A stretch of 64,000 bases of DNA from Amphiscolops sp. MND2022 (lineage: Eukaryota). Location: assembly GCA_964187785.1 (NCBI GenBank), contig OZ076409.1, positions 62,064,001-62,128,000 on the forward strand. Direction: 5' to 3'. Positions 1 to 64,000 of the stretch are shown piece after piece (the stretch's first letter is position 1; each line of letters starts with the position of its first letter). The notes under the pieces were generated by a model. That model worked only from the letters and a program-made list of their open reading frames with translations, was not told the origin of the DNA and did not search any database. The translations under genes were made by a program, and so were the position numbers.

Positions 1-675
1 ATAACTATAAACGAGATTCTAGATCTCATCGTTCTCACGATAGATCACACAGATCACCTTACAGACGCGATTCTCGTCCTAGATACAGATCACGTTCTTA
101 TTCAACAGACAACAATTTTACAAGATATACTTCTTCATTCAGACCTCCTTCAAGACCAAGAGATTCTAGATGTTCTAGATCCCGCTCTCATTCCAAAACA
201 AGAAACAAAGTTAATACAGTACAAGCGCAATCAACAAATGACCCTCTTAAACTTGAAGTACACCTGTACCACTCTACAGAAAAGGATAATGCTTTGACAG
301 CAACCAGTTAGTTTTACTCATTATGTTCACATACTTCCGGAAGACATAATAAATGTGACTACCCATCACGACTAGAACTTTTTTGCTTTTTGATTTTTCT
401 GCCTATATCTCAGTACTTAGTTATCCAACCTATATTACAGTTGCAAAACTTCATAATATAACCAATCATAACACGACACCTAATTCCTTCAAAACACTAA
501 CGGATGCTAATCAGACAGATGTCCCTATATTACATTATCTAACTCTCACACTGAACACAACTAATGATGATATTTCTCGAGATTTCATTATTCCAATTGC
601 AGTAACTGATATCAAATACAACATTTTTGGCACTCAATTTTTCGAAGAATACACACAAAAGATCAACATACAAGC
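1..675 (+). pseudogene. Degenerate LTR-retrotransposon gag C-terminus plus retropepsin protease remnant
   Basis: An RS-rich reading (RDSRSHRSHDRSHRSPYRRDSRPRYRSRS) is followed by LFDFSAYISVL (degenerate DSGA active-site motif) and KYNIFGTQFF (ILG motif). There is an in-frame stop at ~310, and the remnant is cut off by a repeat at ~680. Confidence 0.6.
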
Positions 676-681
676 GTGTAC

Positions 682-752
682 GAAACCAGAGTTGGTGGGA
701 CATAGACACCACTTTTTACTAGGCCTTGGTGGGACGGGCACAAGGTGGGACA
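682..752 (+). mobile_element. Terminal repeat of a putative non-autonomous DNA transposon family (GGTGGGAC motif)
   Basis: Direct copy at 5108-5180. 714-738 (TTTTACTAGGCCTTGGTGGGACGGG) has an exact inverted copy at 4649-4673. Confidence 0.5.
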
Positions 753-904
753 TAATAAGTGAGACGTCATTTTTCACATGGTGCAAAATGCCTAAAATTG
801 ACAAAGAAACCATTTGAGAAAATGTTCCACCAAGTGCCTTACACTCCACACCTACACATTTTTACAGCACCGACAAGCGGCCAGAAGTTGTCATCGATGA
901 AATC

Positions 905-1160
905 CGCGTTTTTGATTGGTTAAACGGATTGTGTGTATGTCCCACCAACAACGCGTGAAATGGCCCCATGTGTCTCGGCCTCTGATTGGTCGGCGAGAAT
1001 GCTGTGTGTATGTCCCACCAACGCGGGTTGTAAACTTCGGCTTCTGATTGGTCGACGACATGTCGAGTGTATGTCCCACCAAGTGATGGGTTTTTGAAAA
1101 AGAACGAACGCCGACCTCGGATTGTCAAGTCGTTTTTATCGGTGCAAGTCCCACCAAGTA
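905..1160. repeat. Array of TGATTGGT...GTATGTCCCACCAA motifs (3 full units ~60-75 bp apart plus one partial)
   Basis: ATGTCCCACCA recurs at ~937, ~1010 and ~1071, with GTCCCACCAA at ~1148. It is the reverse complement of the TGGTGGGACAT motif at 692-703. Confidence 0.7.
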
Positions 1161-1314
1161 TGATAATTTTCTTTTCGTCATTGACCTCTTTAAACGTTCA
1201 TGTTGCTTCATTCTAACACCACATTACTATGATTCATTTATGATGTGACCGACAGGGTATGCACCAACAATGCTTGTCCCACAAACTCCAAGTTTCGAAC
1301 AGTTTTTAAAAATC

Positions 1315-2216
1315 AATTCTATCATTTTTAGAAAGGCTTCAGAATGGAGATATCATATATGCATTAGCGAAATTTCTCGCATTTACAAAGTAATTTATTC
1401 ACTTATTCACAAAACCACCCCCTCCCCCCACGCAAAAGAGTGAAATGAAACAAAAGAAATACTCAACAACGATTTCAAGGTCCTAGTTATAATTATTTCA
1501 GTTTATTTTTTGGAATAAATTCTATCATTTTCAGAAAGGCTGCAGAATGAAGATATCATAAAAACAATAGCGAAATTTCTCGCATTTACAAAGTAATTTA
1601 TTCACCTATTCACAAAACCACCCCCCCCCTCCCCCGCCCACGCAAAAGAGTAAAATGAAACAAAAGAAATACTCAACAACGATTTCAAGGTCCTAGTTAT
1701 AATTATTTCAGTTTATTTTTTGGAATAAATTCTATCATTTTCAGAAAGGCTGCAGAATGAAGATATCATAAAAACAATAGCGAAATTTCTCGCATTTACA
1801 AAGTAATTTATTCACCTATTCACAAAACCACCCCCCCTCCCCCCGCCCACGCAAAAGAGTAAAATGAAACAAAAGAAATACTCAACAACGATTTCAAGGT
1901 CCTAATTAAAATTATTTCAGTTTGTTTTTTTTTGGAATAAATTCTATCAGTTTCAGAAAGGCTGCAGAATGAAGATATCATAAATGCATTGGCGAAGTTT
2001 CTCGCATTTACAAAGTAATTTATTCACCTATTCACAAAACCACCCCCACGCAAAAGAGTAAAATGAAACAAAAGAAATACTCAACAACGATTTCAAGGTC
2101 CTAATTAAAATTATTTCAGTTTAATTTTCGGAATAAATTCGATCATTTTCAGAAAGGATACAGAATGACGATATCATAAATGCATTAGCGAAATTTCTCG
2201 CATTTACAAAGTAATT
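1315..2216. repeat. Tandem repeat, ~205-210 bp unit, ~4.4 copies
   Basis: AATTCTATCATTTTCAGAAAGGCTGCAGAATGAAGATATC recurs at ~1315, 1518, 1728, 1940 and 2137, with a variable poly-C tract in each unit. Confidence 0.95.
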
Positions 2217-2671
2217 TCATGGAGAAAAGTCGCGTTGACATTTGACAAAACTCGAAATCACACGGCGTTGCTATTTCATTGAATTTACAATTAGGATAGG
2301 CGATGAGAATTGCATTTAGAAAATTGATGATTTTTATTTGATATCGACAAAGTTTTTCAATCAAATCATATCAGCATCCTCAGGAGATTTGGGGGCATAT
2401 GATCAACTAAAAAGCTTTCAAAACAATTTTTTCAACTTCGTTAAAATCAAGAAAATATGGAAATTTGATGAAATTTTGTCAAAATTTCCAATTTCTAACT
2501 TTCGTAATTTTCGTCGCAGAAATTTCAAACAAACATTTTTGTAAACCAGATAAAATTCTAAGAAACTTTTGTAGCTGACAATTTTTTGTATTTGTGACAG
2601 TCTTAAAGGTATTTGGATTTGAAACTCGCAATTTTGAGCAATGGAGTTGCGATATTTTAGAACACTACTGT

Positions 2672-2815
2672 ACTCGAAATCACATCGCGTTGCTATTCCA
2701 TTTAGAGTTGCTCGAAATCACATCGCGTTGCTATTTCACTGGAAATACTTGAAATCACATCGCGTTGCTATTTTACTGGTATTACTCCCTCAAATCACTC
2801 CGCGTTGCTATTTTC
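2672..2815. repeat. Minisatellite of GAAATCACATCGCGTTGCTATT, ~38-44 bp period (outlier copy at ~2251)
   Basis: Four adjacent copies plus one at 2251-2275. Confidence 0.85.
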
Positions 2816-3212
2816 AACCAACCAGAGCGCTTATTGCTGGTTTGTCGTTAGCGAACAATACAATACCGTGATAAGGAAAACGTCCCCCGGGCAATTGCAG
2901 GGTCGATTTTCTCGAAATCGGTCGAGAAATTGAAAAACATCAGAGAAAAAAGTTTTCAAAATTTCATGTAGCTCACATTAGTTTTTTAAATTTTTGACTG
3001 CTTTATCCACTCTTGTTTTGGCAAGTTTTATGCTCAATTAACTCCCACAATTCTAATGAATTAATTGATGTATTTTGGTTATGTGGATAATTAATTTGTG
3101 TGTTTCTATTTATCATTTAATTGATTTTGGTTGACATCTATTCCTTTTAGAATTTCCTACTTTTAAAAGAGTACTTGGCATATTTTTGTACTAGATATTG
3201 TAAACTTAGATT

Positions 3213-3299
3213 TTTGAGACCCTTTAGAGGCCACGTTCTCGGCGTGGGTCTTGTTATGGGCGACAATATGTGGTCCCCTAACTGAGAGCCTCTTCAAAA
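3213..3299 (+). repeat. 87-bp repeat with an inverted copy at 6607-6693
   Basis: TTTGAGACCCTTTAGAGGCCACGTTCTCGGCGTGGGTCTTGTTATGGGCGAC... is nearly the exact reverse complement of 6607-6693. Confidence 0.85.
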
Positions 3300-3597
3300 C
3301 TTAATTTTACTGGGCAAAAGTAACTTTTCGTTTAGATTTGTAATCTCAGCTGTTATTTGTGTCCGACGAAATATGTTCTCATTCACATGAACATTTGCGT
3401 TTCCTACAGTTATACAACGTAATGTTTAACAACGTGCCGTGTGGGGGCAGCAGAAAATGAAAATTTGGTCCCATACAGCAGGATTCAAATACAGCAGAAA
3501 ATCAAATTAGCTTTTAGTGCTGTTACAGCTAATATGCATGGAACTTGATTTCTTTGGAAGGTTAGCAAATTTGTAGTATGGTTCGGTCGCTTGAAGC

Positions 3598-3728
3598 GAC
3601 AATTCGGGGAAGGTGCGAATTTGTTTAGGCAAAAGTTGTGACGTTATGCTCGGCTGCTATAAATTATAGCAGACGACCATAACGTCACAACTTTTGCTTA
3701 AACAAATTCGCACTTTCCCCGAACTGTC
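3598..3728. mobile_element. ~130-bp foldback palindrome (MITE-like)
   Basis: The arms GACAATTCGGGGAAGGTGCGAATTTG...CTGCTATA and TATAGCAG...CAAATTCGCACTTTCCCCGAACTGTC pair over ~64 bp with few mismatches and a minimal loop. Confidence 0.85.
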
Positions 3729-4828
3729 AATGCCCTTAGTTGGCACAGTGACTTCTTTAATTAGCAGTGCTAATTTAGCACGCTGCGGCTATGAATATTC
3801 GCAAACACATGTACTGTAAATATTGTAATACTGATTTGAGTTAAAATTCAGTTTTGATGAACCTATTTCCGGCATTTGTTACAATTTTGTTCATTTTCGG
3901 AAGTTTTATTTCAATCAATTATTTCGGAATAATGGGGCTTTGGAACAATCGAATTCCCCCACTTATTTTCTCCCTAATTCCTCTGATTTTCAAGTCGTTC
4001 CAAGTCCAAGTATCTCAAACCTTTTGTCGAAAATGGTTTCAAGCATAGCTTACAGATTACTTTGAAGAGTTTCGGGGATTCCTGGAATTACTTTTATCTT
4101 GTTTCTTCAGCTCTTTTTCTTAATATGTCATACAAACCCTAACCCACAGGTGACCTAACTCGTTTTTTGTTGGTTAGTTATTTTTTTGATTAAACTCATT
4201 CAAATTTCTAATTGTCCAAATAAACGTGGATTTCCAAAGAGCAAATATAATAAAAACTCATTTTCAATTATTGTAAATTGTTCCAAGCGTGAACGTGTGC
4301 AATTTTGGACAATAAAATCAAAAGATTTTGGAATTTTTTCCTGAAGTGTCCAAACACTTGTAGAGACATTCCTCTAAGTATAATCCAAACATAAGTATAA
4401 TATTCTCTTATTAGTTTAATATTTTTATTCCAGAAGAAAATGTGCTTTCGTGTTGGTTGGTGTACCTGGTATTTGAACCTTCGGTCTCATCCCCCCGCCG
4501 CAGTTTGGGGGGGGATAGATGACACAGTCCTTTTAGTCAACATAGAGTAGACTATGAAGTTCATAAGCATGCTCTAACAATCATATCCCCAATTTTGGAA
4601 CTGCTCAATAATGGCCAATCTGGGAGGTCCCACCTGTCTCTCCTAATTCCCGTCCCACCAAGGCCTAGTAAAAGTAAAAAGTGGTCTATTTAAACACTTG
4701 GGGCCAACGTGCAATCAATGGAAATCTAATTTTTGTTGTTTTGGTAATTTTTCGTTCCAAAGGAATTTCTTTTGGTAAATCACGGCTGAGTACACTTTGT
4801 ATATCAATGCTATGAAGTTTCAGTCAGA

Positions 4829-4995
<167 letters not shown>

Positions 4996-5212
4996 TAGAT
5001 CTTGAAGACAAAATGAAGTCTTAAGAGGAACTGTTTATTTGGTTTATTTTGAAGACGATTACTTGGTAAGATGCCAAGTTACACTTGAATTAGTTACCAG
5101 ACTTGAGGAAACCAGACTTAGTGGGACATAGACCCCTTTTTACTATGCCTTGGTGGGACGGGCATTTGGTGGGACATAAAAAGTGGGATAATGTGTGAGT
5201 TAACGTAGAAAG

Positions 5213-5350
5213 AGAAACGCAATATGATTGAGATTAGATGTGTATTGTTTCACTAGACGTATGATCTAAAAGAAAGGCAATGTGATAGATATTCGATTTG
5301 TATTGTTTCACTAGAAGTATGATCAAAAAAAAACGCAATGTGATTGATAT
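5213..5350. repeat. ~60-bp tandem repeat, ~2.3 copies
   Basis: GCAATGTGAT...TGTATTGTTTCACTAGA.GTATGATC is repeated. Confidence 0.75.
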
Positions 5351-6095
5351 TAATTGCAAACACTTTGGGACATCAAACATGTTGCGTCTCTGTGCCAATA
5401 ATTTTATTTTGCGAAAAATAGTTTAACTTTGCCATCAACAAATTTTGTTTGAGGTGAAAATAAGGCGTGCTTTTCATGCACGATATAAAGCCCTTTTTTC
5501 AGGCTCAATCACATTGTGGTTCTTTATTAGTTCAGTTCTCATCACAACAAAAATAGTCCCACTCACCATTTACAAAATGAAATTGAATTCATTTATCATA
5601 AAAATAAAACCAAATTCCAGGTTTTTGGAATTCCAGGAAACTCACGAAAATTTATCTGTAATTTTCAGCAAAACTTTCTTGTAAACATTTTTAATTGGAA
5701 CTGATTTCAATTTTGTTATTTGAAACTAAATTAGATTTTGTTATTTGCTCATAAGTTATTTGGGAATCCACAGGTGGAGATACATATCATCCCTGCGCAT
5801 GTGACTAACCTAATCTCTCATGTGACTAACCTGACTCCAAATGTATATTTTATTATTATAAATGATTTTTTTAAAATTTAAATTACGGAAAGAAGAAAAT
5901 TACGGAAAGAAGAAATTACGGTGACAAGAAGAATTGCACCCAGTTTTTAATTAAGAAGACTACCTACCGTCTTTTATAAAAAATGTATTTTTGTTTATAA
6001 CAGTATGGTATGAGCTAAAACAAACGAAATGTGATGGAACGCGGCGTGGAGTATTTACATGTATTGCGTATATATATTCAAGTTACTTTACCGTA

Positions 6096-6160
6096 AATAG
6101 GGGACTATGGCTCGGAGCAACAGCATCCGCTCGTTACATCACCGAAGTTAAACACTCTGA
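6096..6160 (+). pseudogene. Possible 5S rRNA 5'-half fragment (pseudogene or 5S-derived SINE head)
   Basis: GACTAT...CTCGTTACATCACCGAAGTTAAACA resembles invertebrate 5S GACCAT...CTCGTCCGATCACCGAAGTTAAGCA (box A region). TCGGAG and CTCTGA can pair as helix II. The 3' half is absent. Confidence 0.35.
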
Positions 6161-6866
6161 TGCTCCACCGCGGCAGAATAAAACACTTGTTCCATGAAAT
6201 CCAGATTCATTAGATAAGTATCTGTTGTCGCCTATCTCTAGATATCTGAGCACCTGTCCCGATTTTGTAAAAGATTGAAACTATTTTAGAAAAGAAACGC
6301 CGTGTGATGAGAATGGTTCGCTTACCTTACTACTGTTATACATGTACGGTGTTTATTTGTTATTATTATTATTATTTAACGTTTCTCCAATCACCAATTA
6401 ATATAGATTGAATCAATAGTAGCCAGAGAGTAGCTGGTGTTGGAGGGGAACCAGAAAGGCAAGTTCATGCCATCTAAGCTGGATCCGATTAGATTTCTGC
6501 TTTACTACTGAATTCAACAATGACATCTTTTCAAAAATGTCGGGCCTTTGTTAATGTTGTGATCAGAAATCACAACATATAGTCACGCTAGCCCAGTATT
6601 CTGTGATTTTAAAGAGGCTCTCAGTTAGGGGATCACATAGTGTCGCCCATAACAAGACCCACGCCGAGAACGTGGCCTCTGAAGGGTCTCAAACAATGGT
6701 GTTAAAAATCAATTAGTTGCCAACTTTTACAATTATTTTTCACAATATAAACGTATGAATAATCACAGTTATCCCGAAGACGGCAAGGCCCGTGAAAATG
6801 GTAGACGCAAATTTGTATGTACATTTGTTGTGAAAACTGCTGATACATGTAAAATGGGACGCTCAA

Positions 6867-7051
6867 CAGGGGTTGTCAAAAATTAATTTTTGGGGAACAA
6901 TCAAATATCAAAGATTGCAATCAATTAATTTAATTTTACAAAAAATAAATCATTTAGTTGCAATTAATTGCAATTAATCGTTGTTATGTCAAATAAATGA
7001 TTGCAATTATATGCAAATAATTTTTCTCCAATTAATTTTTGACAACCCCTG
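6867..7051. mobile_element. hAT-type MITE, 185 bp
   Basis: 22-bp perfect TIR (CAGGGGTTGTCAAAAATTAATT / AATTAATTTTTGACAACCCCTG) and an 8-bp TSD ACGCTCAA/ACGCTGAA with one mismatch. Confidence 0.85.
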
Positions 7052-7441
7052 ACGCTGAATACTTTTCTTCACACTCACTGTTCAATTCTATTATTAATTC
7101 TGTTCATTATGAAAATGCAAATTCAGCAAAAATGGGGAAGGGTAAAAGTCCGAACAAATCGCAACATCCCTCATTAACTGGATAACATTTCGTTTGTATT
7201 TGCATCTGATTGGCCCATGTTATAACAGTTTTTTTATAACATGTTTGTTATAACATGTTTCATTTTTATTTCAATTTTTTTAAAACTTGTGACACAAAAA
7301 ATTTTTGCTCACATTTGATTGGCTGTCGCATTCGCCAATGAGTATTTTCGTTAAAATGAGATAAATTTTTTTTTCTTTTAACATCACTGTCCGTAAACGA
7401 AATAGTACAATGAATTTACAAAATCTACAAAATTTACAGAA

Positions 7442-7651
7442 CTAAGAATATAAAACATTATCTACAGGTATTCTACATAAAGGACATTTAAGTACATTTA
7501 CAAAACTAACTAAAAGGGTATCTAAACAGTCTCTACATACTAAATGTAATCTATGTTTTTCATGCATACTCTGTAATTCTACTGATCCATATTCATCTAA
7601 GCAAATTAAACAACTACTGTAATTCTTCTGGGGCGTTCGCTTGACCCTCAT
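7442..7651 (-). CDS. Small RING-finger protein or terminal RING exon (putative E3 ligase)
   Basis: CLIC-x16-H-x2-H-x2-CRDC-x13-CPLCR has RING spacing, with His at ligand 3. A possible TTTCAG splice acceptor lies just upstream. Confidence 0.6.
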   Translation of the reverse strand: MRVKRTPQKNYSSCLICLDEYGSVELQSMHEKHRLHLVCRDCLDTLLVSFVNVLKCPLCRIPVDNVLYS

Positions 7652-8279
7652 GCGCTTGACTCCTGAAACCTCGTGAAAAAATTAGTTGAGCACTCTGTAT
7701 CGAACATCCGTTTTTTATACTTATAGTATATGTTTATAAAGATTTCATCCTAAAAAATAATAATTATTAAATTATTGAATATTTTTTATTCTTAGATAAT
7801 ATAATAGTATTATTACTATTTCTGAGATTATATTTTAATGATAATACTATTTTAATTATATATATTATATGTTTTGTTGCTTTTGCTAATATGACTACTG
7901 TAGTAGTATTCAATTCGTCGACGTATCTTGATATATTGGTAATATTTTGGTCGAAGTATCTTAAAATATTGAAATTCAAGTAGTAGTTACTTGAAAATAA
8001 TTTTCCTGTAACGTTTATCGCCCTCTTACCCCTACCGATTATTCCCCACCCCGGAAATCTTCGACAATACAATTTTCAACAGTTGCAACATCTTTATCAC
8101 AGTTACCATTTTAACGTTCTTACCTGTTGAACAGAATATCAACCGAATAAAATTCAATATAACCAAGTAAATAAAGTTTCAGAAACGAAATTCTGACAGG
8201 TTATTCTAATAAGAATTGAACAAATTCTGTTTCACGCAAATGTAGACCAAATAACATAAGGGCAATTTATATTTTAATT

Positions 8280-8445
8280 TAATGACAGATTTAAAGACTT
8301 TTCATTTAATGACATTCATTTTATGACAGTTTCCTTGACGAATGACAATGGATTTCATTTTCAAATGACATTTCATTTAATGACAAATTCATTGACAAAT
8401 GACAGTTGATTTCATCTTCAAAGGACATTTCATTTAAGGACAAGT
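8280..8445. repeat. Cluster of TTCATTTAATGACA / AATGACA motifs
   Basis: About 9 degenerate (A)ATGACA/AGGACA units within 165 bp. Confidence 0.6.
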
Positions 8446-11400
8446 TAATTTTTAGGATCTGTGAAACTCATTTCAGAAAACAAATATTTTATAAAACTAA
8501 ATTCGTTTCGGAATTGTGAATACTTGTTCACTGAATTGTGTTCGCTATTGCCATTTGGTCATCATAGAAATTGTAGATAATTCAATAGTGGAGAGAATTT
8601 TAAATTCGAATTGGTGTTTGCTTTGAAGGTGTTTGCTATTTGCGATTTACTATTCAGACAACTGCAAGGCGAACGAAGAAATTGGAAATCCGTTTACGAA
8701 CCATGCCGGGACTGAACGAAATTTTCACAATTTTTGTACGCGCTGTGATTAACGTAGAAAATTGAAATTGAGTACTTGTTTGCTCCTAATTATTTGGTTT
8801 CTCTATGTTTCTGAAGTATCCCTATTGCCTAAATTAATAAAATTAAAAATTGTGGATTCACAAATAACTTGAGAGCAATGGTCATACTTTTGAAATTGGT
8901 GTGAATATTCAAATTCAAAAATTTCTCATTTATCAAAATAACTCAAAATTTCCACAAATTTTAAACCAAAGCGGCAATTTAGAATCTTGACAAGCAAATC
9001 TTTTCCAAGCATCAGAATGGAAAATGCTCAGCATTTCGTTTTATTGAAAATAACATTTTAGACAGATTTTGGCTATACACAAAAGTTAGAGCAATATGAT
9101 CCAAAGCAACCCCAATACCATGAACAGCGAAAACATCCATTTTTTGAATAAAAACTTAATGTCAATTACTTCACTCATGTCTTCCTTCTTGCCCTCCTTC
9201 TTGATGTCTCCATCATGCCGCAAGCTGAGACTGACTTCACGCCTCATCTTCACTACTTGGATGGCTCCAACATCTTCATTCGTTACTTCTCTCCAACGAT
9301 GTTTCACTCGTTGAACTTTTCCGCAGATCGTCATTCTTCACTTCTCATCGTCACTTCTCATAGCCCTGATGACTCCACACTGATGACACTGAACTTCCCC
9401 AAAAACAGTTTCAAGCTTTAAACTTTTAAAGTAAATCTTATTTTATTCTTATTCTTACTTATCCTTTTACCCCATATTTCAAATCGTCTTGATGCTAACC
9501 TCATGTATTCTTATAACACATATTTGAACCCTATTAGTGGTACAATAACCTTCATAATAATCTTGTAATCTGTATACTCTTGTACCTTATGTAGCCTTGT
9601 AAATTTGTAAATCTTATAATGTTACATAGTGCTTAGTACAAAAAGTTCTTTCATACTACACCTAACACATTTTTGTATAGTTTTCTTTTTATGGTACAAT
9701 TTTTTTTCAGAACACTTCAATACTTCAAAAAAAAAATTTTTCACTAGAGATTTAAGCTCCTTTACTTTGAGGTTTTAAACACTTTTTCGGCGCTCACTCT
9801 TGTTCTTCATTTTTGTTGAAAATGAAATAGAACCTGGTTTTCACTGACTTCTTCAATTTTTGTTTACTACCCGCCAATGATGGTCATAACTCATTGACCA
9901 CTTTGTCAAACTTCTCCAACTCCAAAAGTTTTCACTCGTGTATGCTCACTTGAAGACTTTCATTTTATTTTTTAAGGCTGATGAAAGGATACTCACATGT
10001 TTCATGCTCAAAAAATCTCAGGAAATAAAAGAGAAATATGTAAAACAATAACTTGTACGAAACTGTCAGTCACACTCTCTGACCTCAAAAACCTAACCCA
10101 AGTGGACGTCTAAAAACATAGGAAGTTAAACCGTCCTAGGTTGTTCTCACTCCTTAAGTATCATACATGCTCTTTGGAACAAGAATATGTAACATTAAAA
10201 CCCTTCCAGACTGAAACAAAACCTTTTGAAACACACCACTCCAAAAGTGCAGATATTTGTCACCTCTTTAAAAATCCCGGTTGATTGTGATGCCAAGATG
10301 CATGTGCTCAAGTATTTTCATAATCCTGAAATGTATCTAATCTCTTGACCTAATAACTTGACAGATATCACTTCATTTAGAAGTTAAAACGTCATTATTA
10401 GATGCTGACATTTGGTGACTAATACATTATAGATCTAATCTTCTTACTGTCATCTTAGACTGACTTGAATTATACTTAATCCTAATAGTCAATGAAGTAA
10501 TAGTTGTTACCCAAAAACTTACCCATCAGAAGAATGACTCGAATCTTGTATTCAAGAAGCCTTCTCACTTAAGAAGAGAAAGACAGAAAACTTGAGATCT
10601 CAGTCTTCCAGTCACTTAGTTACTTGAAAAGAAGAGTTACCTCGACGACGGCTTTGCTTAAGACTTAAGAACTTCTTATGTATACTTGAAAGATCTACAG
10701 ACTAACGTAACACGAGTTTTAAGCAGTACACTAACGTTCAAAGTCACCGAAAGCTATTTGAACCGTAAAAAACTGTGCCTAATCAGATAATCATTTGTTG
10801 TAGCTAATGAAAATGTTAATGAACGTTCATCAATTCAGTGCAAATGATTATCAGTTTCTTCAATACATACAGGAAATAGTTCTGAGCCTAATGACAATGC
10901 ATGAAAATTCCAGCAGCTGTGATCGAGCTAGTTGAACATCCTTGCTGCGTACCTGCGAAGTTTTCCACAGGATGGCCTATTTCAATTCAGATTTCAAAAC
11001 GTATACTGTTTTTTCTGAAACACCACTAAGAATCTGAGGCTTTCGATAACGTTTTGAGTCAAAAGTACCCGACAAGCTGGAAATGCTCAGGACTTTGATT
11101 TCGTACGTAAGGTCTTCAGATCAGACACTTATGATCAAAGATCTTTCCAAAAAATTATAAATCAGGACTCGATATAATTGTAAATCATTGTAAAAACTAC
11201 CAAAAAGCAGAAAACCAATACTTCTTTTGGGAAGTTCTAATACGGGCTCTAAACTTTTGCTTCAAAATTTTTGACGAGCTTTGACAAACCCAATCAACGC
11301 ATTCCTGAACAATTAAGTGGCTCAACCTCACCTCAAAGAATTATCAAAGTATGCTGTCCAAACCCTTGAGTGACTCTCCTTTTTCATCATCTATGAACAA

Positions 11401-11685
11401 ATTTTGTCTTTCTTTATTATGAGTGATACTTCAATACGTTTTATTATTCTACACGTGCGATTTTGATTTGTACATGAACTTAGGCCCCCAGTTGTTTCTT
11501 TTATATAGAAGCGTCAATTCATTTTTCAATCAATTTTTGAACTTGAACAGACACCAGATACTTATAATCAGATTGTTTTACGGCTGTAACGCTCGTAGTT
11601 CAAGTTTTTATTACAGTATTACCTAGTGAGTTCCATGTTTGGAAACGTTACACATTCACAAACTTGAATTTGTAATTTTTTTTAG

Positions 11686-11726
11686 ATTGCCTTGCTTCTA
11701 GAAAGTAATCACCATCAGCAACAATG
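11686..11726 (+). CDS. EEF2: Candidate eEF2 start-codon exon (5'UTR plus ATG at 11724-11726)
   Basis: Bounded by a TTTTTTTTAG acceptor (ends 11685) and an ACAATG|GTTAGT donor. The downstream exon begins with VNFTVDQ in phase 0 and lacks only Met, matching the known ATG-only first coding exon of animal eEF2 genes. It lies 557 bp left of the Polinton. Confidence 0.6.
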
Positions 11727-12283
11727 GTTAGTTCCTTAGTTATGTATTTTAATATAAGGACCAAAATCTGGTAATAGTGCGAAACGATCGAAAAAGACAT
11801 GAATGAATAGTCTTTGAAAGTTTACTGAAATCCACCAAATTATATAAGGATATAGATCTAACACAGGACACCCCAAAGACCGGAAAAACCTGAGGAGTCA
11901 GTATAGTCAACTACATAAGGACACTGAACGCCTAAGACGTATTGACGGAAAAGTGATTTTGTGGATGTTTCGAAGACGTCCTCCGTTGTACTTTCTTGTC
12001 TGTAATTGGTACCAATAACTCGCAATAAGTTACCAAATCCAATATTCAATTAGACTTTTGGAACCTATATGAAAACTCTTAGTTCCTGGAACTTGAATTT
12101 TTCTATTGTTCAGTATTCGTACTCAATCGTGATTTTTTTCAGCCTGCTGTTTCCAAAAATCGATAATATACTTCGACTGTACCGTTAAAATGCTCTCAAA
12201 GTTGTGTCGAAAGCTGTCGTTACTCGATGTTTTGACAGCCATTTGTGCACAGTCATCTCAATGTTTTCTTGCCGGTCCATGGA

Positions 12284-12462
12284 AGTAGTGGAGTAAAGGG
12301 GGGTATAGGTAGATTTTTAATCCTTTGCAACTTTTAATAATATGAAACTTTGGTAGCTAGAATTATCAGCTGAGAGTGACAGTGATATGACAACAGAATA
12401 CACAATGGACTAACCAAGTTTAACTTTGACAGATGGTTGATATTTGGCACACACAAAGTATC
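12284..12462 (+). repeat. Polinton left TIR
   Basis: Reverse complement of 49626-49803 with ~14 differences in ~180 bp (manual count). Confidence 0.95.
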
Positions 12463-13150
12463 TATTTTAGATCTTTTATCAATATAACCTTGAACCAAAA
12501 TCAAAATGAAGGTGGATAAGAAACTTACCATATAGTACCCAGTAAGGAGAAGCGATACCCAGTAAAGGAAAAGCAGTAAATTTACCCATTTTGCCTCTAT
12601 TGACAATAATTTGCCAAATTGACTGTTGCTGGAAGTTCCTAGCACAGATTTTGGATTAAACGAGAAAATTACCGGTTAGCAACAACCGAAACACGCTGTA
12701 ACACTGTGCTAGGAACAGCTTAGGTTTTGGATGGAAAACGCCAAGAAATCATCAGGAATCGCCGCCCTGTAAAAAATTCAAACCTGCGAATGAGTTTCAA
12801 AACAGACTTCCAAAGAATCTTTCCTGATTCAACAAGAAACTCCTTAACAACAATCACTGCGAGTACAGCATCGGATGCCACGGAGGATCTGAGCTAACTG
12901 AAGCAGATCTTTGTTCAACTATCCAGTGAGAGCAGTTCCGTATTCCCCAATACATCAAGTGATTCGTGGGCGCAGAGAAATTCATAAAAGATACATGGGG
13001 TCCTCAAATCCTGGACAAATAGAAGACATTGAAAGTGACAAGTAGTCAAGTAGAGTTATTCAAAATTTTCTACCCAGAGAATTGTCTCCCAACTGAGGCC
13101 CGTCCCAGCGGAAACAGTTCATTCATTCACAAGGAGAAACTGCAAAAATT

Positions 13151-13486
13151 TTGAATTCGAAACTAACAGCGGATTTGGGATGCAACTTCAACATGATTTG
13201 GGAGCTGCAACAGAGCTGCTGCACTCCATTCAATGATAGCGAAGACTCTGAAAAACTTTTGTTTCTAAGCCAAAGATTAGATGAGCTGCAGAGGTCTCAA
13301 GCAGTATTCGAAGACAGTGTGCTTGACTTTTTTGGGCTGCTTGAGCGAGGCTTCGGGACAATCCAAGCTTCGCATCACAATAATGTTCTGTCAGTGGATT
13401 TGGGATTTTCGGACGCACGTTGCCAATTGAAAGCGTTGAAGGTCAAAACTCGAAAACTGATGATGTCGAAGAAAAAGCGAGAGTAA
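13151..13486 (+). CDS. Uncharacterised Polinton ORF (coiled-coil-like, basic C-terminus)
   Basis: 111-aa ORF inside the element, co-oriented with the + strand gene block; no motif recognised. Confidence 0.3.
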   Translation: MNSKLTADLGCNFNMIWELQQSCCTPFNDSEDSEKLLFLSQRLDELQRSQAVFEDSVLDFFGLLERGFGTIQASHHNNVLSVDLGFSDARCQLKALKVKTRKLMMSKKKRE

Positions 13487-13604
13487 ACTACACCACTGAT
13501 TTGTTCACATTCATTGATGACAATGCACAATTTCCCTATATCATTCATTAAAGTTTTTTGTTGAGGAACAGTTGCTTTAATTTGGATGAAATGAAGCTTT
13601 CAAA

Positions 13605-13979
13605 ATGAAAGATTTTTTTAAAGCTAGTGAATTGCAAACTGCTTTGAGCAAAGTTGGTTACCTTTTCCCAAGAAATACATTGCGAAAAAACGCCTTTCTG
13701 GCAGTTTGCTGCTGTATTGATAAAGTTATTAATTTGTGTGAGATCAATGACATGGTCAACTTTGGGGGCCTAAAAGGTCCCGGAAACAGTATATTGGACA
13801 AATACCTCAAACATTTCAAAATCTTCCGACTTCACGCAATTTTTCACGATGCGTTCGGTTTCATGAAAAACAATTTCGATCTTGGACCGGGATATGTTTA
13901 TGCTATCTCAAAAACAATTTTTCACGAACAGTGTGCTACTTGGAAATTTTACGGCTGCAAATGGAGCTATACAAGATAA
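13605..13979 (+). CDS. Polinton PLA2-like (parvovirus-type phospholipase A2) protein, probably 3'-frameshifted
   Basis: GGLKGPGNSILD (GPGN Ca-binding loop) followed by HAIFHDAF (HD catalytic motif). Confidence 0.6.
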   Translation: MKDFFKASELQTALSKVGYLFPRNTLRKNAFLAVCCCIDKVINLCEINDMVNFGGLKGPGNSILDKYLKHFKIFRLHAIFHDAFGFMKNNFDLGPGYVYAISKTIFHEQCATWKFYGCKWSYTR

Positions 13980-14575
13980 CAGAATATGACAAGTTTGTGC
14001 TTTAACGTTCAGTTCCAATCCAGCTTGCTCAGATGTCAGTTGTGCGCTCTTACAATGAAAATTCAATTTCACTACCTATCTCTCTCACAGCCAATTTTTC
14101 AGCTCGCTTAAATTCAAAAACGATTCTTGTTTCCATCAAGCAGTCGACCATTTCAAGTACAAAAAGTGGACAGACTTGGAGTGGAATTCATTTAAATGTG
14201 AACGGCTTGCAAAATCTCAATCAAGTTATCAATTTTGTTTTGAACATCAACCCCTATCAAAAGATATTTTTTGAAGAACAATGACAGATCAACCAGCGAA
14301 GGGGATTTAGTTGATGCACTGGATGCTAGCGACGTTAACTTCGGCAACCAAAATCGGAAAAGATCGCCATTCGAATTAAATTGAAATTGCTGCTGTTTCA
14401 GAAAAAGTATTCGCAACAGAACACTTTTCATTCTGCCCTTTCACTACTCAACAATTTTTGCAGTTGGTCTATTCAGTATTGGGTACTTAGCACTCAGTTC
14501 TCAAACTCATTATCATTCCGGCGTCTTGGCATTACTGTCTGCTTGTATTGGATTCATCATTCCGAGTCCAAGAGC

Positions 14576-15200
14576 ATGAACAGAAGAATTAAAGCGAGAA
14601 GTCCTCATTGTTTCAATTCTATTGACTGGCCAGGAGAATGCGGAAAAACTGAACTTGTGTCGCAAATGTTGCAGAATCAGCAAAAAATTTCTGGCCAACC
14701 TTCAAAAAAACTAATTTTTACAACCACTTCCGAGATAATTACCAGTCTTCATTGCTTGGGGCTTTGGCGTCAGATGAAAGAACATCAATGGAATTTCATC
14801 AAGGTCTCCAATGGTGTGCCGTCGACAAGTGTGAGACGCAAAAGATGAGAGCGTTGATTGATATCGATGAATTGTATCAAGATGCCTGCGGAGACAAAAC
14901 ATTTTTGAGCTTAGTTGTCGCGGAACGTCATCTGAATATTCACTTGATTATACTGAAGTACAACCTCTATCAACCTTCGAAAAATTCAAAAACTATCGAC
15001 TTGAATGTTACGCAGTTACTTTTCTTCAAGAGCCCTCGCGATATTGAACATATTGGCGTGTTGGGAAGACAAATGGGCGATCGACAGGTTTCATATAAAA
15101 GAGCTACACCAAGGCCTTTTGGCCATTTGTTGATTGACTTGGATTCACAAGTGGACCCTAAACTCAATTAGTCTACAGACTGCGCGGGCAACAAACCTTC
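14576..15200 (+). pseudogene. A32/FtsK-like packaging ATPase, frameshifted
   Basis: Walker A PGECGKT, Walker B LIDIDEL, motif ERHLNIHLIILKYNL, and FFKSPRD...PFGHLLIDL, split over two frames. Confidence 0.9.
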
Positions 15201-15266
15201 TGAATTTTACATTTTTTCGACTAAAATAACTGAAACTGTGGAAATTGAGTCGACGAAACATTTATA

Positions 15267-15497
15267 TGCTTGATTTGTTCACCAATATGAAACCTGTTGT
15301 CAAACAAACTTTTTTACTTCATTGCTCGAACAAAATAATAAAGTTTTTTTGGTTTTGCAATAGTCTTTTCAGTGTGGTTCACTACCGAATCATAATGGCT
15401 TCCAACGTCTCTCGCAAAGACTTGGAGAAATTCACAAGCCTGATAGACTTTCTCTGTGCAAGGAGTAACAAAATTGTCGAAAAACGTCAGTCGTTGT
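15267..15497 (+). pseudogene. Small Polinton ORF interrupted by the Gypsy insertion
   Basis: The ORF ends at KRQSLL exactly where the LTR end TGTGATAATCC starts (15498). Confidence 0.45.
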
Positions 15498-17329
15498 TGT
15501 GATAATCCTCTTCTGCATCTGATTATTCGTTTGAGAGTATAGTGATTTACCAAATATCTCATAATTCATAATTATCCCCCACCCTCTAAATGTCTAGACT
15601 TTAGAACAGTGCACCTCATCAAAATTCTAGATGTAAAATGAATTGACTGATGTACTACTTTATATTCAATACCATATATTCTGATCTGTACAACACAACT
15701 TAAATTGTTTCTTCATCGAATAGTTGTCTTCCTGTAAAAGACCCAATAACTGCAGCTCTGTTAGCGTCTCTTAAAGTACTACTCCTAACGTACAACTAAG
15801 ACCTACTTCTATCTTAATATCTAATAACCATAATAACACAAGTACTTTAACTGGTGCGACCACATCTTTTCTTTCCTTTTTACCAACATTTTTGTACTCA
15901 TTTTCTCTTTCAATACCAAACAATTTTTCTGTACTAATCATACAAAGTGATTCGACTCATTGTCGGTACACAACTTCAATCTTCTTCTGTACTAATCACA
16001 TATACAGTTTGAATCGATTTCGGAGTGGGTTGATTTTTGTGGAAATAGTTGTCTGGTGCGTCATGTAAGAATTCGTATAAGTCTTCAGGTTGAGTTTCCT
16101 GAGTTAATTGTTGTGAGTTTTCAGTTGTTGAGTCAGTTTCACAGACTGATGTTTTTGTGGGTTTTGGGCTCATCTGATGCTGTTAGTCATCAGCTAGGTT
16201 CGGTATTTGTGGTGATTTTGTGTAAAGGCGTGGCGTTTTGAGTTTAAATCCTTTGACGAGGACTGATGATGTCGTTCCATTTTTGGTCTGATTGGTTTTT
16301 TAGCTTGCTTGTACAGTTCGATACCTTTCTTTTGTGCTTCTGTCAAATTCCATTATGGTGGTCTGTTATCCGGCACCAAAATAGCACTCTTCTTCATTAT
16401 GGCCCGGGTTGTTGCAGTTCGAGCATTTGGGTGCTTCTGGGTCTTTTTCAAGTTTTCGCCGTTTTGTTGATTTGGGGCACTCAGTCATCACGTGGCTGGC
16501 ATCTTTGCAATAACGGCAATGATCTTTTTTGAGTGTTTTATCAGGTACTGTTTTTGGAGTTTGTTTTTTAACTTTGTCATTTTGTTTTTTGTTGGGTTTT
16601 CCAGTGTTTTGTTCCTTTTTAGTAACGGGTATTTGCGTTTTGACGAGGGGTTCGTCTGCTTCTAGACCGTTAAATTCCATTTCTCTTTCAAGATGTTTGA
16701 CTATTTGATCACATGTGCCATTTTCGAAGTAGGTTTGATTATTTGAATTTTTAGGGTGGGTAGGCATTTTCGCATATAGCAAATTCTCTATCATTTGGTG
16801 GCCTTATCCCCAAATGTTTTTTCAGCACTTTCTCGAAAATCTTCAAGAAAATTTGAATTGTTCTGATTTTCCGGGTTCAAATGAAGGTCTGTTGAAGCTG
16901 CTTTGCTGATGCACTGGACTCCGGTTTCACATACGTTCGTCTAAAGACTTTGAGTATGTCTTCTAAAGTCGTGTTTGGGGTTCGTTGTATGTTGTTGAAT
17001 GTCTTGAGCTCCAAACCCCTGAGAAGGGCATGAAAATGGTTAATTTTCATGTCCTCTGTTAGGTTTGGTTGCATTCGAAGTGTCGTGTGAATTAAGTCTT
17101 CAAAGTATTCAAAGTTCTCATATTTCTCGTTTTTTCCGTTAAATGTTAATGTATTTTTCGGATGAAAAAGTGATCGTGAGGAGTTTTTGTTGGCCAGTTT
17201 TTTTATTGCTAAGGCGATTTGATTAACTGTTTCAGGTGATTAACAAGTTGTGGTCTGCGTGGGATCCTACTGAGTCATTTAGTTTCTTGGAGCTTTGTCT
17301 ATGGAGTTGTCGGTTGGCTCCTGTCATCA

Positions 17330-18459
17330 TGTGATAATCCTCTTCTGCATCTGATTCTTCGTTTGAGAGTATAGTTACGTCTACGTCCGATTCGTTTTGA
17401 AATAACGGTTTAGCAGGATGTTTCAATTGTTTCTTTTCTGAAGCTCTAAGGGGATAATCATCGTTTTCAGTATCTGAGTTTTCGTTTTTAGACGCGTGAA
17501 CTCCTTTAGACTTGTTTGTTTTCTATCCCGACGGCTGTGAATCTTTGATTTCGTTGATTTCTGACCTCGGGTTTGTTACAGTTTATGCAGTTTGGTTGGA
17601 CTTTATTTCCTCAAAGAGTGTTTTGAGTTTATTTCCATTTCTTCTCTTATCTTTTCAATCTTATCGCTATTCTTTTGTTCCATGATCTGATACTTGAATT
17701 TTGTTACTCATCTGACTGGCTGGGTTCAGTAATTTTGTTTTCTAAGTTGTTTTCACCTAAACTCCCTTGAACTACAGTATTAATACTAGTTAAAGTCTCG
17801 TTACCTGTAATGGGCGTTCCTACTTGAGTTACTTCTACTTCTCTATCTGGGGAAGGAGTTTCCAATCTTCTAGAACGTCTATTACGTCTGTTTCACATAT
17901 TGCTTCGAGTGAAAACAAGGTTCTGGCTTTTGTGGAAGCATTTGAATTATCTTGTTTATTCAAAAGAACAAGATCTGAGGGTATCACAATGTTACCAAAA
18001 GGCTTACAGATGTATGAAGAGAACAACTGCACTAGTTAACGGTTGAGATGTGAATGAATCTCCCTCTCACTTCACAATGAAGTAGCTCCAAAAAGACCCT
18101 GACACTCCTTTTTTACCATAGTCATTGTTGGAAAAAGGTAAAAATAGAATTGCATCAGGTAATGTCATACTATTTATAACATTAGCTCAAGTCCATGACA
18201 TTCAAAATGTGGCTAGGGAAAGGACTGGAGAAACCCTGGAAATTACCTAAAATATAGAATAGAATGCATTTGGGATGATTTCCAAATACCACTTGTTCAC
18301 GTATTCACGTTATATAGTTGGTTATATATATAGCTGGAAACGCCTAGTGACGAGTGTGCGTCACTACTCCTTCCGCAAGATGCCGCATAGTGTCTCTGCA
18401 AAAAGCGCCCAGTGACGAGTATGTTCATTAGCAACATGAGGAAGGGTTTCATTCAAGGC
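17330..18459 (-). repeat. Gypsy LTR copy A1 (contains gag N-terminus)
   Basis: Near-identical to 19347-20470 and 27588-28710; followed on the minus strand by a PBS-like sequence. Confidence 0.8.
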
Positions 18460-18582
18460 CAGTTTTTTTTATTGCTAAGGCGATTTGATTAACTGTTTCA
18501 GGTGATTAACAAGTGGTGGTCTGCGTGGGATCCTACTGAGTCATTTAGTTTCTTGGAGCTTTGTCTGTGGAGTTGTCGGTTG

Positions 18583-18595
18583 ACTCCTGTCACCA
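18583..18595 (-). promoter_or_regulatory. Primer-binding site TGGTGACAGGAGT (tRNA-Leu-like); also at 26840-26852
   Basis: TGG-initiated sequence abutting the LTR end ...ATCACA; resembles the complement of tRNA-Leu 3' ends. Confidence 0.65.
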
Positions 18596-19320
18596 TGTGA
18601 TAATCCTCTCCTGCGTCTGATTTTTCGTTTTAGAGTATAGTTACGTCTACGTCCGATTCATTCAGCAGGATGTTTCAATTTTCATTTTTCATGCTCTAAG
18701 AGTCTCGTTACCTGTAATGGGGGTTCCTACTTGAGTTACTTCTAGTTCTCTATTTGTGGAAGGAGTTACCAGTCTTCTAGATTGTCTATTACGTCTGTTT
18801 TTCATACTGCTTTGAGTGAAAAATAGGTTCTGGCTTATGGGGAAGCATTTGATTTATCTTTTTTATTCAAAAGAACAAGATCTGATGGTATCACAATGTT
18901 ACCAAAAGATATACAGATGTACGAAGAGAACAACTGCACTGTTTAACGGTTGATATTTGAATGAATCTCCTTCTCAGTTAACAATGAAGTAGCTCCAAAA
19001 AACACCCTGACACTCCATTTTTACCATAGTCATTGTTGGAAAAAGGTAAAAACAGAATTGCATCAGGTAATGTCATACTATTTATAACATTAGCTCAAGT
19101 CCATGACATTCAAAATTTGGCTAGGGAAAGGACTAGAGAAACCCTGGAAATTACCTAAAATATAGAATAGAATGCATTTGGGTTGATTTCCAAATAGCAC
19201 TAGTTCACGTATTCACGTTATATAGTTGGTCCTGCTGGAAACGCCTAGTGACGAGTGTGCGTCACTACTCCTTCCGCAAGATGCCGCATAGTGTCTCTGC
19301 AAAAAGCGCACAGTGACGAT
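18596..19320 (-). repeat. Internally deleted Gypsy LTR variant (same variant at 26853-27569)
   Basis: Shares deletions (CCGATTCATTCAGCAGG; CTCTAAGAGTCTCGTTACC) and point variants with 26853-27569. Confidence 0.85.
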
Positions 19321-19346
19321 GTGTTGTCGGTTGGCTCCTGTCATCA

Positions 19347-20496
19347 TGTGATAATCCTCTTCTGCATCTGATTCTTCGTTTGAGAGTATAGTTACGTCTA
19401 CGTCCGATTCGTTTTGAAATAACGGTTTAGCAGGATGTTTCAATTGTTTCTTTTCTGAAGCTCTAAGGGGATAATCATCGTTTTCAGTATCTGAGTTTTC
19501 GTTTTTAGACGCGTGAACTCCTTTAGACTTATTTGTTTTGGATCCCGACGGCTGTGAATCTTTGATTTCGTTGATTTCTGACCTCGGGTTTGTTACAGTT
19601 TATGCACTTTGGTTGGACTTTATTTCCTCAAAGAGTGTTTTGAGTTTGTTTCCATTTCTTTTCTCATCTTTTCAATCTTATCGCTATTCTTTTGTTCCAT
19701 GATCTGATACTTGAATTTCGTTACTCATCTGACTGACTGGGTTCAGTAATTTTGTTTTCTAAGTTGTTTTCACCTAAACTCCCTTGAACTACAGTATTAA
19801 TACTAGTTAAAGTCTCGTTACCTGTAATGGGCGTTCCTACTTGAGTTACTTCTACTTCTCTATCTGGGGAAGGAGTTTCCAATCTTCTAGAACGTCTATT
19901 ACGTCTGTTTCACATATTGCTTCGAGTGAAAACAAGGTTCTGGCTTTTGTGGAAGCATTTGAATTATCTTGTTTATTCAAAAGAACAAGATCTGAGGGTA
20001 TCACAATGTTACCAAAAGGCTTACAGATGTATGAAGAGAACAACTGCACTAGTTAACGGTTGAGATGTGAATGAATCTCCCTCTCACTTCACAATGAAGT
20101 AGCTCCAAAAAGACCCTGACACTCCTTTTTTACCATAGTCATTGTTGGAAAAAGGTAAAAATAGAATTGCATCAGGTAATGTCATACTATTTATAACATT
20201 AGCTCAAGTCCATGACATTCAAAATTTGGCTAGGGAAAGGACTAGAGAAACCCTGGAAATTACCTAAAATATAGAACAGAATGCATTTGGGATGATTTCC
20301 AAATAGCACTAGTTCACGTATTCACGTTATATAGTTGGTCCTGCTGGAAACGCCTAGTGACGAGTGTGCGTCACTACACCTTCCGCAAGATGCCGCATAG
20401 TGTCTCTGCAAAAAGCGCACAGTGACGAGTATGTTCATTAGCAACTTGAGGAAGGGTTTCATTCAAGGCAAACATTACATAAGTGTTATAACTACA
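19347..20496 (-). repeat. Gypsy LTR copy A3
   Basis: TGTGAT start; the other end is CATTACA (20479) or ACTACA (20496), exact boundary uncertain. Confidence 0.8.
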
Positions 20497-21700
20497 TGAC
20501 TTCTTGAAAAACTAACAGAAATACAAAACAAAATGCTAGTGCGGTGGTTTAAAGTTTAGATTCACATCCTAGCTTTGAGTGTTTGTTGCGGCTGTCCTCT
20601 TGTTTGGCTTTGAATACTGATGCGCCACGGCACCCATGCAACTCCTGGGTTGCGACAGTTGGCAACTAAAAATGGAATAAAACTTTTCATCTTATAGAAC
20701 GTTCAATTTTTGATCTTTTGATGAAACACCATGATATCGTGCAGTAGCATCAAAGAATTTGTTCTGATAATACTTTACGAATCATGTCTTGTTTGTCTTT
20801 GAAGTCTACCAAATTAGAAATCACAAGATTCGAGATCGCAAATCTCAGTGAATCCTTCCCACAAGCAATCCTGCCGAAGATTGATAAAAGAACCAGTTGC
20901 GAACAGCAAGGAACAAATGCGGAAAAAATTTGCATGCAAATCAATTCAAACTGGAGGTTAAAAGGTCCACCCAAAAGGAGCGCTCCTGCTGTTGACGACT
21001 TATCCAACAAAGCTAAATCTCTTGCGAAAACGGACAGGATTGTGGTCAATTTGCTTTCTTCGGGACTTTCCGTGGGCAAAGTTGAACGGCCGAGCCAAAT
21101 CTTGCAAAAAATTGATCAGACCAAAGATGTGTTAATTGATTCAAATGCTGGTCGAATACTTATGCACGACGAAGACGTAAACAAACCAGGTTTTGATTTT
21201 TTGAATGACCTACATGTGACCACAAAGTAATTTAGTGAAAATGCTTTGGAACTGATCAGGAGAATCCGGTTAACAGAGTTTCTTCTCGCTTATACAAATG
21301 CAAAAAGTGTTGCGTCAGATATTGTCCACTATCACGAAGAAAGTGATTTGGACGAAAATATTGGAAGTTCCTCAACTGCTAAATGGTTGCATTTATATTA
21401 GCAAGAATCACTTCCACGCGAAACTCAGTTCCCGACAGTTGATCTTACCACAAGAAACGTGTAAAATTGAAAAATTTACAACTAGAAAATCTAAAACATT
21501 ATACGTTTGTGTAAATTTTGCCAGTGGATTGAGTCGAGGCTCTCGAGAACATCCTTCAATATGCTGCAACGTATGTGGATGGGTCCATTTTGCGTGAAGA
21601 GGTCGAAAACAGATGAAGGATTACAAGAAAAACTATACCTTTTTATGCACAAAGTGTTCAGCGACAAGACGATTGATCCAGCAAACAGAAGAAACCTTCA
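20497..21700 (+). pseudogene. Polinton segment (two uncharacterised degenerate ORFs), copy 1 of 3
   Basis: Homologous to 28737-29536 and 35453-36650; protein ...KTDRIVxxLLSSGLSVGKVER... is present in all copies. Confidence 0.75.
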
Positions 21701-24700
21701 CCTGAACTCTCAAAATGGAATTTTTGTCGCTTGTGTATCAGCCTTTGGGTTAAGAATGTAGCAAAAATCAGTTGTTTCAAGCGGAGCTGCTTTCGCTTTG
21801 CGGTTTTAGTAAACTTTGTAATTAATGTAAGATTGCATGATGTTCTTCTTAGTTTGATCTAGGAGGAGTTTCATGCGTTTTTGAATTTATTCTGTTTCAT
21901 CCGCTTGCGGTTGGTATCGTGGATTAGGGTTATATCCGAGTTTGTAGTCTAGGATATTGTGTGGTATTCCACCATGGAAGACTCGTGAAGGTTCACAACC
22001 GAGTGATGCATGGCGTGTTTTGTTGTAATTAAGGACTACCAAAGGGAGTTATTTATGCCAGTTATTCCTAAACTCGCCTGTTGCAGCTTTTAGGTGTGTT
22101 TTGACTGATGCATGAGTTCTCACAAGGAGTCCTATTGTTTGGGCATGTTTTATTGTTGCGTGCTTCAGAGTTCAATTCCCAGCACTGCTGCGACTTTGTG
22201 AGTTACTTGTGCATTGAAGTGAGTGCCTAAATCCGTGATTATCGTTGTTCGAAGGTATGTGTGTTTGCATTGAATGTCCATGATGACTCTTGATACTGCT
22301 GTGACAGTAATACGAGTTACAGGGTGGGCAAACAAGTATCTTGAGAAGATATATATTGCTGTGATGATACGGTCATAGCCTCCACTGGGGGGAAGGTTTG
22401 GTAAAATATCCCTTTGCAAGATGTTTTTCGGTCCGAGATCCTATTCTGGACAATTGAGGAGTTCTGTCCTGAGGAGATCATTAATGATTCGTTTTGTTTG
22501 GATGCAGATTTGGCAATTACTAACCCTTTTTTGATGTATTTTGCCATGCATGGGTAGTATTATTTTTGCCGTGTTTCATGAATCATCTTGGTGATTCCGG
22601 GGTGGTTTGAATTATGACCATGCAGAGCTTGAAAATTTTCTTCTAGGAGTTGGATTGGTAGAATGATTTGGCAGTGAGATATGGTTCCGGTGTCCGTGTA
22701 GTATTTGCGTGTGAGAAGTTCCTGTTTTATCTCTATTCGCGTTATGTTTTGTAAGTAGTGCTGATATCTATAGTCTGATGCCAGTTCATTTCCGTCAAAA
22801 GGGTTTCCTTCGATTTTTTCTCTCAGGTTTCTAAGGACTATGTCATTATTCTGCTCAAGGCGGATTCTTGCGATGTGTTCAAAGTATCCTGAAGAGAAGG
22901 AGATCAGTCCTGATGTAGGTTTAAGTAATTGTTGTAGCTCAGAAACAGCGTTTTCTGGGTCATTGTGTGTTTCAGTTTGTGCCTGATTCCGTATGTTTTG
23001 TTTTTCTTCCCATAATTGATTTTCATCAATATCGTCATCGGGGAGGTCATAAATTTGTTCTTCTTTGACGATGCCGGATGATTGAATATTCACTTCAATC
23101 GCTTTCGTGTGAAAATCATTGCGAATGGCCTTTTCCAGTTTTTCGGTTGAATCGACTTCCGTTCTAGATAAGAAGTCGGCAGCGGTGTTCATTGATCCAG
23201 CAACATGGGTGATCACGAAATAGTTTTGTAGGACATAATGGCTGGCATTCCAGAGTGCTGGATTGATCATTTTTGTTTGGAAAAAACGAGTTATTGAACC
23301 TTTCATCTCTGAACACGATTACTGGGAAGGTACTACCCCACATGAAGTGTCCGAATTCAACAAATGCAAAGTTTTTGGAAAAAATTTCTTTTGCATAAAT
23401 TGACATTTTTGTCTGTGTTGGGTTGAAAGTTTTTGAACAAAATACTATGGGTTCATGTTTTGCGTTTGGATTGGAGTTTTTGGTTCGGGTTGTTTTCGAT
23501 CATGATAGCATATCCTGCTGCTGTGAAACTTGCATCGGACATGACTAAAAGGTGCTTGTTTTTCAGTTGTTGTTTTAAAACTAACTGGCAGGGATTTTCT
23601 AGGAGTTTGTTGAGGTTTGTGAAGGCTTCTACCTAATTTGTTGGAAAGTACAATTTGGAGGTTTCTTTGAGGAGTTCGAAGAACGAAGAGAGAGCCGTTC
23701 CGAAAGGCGTGGTATGTAGTTTCGGTAGAAGTGTAAAAATCCGATATACCTCTGTCACGCCTTTTTTGATCTAGGAAAGTGAGAGAAATTCTTTCACTTT
23801 GTTGGCTTGAATCCGTTTGGTGTGATTGTGCGTCCCAGAAAGTCGACTTGTTTGACTCCAAAGTGGCATTTTGACATTGAGTGTTTTATTCCTGCATTGC
23901 GTTTGCATTAAAAGACAGTTTCGATATTTTTACACAATTGTTTTGTGTCATTTGACGCTATGCCAATGTCGTCGACATATTGGGCACATTGGTTTGCTTT
24001 AATTGCTCTGTCTAGGTACTCTCTCTTAAAGCCTGAAAATGCAGAAAGTGATCTGCTGAGACCCCGAGCAAGGCGACGATGAGCAAATGTTCTACTTGCA
24101 GAATTGAAAGCGGGCATTTGAATGGATTGGCAACCTGCCATCAGAAGGCAGTGGTAAGCCTGCGAGCAATCCAATTTGCAGACAAGTTTTTTCCCTGCCA
24201 TGTTTTGGGCTGCATCCGATAAAGTGTTTAACGGGTGGTTGTTATTGGTGTTATCTTCAGTGATGAGGTTGTTAATCTTCCTGAGGTTTACTAAAAGTCT
24301 GAGGCGCCCGTTGGGTTTGCGTTGCGCAAAAATTGTGTTTGCATGTTCGGCGAAAAGTAAAGTTGTAATGATACCGTACTTGTGTAGAAGTGCAAGTTCT
24401 ACTGTGATATCATCTTTGAGGTTAAAAGGAGTTGGCCGACATTGACTGTAAGCATGTCTGTCATCATTCGGCGTTAGTTTCACTTTGAATTCACGGTTTA
24501 TGCCTTTATCTAAACGATGTCCGGCAAAATTATTGTGGAATTCCATGAGGATCTCTTCACTTTTTTGTCGTTCTTCTGGGCTGAGCGTTGTGTCGGACCA
24601 GTCGAAGTTTGAAAGGAATGCAATTCTGGATGCTTTTCTGGATCCTGCACTGAATTTTGTTGTGGTACTTTGAAAAATCCATTTATGTAGACTTCCGTTG

Positions 24701-27700
24701 TATCCTCATGCTGTATCATGAAAGATAGCATTGCTGGTTCTACCGATTGTATGTGTTTGATTTGTTCTGGGGTTAATATCGTGAAATCCGCTAAAGGGGT
24801 GTCCATTGTGATTGCCTATGGTAGTTCGGAAAAGTTGATAATTTGATACCCGACAGCATTGTTGTTAACAGTACTGAGTGATGCAGTGATAAAAATGCTA
24901 TCATGGTTTTCATACTGTTGTGATGAGGTGACTATTCCAGTTGCAATATGGTCCATCAGATGGGGCATTCTGCTTGCAATGGCAAGAGTTTCGCCTGGTT
25001 GTAAAGTACAGGTATTTTCAGCAAACAATAGTGTTTCTTGTCGTATCGATGTTTGAGTGTCAGGTTTGAGAAGCATTGAAAGATAGGGGAATGTTAGGAT
25101 GCCTTGAGTGACATCAAAAAATCCGTTATTCCTGCGGAGGAAACACAATCCGATGAGCGGTTTTGGTAGAGTTTTCATGATGATGAAATTCTCTTTAACT
25201 TGAATTCAGCCACTTTGGCCACCATGATTCGGAAATTTGGCGGAGGACCAGTTTCTTTTATTGCTTCATTTGCTAGCACTTTGATCTTATTGAGGTCTTG
25301 TTCGGAGATTGCACTTGTAAGGGCTCCGGTATCAATAAGACCATCAAGTGTGAGTTTTTCGGAGTTCATTGGAATGTAGTATATGTGGCGTTTTCACTTC
25401 AATGTCAAGGAGGTTGAAATTAGAAGGCATGACGAGTTTCGTTCCTTGTCGACTTGTATGTATTCTATAAGATCTTCATCTAAAAGGGGTTGTTTTTCAT
25501 CATTGCAAGAAATTTTTATTGTTACGTGGTCTTTTGTTGTTTTGTTGTGTGTTGGATAACTGAGTTTGAGTAGATTTCGGCGTGGGTTGATTTTTGTGGA
25601 AAATAGTTGTCTGGTGTATTATGTAAGAATTCGTATAAGTCTTCCAGTTGAGTTTCCAGAGGTAACTGTTGTGAGTTTTCTGTTGTTAAGTCAGTTTCAC
25701 AGACTGATGTTTTTGTGGGTTTTGGGCTCAGCTGATGTTGCCAGTCATCAGCTGGGTTTGGTGTTTTTTGGTGACTTTGTGCAAAGGCGTGGCGTTTCTT
25801 GTTTAAATGCTTTGACGAGGACTGATGATGTCGTTCCATTTTTGGTCTGATTGTTTTTTTAGCTTGCTTGTACAGTTCAATAACTTTCTTTTGTGCTTCT
25901 GCCAAAATCCATTTTGGTGGTCCATTATCCGGCACCAAAATAACAATCTTCTTCATTATGGCCCGGGGTGTTGCAGTCTGGGCATTTGGGTGCATCCGGG
26001 TGTTCTTCAGGTTTTTGCCGTTTTGCTAATTTGGGGCAGTCAGTCATCATGTGACTGGCATCTTTGCAATAATGGCAATGATCAATTTGAATTGTTTTAT
26101 CAGGTACTCTTTTTGGAGGTCGTTTTTTGGCGTTGTCATTTTGTTTTTGTTCGGTTTTTCAGTGTTTTGTTCCTTTTTAGTAACGGGTATTTGCGTTTTG
26201 ACGAGGGGTTCGTTTGCTTCTAGACCGTTAAGTTCCATTTTTCTTTCAAGATGTTTGACTGTTTGATCATATGTGCCATTTTCGAGCAAAGTCTCTATCA
26301 TTTGGTGGCCTTATCCTCAAATGGTTTTTCAGCACTTTTTTGAAACTCTTCAAGAAAATCTGGAATTTTCTGATTTTCCGGGATCAAATGAAAGTCTGTT
26401 GAAGCTGCTTTGCTGATGCACTGGACTCCGGTTTCACATACGTTCGTCTAAAGACTTTGAGTATGTCTTCTAAAGTCGTGTTTGGGGTTCGTTGTATGTT
26501 GTTGAATGTCTTGAGCGCCAAACCCCTGAGATGGGCATGAAAATGGTTAATTTTCATGTCCTCTGTTAGGTTTGGTTGCATTCGAAGTGTCGTGTGAAAT
26601 AAGTCTTCAAAGTATTCAAAGTTCTCATTTTTCTCGTTTTTACCATTAAATGTTAATATTTTTTTTCTGATGAAAAAGTGATTGTGAGGAGTTTTTGTTG
26701 GCCAGTTTCTTTTATTGTTAAGGCGATTTGATTGACTGGGTCAGGTGGTTTTACTGTCGAGTTTGACAAGTAGTGGTCTGCGTGGGATCCTACTGTGTCC
26801 TTTAGTTTCTGGGAGCATTGTCTGTGGAGTTGTCGGTTGACTCCTGTCACCATGTGATAATCCTCTCCTGCGTCTGATTTTTCGTTTTAGAGTATAGTTA
26901 CGTCTACGTCCGATTCATTCAGCAGGATGTTTCAATTTTCATTTTTCATGCTCTAAGAGTCTCGTTACCTGTAATGGGGGTTCCTACTTGAGTTACTTCT
27001 AGTTCTCTATTTGTGGAAGGAGTTACCAGTCTTCTAGATTGTCCTTTACGTCTGTTTTTCATACTGCTTTGACTGAAAAATAGGTTCTGGCTTATGGGGA
27101 AGCATTTGATTTATCTTTTTTATTCAAAAGAACAAGATCTGATGGTATCACAATGTTACCAAAAGATATACAGATGTACGAAGAGAACAACTGCACTGTT
27201 TAACGGTTGATATTTGAATGAATCTCCTTCTCAGTTAACAATGAAGTAGCTCCAAAAAACACCCTGACACTCCTTTTTTACCATAGTCATTGTTGGAAAA
27301 AGGTAAAAACAGAATTGCATCAGGTAATGTCATACTATTTATAACATTAGCTCAAGTCCATGACATTCAAAATTTGGCTAGGGAAAGGACTAGAGAAACC
27401 CTGGAAATTACCTAAAATATAGAATAGAATGCATTTGGGATGATTTCCAAATAGCACTAGTTCACGTATTCACGTTATATAGTTGGTCCTGCTGGAAACG
27501 CCTAGTGACGAGTGTGCGTCACTACTCCTTCCGCAAGATGCCGCATAGTGTCTCTGCAAAAAGCGCACAGGTTGGCTCCTGTCATCATGTGATAATCCTC
27601 TTCTGCATCTGATTCTTCGTTTGAGAGTATAGTTACGTCTACGTCCGATTCGTTTTGAAATAACGGTTTAGCAGGATGTTTCAATTGTTTCTTTTCTGAA

Positions 27701-28736
27701 GCTCTAAGGGGATAATCATCGTTTTCAGTATCTGAGTTTTCGTTTTTAGACGCGTGAACTCCTTTAGACTTATTTGTTTTGGATCCCGACGGCTGTGAAT
27801 CTTTGATTTCGTTGATTTCTGACCTCGGGTTTGTTACAGTTTATGCACTTTGGTTGGACTTTATTTCCTCAAAGAGTGTTTTGAGTTTGTTTCCATTTCT
27901 TTTCTCATCTTTTCAATTTATCGCTATTCTTTTGTTCCATGATCTGATACTTGAATTTCGTTACTCATCTGACTGACTGGGTTCAGTAATTTTGTTTTCT
28001 AAGTTGTTTTCACCTAAACTCCCTTGAACTACAGTATTAATACTAGTTAAAGTCTCGTTACCTGTAATGGGCGTTCCTACTTGAGTTACTTCTACTTCTC
28101 TATCTGGGGAAGGAGTTTCCAATCTTCTAGAACGTCTATTACGTCTGTTTCACATATTGCTTCGGGTGAAAACAAGGTTCTGGCTTTTGTGGAAGCATTT
28201 GAATAATCTTGTTTATTCAAAAGAACAAGATCTGAGGGTATCACAATGTTACCAAAAGGCTTACAGATGTATGAAGAGAACAACTGCACTAGTTAACGGT
28301 TGAGATGTGAATGAATCTCCCTCTCACTTCACAATGAAGTAGCTCCAAAAAGACCCTGACACTCCTTTTTTACCATAGTCATTGTTGGAAAAAGGTAAAA
28401 ATAGAATTGCATCAGGTAATGTCATACTATTTATAACATTAGCTCAAGTCCATGACATTCAAAATTTTGCTAGGGAAAGGACTAGAGAAACCCTGGAAAT
28501 TACCTAAAATATAGAATAGAATGCATTTGGGATGATTTCCAAATAGCACTAGTTCACGTATTCACGTTATATAGTTGGTACTGCTGGAAACGCCTAGTGA
28601 CGAGTGTGCGTCACTACTCCTTCCGGAAGATGCCGCATAGTGTCTCTGCAAAAAGCGCCCAGTGACGAGTATGTTCATTAGCAACACGAGGAAGGGTTTC
28701 ATTCAAGGCAAACATTACATAAGTGTTATAATTACT
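21701..28736 (-). mobile_element. Ty3/Gypsy copy B: gag-PR-RT-RNaseH-INT (3'-truncated, frameshifted) with two LTR copies
   Basis: LIDTGA protease; RT KLDCSQAYH and QYVDDI; RNase H SDASF and NTAADFLSR; integrase HPG, DILPNLP and TDLGTHF. PR-RT-RH-INT order is Gypsy-type. Confidence 0.95.
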
Positions 28737-29536
28737 TGACTTCTTGAAAAACTAACAGAAAAACAAAACAAAATGCTAGTGCGGTGGTTTAAAGTTTAGA
28801 TTCACATCCTAGCTTTGAGTGTTTGTTGAGGCTGTCGTCTTGTTTGGCTTTGAATACTGATGCGCCACGGCACCCACGCAACTCCTGGGTTGCGACAGTT
28901 GGCAACTAAAATTGGAATAAAACTTTTCATCTTATAGAACGTTCAATTTATGATCTTTTGATGAAACACCATGATATCGTGCAGTAGCATCAAAGAATTC
29001 GTTCTGATAATACTTTACGAATCATGTCTTTGTTGTCTTTGAAGTCTACCAAATTAGAAATCACAAGATCCGAGATCGCAATTCTCAGTAAATCCTTCCC
29101 ACAAGCAATCCTGCCGAAGATTGATAAAAGAACCAGTTGCGAACAGCAAGGAACATATGTGGAAAAAATTTGCAAGCAAATCAATATAACTCGAGGTTGC
29201 AAGCTCCACCCAAAAGGAGCGCTCCTGCTGATGACGATTTATCCAACAAGGCTAAATCTCCTGCGAAAACGGACAGGATTGTGCTCGATTTGCTTTCTTC
29301 GGGACTTTCCGTGTGCAAAGTTGAGCGGTCGAGACAATTTTTTTGTGAAAGTTTTGCCAATGAATTGAGTCGAGGCTCTCGAGAACATCCTTCAATCTGC
29401 TGCAACGTATGTGGAAGGGTCCATTTTGCGCAAAGAGGTCTAAAACAGATGAAGGATTACAAGAAAAACTATACCTTTTTATGCACAAAGTGTTCAGCGA
29501 CAAGACGATTGATCCAGCAAACAGAAGAAACCTTCA
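28737..29536 (+). pseudogene. Polinton segment, copy 2 (internally deleted)
   Basis: Matches 20497-21700 with a ~400-bp deletion near 29335. Confidence 0.75.
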
Positions 29537-32500
29537 CCTGAACTCTCGAAATGGAACTTTTGTCGCTTGTGTATCAGCCTTTGGGTTAAGAATGTAGCAA
29601 TAATCAGTTGTTTCAAGCGGAGCTCCTTTCGCTTTGCGGTTTTAGTAAGCATTGTAATTAAAGTAAGATTGCATGATGTTCTTCTTAGTTTGATCTAGGA
29701 GGAGTTTCATGCGTTTTTGAATTTCTTCTGCTAAATCTGCTTGCGGTTGGTATCGTGGATTAGGGTTGTATCCGAGTTTGTAGTCTAGGTTCTTGTTTGG
29801 TATTCTACCATGGAAGACTCGTGAAGGTTCACAATCGAGTGATGCATGGTATGTTGCGTTGTGATTAAGGACAGCCGAAGGGAGGTATTTATGCCAGTTA
29901 TTCCTCAACTCGCCTGTTGCAGCTTTTAGGTGTGTTTTGATGTTTCATTGTTGCGTGCTTCCGTTCAATTCCCAGCACTGCTGCAAATTCGTGAGTTACT
30001 TGTGCATTGAATTGAGTGCCTAAATCCGTCATTATTGTTGTTGGAAGGTATGTGTGTTTGCATTGAATGTCCATGATGACTCTTGATACTGTTGTAGCAG
30101 TAATACGAATTACAGGGTAGGCAAACAAGTATCTTGAGAAGACATCTATTGCTGTGATGATATCATCATAGCCTCCACTGGGGGGAAGGTTTGGTAAAAT
30201 ATCCATTTGCAAGATGTCTTCCTGTCCGAGGTCCCATTCTGGACAATTGAGGAGATCTGTCCTGAGGAGGTCATGATTGATTCGTTTTGTTTGGATGCAG
30301 ATTTGGCACTTATTAACCCAGTTTTTGATGTTTTTTGCCATGCATGTGTAGTACCATTTTTGCCGTGCTTCTTGATTCATCTTGGTGATTCCGGGATTGT
30401 TTGAACTATGAACATGTAGAGCCTGAAACAATTCTTCTAGGAGTTGGATTGGTAGAAAGTTTTGGTAGTGAGATATGGTTCCGGTGTCCGTGTGGTATTT
30501 GCGTGTGAGAACTTCCTGTTTTATCTCTATTTGCGTTGTTTTGTAAGTAGTGCTGATATCTATAGTCTGATGCCAGTTCATTTTCGTCAAAAGGGTTTCC
30601 TTCAATGTTTTCTCTCAGGTGTCTAAGGACTATGTCATTATTCTGCTCAAGGCGGATTCTTTCGTTGTCTTTAAACTATCCTGAGGAGTAGGAGATCAGT
30701 CTTGATGTAAGTTTGTGAAATTGTTGTAGCTCAGAAACAGCGTTTTCTTGGTCATTGTGTGTTCCGGTTTGTGCTTGATTCCATATGTTTTGTTTTTCTT
30801 ACCATAATTGATTTTCATCAATTTCGTCATCAGTGAGAACATACATTTATTCTTCTTCGACGATGCTGGATGGGTGATAATTCACTTCAATCGCTTTCGT
30901 GTGAATATCATTGCGAATGGCCATTTCCAGTTTTTTGGTTGGATCGACTTCCGTTCTAGATAAGAAGTCGGCAGCGGTGTTCAATGATCCAGCAACATGG
31001 GCGTTCACGAAATTGTATTGTAGGACATAATCGCAGGCCTTCCAGAGTGCTGGAGGGATCATTTTTGTTTAGAAAAAAACGGGTTACTGAACCATTATCT
31101 GTGAACACGATTACTGGAAAGGTACTACCCCACATGAGGTGTCCGAATTCAACAAATGCAAAGTATATGGAAAGAATTTCTTTTGCATAAATTGACATTT
31201 TTGTCTGTGTTGGGTTGAAAATTTTTGAATCAAATGCTATGGGAGCATTTGTTTTGCGTTTGGATTGGAGTTTTTGGTTCGGGTCGTCTTGGATCATGAT
31301 AGCATATCCTGCTGCTGTGAAACTTGCATCGGACACGACTATAAGGTGCTTGTTTTTCAGTGGTTGTTTTAAAACTAACTGGCAGGGATTTTCTAGGAGT
31401 TTGTTGATGTTTTTGAAGTCTTCTACCAAGTTTGTTGGTAAGTAGAATTTGGAGGTATCTTTGAGGAGTTCGAAGAACGAAGAGAGAGCCGTTTCGAAAG
31501 GCGTGGTATGTAGTTTTGGTAAAAGTTCAAAAATCCGATATACCTCTGTAACGCCTTTTTTGATTTGCGAAAGCAAAGTTTTGAGAGGAAATCTTTCACT
31601 TTGTCGGCTTGACTCCGTTGGGTGTGATTGTGCGTCCCAAAAAGTCGTCTTGTTTGACTTCAAAGTGGCATTTTGACATAGAGAGTTTTAATCCTGCTTT
31701 GCGTTTGCATTCAAAGACAGTTTTGATATTTGTACACAATTGTTTTGTTTCATTTGACGCTATGCCAATGTCGTCGACATACTGGGCACATTGGTATGCT
31801 TTAATTGCTCTGTCTAGGTACTCTCTCACAAAGCTTGAAAATGCAGAAAGTGATCCGCTGATGCCCTGAGCAAGGCGACGATAAGCAAATGTTCTACTTG
31901 CAAAATTGAAAGCGAGCATTTGAATGGATTGGCAATCGGCCATCTGAAGGCAGTGGTAAGCCTGTAAGCAATCCAATTTGCAAAAAAAATTTCCCTGCCA
32001 TGTGTTGGACTGCATCTGATAAAGTGCTTACCGGGTGGTTGTTATTGGAGTAATCTTCAAAGATGAGGTTGTTATTCTTCCTGAGGTCTACTAAAAGTCT
32101 GAGGCGCCCGTTGGGTTTGCGTTGCGCAAAAATTGGGTTTGCATGTTCGGCGAAAGGTAAAGAGCTGTAATGAACCGTACTTGTGTGTAGAAGTGCAAGT
32201 TCTACTGTGATATCATCTTTGAGGTTGATAGGAGATGGCAGATTTTGACTGTAAGCGTTTCTGTCATCATTTGGCGTTAGTTTCACTTTGAATTCACGGT
32301 TTATGCTTTATCGAAACGATGTCTGGCAAAAATATCGTGGAATTCAATGAGGATCTCTTCAATTTCTTGTCGTTCGTCTGGGCTGCGCGTTGTGTCGGAC
32401 GAGTCGAAGTAGGAAAGGAATGTTTTTCTGGATGTGTCGTTATCATTTGGGTTCAATTCATTGATTTCTTTTAGTTCGAGAAGCTCATTGTGGATACGTT

Positions 32501-35452
32501 GCTGAATTGGAGTATATGTTGCCGGATCGCCTGGTTCTTCAGTGGTTGGGAACCAGTATGTTTACTGCTCTGAATTTTGTTTTAGTACTTTGAGAAGTTC
32601 ATTTATGCAGACTTCCGTTGTATCCTCTTGCTGTATCATGAAAGATAGCAATGCTGGTTCTACTGGTTGTATGTGTTTGATTTAATCTGGGGTTATTATC
32701 TTGAAATCCGCTAAATGGGTGTCCATTGTGATTGTGGATTGTAGTTCGGAAAAGTTGATGATTTGATACCCGACAGCATTGTTGTTAACAGTACTGAGTG
32801 ATGCAGTGATGAAGATGCTATCATGGCTTTCAAACTGTTGTGATGGGGTGACTATTCCAGTTGCGTTATGGTCCACCAGATGGGGCATTCTGCTTGCAGT
32901 GGCAAGAGTTTCGCCTGGTTGTAAAGTATAGGTAATTTCAACAAACAGTGGTGCTGCTTGTCGTATCGATGTTTGAGTGTCAGGTTTGAACTGCATTGAA
33001 AGGTAGGGGAATGTTAGGATGCCTTGAGTGACATCAAAAAATCCGTTATTCCTGCGGAGGAAACACAATCCGATGAGCGGTTTTGGTAGAGTTTTCATGA
33101 TGATGAAATTCTCTTTTAACTTGAAATCAGCCACTTCAAATTCTAGTAGTACAGTACCAATAGGGACTTCTAGTTGTCCGTTGGCTACCATGATTTGGAA
33201 ATTTGGTGGAGGACCGGTTTCTTTTATTGCTTCATTTGCTAGCAAGTTGATCTTATTGAGGTCTTGTTCGGAGATTGCACTTGTAAGGGCTCCGGTATCA
33301 ATAAGACCGTTCAAGTGTGAGTTTTTCGAAGTCCATTGGAATGTAGTACATGTGACGTTTTCGCTTCAATGTCAAGGAGGTTGAAATTGGAAGGTTTGAC
33401 AAGTTTCGTTCCTTGTCAAAGTGTATGTATTCGGTGAGATCTTCATCTAAAGGGGGTTGTTTATCATCATTGCAAGAAGTTTTTATTGTTTGGTGGTATT
33501 TTGTTGTTTTGTCGTGTGTTGGATAACTGAGTTTGAGTTGATCTCGGGGCGGGTTGAATTTTTTGGAAAGTAGTTGTCTGGTGCGTCAGATTAGAATTCG
33601 TATAAGTCTTCGGGTTGAGTTTCCAGAGTTAACTGTTGTGAGGTTTCTGTTGTTAAGTCAGCTCCACAGACTGATTTTTTTTGCGGGTTTTAGGTTCAGC
33701 TGATGCTGCCAGTCATCAGCTGGGTTTGGTGTTTGTGGTGATTTTGTGTAAAGGCGTGGCGTTTCTAGTTCAAATCCTTTGATGAGGACTGATGATGTCG
33801 TTCCATTTTTGGTCTGATTGGTTTTTTAGCTTGCTTGAACAGTTCGATAACTTTCTTTTGTGCTTCTGTCAAATTCCATTTTGTTGGTCTGTTATCCATA
33901 GTGGCACCACCAAAATAGCAATCTTCTTCATTATGGCTCGGGGTTTTGCAGTTTGGGCATTTGGGTGCATCCGGGTCTTCTTCAAGTTTTCGCCGTTTTG
34001 CTAATTTGGGGCAGTCAGTCATCATGTGGCTGGCATCTTTGCAGAAACGGCAATGATCATTTTTGAGTGTTTTATCAGGTACTGTTTTTGGAGTTTGTTT
34101 TTTAGCTTTGTCATTTTGTTTTTTGTTGGATTTTTTTAGTGTTTTGTTCCTTTTTAGTAACGGGTATTTGCGTTTTGACGAGGGGTTCGCTTGCTTCTAG
34201 ACCGTTAAGTTCCATTTCTCTTTCAAGATCGTCGTTTTCAGAATCTTAGTTTTTGTTATTAGATGCGTGAACTCCTATAGACTTATTTGTTTTGGATCCG
34301 ACGGATGTGGATCTTTGATTTAGTTGATTTCTGACCTCGGGTTTGTTACAGTTGGTGCACTTTTGTTTGACTTTATTTCCTTTAAGATTGTTTCGAGTTT
34401 GTTTTCCATTTCTTCTCTCATCATTTCAATCCTATCGTTATTCTTTTGTTCCGTGATCTGGGTCCATACTTGAATTTCGTTACTCATCTGACTGGGTTCA
34501 GTAAGTTGGTTTTCTAAGTTCTTTTCACCCAATCTCCCTTGAACTACAGTATTAATACTAGTTAAAGTCTCGTTACCTGTAATGGGCGTTCCTACTTGAG
34601 TTACTTCTACTTCTCTATTTGGGGAAAAAGTTTACAATCTTCTAGAACGTCTATTACGTCTTTTCCCATATTGCTTCGAGTGAAAAACAGGTTCTGGCTT
34701 TTGGGGAAGCATTTGAATTATCTTGCTTATTCAAAAGAACAAGATCTGAGGGTATCACAAGGTTACCAAAAGGCTTACAGATGTATGAAGAGAACAACTG
34801 CACTAGTTAACGGTTGAGATGTGAATGAATCTCACACTCAGTTTACTATGAAGTAGCTCCAAAAAATACCCTGACACCCCTTTTTTACCATAGTCATTTT
34901 TGGAAAAAGATAAAAGGAGAATTGCATCAGGTAACGTCATACTATTTATAACATTAGCTCAAGTCCATAACATTCAAAATATGGGTAAGGAAAAGACTCG
35001 AGAAACCCTGGAAATTACCTAGAATATAGTATAGAATGCATTTGGGATTTCCAAATAGCACTTGTTCACGTATTCACGGTATATAGTTGGTCCTGCTGGA
35101 AACGCATAGTGACGAGTTAGCGTCACTACTCGTTCCACAGGATGCCGCATAGTGTCTCTGCAAAAAGCGCCTGGTGACGAGTATGCGTCACGCCTTGAAA
35201 CGTATAATGCGCATACTGATATCGACAAATCCGCATGGCGACGAGTATACGTCACTCTTCGAATTATAGTGGTACCATGCTAAGATGCAAGTTACTATAT
35301 GAGGACGATTTCAAATGAACTAAAGCTTCCAAATTATATCATTTGAGACTGGGTATAGGTAAATAAGGGCTCTCAATGACGTTTTATTGTTCATTAGCAA
35401 CATGAGGAAGCGTTTACTTCAAGGCAAACATTACATAAATGTTATATTTACA
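29537..35452 (-). mobile_element. Ty3/Gypsy copy C: gag (deleted at ~34228), PR-RT-RNaseH-INT and the longest LTR version
   Basis: LIDTGA, QYVDDI, VVSDASF, VFTD, ADFLSR, CQIC, QMDIL and TDLGTQF. It has the same 3' junction as copy B. Confidence 0.95.
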
Positions 35453-36670
35453 TGACTTCGTGAAAAACTAACAGAAAAACAAAACAAAATGCTAGTTCGT
35501 TGGTTTAAAGTTTTGATTCATATCCTAGCTTTGAGAGCTTGTTGTGGCTGTCATCTTGTTTGGCTTTGATTACTGCTGCGCTACGGCACCCACGCAACTC
35601 CTTGCGATAGTTGGCAACTAAAAATGGAATAAAACTTTTGCATCTGATAGAACGTTCAATTTTTGATCATTTGACGGAACACCATGATATCGGGCAGTAG
35701 CATCAACGATTTCGTTCTGATAACACTGGACGAATACATGTCCTTGTTGTCTTTGAGAACTACCAAATCAGAAACCACAAAATCCGAAATCGCGAATCTC
35801 AGTGAATCTTTCCCACAAGCAATCCTGCCGAATGTTGATAAAAGAACCAGTTGCGAACGGCAAGGAACAAATGCGGAAAAAAATTGCACGCAAGTCAATT
35901 CAAACTCGAGGTTGCAAGCTCCATCCAAAAGAGCGCTCCTGCTGATGACGACTTATCTAACAAGGCTACATCTCTTGCAAAAACGGACAGGATTGTGCTC
36001 GATTTGCTTTCTTCGGGACTTTCCGTGGGCAAAGTTGAGCGGTCGAGCCAAATCTTGCAAAAAATTGATCGGACCAAAGATGTGTCGATTGATTCAACTC
36101 TGGTCGATTACTAATGCACGACGGAGACGTAAATATACCATGTTTTGAGTTTTTGAATGACCCACATGTAACCACAAAAAAATTGAGTGAAAATGCTTTC
36201 GAACTGATCAGGAGAATCCGGTTAAATGAGTTTCTTCTCGCTAATACAAATACAAAAATTGTTGCATCAGAATTTGTTCACTATCACGAAGAACGGATTT
36301 GGAAGAAAAGATTGGAAGTTCCTCACCTGCTAAATGGTTGCGTTTATAATAGCAAGAATCAGTTTCATGCGAAACTCAGTTCCCGGCAGTTGATCTTACA
36401 GCAGGAAATGTGTAAAATTAAAAAAGATACAACTAGAAAATATAAAACAAAATAATTTAGTGTAAGTTGTGCCAATGATTTGGGTCGAGGCTCTCAAGAA
36501 CATCCTCCAATCTGGTTCAACGTATGTGGTTGGGACCAATTTGCGTGATGAGGTCTAAAACAGATGAAGGATTACAAGAAAAACTATAGCTTTTTATGCA
36601 CAAAGTGTTCAGCAACAAGACGATTGATCCAGCAAACAGAAGAAACCTTCGCACAGGGCACCTTGAATAA
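35453..36670 (+). pseudogene. Polinton segment, copy 3 (continuous with the rest of the Polinton)
   Basis: Homologous to copies 1 and 2 but continues past GAAACCTTC into unique sequence. Confidence 0.75.
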
Positions 36671-37466
36671 CCTTTCCACATCCTGGAACAATCCGTCTGT
36701 TTTTGGCAGTCATTATGATACACATCCCTAAAAATAGATTTCAGTCACGCAGCGTAATCCGTGTAATCCGTAAAATGGTCATTCAGCGTAAGCTAGTCCA
36801 GACTGTCTATGCCTGAACGGTGTAGCTGTGTCAACGCGCATAATGGAAAATGATGTAAAATAGTCAAGGCACGTAGTTAGTGAAAAGTGGAAGTTAGTCC
36901 ACAATTACACTTTTTCGTAATTCAGTCGAAACTTTGACTAACTTTTACTTGCAAGTATAGCGATCTGCAATTTGCAAAAAGAGGAATGTGGTCAAAGAAT
37001 TGACTAACTTACACCAAGTTTACTTGCATTCAAAACTCAGTGTTCATTGTAATTCCAATTCTAACCACCACATCGTAAAACAGTCAAAGTAAACAATGAT
37101 TCAACAAATTATTAGTTATCATTACTGTGCTCTACCGTGCATGTACGTATAAATTGCATTCAATGCAAGTTGCGCACGTGTGCACGTGTATTTCATCCAC
37201 GCATTTACGTGCAAATAAAATATCTTGTAGCTACTAATTAGTACAATTATAATAATCGATTGATCTGTCACCGGGTTTCCTATTTTAGGAAGATATATTT
37301 TCAAAGCAGCCCTCAACAATAATTGCTCAACTAATTTAAACTTTGGTCCCTGTCGTGAGCAAAGCACTGTCCCCGGAAAGTTTGGTCAACGAATTGATCA
37401 TCTTGTTATTCTGGGTATTTCGAGCCAGGGTATTGACAAGGATCAATTTTGATCCCTGTCGTAAGC

Positions 37467-38350
37467 AACATCAAGAAAAGTTGTAACAAATTGTCTATAT
37501 GAAGTTGAAACTTTATCAAACCGAAAACAATAGTTTATGGAAGACCAATCATGAATTAATGAATTGAAAAGGAAGTTGGGACGATGTGCCTTATCCCCCT
37601 TTCAGATGAACACTGTTTCTTATCCAACAACCCCCTCCCTATCCAAGTCTCCCCAAACAAATGAAAGTAGGTCACTATTCCAAGGTGAGCATCATCAACA
37701 AAACAATCTAACAAACCTCAAATCGGTCTTTTTCAACATTCAAACGTTGATTCGCAGTTTGTAGTTGGGTCTTTGTGCGCAATACATACGGAAAACTTTT
37801 GGTACGTCAGCAGGAAATTGTGGAAAAACATCTCTTCTTGTTCAAAACTTTCGGAAAGTTCACATTTCAGATTAAACATTTTTATCTCGATTACATGGCA
37901 ATCCAGAAATTTTGTGGATATGTTGAAAACCTTCCAATGGAAATTGGAAACATACATTCAATCTGAGGAGTTGGTTTTTCAGAATCTTTTTGGGATGGCT
38001 TCTTACATGAAGTCATTTTTGATTTCAGAGCACAATTTTCTAATCTATTAGTGAATTAAGGCTTTTTCTTCGACAAATGAGACTCGACAACCTCAGAGTA
38101 ACATCAAGAAAAGTTGTTACAAATAGTCTATACGAAGTTGAAACTTTATCAAACCGGAATCAATAGTTTATGAAAAACCAATCATGAATTATTGAACTAA
38201 AAACGAAGTTTGGACTATGTGCCTTATCCCCCTCAGATAAATACTGTTTTTTATCCAACAACACCCCCCTTCCAAGTCTCCCCGAACAAATGAAAGTAGG
38301 TCACTATTCCAAGGAGAGCATCATCAACAAAACAACCTAACAAACCTGAA
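37467..38350. repeat. ~255-bp direct duplication (37467-37722 and ~38100-38350)
   Basis: ACATCAAGAAAAGTTGT...CAACAAAACAA.CTAACAAACCT is present twice. Confidence 0.85.
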
Positions 38351-38869
38351 ACTTTATCAACCCAAAAACAGTAATGGGTTTTTACTGATAAAAATCATTT
38401 GAATGATTAATCGTGAAAAATCGATTTGGTTACAAAATTTTAGTGACAGTGAAAAATACCTAGGTACATATATTCTGAATGGGCGATTGATCCGTCGTCA
38501 ATTTACTGAAATTGGTAATTTTGGTCCCTGTCATGCCAGTGTCTATTTACTAGTACAACTAATAATAGTTTTACTAATGTAGTAAGATTGACTAATTGAT
38601 ACTGTGTATGCAAATCAAGCAGTGTAGTTATGAGTCGGCCTGTGTAATTCACCAGAACAACCCGTAATTACCAGAACTATGTGTAATTATGAGATGCACA
38701 GTGCAAGCAGTCAAATTGCGTAGAAACGATGTTTGATTTAAACTAGTCAATTACTGTAATTTCTTATGGTGGTAACTGGTCAATTTACGAAGCTGTATCA
38801 ACTAGTGTAACGTCTTATCAATGCGTGTAAGGTGTGACAAGTGTAAAACTTCCAAAAAAATGTTCTGGT

Positions 38870-39852
38870 TGGACCAAAATCGAACTAGCAGCATCCTGCT
38901 AGTTCGTTACCGGATGTTTATTGTAATTTTCGAAGCGCTCTCAAACAGACTTCTATATGCACATTCAAAAAAGTTGACAACTTTTTCAACTGCAGCGAGA
39001 GCTCTTCCAAGTGTAAACAAACGCGCAATCATTTTCTCTGGTTGAAAGTTCAAAGCTACCGGTAGAATAGGATTTGGTTCATTGACTTGGCACACATGCA
39101 AAAGTTGGCAAGACACAACCATGGAGTTAACTTTAGCATGGTAGCAGTTGACACCCTGAATCGGTTTTTTGGGCAACGCCATTGAAACGCAAAACGGCCA
39201 TCGAATGTAAAAATTTCTTCTAGTTCATTAATAACAATCTCAACTCCAGAGGAAACAACAAAGCAAACCCTTTGAAGCTCAAATTCTGTTCAACAAATTG
39301 CGCAATTCCCCTGAAGCCTGAAAAAATTTGGGTAAATAAAGGTCGAGAATTTGCAGGACACTTTTCAGAATACTGCACTGATAATGACATCCAAATTTAT
39401 TCCACGCACAGGAAACAAAGTCAGCGTTTGCAGAGCGCAGTATTCGATCACTGAAGGCAAATTTGTTCAAATTTTTGCACGAAAAACAACATCGATACTT
39501 ATGTAGAAAACCTGCAACAATTCGTGGACGTCATCAACCGCCGTGTTAATCGTGTCACCAAGCTAGCTCCAAAGGAAGTACGCAAGTCGGATGTTCCATA
39601 ATTGATTTCCTTGAAAACACTAATACCCCTCTTCGGCTAATGTTTCACATTGTCCAGCAAATGAGAATAAAACGTAAAAGTGAGACTTTTCATAGATGGT
39701 ACCGCATTCAGTCCACTGAGGAGGTTTTCACAATAGCCGCAGTACAAACACTGAACCCTCCCACTGATACAATTAGGGACGCCAACACTCAGTTGTTTCT
39801 TGGGAAATTTCATGAGTCTGAACTAACTAGATTCGAAGAATCTCCTTTGTAA
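38870..39852 (+). pseudogene. Polinton retroviral-like (rve) integrase
   Basis: IWFIDLAHM, MVAVDTLNRF, PEKIWVNKGREF (WxDxGxEF), SAFAERSIRSLK, LAPKEV, EEVFTI and GKFHESEL; stops and frameshifts present. Confidence 0.92.
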
Positions 39853-39882
39853 TTCGGAAGCCGCTTGAACAAACTGGCGGAA

Positions 39883-40800
39883 ATGCAATCCCAAGACTTT
39901 ACAATGAATTTAGTGTCAAACGCCTCGATAGCAACCTTTCCAAACAAGACGCTGGCACACATGACAACCTCACTATCACAACAACTTATCCGGAGCGTGG
40001 GAAGTAGCAGTGTCGGAAGTTTCGTGGCCTTCAGCAATTCAAAGCATTACCAGCGGCAAATTCAAGTACCAGCTAAAACCAGCTCAACCAGATGATGGGC
40101 ATAGAGAAGACCAGAGGGAAAAAATTCACAAGAGAGCGTATGGCCTAGTGACCATGCACACCCCTCCTAAAATTGAAGATCATTACCTTGAACAGAAGAC
40201 CGGTACCATTAAACCAGGATTTTGCTTGACTGTCGACAAAATTTTGACGAACATTTTCAAAAAATCTTTTTAATTGCTGCAGCATAATTGCCAGTTACAT
40301 GAAATGTTGACAAGTCGTCACAAACATTGAAGGTTTGTTTTGATGGTAGCGAACGTGATTGCATTCTATTGAAAGCTACATCAAACGATTTGCAAAATAT
40401 GTTGGGCTTGAAAACAATTATTGATTGTAAGGAAGACAGTCAGTTCAACTTCGAGAACCAACCCTTTGAATTCAAAGACTGTCAGCAAGTTTCCAATTGA
40501 TATCAGCGGTGTGTGCAAGACGATCTATCTCTATTGCGATGTGGTGCAAAATGAAATTTTGGGAGACTCACAGACTGCGTTACTACGTATTCCACTATGC
40601 AATTTCCCAAGTAAACACCCCAGGCAACAATATTTAAACTATCAAACATTTACCAATCTCCAGTGGCGACGAATAGTCAAATCGAGCATCGAGTCAATAA
40701 CAATTTCCTTACGTAGCGAGTCGAGCCATCTGTTGCTTTTTTTAAGTCGAGGTCGCACGAACATCACTCTTCAATTTCGCCAACGCTGTGAGAGTTCCAT
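39883..40800 (+). pseudogene. Polinton minor capsid (penton) protein, copy 1
   Basis: FTMNLVSNAS..FPNKTLAHMTT.L, SEVSWP, IYLYCDVVQNEILGDSQTALLR and IESITISLR...ITLQFR. Confidence 0.88.
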
Positions 40801-41069
40801 TCTGGTCAAAGTCATCACCCTGAGCGGTCGCTTTATCGATGCTTCTTGCGATGCTCATTTTGGACTGCAAGTTCATCATCAATAAACATTTGGCGGCCCG
40901 GCGAGGCAATTTGGATCCGGTGGAATGGGCGCTTTTGCCATGCGTATGGGAAGAGTAGCGGTACCCCTTGTGAAAAATATATCTTGCCAGTTGCAAAACA
41001 GTTTGGAAAAAACTTGGTTCCGGCTTTTGTTACTGAACTGTCAACCGTTGTTTTCGGAAAAAACGACTT

Positions 41070-42765
41070 GTTTCAGAAAACCGCACTGATAATGACATCC
41101 AAATTTATTCCACGCACAGCGAACAATGTCAGCGTTTGCAGAGCGCAGTATTCGATCACTGAAGGCAAATTTGTTCAAATTTTTGCACGAAAACAACATC
41201 GATACTTATGTAGAAAACCTGCAACAATTCGTGGACGTCATCAACAGCCGTGTTAATTGTGTCACCAAGCTAGCTCCAAAGGAAGTACGCAAGTCGGATG
41301 TTCCATATTTGATTTCCTTGAAAACACTAATATTCCTCTTCGGCTAATGTTTCACATTGCCCAGCAAGTGAAAACAAAACGTAAAAGTGAGACTTTTCAT
41401 AGATGGTACTGCATTCAGTCCACTGAGGCGGTTTTCACGATAGCCGCAGTATAAACACTGAACCCTCCCACTGATACAATTAGGGACGCCAACACTCAGT
41501 TGTTTCTTGGGGAATTTCATGAGTCTGAACTAACTAGATTCGAAGAATCTCCTTTGTAATTCGGAAGCCGCTTGAACAAACTGGCGGAAATGCAATCCCA
41601 AGACTTTACAATGAATTTAGTGTCAAACGCCTCGATAGCAACCTTTCCAAACAAGACGCTGGCACACATGACAACCTCACTATCACAACAATTTATCCGG
41701 AGCGTGGGAAGTAGCAGTGTCGGAAGTTTCGTGGCCGTCAGCGATTCAAAGCATTACCAGCGGCGAATTCAAATACCAGCTAAAACCAGCTCAACCAGAT
41801 GATGGGCATAAAGAGGAACAAAGGGAAAATTTCGCAAGAGACTGTATGGCCTAGTGACAATGTACACCCCTCCTAAAATTGAAGATCATCACCTTGAACA
41901 GAGAACCGGGACCATTAAACCAGGATTGTGCTTGACTGTCGACCAAATTTTGACAAGCATTTTCAAAAAATCTTTTCAATTGCTGCAGCATAATTGCCAG
42001 TTACATGAAATGTTGACAAACTTCACAAACATTGAAGGTTTATTCTGATGGTAGCGAACGTGATTGCATTCTATTGAAAGCTTTATCAAACGATTTGCAA
42101 AATAAATTGGGCTTGGAAACAATTATTGATTGTAAGGAAGGCAGTTCAACTTCGAGAACCAACCCTTCGAATTCAAAGACTGTCAGCAAGTTTCCAATTG
42201 ATATCAGCTGTGTGTGCAACACGATCTTTCTCTATTGTGATGTGGTGCAAAATGAAATTTTGGGAGACACACAGACTGCGTTACTACGTATTCCACTAAG
42301 CAATTTCCTAAGTGAACACCCTAGGCAACAATATCTAAACTATCAAACATTTACCAATCTCCAGTGGCGACGAATAGTCAAATCGAGCATTGAGTCAATA
42401 CCAATTTCCTTACGTAGCGAGTCGGGCCATCTGTTGCCTTTTTTAAGTCGAGGTCGCACGAACATCACTCTTCAATTTCGCCATTGCTGTGAGAGTTCCA
42501 TTCTTGTCAAAGTCATCACCCTAAGCGGTCGCTTCATGGATGCTTCTTGCGATGCTCATTCTGTACTGCAAATTCATCATCAATAAACATTTGGCGGCCC
42601 GGCGAGGCAATTTGGATCCGGTGGAATGGGCGCTTTTGCCATGCGTATGGGAAGAGTAGCGGTACCCCTTGTGAAAAATATATCTTGCCAGTTGCAAAAC
42701 AGTTTGGAAAAAACTTGGTTCCGGCTTTTGTTACTGAACTGTCAAACGTTGTTTTCGGAAAAAAG
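41070..42765 (+). repeat. ~1.7-kb tandem duplicate of 39363-41063 (integrase 3' half, minor capsid, core protein 5' part)
   Basis: Near-identical sequence restarts at TTTCAGAA..CCGCACTGATAATGACATCC (~41071). Confidence 0.95.
41590..42500 (+). pseudogene. Polinton minor capsid protein, copy 2
   Basis: Same motifs as copy 1 (FLYCDVVQNEILGDTQTALLR). Confidence 0.88.
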
Positions 42766-43024
42766 ACCGCGCAAAGCTTTGAAAGACACCTTGAGGAAAA
42801 ATGCCATGAAAACATTGATGACCGACAGCAGCCAGGCGACGACTAAGGTCACGCTCTGGAAAACGGCGTCGAACGGGCCTTCGAGTAATTCGGGCTCACC
42901 GGCTACCAAAAAAGGCAAAGAAAAGATTACAAGCCTTACTGGCAGACCATTGACGACCTTTTCTAAAAAGAAGTCAGCCAAAAGAAGTCTCTCCGAGATT
43001 CTTTCCAACGACCACTTTTCCTAA
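42536..43024 (+). pseudogene. Polinton virion core-like protein (adenain substrate type)
   Basis: RQFGSGGMGAFAMRMGRVAVPLV: QxGxG followed by an amphipathic helix, with a basic C-terminus; located between mCP and MCP. Confidence 0.55.
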
Positions 43025-43040
43025 CTTTTCTTTTTCGGCA

Positions 43041-44390
43041 ATGAATAGTGGAAGCAGCAATGGCACAACAGGCACTTTGTTTACCGAAGCGTCGGAAATT
43101 GGCAGACCATTTACACAAAGTGCTTTGGACTTTTTCGAGCAACCGACTGTTTTGATCGATTATAAAGGTTCATTTGATCAGGAAGTATTTATCCACGTGG
43201 ACTGTCGCGGGCGCCAACTGGAGTTTGTTGTTTCAGCTGAAAACAAAAATTGTATAGACTTGAAGAGCCTTCGTCTAGCTCTGGAGGTGTGCATTTACGG
43301 ACCAGATGGCAACGACAAAATTACACCTGCAGACGTGGACTTCACATTTGCAAATAACATTTTACACTCTTTATTTTCTTATGTGGAGCTCTTTTTCGAC
43401 CGAAAATTGGTTTCCAGCAGCAACAATAATTATCATCATTTGGCCTAAATCGAAACTGAACTTACAACAGACATTGTCAGCAAGATGATGTGGGCTCAAT
43501 GTCAAGGCAATCACTACAGAGCGAATGACAAGTCTACTCAAGAGCTGAAGTTGAAGCAGCTGGACAATTTCCAAAAGAACGAAGAAATCTAAATTAAACT
43601 CCATGGCCCGCCGCATCATTTTTGCCTGGGGTTTCCACCCATTTGCGGTTCTACAGATAGCTGAGCAATTGCGCTCTCCAAAGCGTAGGTACTTGGACTG
43701 CGGATGACATCAAACGAATCGATCAGGCGCCTTTCTCTGTAGTTTTTGAAAAAAGCATCCCTTTTTGTAAGCAAAACTGTGCTGTCTGATTCCGTTGGAG
43801 TCAGTATAGAAGGAGCCCTGTTGAAAAGAGACGCTGTTCCTCCTTACATCGTAAGCCTGAACAAGCGTTTTATAATCCAAGCTGGACAAACTTGTTTTGT
43901 GAAGGAAAACGTTTTTGGGACAAAACCAATCAGCAGATTGACGTTGTGCATGGTGAGAAACAAATTTTTCAGGGTATCGACAATTGGAAGCACGCCGTTT
44001 CGATACAAAAAATTCAACCCGAGTAAAGTTGAAAGTCAGCGCAGCAATGAAGCTCCCATTGCTGGGACACCCATAAGGACTATAAATTGCTTACGTCTTT
44101 TTTTACAACACCATTTGTGCTCTAGGTTTATGAGAATGGCGGGAATGGAATATGAATGATATGAATATGACTTTGAAGATTACTTTTTCCTAGTTTTCTA
44201 CTTAACCTCGTCAAGAGAAGCGAGCAAGACGCTCACTCTTTTTCCGGAATTCACTGGAGGTGGCCTCACTCTCTAAAGTTGGATTTTTCAGAAGCCCTAA
44301 CGGATCCTATCGAACTTTTTATTGTTGGTGAAAGATTCAGTCAAGTGTTCATTTTCTCAAGGCGTAATATACGAAAAAATTTTCGAAGCA
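43041..44390 (+). pseudogene. Polinton major capsid protein (double jelly-roll)
   Basis: SALDFFEQP, LEFVV...IDL, NNILHSLFSYVE, SNNNYHH, ENVFG...RLTLCMV, TPF.Y..F and LDFSEAL...LFIVGE; stops and frameshifts present. Confidence 0.9.
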
Positions 44391-44394
44391 AACG

Positions 44395-44880
44395 ATGGAT
44401 ATCTTCACACTTACAAACGTGGCTGAAAGCTGCTGTTCATTTTCGCAATTGAAATATGCTGGTGTTGGTCGGCAAACAAGTTGTCATTACCGTCACTGGA
44501 TATGATGAAGAATGAGACTGTTAATACAACCAGCAAAATTTTTAGACCTTGTTTTTGAACTGTTATTTCATTATTACCACATCTCCAGTAGGAGCTGTCG
44601 TACAGCATTGGTTGTTGGTATTCGTATAGAGACCGCAAGTGTTTCTCAAGAGGCAATTGAAAACACTTATTTGCGTATGGGACCCATTAGGAAACCTTTT
44701 GTGAATTACACTTCAATTTTTGAACACTTGTTGACACTTTTCAAAAAGATTGGCACTGGAGAAATTTTTGAAATCAAGTTTCTTTTGCAAACATTGCCTT
44801 CAAACACTTGTGGTCTGCATTGTCTTCACATTGCTCATTACTTGATGCGTCTAGCTGATCACTTCATTTTTATTTTGTAA
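44395..44880 (+). pseudogene. Adenain-like (C5) cysteine maturation protease
   Basis: LQTLPSNTCGLHC (LQxxxSxxCGxxC motif) immediately after MCP; the catalytic His region is degenerate. Confidence 0.75.
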
Positions 44881-44989
44881 TGATCACTGTAAAACGATGT
44901 TGATGTATAAAGTAACATTACTCATGAGTATCATACCTGTGAATGCATGTAAATTTTACAGAACCTTGCCCAAAAACTGGCAGTTGAGT

Positions 44990-47900
44990 TACTTTTGACA
45001 AGCATTTTTACAGGAAGGTTCAGCATCAGGGCTTACATCGCTTTCAGAAGCCTCGTAGTCTAAAAAAGGACATGCAAAACGTGTAGCATCGGAATCAGAA
45101 ATTTCATCATTGGTAAGGGTATCAAAATTGATACACTGAGCTTCCTTGTCAGAACTCTCGTCGCTTGATTGGTTGAGAATGATCCAGGATCAGGAGCCGC
45201 TAAAATTGAAACATCTTTGTATCACACTCATCGAGTTTATCGATTAGTACAAGGTAATGCATGACAACTAGGATACCGTGTCATCTAAAATGTACCGCTT
45301 GTCATCGTAGCAGCTCAAAGGAACTTTGTTGACAGAGTTGACAAATATTTGATGACAGGTTGATTTGAGTTGAATCATCTTTCTACGTTCTGTTGATCGA
45401 GAAATTCGACCATCTGTGAATAAATTATGATGTAGCCTTTTTTGAAAGATTTCTGAACGCCTTTAGCACTCTGCTTAGTTCCTCCCACGTGATCGATGCT
45501 ATACAAGTTAGAACTCAAACAGACAACTTGTTTTAAAACTTTTCCGTTGAGTTCATCGGTCATTGTTAATGGTACCTTTTTGTTGGCTTTCTCTTGTAGA
45601 AAATGATTAACAGAGTGTTCCGAGAGGTCCAATAGATGTTTGAATGTGGCCATATTTTTATACAATTCTTCAGTTTTGATTCGATAAAGCAGGGAGTCTG
45701 TGTCTTTGTACGCTACTTTTACACGGTCTGCTCCATACCGCGGAAACATCTCCTCATATTGAAACTTGTACAAAGAAAGTTTTAAAAGTCCAAAATACTC
45801 ATGCCAACGTGTGTTGGTTTGTTCCATACCACTGAAGAGGGTTTCAAAGGAACAGAAACAAAATTTTTCTGATGTTTTCGAAACTTTTGAAGGTTGCCCG
45901 TTGAAAAACGTTTCAGCTTGAGTCTCTGTTGGAACGAACTTTAGAGTACTCACTACGATACATATGCCGCAAAAGTGGACTTTGTCATCCAGTGTAATGT
46001 GTATTTTCCGTAAAACGAGAGCAAACCGTATTCTAGTCAAATAGTGCACTGTGTTCATCGGGGATTGTGATGCACAGTGTAACAAGAATTTTTGCATCGT
46101 GATCATTGAGACTGATCTTGTAAAGTAGGTATTTACTGTATTTTGATCACTACGCGTAACGCCAAATCACACAGTGTAACGATGCAAAACACGTAACGCA
46201 TATATGAAATAAGAACGCGTTTTCCTTGGCTGTTAATCGAAATAGCAAGATCTTGCTAGTTCGTTGCGTCAAATGTATCGTGATGCTACGTCTTCTTAGA
46301 TTTTCCATTGTTTTGCTAAAAAAACATTCGACATTAGCTTGTGAAAATTTTTCTCGGAGTCAGTCGCGGCAATTTTACGCATTACAGTTTCTTTGGCTAT
46401 GTACGTTCCCAACCATTTCGACTGATGAAATTTTATCGCCCGGTGTAGATTCGTGACTATAGGACCATGTTAGAAATAGAATTTAACGTTTTCATGATGG
46501 CAAATGTAGTTATTTGTCAAGCATGGTCTCTATAAGCTTTTTATTTGCCGAGCTCATATTCAATCCAAATGACTTGGCAAAATCCGATTTCCATTCTTTA
46601 GGTATTTTTAGTTTTTCCGGAGTCAATGAAAGATCATTATGAGAGTTGTGTATTCAGGGAGGGTACACGAGGTCAACCTCGACGAAGTAACCAACGGGAG
46701 AGTCTTTGGGCGTAGACAGAATTTCATTCAAAGTAATATCAAGACACCATTGATACCCTCCGAGAGGCATTCCCATTTGCATCGTTCCTGCGTACAGAGA
46801 TGTTACATCAAAAAACGCCCCAAAAGTAACGTCTTTTTCAGGATTGAAATTATCCAGATACTTGTTGTTAGCTTCAAAATGCCCCAAGGCACCAACACCA
46901 TTGATTTTTTCTCGGATTGTTCTCTCAAATAACAACAGCTGATCAGTTTCCTGCATTAGTTCCATTTAAACGCCAGTTTTGATTTGCATGGCATCCCAAC
47001 TCAGGTTCGGAGCCGAATAAAAATGAGCTGTATCTAGCCTGTAGACTTGCAAGCAGACCTCCCTGAACCTTTGAAAAATATCGACCAGGATGAACACTTT
47101 TCAGATAGATATCTTGATAGTCGCCTAAATTTTGGCAAAGAAAAGCATTTTACATCTCCAAAGCACAACCATAATCTTGCTCAGTAATTTCAATACGTTT
47201 GCAAACTTTTCAAGGGAGTCAAGAAAAATGTATGGAAAGAGTCGTTTTGGGAAGATACTCTCGGTAATGTTTGGAGAACATGCCTTCAACAACTTGAAGT
47301 CTTGCTTGTCCAAGATTTCATCTAAAGATCCCAAGCTCTGAGACATAAACTGGAAGCTGTCCAGAAACCGTCAAGAATGATATTGAATGTAATTGTGACC
47401 CTTCTTGCTTTTGAGTTTTTCTATGGGCATATCCAAAAAGAACGAAATATGTAAGTTTCATGGTTTTTCGCTGTAGATGACAACTTTTCACCAGTCTCGA
47501 TTACCAAGTATTCAATAATATGATATGAGCGTCATAACGCGAGAGGTTGTGAAAAAATGCCGCCAAGAAAGTTGTTGTTCTCGCACGCAGGTTGCACTTG
47601 GAAAGAGCTACTCCAAATATTGTATCCGTTAGGTGACAGTGGTGAATTACCTGTTGACTTTCTTTCATCTCCTCACCACATAAACGGCATCTCAAGTAAT
47701 CTTGGTTCAGTAGAGAAATTCTATCATCTTTGGATATTCGTAGATTTTACATTTGTGTTTCTCTTTGAAATGCCATGTTGACCACAACTGAAGCAACTTC
47801 ATCCAATGTTGAATGCAGTCTTTTCCTTTTTAAATCTCTTTCTTCACAAAACTGTTACTTAAACTAAAAATTTTGGGTCAGAACGGGTTTCGTGAAACGC

Positions 47901-49207
47901 ACGTTTTTGATGCCGAAAAACCTAAAACTGCAAAGTTACTTCTATCGTCGATGAGAACAGCACCAACATTACACGGAAACTGCTTTTCACGTTCTTTAGT
48001 GTTGCTTCCCACAGTCGTAGATGGATTCAAAGGGACATCAATTGTCTCCAAATCTGCGTACACAAAAAAGGGGACTCTCTGTGTTTTCTGCCACCTGACA
48101 AACTCGAAAAAAAGAGCACACGTCGGCATACGAATTCCGAGTGGAGAGTAAGACTCACAAAATTTGAAACGTTTCCTGAAGTTTTTCTTGATGATAGGCT
48201 GAAAGCAGTTGGAGCAGAATTTTGACATTGAACCTTTCTTACGTTTGCAATTCGATGGTGTTAGTCGCTGAAGTAGATTGGAGAAATTAGTGATTAGGCA
48301 GTAGTGAGAGTTGGAGTCCACTATCAAAAGCAGCAGGTTAATTCGTTGCCTGGAAGTTTTTTGCTTGCTATAATACACAGAAACCAACTGCCTTCCTTCG
48401 AGTTGATAAACATTGATTGAAACATCATTCGACCGCTGGAAAGTAGGAAAACTGAATCAGGGCATTGGCATTCGCTCCGAATTAATTTCAGTCGCATCAT
48501 ATTTTCCTTGTGATTACTAGGATGGCTGGGTTGATCAATGAAAGAGAATATTGCAGCTGCTACGCAGTAAAGAAAACAAAAGTTGTCCTTCTTGTTCTTG
48601 ATGTTCAGCAAGCTGCGGGAAAGACCTTTGAGAACAGTTGGCGTTGCATTTTATGAATATTCACAGGCCATTTGGCACGTAGCTGTTTTGACTTCAACTG
48701 AAAGTAGAGAATATATCATCAAACCAGATCCACAGGATGCGTAAACACTCAAATTGGAAATGAGTTGGTCTTCATGAACGTGATATTTTTTATCTGTGAT
48801 ATATTCAGCCAAACGCATGTTATGAGAATTGAAGAAAGATGTCACGTCATCGTTGGTCAGTGGTTTCACAAGTTTAACAGCAATGCTAACTCCCACTTTT
48901 AAATTGGACTTTTAAATATTCCAATATATATGGAACAAAAGAAACACCTGTGAGCCGATGGAGACTGATGTTGATTTCTAAGATGCTTCAAGAAAGTCTT
49001 GCTTCGGTTGAATTGACTGCGACATTCTCCGCATTCGGATGAGGTAGAGTTCTCCACCAAATTTTGGCTATGTTTCGTTTTGAGACGGTTATTCAATTAC
49101 CGTCGGGAAGTGAAGACTTTTCCGCATGTCTCACACAGATGCATGATCTTTTATTCGAAAGAAGACCTGAAGGAGAAAGCTTTCTTGATTGGTTTTTGCA
49201 TTGACAT
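44990..49207 (-). pseudogene. Protein-primed family B DNA polymerase (pPolB) with N-terminal C2H2 fingers
   Basis: Exo I VYADLET, Exo II FHNLSRYDAH, Pol A FDVTSLYA, Pol B KLMSNVF..KTMENLRRR, Pol C YKDTDSL, and SAKGV and YDDKRY; many frameshifts. Confidence 0.95.
45951..46285. mobile_element. 335-bp CACTA/CMC-type MITE inserted in pPolB
   Basis: Imperfect 22-bp TIR (CACTACGATACATATGCCGCAA / TTGCGTCAAATGTATCGTGATG) and 2-bp TSD CT. Removing it restores ENLRRRSTLKFVPTE in frame. Confidence 0.8.
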
Positions 49208-49625
49208 TTTTAAGCTTTCATTGATTCAATCTGATTCACATCATTTTATAAAAAGGTTTCAGTCAAAAATTTTGTTGCATTTTTGGAAAACATTTCAATC
49301 GAAAACAAATCATTGTAATTCGATCCAAGAAAGCCTCCTCTTTGGAAATTCGATCTTTTTAAAAACCTGTTTTCAGTGAACAAACATTTGTTTTTATTTC
49401 AAAGAAAAGTTCTGAATAATACATGTTTCGTTTGAAACTGGTGCTTCAGGTTGAAGCAATTGCTATTCGAAAGTTTTGATAAAGTTTGGTTCAGAAAATT
49501 CAGTTTCAATGAAGCGTGGTTTCATTTGAGTTTCTATTACATCTTATAATTGGAAATAGACGACCGGTGTCAATTTTGTTAGATTTGGGTTCAATTTCAG
49601 AACCATGATAGAATTCATTAACATC

Positions 49626-49803
49626 GATACTTTGTGTGTGCCAAATGTCAACCAACTGTCAATGTTAAACTTGGTTAGTCCCTTGTGTATTCAGTTGCCA
49701 TATGACTGTCACTCTCAGCTGATAATTCTAGCTACTAAAGTTTCATATTAGCAAAAGTTGCAAAGGATTCAAAATCTACCTAACCCCCCCTTTACTCACT
49801 ACT
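49626..49803 (-). repeat. Polinton right TIR
   Basis: Ends ...TTTACTCACTACT and is followed by TSD CATGGA. Confidence 0.95.
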
Positions 49804-49906
49804 CATGGATTACATTTGTTAGTGTTTCATTGTTGGAAATTTTGTTGGCTTGATTTTTCATTGACTCTAGTCTCTGGAAATAATCGATGGTGGTTTGCAT
49901 TCACAG

Positions 49907-50303
49907 GTTAATTTCACAGTTGATCAGATCCGTGCCATCATGGACAAAAAATGGAACATCCGAAATATGTCCGTCATTGCACACGTGGATCATGGAAAAT
50001 CAACTTTAACGGATTCTCTCGTTTCCAAAGCTGGAATCATTGCCGGTGCAAAGGCTGGAGAGACTCGTTCGACAGACACCAGAAACGACGAACAAGAGCG
50101 ATGTTTTACCATCAAGTCTACTGGATATTCTCTTTACTATGAAGTCAAGGAGGAAGATATGCAGTTCATCGAAGATAAGACCGACGGAAATGGATTTCTG
50201 ATTAACTTGATTGATTCGCCTGGACATGTCGATTTTTCGTCAGAAGTGACAGCTGCTCTACGAGTAACTGACGGTGCCTTGGTTGTTGTCGACTGCGTGA
50301 ATG
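49907..50303 (+). CDS. EEF2: Eukaryotic elongation factor 2, exon (G1-G3 motifs)
   Basis: [19 protein letters not shown]...AHVDHGKST...[20 protein letters not shown]...DCVNG|GTGAGT. Confidence 0.95.
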
Positions 50304-51094
50304 GTGAGTAGTTGAGTAAATAGATAACGACATTAATAATGAACTCCATGACTTTGAAAAGTTTAAGAATAAACAACTTTCAATGAAAGGCATTCGCATC
50401 CTGACTCGATTGCCACATATGTCATGTGGTCGGGATTTTCTGTTCAGCTAGGTTCAGAATGCTTTTTCTCAGCGTTCCTACTGACGATTTGCTTAACATT
50501 ATCAGTCGTGGAAACGGAAATTAATTCTGGTTAATTCGAATCTTTGAACAATTCGTATGTATTGTTGACCCCAATTTGCAACGACCAAATATCATCCGGT
50601 TATTTAGTATTTCTCCTTACTCCTACTATTTCATTCGGTCCCCAGCGATACGGATTAGACGGATTAGACTAGCTTCTTGAATTTTTATGAGATCAGTTTT
50701 CTTGAAACACCTGGTCATAAGAAACACTGAGCGATTGTTTGGAAAAAGCGGAAAGCGAAAAAGGTCCTAAAAGCTAGGTTGGCGGTCAGCTAGTCAAGTC
50801 ACTGTTGGCAAATCTTTGTGTTGAAAAGACGTAATTAATCGTTTGTTGAGACCTTTCGAAGATGTAAATGTAAAGTTTTCCTTTGGCTATTTCTCAAAAT
50901 ATACTGGATTTTTAGTCGGAGCTTCATGAAGTAAGTGAAACGCGACTGTTATAGTGATTTTTTTCAATCCACACGAACTGACCAAAATAGTTCTACAAAA
51001 GTTCTACTTCTATGGTGTCAAATTGAGCCATTAGGCCTAGAGAACTGGACCAAAAAGGTTTCTTCTTTTTTTCCGCGTAACATACAATACCGGA

Positions 51095-51290
51095 CGAAAC
51101 CAATACCCCTTTCAGTTTTTTCGGCATTGTGATACATTTTTTCGGTAAATTTTTTTCCCAAAGTGTCCCCATTCAGTTTTTTTATGTTTTGTGACAAAAT
51201 GGATGTTGAAAAATCCCAAAGGGTCTCCCTTTCAGTTTTTTCGGCATTGTGAGACTATTTTCGGGAAACTTTTATTGACTCCAAAGGGCC
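51095..51290. repeat. Dispersed repeat with CCCCTTTCAGTTTTTTCGGCATTGTGA subunits (related tract at 52860-53240)
   Basis: TTTTCGGCATTGTGA recurs at ~51118, ~51238 and ~53156, with variants at ~52890 and ~53040. Confidence 0.65.
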
Positions 51291-51448
51291 CTTTCGACCT
51301 GTCAGATGCTTCGAGTCAGCAGAAAAATATTAGCATCGTTAAACATTTTCGGTGGTCTGCTCAATTTAGGCACTACGTTTCCACCGCCAGGATTCTCGAA
51401 TTAAGCTTCTAAATTTGTTTAATATAAAATGTGCTTTGTGTTGTATAG

Positions 51449-51900
51449 GTGTTTGTGTGCAGACAGAGACAGTGTTGAGACAGGCTATTGCTGAGAGAAT
51501 TAAGCCTGTTCTCTTCATGAACAAAATGGACCGCGCTCTCCTCGAACTGCAGATGGCTCAAGAGGATCTTTATCAGACTTTCCAGAGGTGTATCGAAAAC
51601 GTGAACGTGATTGTGAACACATACGCTACTGATGAAGAGAACAAAGATTTGGGTAAGATGGACGTCGATCCTTGTGAGGGCACAGTGGGGTTTGGCTCAG
51701 GTTTGCATGGATGGGCATTCACATTGAAACAATTCGGCGACATGATGGGCAAGAGGATGGGCGTCGATAGCAAGAAGCTCATGTCCAGATTGTGGGGCGA
51801 TTGGTGCTTCAGCAAAACTGAAAAGAAGTGGAAGAATCAACAGCCGACCTACGACTACCCCAGAGGTTTCTGTCAATACGTTCTGGACCCTATCTACAAG
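51449..51900 (+). CDS. EEF2: Eukaryotic elongation factor 2, next exon (G4-G5; 3' boundary uncertain)
   Basis: TGTATAG| phase-1 acceptor, then [34 protein letters not shown] and LDPIYK. Similarity ends after VFD (~51909) and no later exons were recognised in the window. Confidence 0.92.
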
Positions 51901-52776
51901 GTTTTTGATCAGCACCTTTTATGTAGGCCATATTATTCTAATTAGTCACTAAACTCAATTTTTAGACGACGCTTTTCGAAGAAAACTGACTATAGCAGTG
52001 GCATTTGTAAAACCGGCGAACTGACAGCTTTCTCTTTTTCTAGCTTATAAGTTTCTATACTCTCCCATATCTTCTTCTTATACTCTCTATATCCGAAATT
52101 TCAACGTTATATTCGAATTATTTTGCGTTTCACTAAAGAGAAGGCAGATGTTCAAAAAGAAGCGCTCCGATGTGTCCCTGCTTGCTATATCCGAAGTAAA
52201 TTGCGTTTTTACTAAGGAGAAAGTGGAGGTTCGAAATTATTGCGCTTTATACGAATTTTGTTCAACCGAAGTGCCCTGTTTTGATCTTTAGCAGACCTCA
52301 GATCAAGGTGACCTCATCGATTATTTTTTTGGTCCTGTGGAATTGATGAGAGTGTTCTCAACCATTGTGGAAAAGACCTACGTTATTTTTCGGCACGATT
52401 CGACTTCGAAGGAATTGTTGTTTGTTCAAAGTGTACCCTCTTCACTTTTTGGTTGGAATGAATGTTTCGGCTGAAAAAAAACGTTTTGCGAACTTAAAGC
52501 TCTGTTTTCGGCACTATGCAAGTTTTTTCCAAAGAATAAAATTTCTCAAAATTTTCAAAAAATGGGTTGCATATTGTTTCCAGTTGTGGAGAAGGTCACT
52601 TGGAGTCTTATGCGTACCCCTTCGGGTATCTTTTGGCACCCGTAAATTCGAAAATTTTTCAACAGTTTCCTTTGCATATTTGTCACACTTGCGATAAGCA
52701 AGTGCTATGGGAAAGTGTGGGTGCTTTTTTCCGCGCGACAACTCTCTCGTTTCAGACCGCAAGTCGCACAGTTCAG

Positions 52777-52848
52777 ACGTTCGTGGTCTAGTGGTAAGAT
52801 GCTTGCTTTTCAACCCAAAAGGTTCGTGTTCGAACCCTTGAGTATGCG
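52777..52848 (+). pseudogene. tRNA(Glu)-like pseudogene or tRNA-derived repeat module
   Basis: Box A TGGTCTAGTGG and box B GTTCGAACC at tRNA spacing, with TTC in the anticodon position; acceptor and T stems pair poorly. Confidence 0.55.
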
Positions 52849-54655
52849 CTAATTTTTTTCAAGCATTCTGAAGCAGAACGTTTCCACTTTTTCAGCACTA
52901 TGGGACTTCCCTTTTCGGCTGTGAGACTTTTTTTTCGAAAATTTTTTCAATGTTCCCTAAGTGTCCCCTTTCTGTTTTTTTTGACAATCTGCAACAGAAC
53001 GAATGTTTAAAAATCTCAAAGGGTCCGTTCCTTCAGATTTTCTGGCACTATGAAACTGTTCAAAATTCCCATTTTTTGTTTTTTTTATTGACCCTTCTGT
53101 TTTTTTGATATTTTGCAACAGAGTAGATGTTACCAAATGGTGCCCCTTTTTACAGTTTTCGGCATTGTGATTTTTGAAGATGAGTATTTTTCGTCTTAAA
53201 AGTAGATTTTCTCAGGCCCAACACGCTATATCCGCATTTTGTTTTTAGGAGTCGGAAAACATTTTTTCGACTACGTATGCAATCGTCTCTTTTTTTGTTT
53301 TTTTTTCTCCCGACGTTTCATGAAAAATTCAAATTTCTCGAACATCCATACGATTTTCATAAAATTTTGCACAGTCATTCTACACCCAAAAGGGCAAAGG
53401 CCCCTGCGTGCACAATGGCATCAAGATTGTATGACTGTGATGTGAGAAACATAGCCAAAATTAGCCGAAAATGGCCAAAAAACAGCCATTTTTCGACTTT
53501 TTTCGATTTTCTCAAAAACTGTCCATGCGATTCGAACGACATTTTCTGCAGTCATTCTACACCATACTGGAATCCTATAGGTGCGAAGGCATCAGAATCG
53601 TAAGGCTGGGATTTGAGAGAAAACGCCAAAATTACACAAAAAATGGCCAAAAATAAGCCCTTTTTCGACTTTATTCGATTTTCTCAAAAACTGTAAACAC
53701 GATTCGTACGAAAGTCTCTACAGTCATTTCCCACCACATTAAAGTCCTATATACGCAAAGGAATCAAAATTGTATTGCTGGGATGCGAGAAACATAGTCA
53801 AAGTTAGCCCAAAAATGGCCAAATAACGGCCATTTTTCGACTTCTTTCGATTTTCTCATGAAATTTACATATGATTCGAACAAAATTTTCTACAGTTAAT
53901 TGACACCATATTAGAGTCCTACATGCGCAATGGCATCAAAATTGTATCACTGGGATGCGAGAAAAATAGCCAAATTTAACCCGAAATTGGCCATAGAACA
54001 GCCAATTTTGACGTTTTAAGATTTTCTCAAAAACTGTCCATACGAGTCGAACGAAACTCTTTAGAGTCATTTCACACCATATTAGAGTCCCATTTGCGCA
54101 GTGGATTCAAAATCGTATAGCTGGGATGCAAGAAACATAGCCAAAGTTAACCCAAAAGTGGCCAAAAACGGCCATGTTTCGACTTTCTTTGATTTCCTCA
54201 AAAACTTTTCATATGATTTGAACGAAATTTTCCACAGTCATTTTACAACATAATGGAATCCTATATGCGTAATGGCATCAAAACCGTATTGCCGGCATGC
54301 GAGAAAAATAGCCAAACATAACCCGAAATTGGCCAAAAAACCGCCAATTTTGACGTTTTACGATTTTCTCAAAAACTGTCCATACGAGTCGAACGAAAGT
54401 CTCTACAGTCATTTCACTCCAAATTAGAGTCCTTTATGCGCAATGGAATCAAAATCGTATGGCTGGGATGCAAGAAACATAGCCCAAATTACTTCAAAAT
54501 TGGCCAAAGAACAGCCATTTTCCGCCTTATGTCGAGTTTCTCAAAAACTTTTCATATGATTCAAAGAAAATTTTCGACAGTCATTTTACACCATAATAAA
54601 AACCTATATGCGCAATGGCATCAAAATGGTATTACGGGGATGTGAGAAACTTAGC

Positions 54656-57600
54656 TGATGGCGCCAGTCAATTGCGATATCAGAAACTCAAACTCGAACG
54701 TTACTGATGAGACTTATAACTCAAAACACTTAGAAAACTCTATCAACATTTTAGTTATAAAAATACGAGTTTCAGCAGAAAGGAGCCTGAGACAAATTGG
54801 GCCAAAGTTGGGTCTTCGGACCAATTCAATTCTCAAATCATTTCTTCACCTCTTTTCGACTTTTCGCAAAAGACATAGGGCGACTAAGTTAGTTACTTTC
54901 AACTTGTGGAGAGTTGGACGTGTTAAGAGACACGGAAGAAGTGCAATTCGGGATCATTGGATCCTACTAAGTCAAGATACAGTCCTTTCAATCTAAGAAG
55001 CAAGCAGGTTTCAGTAACGATCCGCAGTGCCGAGCACCGAAATCAGGGCGGCGTAAACTTTGGTCAACTGAAGGGATCAAGCAGCCGTTACATTTGGTCC
55101 GCCAACCCGGACACCATCAGTTTGAGGCAGGACATCATCACATTGGGCGGACATCAACAGTTGGAGTGGACATCATTCTGGGTGGACACTGCAAGAAGAA
55201 CGCCGTCTTTATCGTGTGTGGATAGCATTCGTGGTGGAAGACACGTGAGCAGTTAGAGTCATCAAACGGGTGACACAACATCTATCTGTTCAAGTGACAC
55301 GAGGCTTGGAAAAAGCTTCCGTGCTGGTTTCATTGGCAAACCAGAGAACTGGCAGGACAAGCCTAATCGTAGGGACCTTCCAAACCCAGAAGTGGCAACA
55401 GGTCATCCTGTTCTCACAGCATTTGAAAAGTATTGCAAGAGTCGTCGCATTGCATTCGAACGGAATAGTGACAAGTAGCTGAAACGACTATTCATGACGA
55501 ACGAGAACTGTGGAGACTGGAACTCTGGGAAAGTGTACACTGGGGCTTTGGCATTGGACTATTGGACAGTTTGGAACGGGATTGGTTGTGTACTCTGGGA
55601 GTTGGGCTTTAGCAGCACTCTGAGGCAGTTGTGCTTCAATTCCAGTTTTGGGACGAATTGTATCCTTGGGAAACGTATTCCTAATTTAAAGCAAAGGTTT
55701 GAACTAAGACGTCGCTGCAAATATATCCACCAAGTAAAGCAAAGGCATTGAGTCAGGGGGACAAGATCCACCGAAACAATCAAGTTCGTCAAAGAAGGCA
55801 AGCGTAATCGACATTTTGGGTTGAATCTTCGAGAATTGGCAATTGATTGTTGGGTTGAGCAGTTGACACTAGTGACAAAGACGCCAAGAAACTAGTGTGT
55901 AGTCAGAAAGCCCTCAGTTAAACAATAAACTGCAATCTGAACAAATGAAATCGAGAAAGAAAGAAATGCTCGAGGTGCAACATCCTCGAATGACAAATGT
56001 ATTTGATCAAAGAAACACAAATCAGAGCCAAGAACTGATGGACCTCAGATCAAGAGATTTGGAAAATGATTCCAACTGGTACGTGTGGCGCTTTTATGTG
56101 GACACTGTGGCCACCCAAGTTGGAAGACTACGGACTCTGATTAAAGACTTGGATGACAAGCTTGACGAGCAGGGCGCTAGTCTTTGCAAACATAAATTGA
56201 ATGATTGGGTATTCAAATATCGCGAAAACAAACAAGCAATGTTGCATAACGTAGATCTTATGTTGGACCTCATAAATAAAGAAAAGCAAAGACAGCTCAG
56301 TCGAAGTGTGACTGAATGGGAAGTATTCTTTGCACAATTAGAAGCCAACTGGGGATATTGGTTCCCTGATGTAAAGACAATGTTGAAGGGTCCAGAAGAC
56401 GAGACATACAAAACGAAATTTCGGCAAATGGCAAGTGGAATCTCTACAAACGCGGCAATGAGATGCCCTTACACAAGGAAGCTCGAGCAAAGTAGCTTCA
56501 ATCCAACGAAACCAAATTGCTCAGTAGAAGCAACTAGTGAAAATGAATCACTGGCACAGTCAAGCAGGGTAACTGATGAAGAACGACGGGTTGATGGAGC
56601 ATCCGACCCCTCTGATGTGACTAAATCAATCAGTGATGTGAAAGCGTTGGGTCAGTCAAAACAACCTCGAAGAGCAACAGAACAACAGTAAGTTCCAAGT
56701 CATCAAACGCAAAACGAATGTTTGTTCTAGAATTGGAAGCAATGAAGAAACAAGACGAAATTGAAGAACAGCCAGCTGCAGCAAGACGCAAAGCTGAAAT
56801 TCGAAGGAAGCAAGATGAAATTGATACTCTCACCGAAAAACTCGAAATTGCTAAACTCGATGAAAACGCGAGAACCAAACAAGCCTCCAACCTAGAGAAG
56901 GAAATAGCACGAAATGAAACTCAACTAAAACTGGCACAATGACAGAAAGTGACAAAGCAATTGGAACAAAGTAAAGGCCCGCAGGTATGTTATCGAACCG
57001 TCAATGCACACTCGACCTCAACAAAGCCTCCTACAGGACATGAACTGCGTGAGCAAAACGTTCGCTCCCGGAAAGACAGACACAAAGTGACGGACAAGGA
57101 GTCACACCAAAGGAACAACAAATAGCCCTGTTTTGGGCGAATTGATTCAAAGAGCATGGTTGGATCACATTGGCGCTCGAACCATAAAAGCGTTGGAAGT
57201 AGCTCGATGATGAGAACTGTGAAGCAAACTCAAACAAAGCGAACTTCGAGCAAAGAAAGCTCAAGGTATCGGAATGGATCGCTGAAAAGAAAAGACGAAC
57301 GTATGGGCAAGCAAGAAGAAATGGATTTGCTCAAAGCTCTTGACTGGACAACAAAAGAGAAATGTACAATGAAAAAATGGAAACCTGAGCAGATGAAGTG
57401 TTCAAACAAATATCCAAACCATGGAAAGTTGCAAGACAAAACTATCAAACGTGAAGCACATGAAGACTCAAATATGACAAATATTGAAAGCGATGCAAAC
57501 AAAGAAACGTTGAAAAATCTCACAGAACAATGGATGTGGAACTGGCCGGAAACCTTCGTTGTAGACGATGGCTGGAAAGACTTCAGTTCAGAAACTCTCC

Positions 57601-60270
57601 TCCTGGATACCACAGAAGTTTTGGAAGAAGAAATCCACTTGGTCATGAGCGAGCACTTGATTGTGCAAACAGAGGAGATCTTGGATTACCCAATGACGGA
57701 AACAAGGAAAGAGCATCGAAGCTTAGCCTTCGCATCCAACAATGAAACTTCGGAAGAATTGAGTGTGCAATTGGAACTGCTGCAAGAGATGGCAGAAGTG
57801 TCCACAGTTCTACAGAAAGTACAACTGGGGAAACTATTCCAAGTGACAATAGTTTATGATAGTACTCTACTCCTTGAAGGAGGAAACAAATGTTTTGAAT
57901 TGAACAAAAGTTGTGGGTTTGTAAATAAGCAAACTATTGGAAAGAAGAAGCCATGCATCGAAAGCTATGCCACGGTGCAGTGAAACATGACAAACCCGTG
58001 GAAGGCAATGCCAGATGTGAAACACGAACCATGAATTCAACCTTTGGAAAGAAGTCTGAAATTGAATGCAAGGTAAGCCTTGTTGAAGAAATTATCTTGA
58101 GTCAAAGAAATGTACGGAACCATTGGACTGGGAATGGAAACTCTGGGATGGACGCAGTGTCACAGGCTAACGACATTGACAAAACACAATTGAGCAAAGG
58201 CCACCGCAAGCGACCGAAGAAAAGAACTTGGAAAATTAAACCTCTCTCAAACATGATTCATGGAATGGCGGAAGGAGCTCAGTTGAACGTGAATGGAACA
58301 CCACAAGATGACACACTTTGGCTACGTGAGTTCAGAAACAACTCATAGTGACAAGAATGCAAATATGTTCCTTGAAAGTACCAACAACAGCAAGATGGAG
58401 CAACGGGTCTTGCAATGGGCCGGCTGCACCGTTCAAGACAATGTGGAATCAGTATGGGCGTTTTGGTAAATTGAAAGTTTCACATGATCTATGGGAGCCT
58501 GTAAGAAACCCAGATGAAAAGAAATTGGAGTTTTGTAGTGATAGAAGCTCCGAGACTTGCTACAAACCGAAACGAGAGCAAAACTCCACCGTATTGCAGT
58601 TATTTGGAGAAAACTCGGTTGTAGCTACGAAAAACGACGTGTCTGTAAGCAAAGAGCAAAATGCAGCGCAGCGACTGAGTTCACAATCCAAATCCCCTCC
58701 TATTGGATGCAAAGAAAGCATTGAACACAAAAGAAAAACTCCAGTCGCCGTAATGTTGGAAATTCTTTTTATCTATTGGTGATGATGAAGGATGATTCAA
58801 TAATCTCTCACGAACGCCTAATTGATTGCTTGAGTATGAAACGATTGGAGAACCAATTCTGTTTGATATACTTCTCCCGCATTCATTCAATTTTGATGAG
58901 GAAATGTGTAGCAGAGCAAATCTTGGGAAACTGGCTAGAGACGTTTTCAACCTACCTGGAAAGCTACTCTTTGGATGTTGAAGTTATTATGGAAGTCGAG
59001 TTAAATGAACTGAAGCATTTCTGTATCATACCTTTCGAAGGTTCAAAAGAAAAACAATCGATTGAACTCATTGAATGTTGGACGTTGATGATGAACTTAG
59101 TGATATTTGGGAAAACTATGACTTCGAATGGGACAACAGTTTTTGGAAATATTTTGTTGTGTTATGTGAACTTGTCGAAAACAACTGTATGGTCAACGGA
59201 CTGGAATAGGGGCTGGCATTTTATAGCAGTAGAGAAAGAACACAGCAAAAAACTTGCAAACATGACTATGAATCTAGAGATCTCTGAATGACAACGACAT
59301 TTGATGACAAACTGAAACGACCAGTAGTGAGACTGCCACCCATGTTCTACGAAAGTGTTTTTCGGGAGAAAAACAGGACCGGCAATGTTGGCGCCAGTCA
59401 ATTGCGAGTTCAGAAGCTCATATTCGAACGTTACTGATGAGACTTATAACTCAAAACACTTAGAAAACTCTATCAAAATTTTAGTCATAAAAATACGAGT
59501 TTCAGCGGAAATGAGGTTGAGACAAATTCGGCCATCCCCCCCGTCTCGATGAACCACTTCATCAATCACCTTGAAACTTGGCACACATATAGTGGTGGTG
59601 CTATCCTAACTTTTGACGTATTACACCCTACCCCATATCTCCCCTGAGTTCCGAGCAATTAACACTCCAAGTGACCTAGATTGGACCCCATGAATTACCC
59701 AAATTTGAAGTATTAATTATTATGTGATTTTCTCATATGACCTTGAAAGAAATGTAACTCTGTTGAAATTAATGATATTTTCCTTGTGTAAACATACTTT
59801 CTAGCCCACCTAACCAACATGCCAAAACCACCACATAGTTTGTTTACTAAGTCAATAACTTCATTTTATGCTTTAAATGTCATTTATTTATACTTCATGT
59901 TTCAGCTCATATTTACCGAATATTTGTAAACGAGATGTATAACATTGTTAGATAGGCTCAAATTGATTGGAAAGCTGTATTAAAGTTGGGTCTTCGGACC
60001 AATTCAATTCTCAATTCAATTCTTCACCTCTTTTCGACTTTTCGCCAAAGACTTAGGGCGACTTAGTTAGTTACTTTCAACTTGTGGAGAGTTGGACGTG
60101 TTAAGAGACAAGGAAGAAGTGCAATTCGGGATCATTGGATCCTACTAAGTCAAGATACAGTCCTTTTAATCTACGAAGCAAGCAGTGTTCGGTAACGATC
60201 CGCAGTGCCGAGCACCGAATTCAGGGCGGCGTAAAGTTTGGTCGACTGAAGGGATCAAGCAGCCGTTACA
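54656..60270 (+). mobile_element. Degenerate or non-autonomous BEL/Pao-like LTR retrotransposon
   Basis: TG...CA LTRs at 54656-55092 and 59386-60270; 5-bp TSD TTAGC/ATAGC; PBS-like TTTGGTCC at 55093; purine tract before the 3' LTR; C-terminal KRPVVRLPP...RTGNV motif typical of BEL pol ends. Confidence 0.85.
55945..56942 (+). pseudogene. gag-like N-terminal region of the BEL/Pao element (coiled-coil; broken at ~56690)
   Basis: 248-aa ORF plus LELEAMKKQDEIEEQ..AARRKAEIRRKQDEI coiled coil at the gag position; no catalytic motifs. Confidence 0.5.
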
Positions 60271-60513
60271 ATAGCCAAAAATGACCCAAAAATGACAAAA
60301 AACTTTTTTGGACATTTGCCGATTTTCTCATAATTGTCCATACGATTCGTACAAACTTTTCTACAGTCATTCTACATCATATTATAGTCCTATATGCGCA
60401 AGAGCATCGGAATTGTATGGCTGGGATGCGAGAAACATAGCCAAGATCAACCCAAAAGTTAGCCAAAAACAGCCATTTTTCAATTTTTTTTCGATTTTTC
60501 TCAAAAATTGTCC

Positions 60514-61301
60514 CTAACAGTGCACAGGCAAGCTATTTTGCTGCTTTTCGAGGAATCCGAGACACGAAAATTGAGAAAAGTTGTGGAATCCAGGACAAAA
60601 TTTCTCTTTGATGTTACGCGTGTCTTGGATTCCACGACAGTGCTTGTCCTGGGTTCCACGCCAATACTGCTGCTATAATGACACTTTTGCCGCTGCTCTC
60701 TGATTGGTCCGCTGATTTTGAGTAATCATTTTTGGAAAGGTAGAAAAATTTAATTTAATTCAATTTTATATCAATGGAACTTGTTTTGATTGACACGAAA
60801 AGTCCCAAAGTACGAAATCATGTCATTAAAAATGGCAGATTGTGATGATCTGGCAGTTTGTTCAGAACTGGTACTAAACTTCGAAAAATACGAATATTTT
60901 GAGTGATTTTGGTGTGTTTGTCTGAATCATTTTGAATTAATATACGAAAAGTAGTGCATGATATTATGTTTGTTCAGTCTTCCACTTGAACTTAATTCAA
61001 AAAGAGATGCCGCGTATCGCGTCAAGCATCAAGTCGTGGAATCCAGGAAATTTATGATTTCTGCAATCTGATTGGTTCATTTTGCAAAACTTACGTTTTT
61101 GTGGGATCCGGGACACCGCTGCATGCCGACAGTGCGTACAGCTAAGCATTTGTTACTGGAATCCACGACGAAATCCGTGGAACCCGGGACTTATGACGTA
61201 ATTTGCCAATTTTGCACGGTTAAAGGTATGGTCATGGAATCCGAGATATTGAAAGCACAAAGTTGCACTTTGAGCAAATAAGGCTTGCCTGTGCACTCTA
61301 A
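60514..61301. mobile_element. ~790-bp non-autonomous TIR element inserted in the satellite
   Basis: TIR core AGTGCACAGGCAAGC / GCTTGCCTGTGCACT; satellite TGTCC duplicated on both sides (60509-60513 and 61302-61306); internal GTGGAATCC motifs in both orientations. Confidence 0.8.
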
Positions 61302-64000
61302 TGTCCACACGGTTCGAACGAAATTCCATACAGTCATTTTACCCCATTTGAGAGTTCTATATGCGCAATTGAATCAAAATTGTATTGTTGGAATGCGAGA
61401 AACATAGCCCAAATTACTTCAAAAATGGCCAAAAAACAGCCATTTTCCGCCCTATTTTCAAGTTTCTCAAAACCTTTTCATATGATTTGAAGAAAATTTT
61501 CGACAGTCATTTTACACCATATTAGAAACCTATATTCGCAATGAAATCAAAATGGTATTACGGGGATGTGAGGAACATAGCCAAATTGACCCAAAAATGA
61601 CTTAAAAAACCATTTTTGGACCCTTTCCGATTTTCTCATAACTGTCCATTCTATTCGTACGAACTTTTCTACAGTCATTCTACACAATATCAGAGTCCTA
61701 TATAAGCAAGAGCATCAGAATTGTATGGCTGGGATGCGAGAAACATAGCCATCATCAACTCAAAAATTGCAAAAAACAGCCAGTTTTCGACCTTTTTTCG
61801 AAATTCTCAAACTGTCCACATTATTCGAACGAAACTCTTTACAGTCATTTCACACCATATTAGAGTCCCATTTGCGCAGTGGATTCAATATCGTATAGCT
61901 GGGCGCGAGAATCATAGCCAAAGTTAACCCAAAAGTGGCCAAAAACAGCCATTTTTCGACAGTTTTTGATTTTCTCAAAAACTTTCCATATGATTTGAAC
62001 GAAATTTTCCACAGTCATTTTACAACAAAATAGAATCCTATATGCGTAATGGCATCAAAACCGTATTGCTGGCATGCGAGAAAAATAGCCAAACTTAACT
62101 CGAAATTGGCCAAATAAACAGCCAATTTTGACGTTTTACGATTTTCTCAAAAACTGTCCATACGAGTCGAACGAAAGTCTCTACAGTCATTTCACTCCAA
62201 ATTAGAGTCCTTTATGCGCAATGGAATCAAAATCGCATGGCTGGGATGCAAGAAACATAGCCCAAATTACTTCAAAAATGGCCAAAAAACAGCCATTTTC
62301 CGCCCTATTTTCGAGTTTCTCAAAAACTTTTCATATGATTCGAAGAAAATTTTCGACAGTCATTTTACACCATAATAGAAACCTATATGCGCAATGGCAT
62401 CAAAATGGTATTACGGGGATGTGAGAAACATAGCCAAAATTGACCCAAAAATGACTAAAAAAACATTTTTGGACATTTTCCGATTTTCTCATAACTGTCC
62501 ATACTATTCGTACAAACTTTTCTACAGTCAATCTACACAATATCAGAGTCCTATATAAGCAAGAGCATCAGAATTGTATGGCTGGGATGCGAGAAACATA
62601 GCCATCATCAACTCAAAAATTGCAAAAAAACAGCCAGTTTTCGACCTTTTTTCGAAATTCTCAAACTGTCCACATTATTCGAACGAAACTCTCTACAGTC
62701 ATTTCACACCATATTAGAGTCCTATTTGCGCAGTGGATTCCAAATCGTATAGCTGGGATGCGAGAAACGTAGTGAAAGGTACCTCAAAAATGGCCTGAAA
62801 ATGGACACTTTTCGACTTCTGTAGATTTTCTCCAAAAACTTTCCATATGATTCGAACAAATATTTCTACAGTCATTTTACACCATAATTGAGTTCTATAT
62901 GCGCAATGGCGTCTAAATCAAATTGCTGGGATGTGAGAGACATAGCCAAAATTGACCCAAAAATGGCCAAAAAACGGCCATTTCGGACTTTTTCCGATTT
63001 TCTCAAAAACTGTCCACACGATTCGTACGAAAGTCTCCACAGTCATTTCACACCAAATTACAGTCTTTTATGAGCAATGGAATCAAAATCGTACGGCTGG
63101 GATGCGAGAAACATAGTCAAAATTACTTTGAAAATTGCTAAAAAACTGCCATTTTTCGATTTTTTTCAAGTTCCTCAAAAACTTATCATATAATTTGAAG
63201 GAAATTTTCGACAGTCATTTTACACCCTAATAGAACCCTATATGCGCAATGGCATCAAAATGGTATTACGGGGATGTGAGAAACATAGCCAAAACTGACC
63301 CAAAAATGACTAAAAAAATATTTTTGGACATTTTCCGATTTTCTCACAACTGTCCATACTATTCGTACGAACTTTACTACAGTCATGCTACACCATATTA
63401 GCGTCCTTTATGTGCAAAAGCATCAGAACTGTTTGGCTGGGATGCGAGGAACATAGCCAACATTAACCCAAAAATGGCCGCAAATCAGCCAGTTTTCGTC
63501 ATTTTTTCTTGAATTTCTCAAAAGTTCCATATGATTCGAACGAAATTTTCTACGGTCTTTTTACACCATATTAGAATCCTATATACGCAATGGCATCGAA
63601 ATTTCATTGCTGGAATGTGAGAAACGTAGCTAAAGTTGAACCAAAAATGACTGAAAAAAAAACATTTTTTGGACTATTTTTGACTTTCTCGAAACTGTCC
63701 ATACGATCCGTACGAGATTTTCTACAGTTATGCCACACCATAATAGAGTCCTATATGTGCAAAAGCATCAAAATAGTAATGCTGGGACGTGAGAGACATA
63801 GCCAAAATTGACCCAAAAATGACTAAGAAAAAGCCATTTTTGGACTGTTTTCGACTTTCCCGAAACTGTCCATACGAATCGTACGAACTTTTCTACAGTC
63901 AATTTAAACCATACTAGCGTTCTATATGCGCAATGGCTTCAAACTCGTATTGCTGAGATGCGAGAAAGTTAGCCAAAATTAACCCAAAATTGGCCAAAAA

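Follow-up and report, generated by a model that had tools for sequence, protein, structure and literature searches.

Where does an elongation factor 2 (eEF2) copy begin when its coding sequence opens at codon 2, and did a virus-like insertion between the start codon and the following exon become part of a spliced intron or put an end to the gene? In the window, by which is meant the whole analysed stretch of 64,000 nucleotides, an exon on the + strand (exon 2, 49907-50303, codons 2-133 plus 1 nt) begins with VNFTVDQ directly after an acceptor AG ending at 49906, as a sequence-only reading of this DNA had described, and that reading's proposal of a distant exon ending in ATG before a GTTAGT donor was confirmed at the same donor and acceptor coordinates. 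Exon 1 (11686-11726, +) is 41 nt long and consists of 38 nt of untranslated region (UTR) and the ATG at 11724-11726, the single ATG that it contains. Intron 1 (11727-49906, +; GTTAGT...CACAG) measures 38,180 nt, and recalculation returned the same 654 nt (557 + 97) once the inserted element and one copy of its target-site duplication are removed. Among the 42 ATGGT sites on the + strand upstream of exon 2, a GTNAG donor is present in only two, at 11724 and at one site inside the element. The earlier statement that no ATG exon lies near exon 2 needs rewording, as an ATG followed by GT does exist at 49887, yet this site is unusable as a start: splicing from it would leave an intron of only 17 nt, and unspliced it is out of frame. 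The identification of the distant 41-nt exon as the true eEF2 start exon is well supported, and an exon 1 that closes with the AUG is nothing unusual in eEF2, the first coding exon being likewise ATG-terminal in human and mouse (PMC554972, Table 3). What had been called the rest of the gene amounts, within the window, to codons 2-287 of 855, the last of them in exon 3 (51449-51909, +; codons 134-287), where no consensus donor marks the point, 51909, at which homology ends. The 3′ side of the locus is rich in 172-nt tandem repeats.

The 41-nt exon has a strong acceptor of its own, as had been noticed, and the choice then left between an upstream UTR exon and trans-splicing now leans towards trans-splicing, given the leader on a related mRNA. 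A run of at least eight T followed by AG occurs once only on the + strand of 1-49906, directly before this exon (11676-11685, +), forming an unpaired 3′ splice site predicted to accept a spliced leader, and the 300 nt upstream of it are 31% GC and 41% T. Bases 1-20 of the related eEF2 mRNA L001, which comes from a distant relative of the window copy (DNA identity 77% in exon 2 and 73% in exon 3), are identical by eye at 20/20 positions to the last 20 nt of the spliced leader published for the acoel Symsagittifera in the accessible part of PMC9911081, which also puts trans-splicing at 30.2% of S. roscoffensis genes. Against the window, the best match of these 20 bases is 16/20, inside the element. 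The motif AGCAACA stands directly before the ATG in L001 and the window alike (chance ~1.6e-4, for three offsets and a motif picked post hoc), and when all 40 nt of the UTR were freely aligned to L001 the score lacked significance, as 280 of 1158 ATG sites score equally high. The 41-nt exon is most likely a spliced-leader acceptor, as predicted from the related mRNA, and the terminal oligopyrimidine (TOP) start suggested near 11373 is unneeded because L001 carries a leader. A processed pseudogene or retrocopy was rejected, since two introns are present and no leader was copied into the DNA. Leader splicing of an acoel-type eEF2 mRNA is a direct observation, as in Oikopleura, whose eEF2 is leader-spliced according to the accessible part of PMC6883708, and the window copy is predicted to resemble it in having a leader instead of a TOP start.

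The element in intron 1 occupies 12284-49803 (37,520 nt), with AGTAGT ends and a 6-bp target-site duplication, CATGGA, at 12278-12283 and 49804-49809; an exact CATGGA at the second end would arise by chance with a probability of ~2e-4. Its left terminal inverted repeat (12284-12469, 186 nt) begins AGTAGT and its right one (49619-49803) ends ACTACT, and an alignment of the two gives 170 matches, 15 mismatches, and 1 gap. The ends of Polinton/Maverick elements are defined in the accessible part of PMC8097293 by terminal inverted repeats with (AGT)2//(ACT)2, and the window element combines such ends and the 6-bp duplication with a gene for protein-primed DNA polymerase B and with a packaging ATPase. 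The polymerase gene (45262-49144, − strand), whose homologs carry PF03175, is 82% identical to P0226 over 740 codons, P0226 itself matching PF03175 at E 4e-23, and the sole named match is from the acoel Convolutriloba. Six stops, 11 frame breaks, and a 337-nt insertion interrupt the 740 aligned codons; with such interruption of its core reading frames the element is not an intact, active Polinton, and it is decayed.

A fragment of an A32-type packaging ATPase (14653-15171, +) has an ESM Atlas feature score of 0.96, with Pox_A32 in 23 of 30 matches and no Pfam match. A probable decayed Polinton integrase (39020-39850, +) was placed by eye from motifs in X-read frames, which we take to be those of retroviral-type integrases; Pfam rve was not detected there, and the rve matches within the insert belong to Gypsy units, not to the Polinton itself. 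An internal 1.7-kb tandem duplication (39363-42764, +; 39363-41063 and 41071-42764) shows 4.6% mismatch between its halves. The probable major capsid gene (43083-44380, +) is broken and has 126 unnamed relatives, several of 415-451 aa, with a tblastn match of P0253 at 42%; one of six scanned members of this family of ~440-aa relatives gave a weak Capsid_N match (E 0.016), and a capsid-like relative had no match in the PDB. A possible cysteine-protease fragment (44509-44880, +) is an Atlas lead only, scoring 0.82-0.83 to Ulp1/C48 clusters with low recognition. Scans of IMG/VR found no Polinton relative, Pfam found no convincing family on the non-Gypsy element fragments (77 of 87 generated fragments or substitutes, plus X-read frames), and Rfam found nothing in the window.

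The intron had been described as virus-filled, which holds for the two Polinton-side arms, together ~16.9 kb, and not for the remaining ~20.6 kb, which is a tandem array of Ty3/Gypsy units (16006-36650, −). Self-BLAST and Pfam resolve three truncated units, each flanked by a + strand segment of unknown origin. Minus-strand Pfam matches to protease, reverse transcriptase (RT), RNase H, and integrase occur in the Ty3/Gypsy order, which was pieced together from RT scanned in one unit and the remaining domains in the next. The units diverge from one another by 7-13% for the most part and by 0-4% in younger blocks, and two of them have one junction in common. LTR-like blocks are repeated in the array, and no clean LTR pair or target duplication was resolved within it.

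The decay of the element can be set against that of the exons. Between the terminal repeats, 15 of 185 sites differ, and CpG hypermutation was not supported as the source of the older element clock, as none of the 15 differences is a CpG-type transition. On this clock, which assumes terminal repeats identical at insertion, an array formed in place, and equal mutation rates, ~18 changes would be expected at the 196 acoel-invariant columns of eEF2, where seven are seen (P = 0.02 with clock uncertainty), and ~14 at the 158 broadly conserved columns, where three are seen (P = 0.003). Stops or frame breaks number 17 in the 740 polymerase codons vs none in the 285 eEF2 codons (Fisher P = 0.005), a value that becomes 0.03 with the terminal break counted and 0.31 if the I75 change represents two compensating indels. 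Changes in eEF2 fall mostly at variable columns (18/89, vs 7/196 invariant ones; P = 1e-5), an excess that could pre-date the insertion. Neutral-equivalent divergence is 0.7-3.3% for the exons vs 2.3-6.5% per copy for the terminal repeats, with overlapping confidence intervals. Decay of the exons thus lags behind that of the element, so the insertion probably did not kill the eEF2 copy at once.

The alternative that survives best, though rather unlikely, is that the insertion or a near-simultaneous duplication did silence the copy at once, with either the element having aged before a move by helper enzymes or the exons having been refreshed by gene conversion from a working paralog. This would require moving a dead composite of 30-37 kb, or a conversion event of which no sign was seen, and three measures of element age (terminal repeats, internal units, and polymerase breaks) concur against it. 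Passive mobilisation would be feasible with both element ends intact and the duplication perfect, although a perfect 6-bp duplication says little about age; the overlap of the divergence intervals also speaks for early silencing, as does C. elegans, in which large intronic Polinton remnants coexist with a spliced gene and lower the expression of its downstream exons, according to the accessible part of PMC11414722.

The copy as it stands today is likely non-functional, judging from its sequence. Homology to P0005, the full-length relative nearest to it, ends at codon 287 of 855, and nothing of residues 288-855 (domains II-V) was found in the window (best E 0.55), which ends 12 kb past exon 3, so that further exons may lie outside it. 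No transposon end was found at the break (51909), the best candidate matching at 11/16, and the break is not repeated elsewhere in the window. The switch-I region is changed by F56S, K61N, I68F, and I75Y (exon 2 also carries S133N), and I68 is invariant in all 152 distinct homologs. By its motif, I68 presumably corresponds to the hydrophobic-gate isoleucine of EF-G. That gate residue is described in PMC4532990. Eight residues of the window copy, including four in the stretch 56-75, are absent from all 152 homologs. Taken by themselves, the substitution counts are not extreme: 18 of the 152 have at least three departures at conserved columns, four have at least eight private residues, and in a leave-one-out test five distant acoel-type proteins showed 3-7 departures vs 7-8 for the window. 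The copy looks dead because its homology ends at codon 287 without a good donor and four residues of the switch-I region are changed.

An improbable alternative holds that this is a working eEF2 gene which currently splices out the 38-kb intron, has the end of exon 3 at a possible in-phase donor at 51901 and its other exons beyond 64000, and whose unusual residues either are tolerated or stem from assembly errors. The 285 codons contain no stop or frameshift, introns 1 and 2 retain all four of their splice sites intact, and the G1, G3, and G4 GTPase motifs are preserved (DHGKST, DSPGH, NKMD) within a PF00009 match. Human EEF2 presumably has an intron at the same position, between K and V. Annotated introns of S. 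roscoffensis are as long as 193,733 nt (PMC10565955). The donor GTTTTT is nonetheless weak, and the three codons after 51901 still read V-F-D, which has a chance of ~0.0015 if an intron begins there. The loss of I68 with three further private changes close by, the long end branch of the window copy in the tree (0.09 vs 0-0.015 for its four nearest relatives), and the normal residues carried by the near-identical full-length relatives P0005, P0123, and P0127 also tell against a working gene. P0010, which reads K-V-F-D without an intron, was set aside as evidence on the intron position, as it may be a retrocopy or a gene-caller product.

Misassembly, in which an eEF2 fragment was joined to repeats and the distance or the truncation is an artefact, is very unlikely: a 1.5-kb block inside the array differs by only 0-1.3% between copies and the dense 172-nt repeats on the 3′ side are the kind of sequence that counts towards it, whereas misjoining would hardly yield a matching duplication and terminal repeats on the two sides, and most internal copies, at 7-13% apart, are distinct. 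That the leader is trans-spliced directly onto 49906, the acceptor of exon 2, so that the giant intron is skipped and a shortened eEF2 starts at Met12, draws on the trans-splicing known in acoels and an in-frame ATG at 49940. This reading is least likely of all, as nothing positive speaks for it, exon 1 and codons 2-11 have been preserved to this day, and it accounts neither for the 3′ break nor for the changes in switch I.

The reading cautiously favoured is that of a decayed, Gypsy-swollen Polinton in intron 1 of a likely dead eEF2 copy that was likely expressed and spliced for part of the time since the insertion. The two outcomes offered by the sequence-only reading, a 38-kb intron spliced now or a copy inactivated by the insertion, are probably too narrow a pair, and a third path, in which the copy or its parent locus was under selection after insertion and lost its function later, is probably the best fit to the data. 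The ancestral gene would have been transcribed from an upstream outron, with an acoel leader trans-spliced to 11686 and an intron of ~654 nt joining the ATG to codon 2. A Polinton may then have integrated into that intron, making its 6-bp duplication and leaving both splice sites untouched. The element would have died, and a Gypsy insertion would have multiplied where it lay, giving three units at a time when purifying selection still acted on the exons. The loss of constraint and the breaking off of the 3′ part may have come later, whether this happened in the copy itself or because it is a partial duplicate of a parent locus that already bore the element. That a working eEF2 gene, at this locus or the parent one, still carries the Polinton fossil in intron 1 is a tentative and doubtful extension; if true, a highly expressed housekeeping gene would remove a transposon-built intron of 17-38 kb, lying between a 41-nt exon capped by the leader and codon 2, from each transcript.

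The window element resembles vertebrate Polintons/Mavericks, as covered by the accessible part of Barreat and Katzourakis (PMC8097293), in its (AGT)2//(ACT)2 ends, terminal inverted repeats, 6-bp duplication, pPolB, and ATPase, and it is eroded by mutation, as are 96% of vertebrate Polinton loci. It differs in having a likely acoel host, in its inflation to 37.5 kb by a Gypsy array, and in that its capsid, protease, and integrase are assigned weakly or visually. C. elegans eri-6/7, in the accessible part of PMC11414722, likewise has Polinton sequence between host-gene exons, but repeats there caused an inversion rescued by unusual trans-splicing of two pre-mRNAs, whereas the window has no inversion, its predicted trans-splicing is ordinary leader addition, and its host gene is a core translation factor. 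Unlike eEF2 of human, mouse, and Oikopleura, the window copy has a first intron of 38 kb and is apparently truncated and degenerate. The literature searched, with most subscription papers outside it, held nothing on an acoel elongation factor 2 pseudogene and nothing relevant on a Polinton in acoel introns. In the Praesagittifera genome, the accessible part of PMC6451197 reports Mavericks at 4.5%, Gypsy at 28.2%, and 32,110 transposons in introns, a load from which such an intronic insertion is expected by chance; that part contains no eEF2 case and no relative dating of insertion and gene death.

If the copy simply died on insertion, it would be a commonplace pseudogene of a genome rich in repeats. 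Should the relative dating hold, the intron grew ~58-fold, from 654 to 38,180 nt, through an endogenous virus together with nested retroelements, and much of that growth took place when selection still acted on a core translation gene. If true, this would be relevant to how splicing in acoels copes with a load of transposons and to what a long first intron costs a highly expressed gene.

The coding start of this eEF2 copy, a 41-nt exon (11686-11726) that has ATG at its end and is followed by GTTAGT, lies some 38 kb from codon 2 at 49907, where the eEF2 reading frame continues. These positions agree with the sequence-only reading, as does the 654-nt intron that is left once the intervening element is removed. 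That reading had found no ATG exon adjoining exon 2; an ATG|GT is in fact present at 49887, but as a start exon it was rejected because its intron would be just 17 nt long and, if unspliced, it stands in the wrong frame. Two of the 42 upstream plus-strand ATGGT sites carry a GTNAG donor, the second inside the element. Exon 1 of human and mouse eEF2 likewise has its AUG at the very end (PMC554972, Table 3), and Oikopleura eEF2 is also leader-spliced according to sections of PMC6883708, so the ATG-ending micro-exon is in itself ordinary. Upstream of the gene are a 210-nt tandem repeat (1212-2242), a hairpin with 65-nt arms (3598-3728), and a long TAG microsatellite (4829-4995). The locus is best read, with modest confidence, as a now-dead eEF2 copy that would have outlived the insertion of a Polinton.

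The Polinton-type element (12284-49803) starts with AGTAGT, finishes with ACTACT, carries a 186-nt inverted repeat, and is flanked by perfectly matching CATGGA copies, features that fit the Maverick definition in sections of PMC8097293, and comprises ~16.9 kb of Polinton-side arms and a 20.6-kb array. Its minus-strand polymerase gene (45262-49144), which shares 82% identity with an unnamed relative across 740 codons, is broken by 6 stops and 11 frame breaks and also contains a 337-nt insertion (45951-46287) whose ends by eye resemble short inverted repeats, MITE-like, with no evident GT-AG intron ends; the sole named polymerase relative belongs to the acoel Convolutriloba. Atlas supports a fragment of an A32-type ATPase, and capsid, protease, and integrase genes are assigned weakly or visually. 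The array holds three truncated Gypsy units (16006-36650), ~7-13% apart with some younger blocks, and an identical junction in two of the three suggests that they were amplified in place. A 1.5-kb block (18757-20273 versus 27014-28513) is 0-1.3% diverged within units otherwise ~9% apart. Each unit is accompanied by a plus-strand coding-like segment with a cysteine-rich end (20432-21699, 28672-29535, and 35388-36650), of Polinton or other source and without a Pfam match; the last copy alone extends into the right arm.

Between the terminal repeats, 15 of 185 sites are mismatched (8.1%, interval 4.6-13%), none by a CpG-type transition, and together with the Gypsy units these repeats give an element age of ~4-5% per copy. 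The exons have a neutral-equivalent divergence of 1.65% (0.7-3.3%), with 7 of 196 acoel-invariant columns changed versus ~18 expected under neutral decay (P = 0.02 with clock uncertainty) and 3 of 158 broadly conserved columns changed versus ~14 (P = 0.003 with clock uncertainty). Stops and frame breaks agree with this, at 17 in 740 polymerase codons versus 0 in 285 eEF2 codons (P = 0.005; counting the terminal break weakens it to 0.03, and taking the I75 change as two compensating indels weakens it to 0.31). The I75Y change (50120-50137) is compatible either with a swap of two bases or with an insertion compensated by a deletion. Selection can act on the protein sequence only where splicing connects the ATG with codon 2, so removal of the enlarged intron probably went on for a period, whether in this copy or in a parent locus. 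Death of the copy at insertion is, against these counts, rather unlikely; the order of events rests on assumed clocks, and gene conversion, or the late arrival of an element that had already aged, would likewise make the exons look less decayed than the element.

A live gene with a 38-kb intron is improbable, even with intact splice sites and G1, G3, and G4 motifs in exons 2 and 3 and no stop or frameshift across their 285 codons; annotated S. roscoffensis introns reach 194 kb in sections of PMC10565955. Similarity to P0005, the nearest relative of full length (855 aa), stops at codon 287, and residues 288-855 were not found in the 12 kb of the window remaining after exon 3. GTTTTT at 51901 is the only in-phase donor near the end of exon 3 and the three codons after it continue to encode V-F-D (chance 0.0015 for intron sequence), so exon 3 more likely once extended further and has since been broken. 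In a set of 152 distinct homologs (160 before dropping rows that share identical residues 1-330), eight of the window's residues are found in no member, four of the eight within 56-75, and I68, invariant in homologs, is changed. EF-G gate residues are named in sections of PMC4532990. The window's end branch is 0.09 versus 0-0.015 for its four nearest relatives. Speaking against a dead copy, 18 of the 152 show at least as many conserved-column departures, 4 of the 152 have more private residues, and a leave-one-out test gave 3-7 departures in distant acoel-type proteins. The copy is judged likely non-functional now. Downstream, an LTR retroelement (54655-60270; LTRs 4.8% apart over 289 aligned nt, near-perfect 5-bp duplication, right LTR broken up by ~450 nt, ORFs without a Pfam family) is inserted among tandemly arrayed 172-nt repeats. 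Satellite-like repeats of 168-173 nt, 60-90% alike, cover 53400-54650 and 60270-64000. Misassembly of the locus is very improbable; the 1.5-kb Gypsy block may stem from the assembly or from a duplication or conversion of recent date, and the duplication flanking the element is perfect.

When metagenomes were scanned for a short clade motif, one locus was recovered, L001; it is a coding sequence for eEF2 without introns that shares 77% identity with exon 2 and 73% with exon 3. Its bases 1-20 equal, by eye, the last 20 of the Symsagittifera roscoffensis spliced leader published in PMC9911081, sections of which give 30.2% of genes as leader-spliced; leader splicing in an acoel is also reported in parts of PMC2481426. 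Of the upstream UTR exon or trans-splicing once proposed from the strong acceptor of exon 1, trans-splicing is therefore favored, and the acceptor at 11685 is most simply a leader acceptor. Together with the Convolutriloba polymerase relative, the leader match makes an acoel host likely. AGCAACA directly before ATG is common to L001 and the window (chance ~1.6e-4, for a motif picked after the fact), and the UTR as a whole gives no significant alignment between them. Least probable of all is a leader that bypasses the intron and is spliced to exon 2, which opens at codon 2.

The literature search found no publication on this locus. Polintons within host introns are already known: in C. elegans eri-6/7, large Polinton remnants lie between exons and downstream expression is lowered (sections of PMC11414722), and Mavericks and Gypsy elements abound in acoel genomes, many of them intronic, according to parts of PMC6451197. 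L001 (1-51), an acoel-type eEF2 mRNA, carries the last 20 nt of the S. roscoffensis leader despite being a distant relative, and the leader end thus seems conserved across acoels. P0010, a close eEF2 relative from a 15.7-kb contig, lacks an internal stretch and ends in an aberrant C-terminus, a sign that degradation of eEF2 copies may be recurrent in the lineage.

Follow-up and report, generated by a model that had tools for sequence, protein, structure and literature searches.

The 64-kb stretch of Amphiscolops sp. DNA analyzed here (the window) probably contains the broken remains of a single old insertion, that of a 14-kb Polinton with capsid genes, lodged in intron 1 of a tandemly duplicated eEF2 gene and belonging to a family whose protein-primed DNA polymerase (pPolB) is likely spliced. 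The fossil itself is ordinary, and the interest lies in the pPolB intron.

An earlier note, made from the sequence of the window, had described a Polinton with capsid genes that integrated once in an eEF2 intron, and the collinearity with family copies and the contiguity of the flanks in a paralogous locus bear this out. The AGTAGT and ACTACT termini and the perfect 6-bp CATGGA target-site duplication lie where the note had placed them, the probability of two identical 6-mers given the window composition being 3e-4. The terminal inverted repeats (TIRs), put at about 180 bp, extend over 179 nt at 92% and form the longest inverted repeat in the window, the pair having 169 identities and 15 mismatches across 185 nt; the right end, estimated at some 100 bp from the eEF2 acceptor, is 97 bp before the start of exon 2. 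TIRs with AGT-repeat ends and a 6-bp duplication are features of Polintons/Mavericks, and the window copy is collinear from end to end with 14 copies fetched from elsewhere in the genome, of which 13 carry a perfect 6-bp duplication of their own (12 of 13 as counted by script, the 14th copy being judged by eye). The element belongs to a Polinton family of 14.05 kb with near-identical young copies and was inserted once, and the starting size of 15–17 kb suggested earlier has to be lowered to that of the young family. As in known Polinton biology, a retroviral-type integrase would have cut the target with a 6-bp stagger, and filling of the gaps by repair would account for CATGGA on both sides. 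The state before insertion can be seen in the tandem eEF2 paralog located 89 kb upstream, which carries no Polinton at the equivalent point and whose intron aligns to positions 11863–12267 and then 49806–50825 with no break between, so that the sequences on either side of the element are adjacent there; the literal empty-site string proposed in the note is absent from the paralog, which is about 10 bp shorter at this point because of an indel. Divergence (introns 12–19% apart) does not resolve the order of insertion and eEF2 duplication. The divergence between TIRs was dropped as an age clock, because the young copies already have 8–12 mismatches between their own TIRs.

The order of genes given earlier (ATPase, INT, minor capsid, core, major capsid protein (MCP) and protease on the plus strand, pPolB on the minus strand) agrees with that of the young family, whose proteins were used for most assignments (Table). 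Matches in a young copy identify an A32-like packaging ATPase (Pox_A32, E 1.3e-6, 28.6 bits against a cut-off of 22.8), an rve integrase (E 9.4e-7, 29.5 bits, slightly below the cut-off of 32.6), which the 6-bp duplications, as expected for a retroviral-type integrase, fit, and pPolB (PF03175, E 4.5e-22, 79 bits against 25.8), of which the window holds a broken homolog. The pPolB carries a nuclease-like insert (Endonuclease_7, E 7e-5), and in database searches it comes closest to unnamed proteins, a single acoel protein and proteins of ants. The young-copy MCP model (pLDDT 85.7) is a double jelly-roll that superimposes on the PBCV-1 capsid (E 3e-15, Z 27.5, rmsd 3.0, 356 residues aligned). The candidate adenovirus-type cysteine protease matches Peptidase_C48 at E 7e-4 (20.0 bits, just below the cut-off of 20.7), its best match among PDB sequences reaching only E 0.35. 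A 300-aa ORF with 4,147 unnamed relatives might be a single jelly-roll minor capsid protein, a tentative assignment with which its position fits; its single-sequence fold has a pLDDT of 33.6, its only profile matches are Zav_19 (E 0.19) and EhV penton (E 0.57), and a Pfam search of 89 relatives gave nothing relevant. ORF1 and ORF2 have no Pfam match up to E 0.01 and no Atlas match; by its motifs, ORF2 may resemble a parvovirus-type PLA2. The ORFs at 55.9–59.3 kb have no Pfam match under E 0.05.

Table. Features of the window (positions in the 64-kb stretch; strand as given, a dot where none applies)
Feature	Position	Strand	Remarks
eEF2 coding exon 1	11724..11726	+	ATG only; GT donor follows; layout shared with other two copies
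Left target-site duplication	12278..12283	.	CATGGA
Left TIR	12284..12469	+	AGTAGT start
ORF1 and ORF2	12744..14003	+	both broken; 291 and 138 aa in young copies; ORF1 without start
Packaging ATPase	14576..15273	+	broken; Pox_A32 match in young copy
Gypsy block X	15498..20657	-	gag, rearranged 5' LTR, deletion, 44-bp 3' LTR stub
Stub of a second LTR family	15540-16004		465 bp, within Gypsy block X
Polinton piece S1	20658..21702	+	first of three tandem copies; 223-aa ORF, INT 5' end
Gypsy part Y	21703..28897	-	tandem copy; integrase-RH-RT-protease-gag-LTR; RVT_1 match
Polinton piece S2	28898..29538	+	internally deleted
Gypsy part Y'	29539..35609	-	tandem copy; rve, RT_RNaseH and aspartyl protease matches
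Polinton piece S3	35610..36711	+	continuous with remainder of INT
Non-autonomous DNA transposon	36712..38929	.	2.2 kb, high-copy family; terminus CATTACGATAC-type
INT 3' part, putative minor capsid, core ORF	38930..43024	+	all broken
MCP gene	43041..44395	+	broken; 4 stops, 6 frameshifting indels
Candidate cysteine protease gene	44394..44861	+	broken, partly deleted
pPolB gene	45270..49144	-	broken, two deletions
MITE inside pPolB	45951..46285	.	335 bp; 18-bp inverted ends, 2-bp target duplication
pPolB intron remnant	~47859..47939 (approximate)	-	81 nt in window copy, acceptor lost
Right TIR	49619..49803	-	ACTACT end
Right target-site duplication	49804..49809	.	CATGGA
eEF2 exon 2	49907..50303	+	open, AG/GT intact
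eEF2 exon 3	51449..51900	+	

The gene receiving the Polinton was first taken for a housekeeping gene, but eEF2 is present in three copies, and this one is a redundant tandem duplicate whose protein has evolved faster, and not the conserved copy. The insertion would have been tolerated because it is intronic and because the gene has two other copies. Exons 4–8 lie outside the window, past a 38.3-kb intron 3; the whole gene has 855 codons, with no stops and all splice sites intact. Its protein has acquired 60 private amino-acid changes and that of the neighboring paralog none, the counts of private nonsynonymous to synonymous changes being 59/34 and 0/25, respectively (Fisher 2e-9). The sequence pattern is most likely that of a gene under relaxed purifying selection, with an intact frame and faster protein evolution. 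It may instead be that the copy was silenced by the Polinton or by promoter loss at duplication and is a young pseudogene whose frame was kept by chance and by gene conversion from its neighbor, an alternative that we judge rather unlikely. In line with it, 16 changes affect near-invariant residues (e.g. F56S, I68F, R441C, G456S and R724L), two 38-kb introns interrupt what is normally a highly expressed gene, and a 413-bp tract identical to the paralog points to gene conversion, which is able to repair a frame. Homology upstream of the ATG exon also stops at about 180 bp, so that a promoter was not found. However, at the decay rate of the Polinton, 16.5 disablements would be expected in the gene if it had been neutral throughout, and there are none; private changes occur in all seven exons tested, so the gene has not been homogenized by conversion; and nonsynonymous changes are below the neutral level (p 0.0009), with 16 of the 60 falling on invariant sites against 47% expected under neutrality (p 0.002) and 31 of the 60 new residues being present in homologs against 23% expected. 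A two-phase version, in which some 34 changes would be neutral and about three disablements expected, is disfavored as well (probability of none, ~0.04). None of the six members of the nearest eEF2 cluster has any of the window-private residues; four of these (Logan/JGI) are only 93–97% identical to the paralog and hence probably from other species, and two short ENA members, at 98–99%, are genomic. The eEF2 trio illustrates cleanly how tandem duplicates can evolve asymmetrically in nature, and the Polinton inside the gene serves as a dated neutral yardstick.

Polintons are usually described as intron-free. In the young copies of the present family, the pPolB gene is interrupted by a predicted 82-nt GT-AG intron: residues 1–479 and 479–1265 of the database homolog P0126 align to two frames that join at GTAAGT...AG ends, removal of the stretch restores collinearity with uninterrupted homologs, and the GT...AG ends are kept in 13 of 14 family copies. 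Among 24 pPolB loci, 12 have a GT-AG intron of 62–88 nt at the same codon and in the same phase, 11 are intronless and one is unreadable. The six families of the genome that share the site, with pPolB identities of ~60–65%, differ in intron sequence and length (62, 68, 68, 69, 82 and 88 nt). The intron-bearing loci sampled in the tree make up one branch with support 87/93, the ultrafast bootstrap of 87 being under the 95 mark; five of the 24 loci, with broken or short frames, are omitted from the tree, including the sole locus of intron family L147. One can presume a single gain of the intron in some Polinton lineage, followed by its retention through at least six families. Judging from the sequences, expression of the family's pPolB likely involves the removal, by splicing, of an intron of host type that was inherited. 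If the 82 nt were left unspliced, pPolB would consist of two ORFs, of 506 and 772 aa, each translated separately, or would need recoding, and it is true that the downstream ORF contains an ATG of its own, 14 codons past the acceptor, and that gene callers list products of this kind (771–818 aa). We regard this as very improbable, as GT and AG recur at one codon and in one phase across the six families while the lengths cover all three phases modulo 3, excision of exactly that stretch gives the 23-nt spacing seen in intronless relatives, and the break falls inside a folded domain, just after the YADLE motif, which we take to be exonuclease I.

The window copy, called complete in the note, is a decayed fossil in which every tested gene is broken and which lacks the unbroken core ORFs of an intact Maverick. 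It has 35 stops and 50 frameshifting indels (85 disablements) in 4,410 aligned codons, with dN 0.094 and dS 0.18, and four deletions (~160, 80, 330 and 240 bp) affect ORF1, the candidate protease gene and pPolB, the last at both its ends. Its enlargement to 37.5 kb by nested events was correctly anticipated. Nested transposon DNA accounts for about 21 kb of this growth, and the bulk of it represents tandem duplication of one Gypsy element and not separate insertions. The assignment to Gypsy follows from TG...CA LTRs, a 5-bp duplication (with one mismatch around block X) and the order protease-RT-RH-integrase on the minus strand; a copy elsewhere in the genome has 1.55-kb LTRs and a GTACT duplication. 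After the Polinton had decayed and gained the Gypsy element, half of the latter and ~1 kb of Polinton sequence underwent tandem triplication, the likely route being unequal exchange. The copy was further enlarged by two non-autonomous DNA transposons, the stub of an LTR and a tandem duplication of 1.7 kb (39363-41063 and 41071-42764, 4.6% apart). That the termini come from two distinct elements, or that the triplication is an assembly artefact, is scarcely credible: a 1.9-kb block common to X and Y does differ by only 1.1%, and the TIR sequence is dispersed, with 98 initial candidates, but the remaining duplicated blocks are 5–11% apart, 28 of the 40 TIR matches listed come from the termini of the 14 fetched copies and two from the window itself, and the identical 6-bp flanks, the collinearity with 14-kb copies and the contiguous paralog flanks all speak against different elements.

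Since surveys count Polintons as intact only with uninterrupted ORFs, an intron-bearing lineage would be scored as broken or missed. Retention of a spliceosomal-type intron in at least six families suggests that the replicase of these elements would be made only with transcription in the nucleus and with the spliceosome of the host. Young intron-bearing and intronless families lie side by side in this genome, which makes splicing and regulation directly comparable. A bolder and rather doubtful proposal is that the ancient intron acts as a replication switch in a recently spreading capsid-encoding Polinton clade and that the window eEF2 copy, with its two 38-kb introns, is a specialized, lowly or tissue-expressed factor. 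Unspliced RNA would then give only a ~500-aa N-terminal zinc-finger/terminal-protein part and spliced RNA the full polymerase, and the host cell type could gate mobilization by analogy with P-element splicing.

In its 6-bp duplication, (AGT)2//(ACT)2 ends, TIRs and set of INT, pPolB, ATPase, candidate protease and capsid genes, the family resembles animal Polintons/Mavericks as presented in the accessible text of PMC8097293. Like most of those Mavericks (96% of genomic vertebrate copies being eroded fossils), the window copy is eroded. Unlike intact vertebrate Mavericks, whose ORFs are intronless according to the same text, the 14.05-kb family has a pPolB with a GT-AG intron conserved in position among six families. 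In the literature available to us, no animal Polinton is reported to have a spliceosomal intron in its pPolB, and supplements, Repbase and subscription papers may hold cases; a literature search on Polintons in host introns returned nothing related. PolB, rve integrase, FtsK-like ATPase, hexon-like capsid, a candidate cysteine protease and an animal-type genome are shared with adintoviruses (PMC8502044), and the copies of the present family seen here are integrated ones; in the accessible part of that paper, the word 'intron' appears once, for group II maturases. The nuclease-like insert recalls the HNH-bearing pPolB2 of nematode and oomycete Polintons, as far as the available text describes it (10.1101/2023.08.22.554363), the likeness here lying in the Endonuclease_7 match. 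Spliceosomal-type introns in full-length proviruses have a counterpart in the Maverick/Polinton-like proviruses of dinoflagellates, where the introns, in the accessible portion of the report (10.1101/2025.03.18.643946), are mobile introner insertions in protists; unlike these introners, the pPolB introns occupy one position common to the families and differ in sequence.

The element that the earlier note placed in an eEF2 intron does exist and belongs to the Polintons, although this copy is dead. The AGTAGT/ACTACT termini, terminal inverted repeats (TIRs) and 6-bp CATGGA target duplication lie where they had been reported (see table). The inverted repeat, the longest in the window, spans 179 nt at 92%, its alignment collapsing beyond ~190 nt, and the chance of identical 6-mers at the flanks is 3e-4 given this composition. 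Polinton identity is likewise borne out by the ends, the duplication, the gene set and collinearity with young copies of the family. The description of the provirus as complete did not hold: a gene-by-gene comparison with natural young copies turned up 35 stops plus 50 frameshifting indels across 4,410 codons (a count that takes in duplicated parts), with dN 0.094 and dS 0.18, and the copy has four deletions amounting to ~0.8 kb.

Coordinates of the Polinton ends and of repeats around the eEF2 copy (window numbering)
Feature	Position	Strand	Remark
Target duplication CATGGA	12278-12283 and 49804-49809		flanks element on both sides
Element termini	AGTAGT starts 12284; ACTACT ends 49803		37,520 bp in total
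171-bp satellite arrays	53409-54655; 61302 to about 72300 (fetched locus L070, running past the window end)		within eEF2 intron 3
A-rich broken ORFs (262, 285, 150, 188 aa)	55903-59291	+	eEF2 intron 3
(TAG)56 microsatellite	4829-4995		upstream of eEF2 copy
210-bp tandem repeat	1311-2217		upstream of eEF2 copy

A left-TIR search of the same genome gave 98 candidates, 40 of them scored, and 14 copies were fetched from paired matches, all collinear end to end with the window element. Thirteen measure 13.8-14.06 kb and one, with an internal duplication, 18.25 kb; 13 copies lie within 0.1-1.3% of one another, one is ~6% away, and for the window copy the divergence is 10.5-12.4%. A script check of 13 copies found perfect 6-bp duplications around 12, and the fourteenth copy shows one by eye. 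Frames are unbroken for INT (404 aa) in 11/14 copies, and for MCP (456 aa) and the 772-aa frame of the protein-primed DNA polymerase B (pPolB) in 6/14 each. Pfam recovered Pox_A32, rve and PF03175, the last with Endonuclease_7 and C2H2 fingers, in the young copies, Peptidase_C48 falling just under the cut-off. The MCP is a double jelly roll in its predicted structure (pLDDT 85.7; PBCV-1 match E 2.8e-15, Z 27.5, rmsd 3.0 over 356 residues), and a putative minor capsid protein was assigned from position and weak matches. In the 18.25-kb copy (G000:C13:26748161-26766411) the duplication spans 4.2 kb and the virion module is rearranged. The sole fetched copy without a target duplication (G000:C3:32198834-32212879) is 0.1% from another copy, which may point to recombination among copies. 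In the young copy L045, the integrase (L045:4696-5910) bears an N-terminal PHD-like zinc finger (E 0.019), and a 138-aa ORF (L045:1998-2414; window 13615-14003) has GPGN and HD motifs that we take to resemble parvovirus-type PLA2, a likeness for which database searches gave no support.

The length of the window copy is accounted for by ~13.1 kb of single-copy Polinton, 3.4 kb of duplicated Polinton, 18.4 kb of LTR-element DNA and 2.55 kb of non-autonomous DNA transposons. The insertion at 15498 was of a Gypsy element (LTRs of 1.55 kb; 5-bp duplication with one mismatch), whose 3' LTR received a member of a second LTR family, and a later deletion joined that stub to gag. Three tandem copies exist of a unit made up of the Gypsy half plus ~1 kb of Polinton; they diverge by 7.5-11%, except for the Polinton pieces S1 and S2 (5-6%) and a 1.9-kb block (1.1%), whose lower divergence points to later events. 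The halves of an INT-mCP-core duplication are 4.6% apart. Such tandem repeats would have arisen by unequal exchange. At 8/8 loci read, the window's included, a 335-bp insert shows inverted ends of 18 bp and duplications of 2 bp; it shares a terminus with a 2.2-kb insert, and both presumably belong to the CACTA/CMC-like superfamily. LTR retrotransposons at the loci L101-L108 are of unusual length, with about 15-18 kb separating the starts of their LTRs.

Of the three eEF2 copies in the genome, one is the window's, another lies 89 kb upstream in tandem with it, and the third is on C4. Aligned to the window, the tandem copy covers 11863-12267 and continues gaplessly at 49806-50825, with a ~10-bp indel at the insertion site; as the flanks are contiguous there, the Polinton lies in the intron following the ATG-only exon. 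Each of the three reads through 855 codons without a stop and keeps AG/GT at every splice site. Counted as nonsynonymous/synonymous, private changes come to 59/34 for the window copy, 0/25 for its tandem neighbour and 16/93 for the copy on C4, and the window branch ratio of ~0.48 is below neutral (p 0.0009) and above its neighbour (p 2e-9). That the window gene still functions is favored by its retained GTPase and diphthamide motifs, by 0 disablements versus 16.5 expected at the Polinton decay rate, and by invariant sites, judged from 87 full-length homologs of 120 listed, being hit by 16/60 changes versus 47% expected. Those same 16 changes nevertheless speak against function, as do upstream homology ending within about 180 bp and a 413-bp tract past the end of the window (L078; 91302-91714 on the window's scale), running from the end of exon 5 into the start of exon 6 and identical in both tandem copies, which is a recent gene conversion over about 125 kb. 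The window gene is probably under relaxed selection. Introns 1-3 of the tandem copies are 12-19% apart in six blocks (6.5% in one short block), so the insertion is about as old as the duplication; that it came afterwards follows by parsimony only, the neighbour lacking the insertion, and redundancy could have made it tolerable. Intron 3 of the window copy measures 38.3 kb, of which 12.9 kb is 171-bp satellite with higher-order periods of 341-342 bp; intron 7 of the C4 copy holds a fragment of the same monomer. The A-rich ORFs, without a match in Pfam, are probably a decayed retroelement.

In the young copies pPolB is split over two ORFs (506 + 772 aa) separated by an 82-nt GTAAGT...TTTAG stretch in phase 1. 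A database homolog of 1,268 aa (P0126) aligns through residues 1-479 with one frame and 479-1265 with the other, joining at the 82-nt ends. GT...AG is kept in 13/14 fetched copies, one a 66-nt version, and the acceptor is lost in the oldest fetched copy and in the window copy. The genome is very Polinton-rich: a protein search with an 83-aa pPolB piece gave 718 first-look candidates, 150 of them scored, and the loci read represent at least 10 families. These 27 loci were hand-picked to sample differing frame lengths, so that counts are no frequencies; with three fragmented ones (L130, L134, L135) dropped, 24 were compared at the intron site. Twelve, which fall into six families by sequence, carry at one shared codon a GT-AG intron of 62-88 nt and 64-77% AT, the sequences differing; 11 are intronless and 1 is unreadable. 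A tree built from the downstream part, with 35 rows and without five loci that were broken or short, unites the 10 intron-bearing rows in a single branch (87/93; recovered in 94% of 200 bootstrap trees) and leaves the intronless families and the uninterrupted outgroups outside it. A single gain would be the simplest reading of these sequences. The intron is presumably spliced out, and pPolB expression would then depend on the host spliceosome. At one locus, L140, the intron is 63 nt without a stop, so its frame reads through unspliced.

Polinton insertion is integrase-mediated and replication protein-primed, and the ATPase packages DNA into a double jelly-roll capsid. As originally stated, the Polinton finding is ordinary, and what lends it moderate interest is the lineage with introns together with the asymmetry of the eEF2 duplicates. 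One paper describes the 6-bp duplications and AGT ends, found 96% of its loci to be eroded, and gives intact vertebrate elements as intronless (PMC8097293); adintoviruses have been defined and their PLA2X described (PMC8502044). A search of the article literature turned up no animal Polinton whose pPolB was reported to contain a spliceosomal intron. An HNH-bearing pPolB2 has been described (10.1101/2023.08.22.554363), and dinoflagellate Polinton-like proviruses contain introners (10.1101/2025.03.18.643946).

Follow-up and report, generated by a model that had tools for sequence, protein, structure and literature searches.

Organization of the locus

The window, that is, the whole 64,000-nt stretch of DNA that was analysed, carries on its minus strand, between 15.5 and 36.7 kb, an array made up of decayed copies, in part duplicates, of a single gypsy-type element. 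The following features were recognized in the array, with the source of each assignment in brackets.

17330–18423, minus strand: LTR copy A, 5' part absent, last base 17330 (alignment of copies)
17330–17898, minus strand: LTR-encoded first ~190 codons of gag, broken here by stops and a frameshift, intact in relatives (tblastn, relatives)
17318–17329, minus strand: primer-binding site (PBS), a decayed variant; its in-frame reading is part of M-x-T-G (sequence)
16242–17329, minus strand: internal gag with linker, capsid domain and two zinc knuckles, broken (tblastn; Pfam and fold search on relatives)
18173–18178, minus strand: candidate TATA box, the sole TATAAA in copy A (putative, sequence motif)
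17955–17960, minus strand: candidate poly(A) signal, 62 nt upstream of the ATG; AATAAG in copy C (motif)
17633 and 17607, minus strand: two more candidate AATAAA, inside the frame (sequence motif)
15498–15543, minus strand: 46-bp fragment of the LTR 3' end next to unrelated flank, a probable 3' LTR remnant (97.8% identity)
15544–15587, minus strand: purine tract, then a sequence agreeing at 7/9 positions with the inverted LTR terminus; candidates for the PPT and for the start of a 3' LTR with an internal deletion (inferred)
19347–20433, minus strand: LTR copy A0, tandem duplicate of A (97.7% identity to A)
18596–19319, minus strand: LTR copy A1, internally deleted, followed by a canonical PBS at 18584–18595 (alignment)
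27588–28673, minus strand: LTR copy B1 (alignment)
26853–27570, minus strand: LTR copy B2, internally deleted, followed by a canonical PBS at 26841–26852 and decayed gag-pol to ~21700 (alignment, tblastn)
34228–35387, minus strand: LTR copy C, whose upstream part is the longest (~720 nt precede the ATG at 34669) and whose junction was removed by a deletion into late gag (alignment, tblastn)
29537–34227, minus strand: late gag and pol of copy C (protease, RT, RNase H, integrase), broken, integrase end absent (Pfam, tblastn)
35388–36650, no strand assigned: upstream flank common to A0, B1 and C (self-comparison)

Six LTR-like copies were aligned, namely A, A0, B1, C and the two internally deleted ones. 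Since A0, B1 and C have one upstream flank in common and the identity among A, A0 and B1 is ~97.6%, the copies A, A0, B1 and C are most likely duplicates that arose from one insertion event. Because both share one flank, A and C probably diverged after insertion; the differences between them in 40 codons (five, of which three are at third and two at first positions) are too few to be interpreted.

The EEDYH end of the gag frame recurs at 15498, as had been noticed in the initial annotation of this DNA, where the 46-bp fragment adjoins unrelated DNA at the identical base. The abrupt junction was thus confirmed, whereas the accompanying assignment of the flank to Polinton DNA did not receive confirmation from Pfam. 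That label presumably goes back to ATPase-like motifs in the translations, and the upstream flank at 35388–36650 is likewise Polinton-like by our assumption. The four bases that close the upstream flank recur at the beginning of the flank behind 15498, which makes them a candidate 4-bp target duplication. In addition, a candidate purine tract is found at 15575–15587 and a 7/9 candidate for the LTR start at 15579, 80 nt upstream of 15498; this is the sole site of its kind between 14 and 37 kb. The purine tract with the 7/9 match and the four-base repeat might be compatible with a single element whose 3' LTR suffered an internal deletion. The 5' end of the LTR is not preserved in the window copies, and the position at 15579 is the only candidate for it.

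Tandem units consisting of an LTR, a PBS and a short internal piece were observed at 18457–20469 and 26700–28709. Repeated TGACG/CGTCA motifs occur in the upstream part of the LTR (18330–18420 and 35100–35263, minus strand); they resemble CRE half-sites, and we take them to be possible enhancer repeats. A splice-donor-like GTAAGC is located at 18007 (minus strand), 47 nt upstream of the first AATAAA, and is changed in the two deleted copies.

Class of the element

The order of the pol domains, i.e., protease, RT, RNase H and integrase, was established with Pfam for the window pieces and the database protein P0377 and by tblastn positions. The integrase is of the DDE type and lies behind RT and RNase H, although both window pol copies end inside it. 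An assignment to the Ty1/copia class was rejected, as the integrase is downstream of RNase H and not upstream of RT. Among solved chains, the RT was nearest to those of foamy virus and Ty3. For the Gag core, the Ty3_capsid and Retrotrans_gag matches in Pfam fell below the curated cut-offs (E 0.002–0.03), and the top Foldseek rows were the PNMA2, dArc1, RSV and Ty3 capsids, none of which reached E 0.001; zf-CCHC passed in two of the three full Gags scanned. The CA end of the LTR is visible, and direct terminal repeats are indicated indirectly, by the paired repeats described below and by the recurrence of the end at 15498. A segment between protease and RT (P0377 ~820–905; ~32700–32930 in the window) had no Pfam match and presumably resembles the dUTPase-like inserts of some gypsy clades.

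The host is a eukaryote, since the frame at 51370–51945 has its best match in eEF2 chains. The element may resemble those of acoels. The figures given for an acoel genome, 28.2% Gypsy and 4.5% Maverick (PMC6451197), fit this setting and prove nothing.

LTR end and primer-binding site

The initial annotation had described a minus-strand consensus frame with its ATG at 17898 in copy A and at 34669 in copy C. These positions were confirmed, together with the stretch that follows the ATG (RNRRSRRLETPSPDREV / RNRRSRRLETPSP) and the run EESDAEEDYH up to the junction. The frame itself is open in none of the window copies. Copy A has a stop directly after the ATG and a frameshift near codon 61, and its two tblastn pieces contain one and five stops; the other long copies contain two to four stops per piece. 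In copy A, 569 nt separate the ATG from the end of the repeat. The final base of the LTR is 17330, which is the A of the junction ATG, so that the repeat terminus reads ...TATCACA.

The primer site had been quoted as TGGTGACAGGAGT, read as MVTG. At 17329, this is not what is found, since the site there reads TGATGACAGGAGCC (MMTG); however, TGGTGACAGGAGT is present at 18595 and 26852, in both cases behind an internally deleted LTR copy. The last A of the LTR and the TG of the PBS together form the junction Met codon. The presence of an in-frame Met at this point can therefore be explained by the DNA constraint CA+TGG.

MVTG is near-invariant in all lineages of the relatives, and the residues behind it vary. 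Rare tails (MVTGVGL twice and MVTEVGYEPT once, in P0242, P0348 and P0389) agree with tRNA-Leu 3' ends read in antisense, which give TGVGFEPT in the viral contigs L008 and L009; we infer that a longer stretch of the primer tRNA was copied behind the LTR in these cases. Twelve viral-contig matches to the complementary motif included three tRNA-Leu, two Met, one Tyr and one Arg at the match. The primer is likely tRNA-Leu, with the qualifications that tRNAs for Met, Tyr and Arg agree with the motif too when it is considered by itself and that the comparison covered the tRNAs of viral contigs. The motif does not appear in the part of the PBS table of PMC13524379 that was covered.

Relatives that cross or leave the frame at the LTR end

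As the broken window copies could not prove the position of the gag start by themselves, related proteins were examined. All of them are database proteins of one source class (ENA) and may derive from a single host assembly or a few. With a 96-aa query from both sides of the junction, 197 longer proteins were matched, and 118 of the 120 listed read through the His|MVTG junction. Many relatives are ~560 aa long, use the same start Met and pass the junction at residue 183–193; thus, the LTR-coded segment of ~190 codons makes up the first third of Gag. The internal part of gag was used alone as an independent query and gave 2991 matches. Among the 120 listed, the upstream Met is the first residue of 92; another 22 begin within the LTR part, two at the junction and four later. 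Since a query without any LTR part returned this result, the upstream frame appears to be the rule among the closest relatives and not an effect of query selection. DNA of an intact element was sought in viral contigs, JGI metagenomes and GTDB genomes, and no usable match was obtained there. Five pattern matches in JGI metagenomes encode no Gag and were rejected as relatives, as was a weak archaeal match of 58 aa in GTDB.

If the repeat ends in ...TATCACA, copies of the LTR that run into other DNA must show a codon beginning with A after the His. Predicted proteins that diverge directly past EEDYH, which the initial annotation had recommended looking for, were present in large numbers. Near-length relatives, which are shorter than the full Gags, gave 386 matches; of the 120 listed, 88 diverge directly after the His, 19 read through, and 13 that end or diverge before the junction residue were left uncounted. 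The residue after the His was T in 24 proteins, S in 15, N in 14, K in 12, R in nine, I in eight, M in five and L in one. Hence, a residue encoded by an A-first codon comes next in 87 of 88, against a background of 0.445 (binomial p ~1e-29), and in 85 of 86 when two break-offs that are frameshifted read-through types are removed. As a control, the second residue past the His belonged to the A-first set in 42 of 87. The same residue class was seen in all 37 truly diverged cluster members (70 listed, 18 of them without a junction match), and in 12 of 12 representatives of the 50% clusters, with the distant lineages P0371 and P0327 included in these results. These counts indicate that the repeat ends ...TATCACA. 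The pattern matches in P0229, P0312 and P0367 lay away from the junction and were dropped.

Apart from two related pairs, the tails tested were mutually unrelated; their median length was 17.5 aa, and a few reached 50–103 aa. The tails of P0166 and P0219 comprise 103 and 86 aa. They look to us like in-frame joins, presumably to a Polinton capsid-like sequence and to another Gag N-terminus, and Pfam lent no support to a join with any mobile element. The protein P0001 contains three junction copies within one frame.

The relation between the two types of protein was addressed through 350 proteins on contigs of known length, 321 of which were typed as read-through or break-off. Equal length of two contigs served as a stand-in for one contig, so that the pairs carry no orientation, distance or target duplications. 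On this basis, 15 read-through/break-off pairs were obtained. In ten, the identity across the LTR part was 0.96 or higher, with one comparison covering 37 residues only; two of the remaining five were at 0.90–0.94 and three at ~0.7. In random pairs, by comparison, only 0.6% of 1498 reached 0.95. The highly similar pairs indirectly indicate young 5' and 3' LTRs of single elements.

A different explanation of the shared break-off point is a hot spot of deletion or insertion, a splice site, or another architecture altogether, such as tandem units or a tyrosine-recombinase element. The window is indeed a tandem array of LTR-plus-PBS units, three such units occur in P0001, and no complete element was seen. 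A common insert or splice donor would nevertheless have left related tails or a shared second residue, and with the exception of the two related pairs neither was found. Moreover, the CA end with a tRNA-like TGG next to it, a DDE integrase encoded after RT and RNase H, and the near-identical pairs on equal-length contigs all disagree with such explanations, which we consider extremely unlikely.

Constraint and evolution of the LTR-encoded part

The frame was compared in 42 full Gags picked from the matches. Its LTR-coded length is 183–193 residues in 41 of them. The mean pairwise identity of the LTR part is 0.52 (minimum 0.29) versus 0.90 for the capsid; residues 1–16 reach 0.80. At a 50% cut the LTR part falls into three groups, and the frame is kept across these lineages at 29–37% identity. 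In a neutral simulation, from which indels were left out, none of 2000 pairs stayed open at 0.31–0.40 identity; since the protein database holds open frames only, this simulation overstates the case for any single pair. The distant lineages form clusters of 27–78 members and thus replicated with the frame open. The maintenance of the frame in three lineages down to 29% identity indicates that it is selected as the N-terminus of Gag.

The tree of the LTR part had a length of 7.65, compared with 2.01 for the core, which suggests an approximately fourfold faster evolution of the LTR part than of the Gag core. In addition, 7 of 21 supported splits of the LTR-part tree were in conflict with the core tree (alignment A2; e.g., P0070 and P0021). 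This result suggests an exchange of LTRs between subfamilies in which the N-terminal domain of Gag was carried along.

The open frame in the LTR could also be one that is never translated within Gag. Transcription would then start inside or behind it, Gag would be made from the junction Met (MVTG), and the upstream frame would be a relic or a separate product of the 3' LTR, for which MMTV sag and HIV nef are known analogues. An in-frame Met stands exactly at the junction, and the LTR part does evolve fast, both as expected from this explanation. However, the junction Met is accounted for by the CA+TGG constraint, and two of the 120 listed matches to the internal query start there. Furthermore, the frame lacks a stop codon of its own and runs into random tails, an arrangement incompatible with a separate product. 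The frame, its first Met and the basic first 16 residues are kept in three lineages. A relic or a separate product is therefore very unlikely.

Three independent lines from the relatives, namely the exact break-off with an A-first codon, the near-identical pairs and the frame kept at 29–37% identity, thus support the proposal made in the initial annotation that the gag start codon lies ~190 codons within the LTR and that reading continues across the LTR end and the PBS. We assign a probability of roughly 0.87 to the reading that the element is a member of a lineage of Ty3/gypsy LTR retrotransposons whose host is a eukaryote, probably an animal, and whose Gag starts ~570 nt inside the LTR.

Predicted properties of the LTR-encoded part

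The LTR-encoded part has a layout of a basic start, one long helix and an acidic disordered linker. Six K/R are found in residues 1–16 and 12 D/E in residues 151–193, forming a charge gradient. In the structure model (mean pLDDT 50), residues 1–230 are disordered outside a single helix at 62–102, with block pLDDT values of 78–85 over 71–100; this predicted 40-residue helix is likely a coiled coil. Gly2 is present in 255 of 264 starts, and a broad myristoylation pattern fits 245 of 264. The strict motif MGxxxS/T, as it is used in bioRxiv 2025.03.14.642691, was found in 13 of the 42 Gags only. There was no significant Pfam family for this part and no look-alike in the ESM Atlas, where the best score was 0.78. 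By its position, the part corresponds to a matrix-like domain. As a lead for further work, its job may most likely be membrane or nuclear targeting together with help in Gag assembly.

Proposed expression and fate of the LTR copies

Transcription would start in the 5' LTR upstream of the ATG, with the candidate TATA at 18178, which would place the Gag frame in R and/or U5. The initial annotation treated the whole ~570-nt coding stretch as U5. Of the three candidate AATAAA signals, two fall within the frame: with the signal at 17960 the entire frame would be U5, and with that at 17633 or 17607 about half of it would be R. The upstream candidate is altered in copy C and is not evident in some upstream translations of relatives. 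Ribosomes would then cross the LTR end and the PBS into the capsid, as in Ty1 but more than 10 times further. Reverse transcription would copy the coding stretch to both ends, so that the 3' LTR and any solo LTR would receive a second copy that has no stop and needs no function of its own.

The run-out frames of 3' and solo LTRs could, on the other hand, be selected in their own right, with a truncated N-terminal Gag that limits copy number or seeds host fusion genes. Hundreds of open frames exist (386 matches, most of the listed ones being of the break-off type), and some tails are long, up to 103 aa, including the two that we presume to be joins in spite of the lack of Pfam support. Restriction by a truncated Gag is described for Ty1 (PMC10951436), where the capsid C-terminal domain is involved. 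At the same time, copying alone is enough to give young 3' LTRs an open frame, and the median tail of 17.5 aa equals the expectation for random DNA; selection of the run-out frames thus appears unlikely. Returning to a gag start inside the LTR, a doubtful extension is that the LTR acts as a self-contained cassette comprising a promoter, a start codon and a 190-residue helical module for targeting to the membrane or the nucleus, without a stop. In that case, 3' and solo LTRs would make truncated Gag with a locus-specific tail, and an LTR swap would move the promoter and the Gag N-terminus together. If true, this would provide hundreds of ready-made host fusion genes and a built-in trans-acting control of copy number.

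Comparison with known elements

The layout of LTR and PBS is Ty1-like, with a start codon upstream of the LTR end and a continuous frame through the PBS. In Ty1 of S. cerevisiae, the 5' UTR occupies RNA nt 1–53 and is followed by the AUG, the PBS lies at nt 95–104, and silent changes in the PBS leave the Gag sequence intact (PMC5454406). As here, GAG of Ty1 begins in the 5' LTR and reads through the PBS; however, its LTR-encoded part amounts to ~41 nt (13–14 codons) of a 334-bp LTR, compared with ~570 nt (183–193 codons) of an LTR of at least 1.29 kb in the present element. Ty1 also differs in its copia order and its tRNAiMet primer, in contrast to the gypsy order and the Leu-like PBS described here.

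The present element is similar to Ty3/gypsy (Metaviridae) in the putative capsid with zinc knuckles, the PR-RT-RH-IN order, and the CA terminus followed by a putative PBS. Gag of Ty3/gypsy elements normally starts behind the PBS, whereas one third of Gag precedes it here. Hundreds of coding nucleotides within an LTR are known from MMTV sag, HIV nef and foamy virus bel2, but these genes belong to U3, and it is the 3' LTR copy that expresses them, up to a stop codon of their own. In the element studied, the frame occupies the PBS-proximal end, would be read from the 5' LTR, and meets no stop before the LTR ends. A full-text literature search outside subscription journals and Repbase turned up no Gag segment as large as a domain within an LTR, and an earlier description is possible. 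The layout is unusual in scale, and Ty1 is the closest precedent found.

Annotation tools and dating by LTR divergence treat LTRs as non-coding, while in this case ~570 nt code for a third of Gag and show constraint at the protein level between subfamilies. In hosts with many copies of the family, this affects the calling of LTR boundaries and also gene prediction, which yields numerous short and spurious "genes" ending in random tails. The layout requires a long strong-stop DNA, read-through of a poly(A) signal in the 5' LTR and the passage of ribosomes across the primer site. It also constitutes a natural, highly replicated experiment in gene birth, in which hundreds of identical start modules are joined to different random tails.

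Other features of the window

Outside the array, a 171-bp satellite was found at 53413–54655 and 61313–64000 (~7 and ~16 copies, with a higher-order period of 341 bp), and a tandem repeat of ~202–210 bp is located at 1315–2217 (4.4 copies, 91% matches). A 1.7-kb tandem duplication with 95% identity at 39363–42764 carries frames that we take to be Polinton-like. The frames at 45375–48456 (minus strand) show a DTDS-type motif and zinc-ribbon-like stretches; they had no significant Pfam match and are presumably pieces of a protein-primed B-family polymerase. The frame at 51370–51945 (plus strand) best matched eEF2 chains and represents an exon of a host gene, or a copy of one, amid mobile-element DNA.
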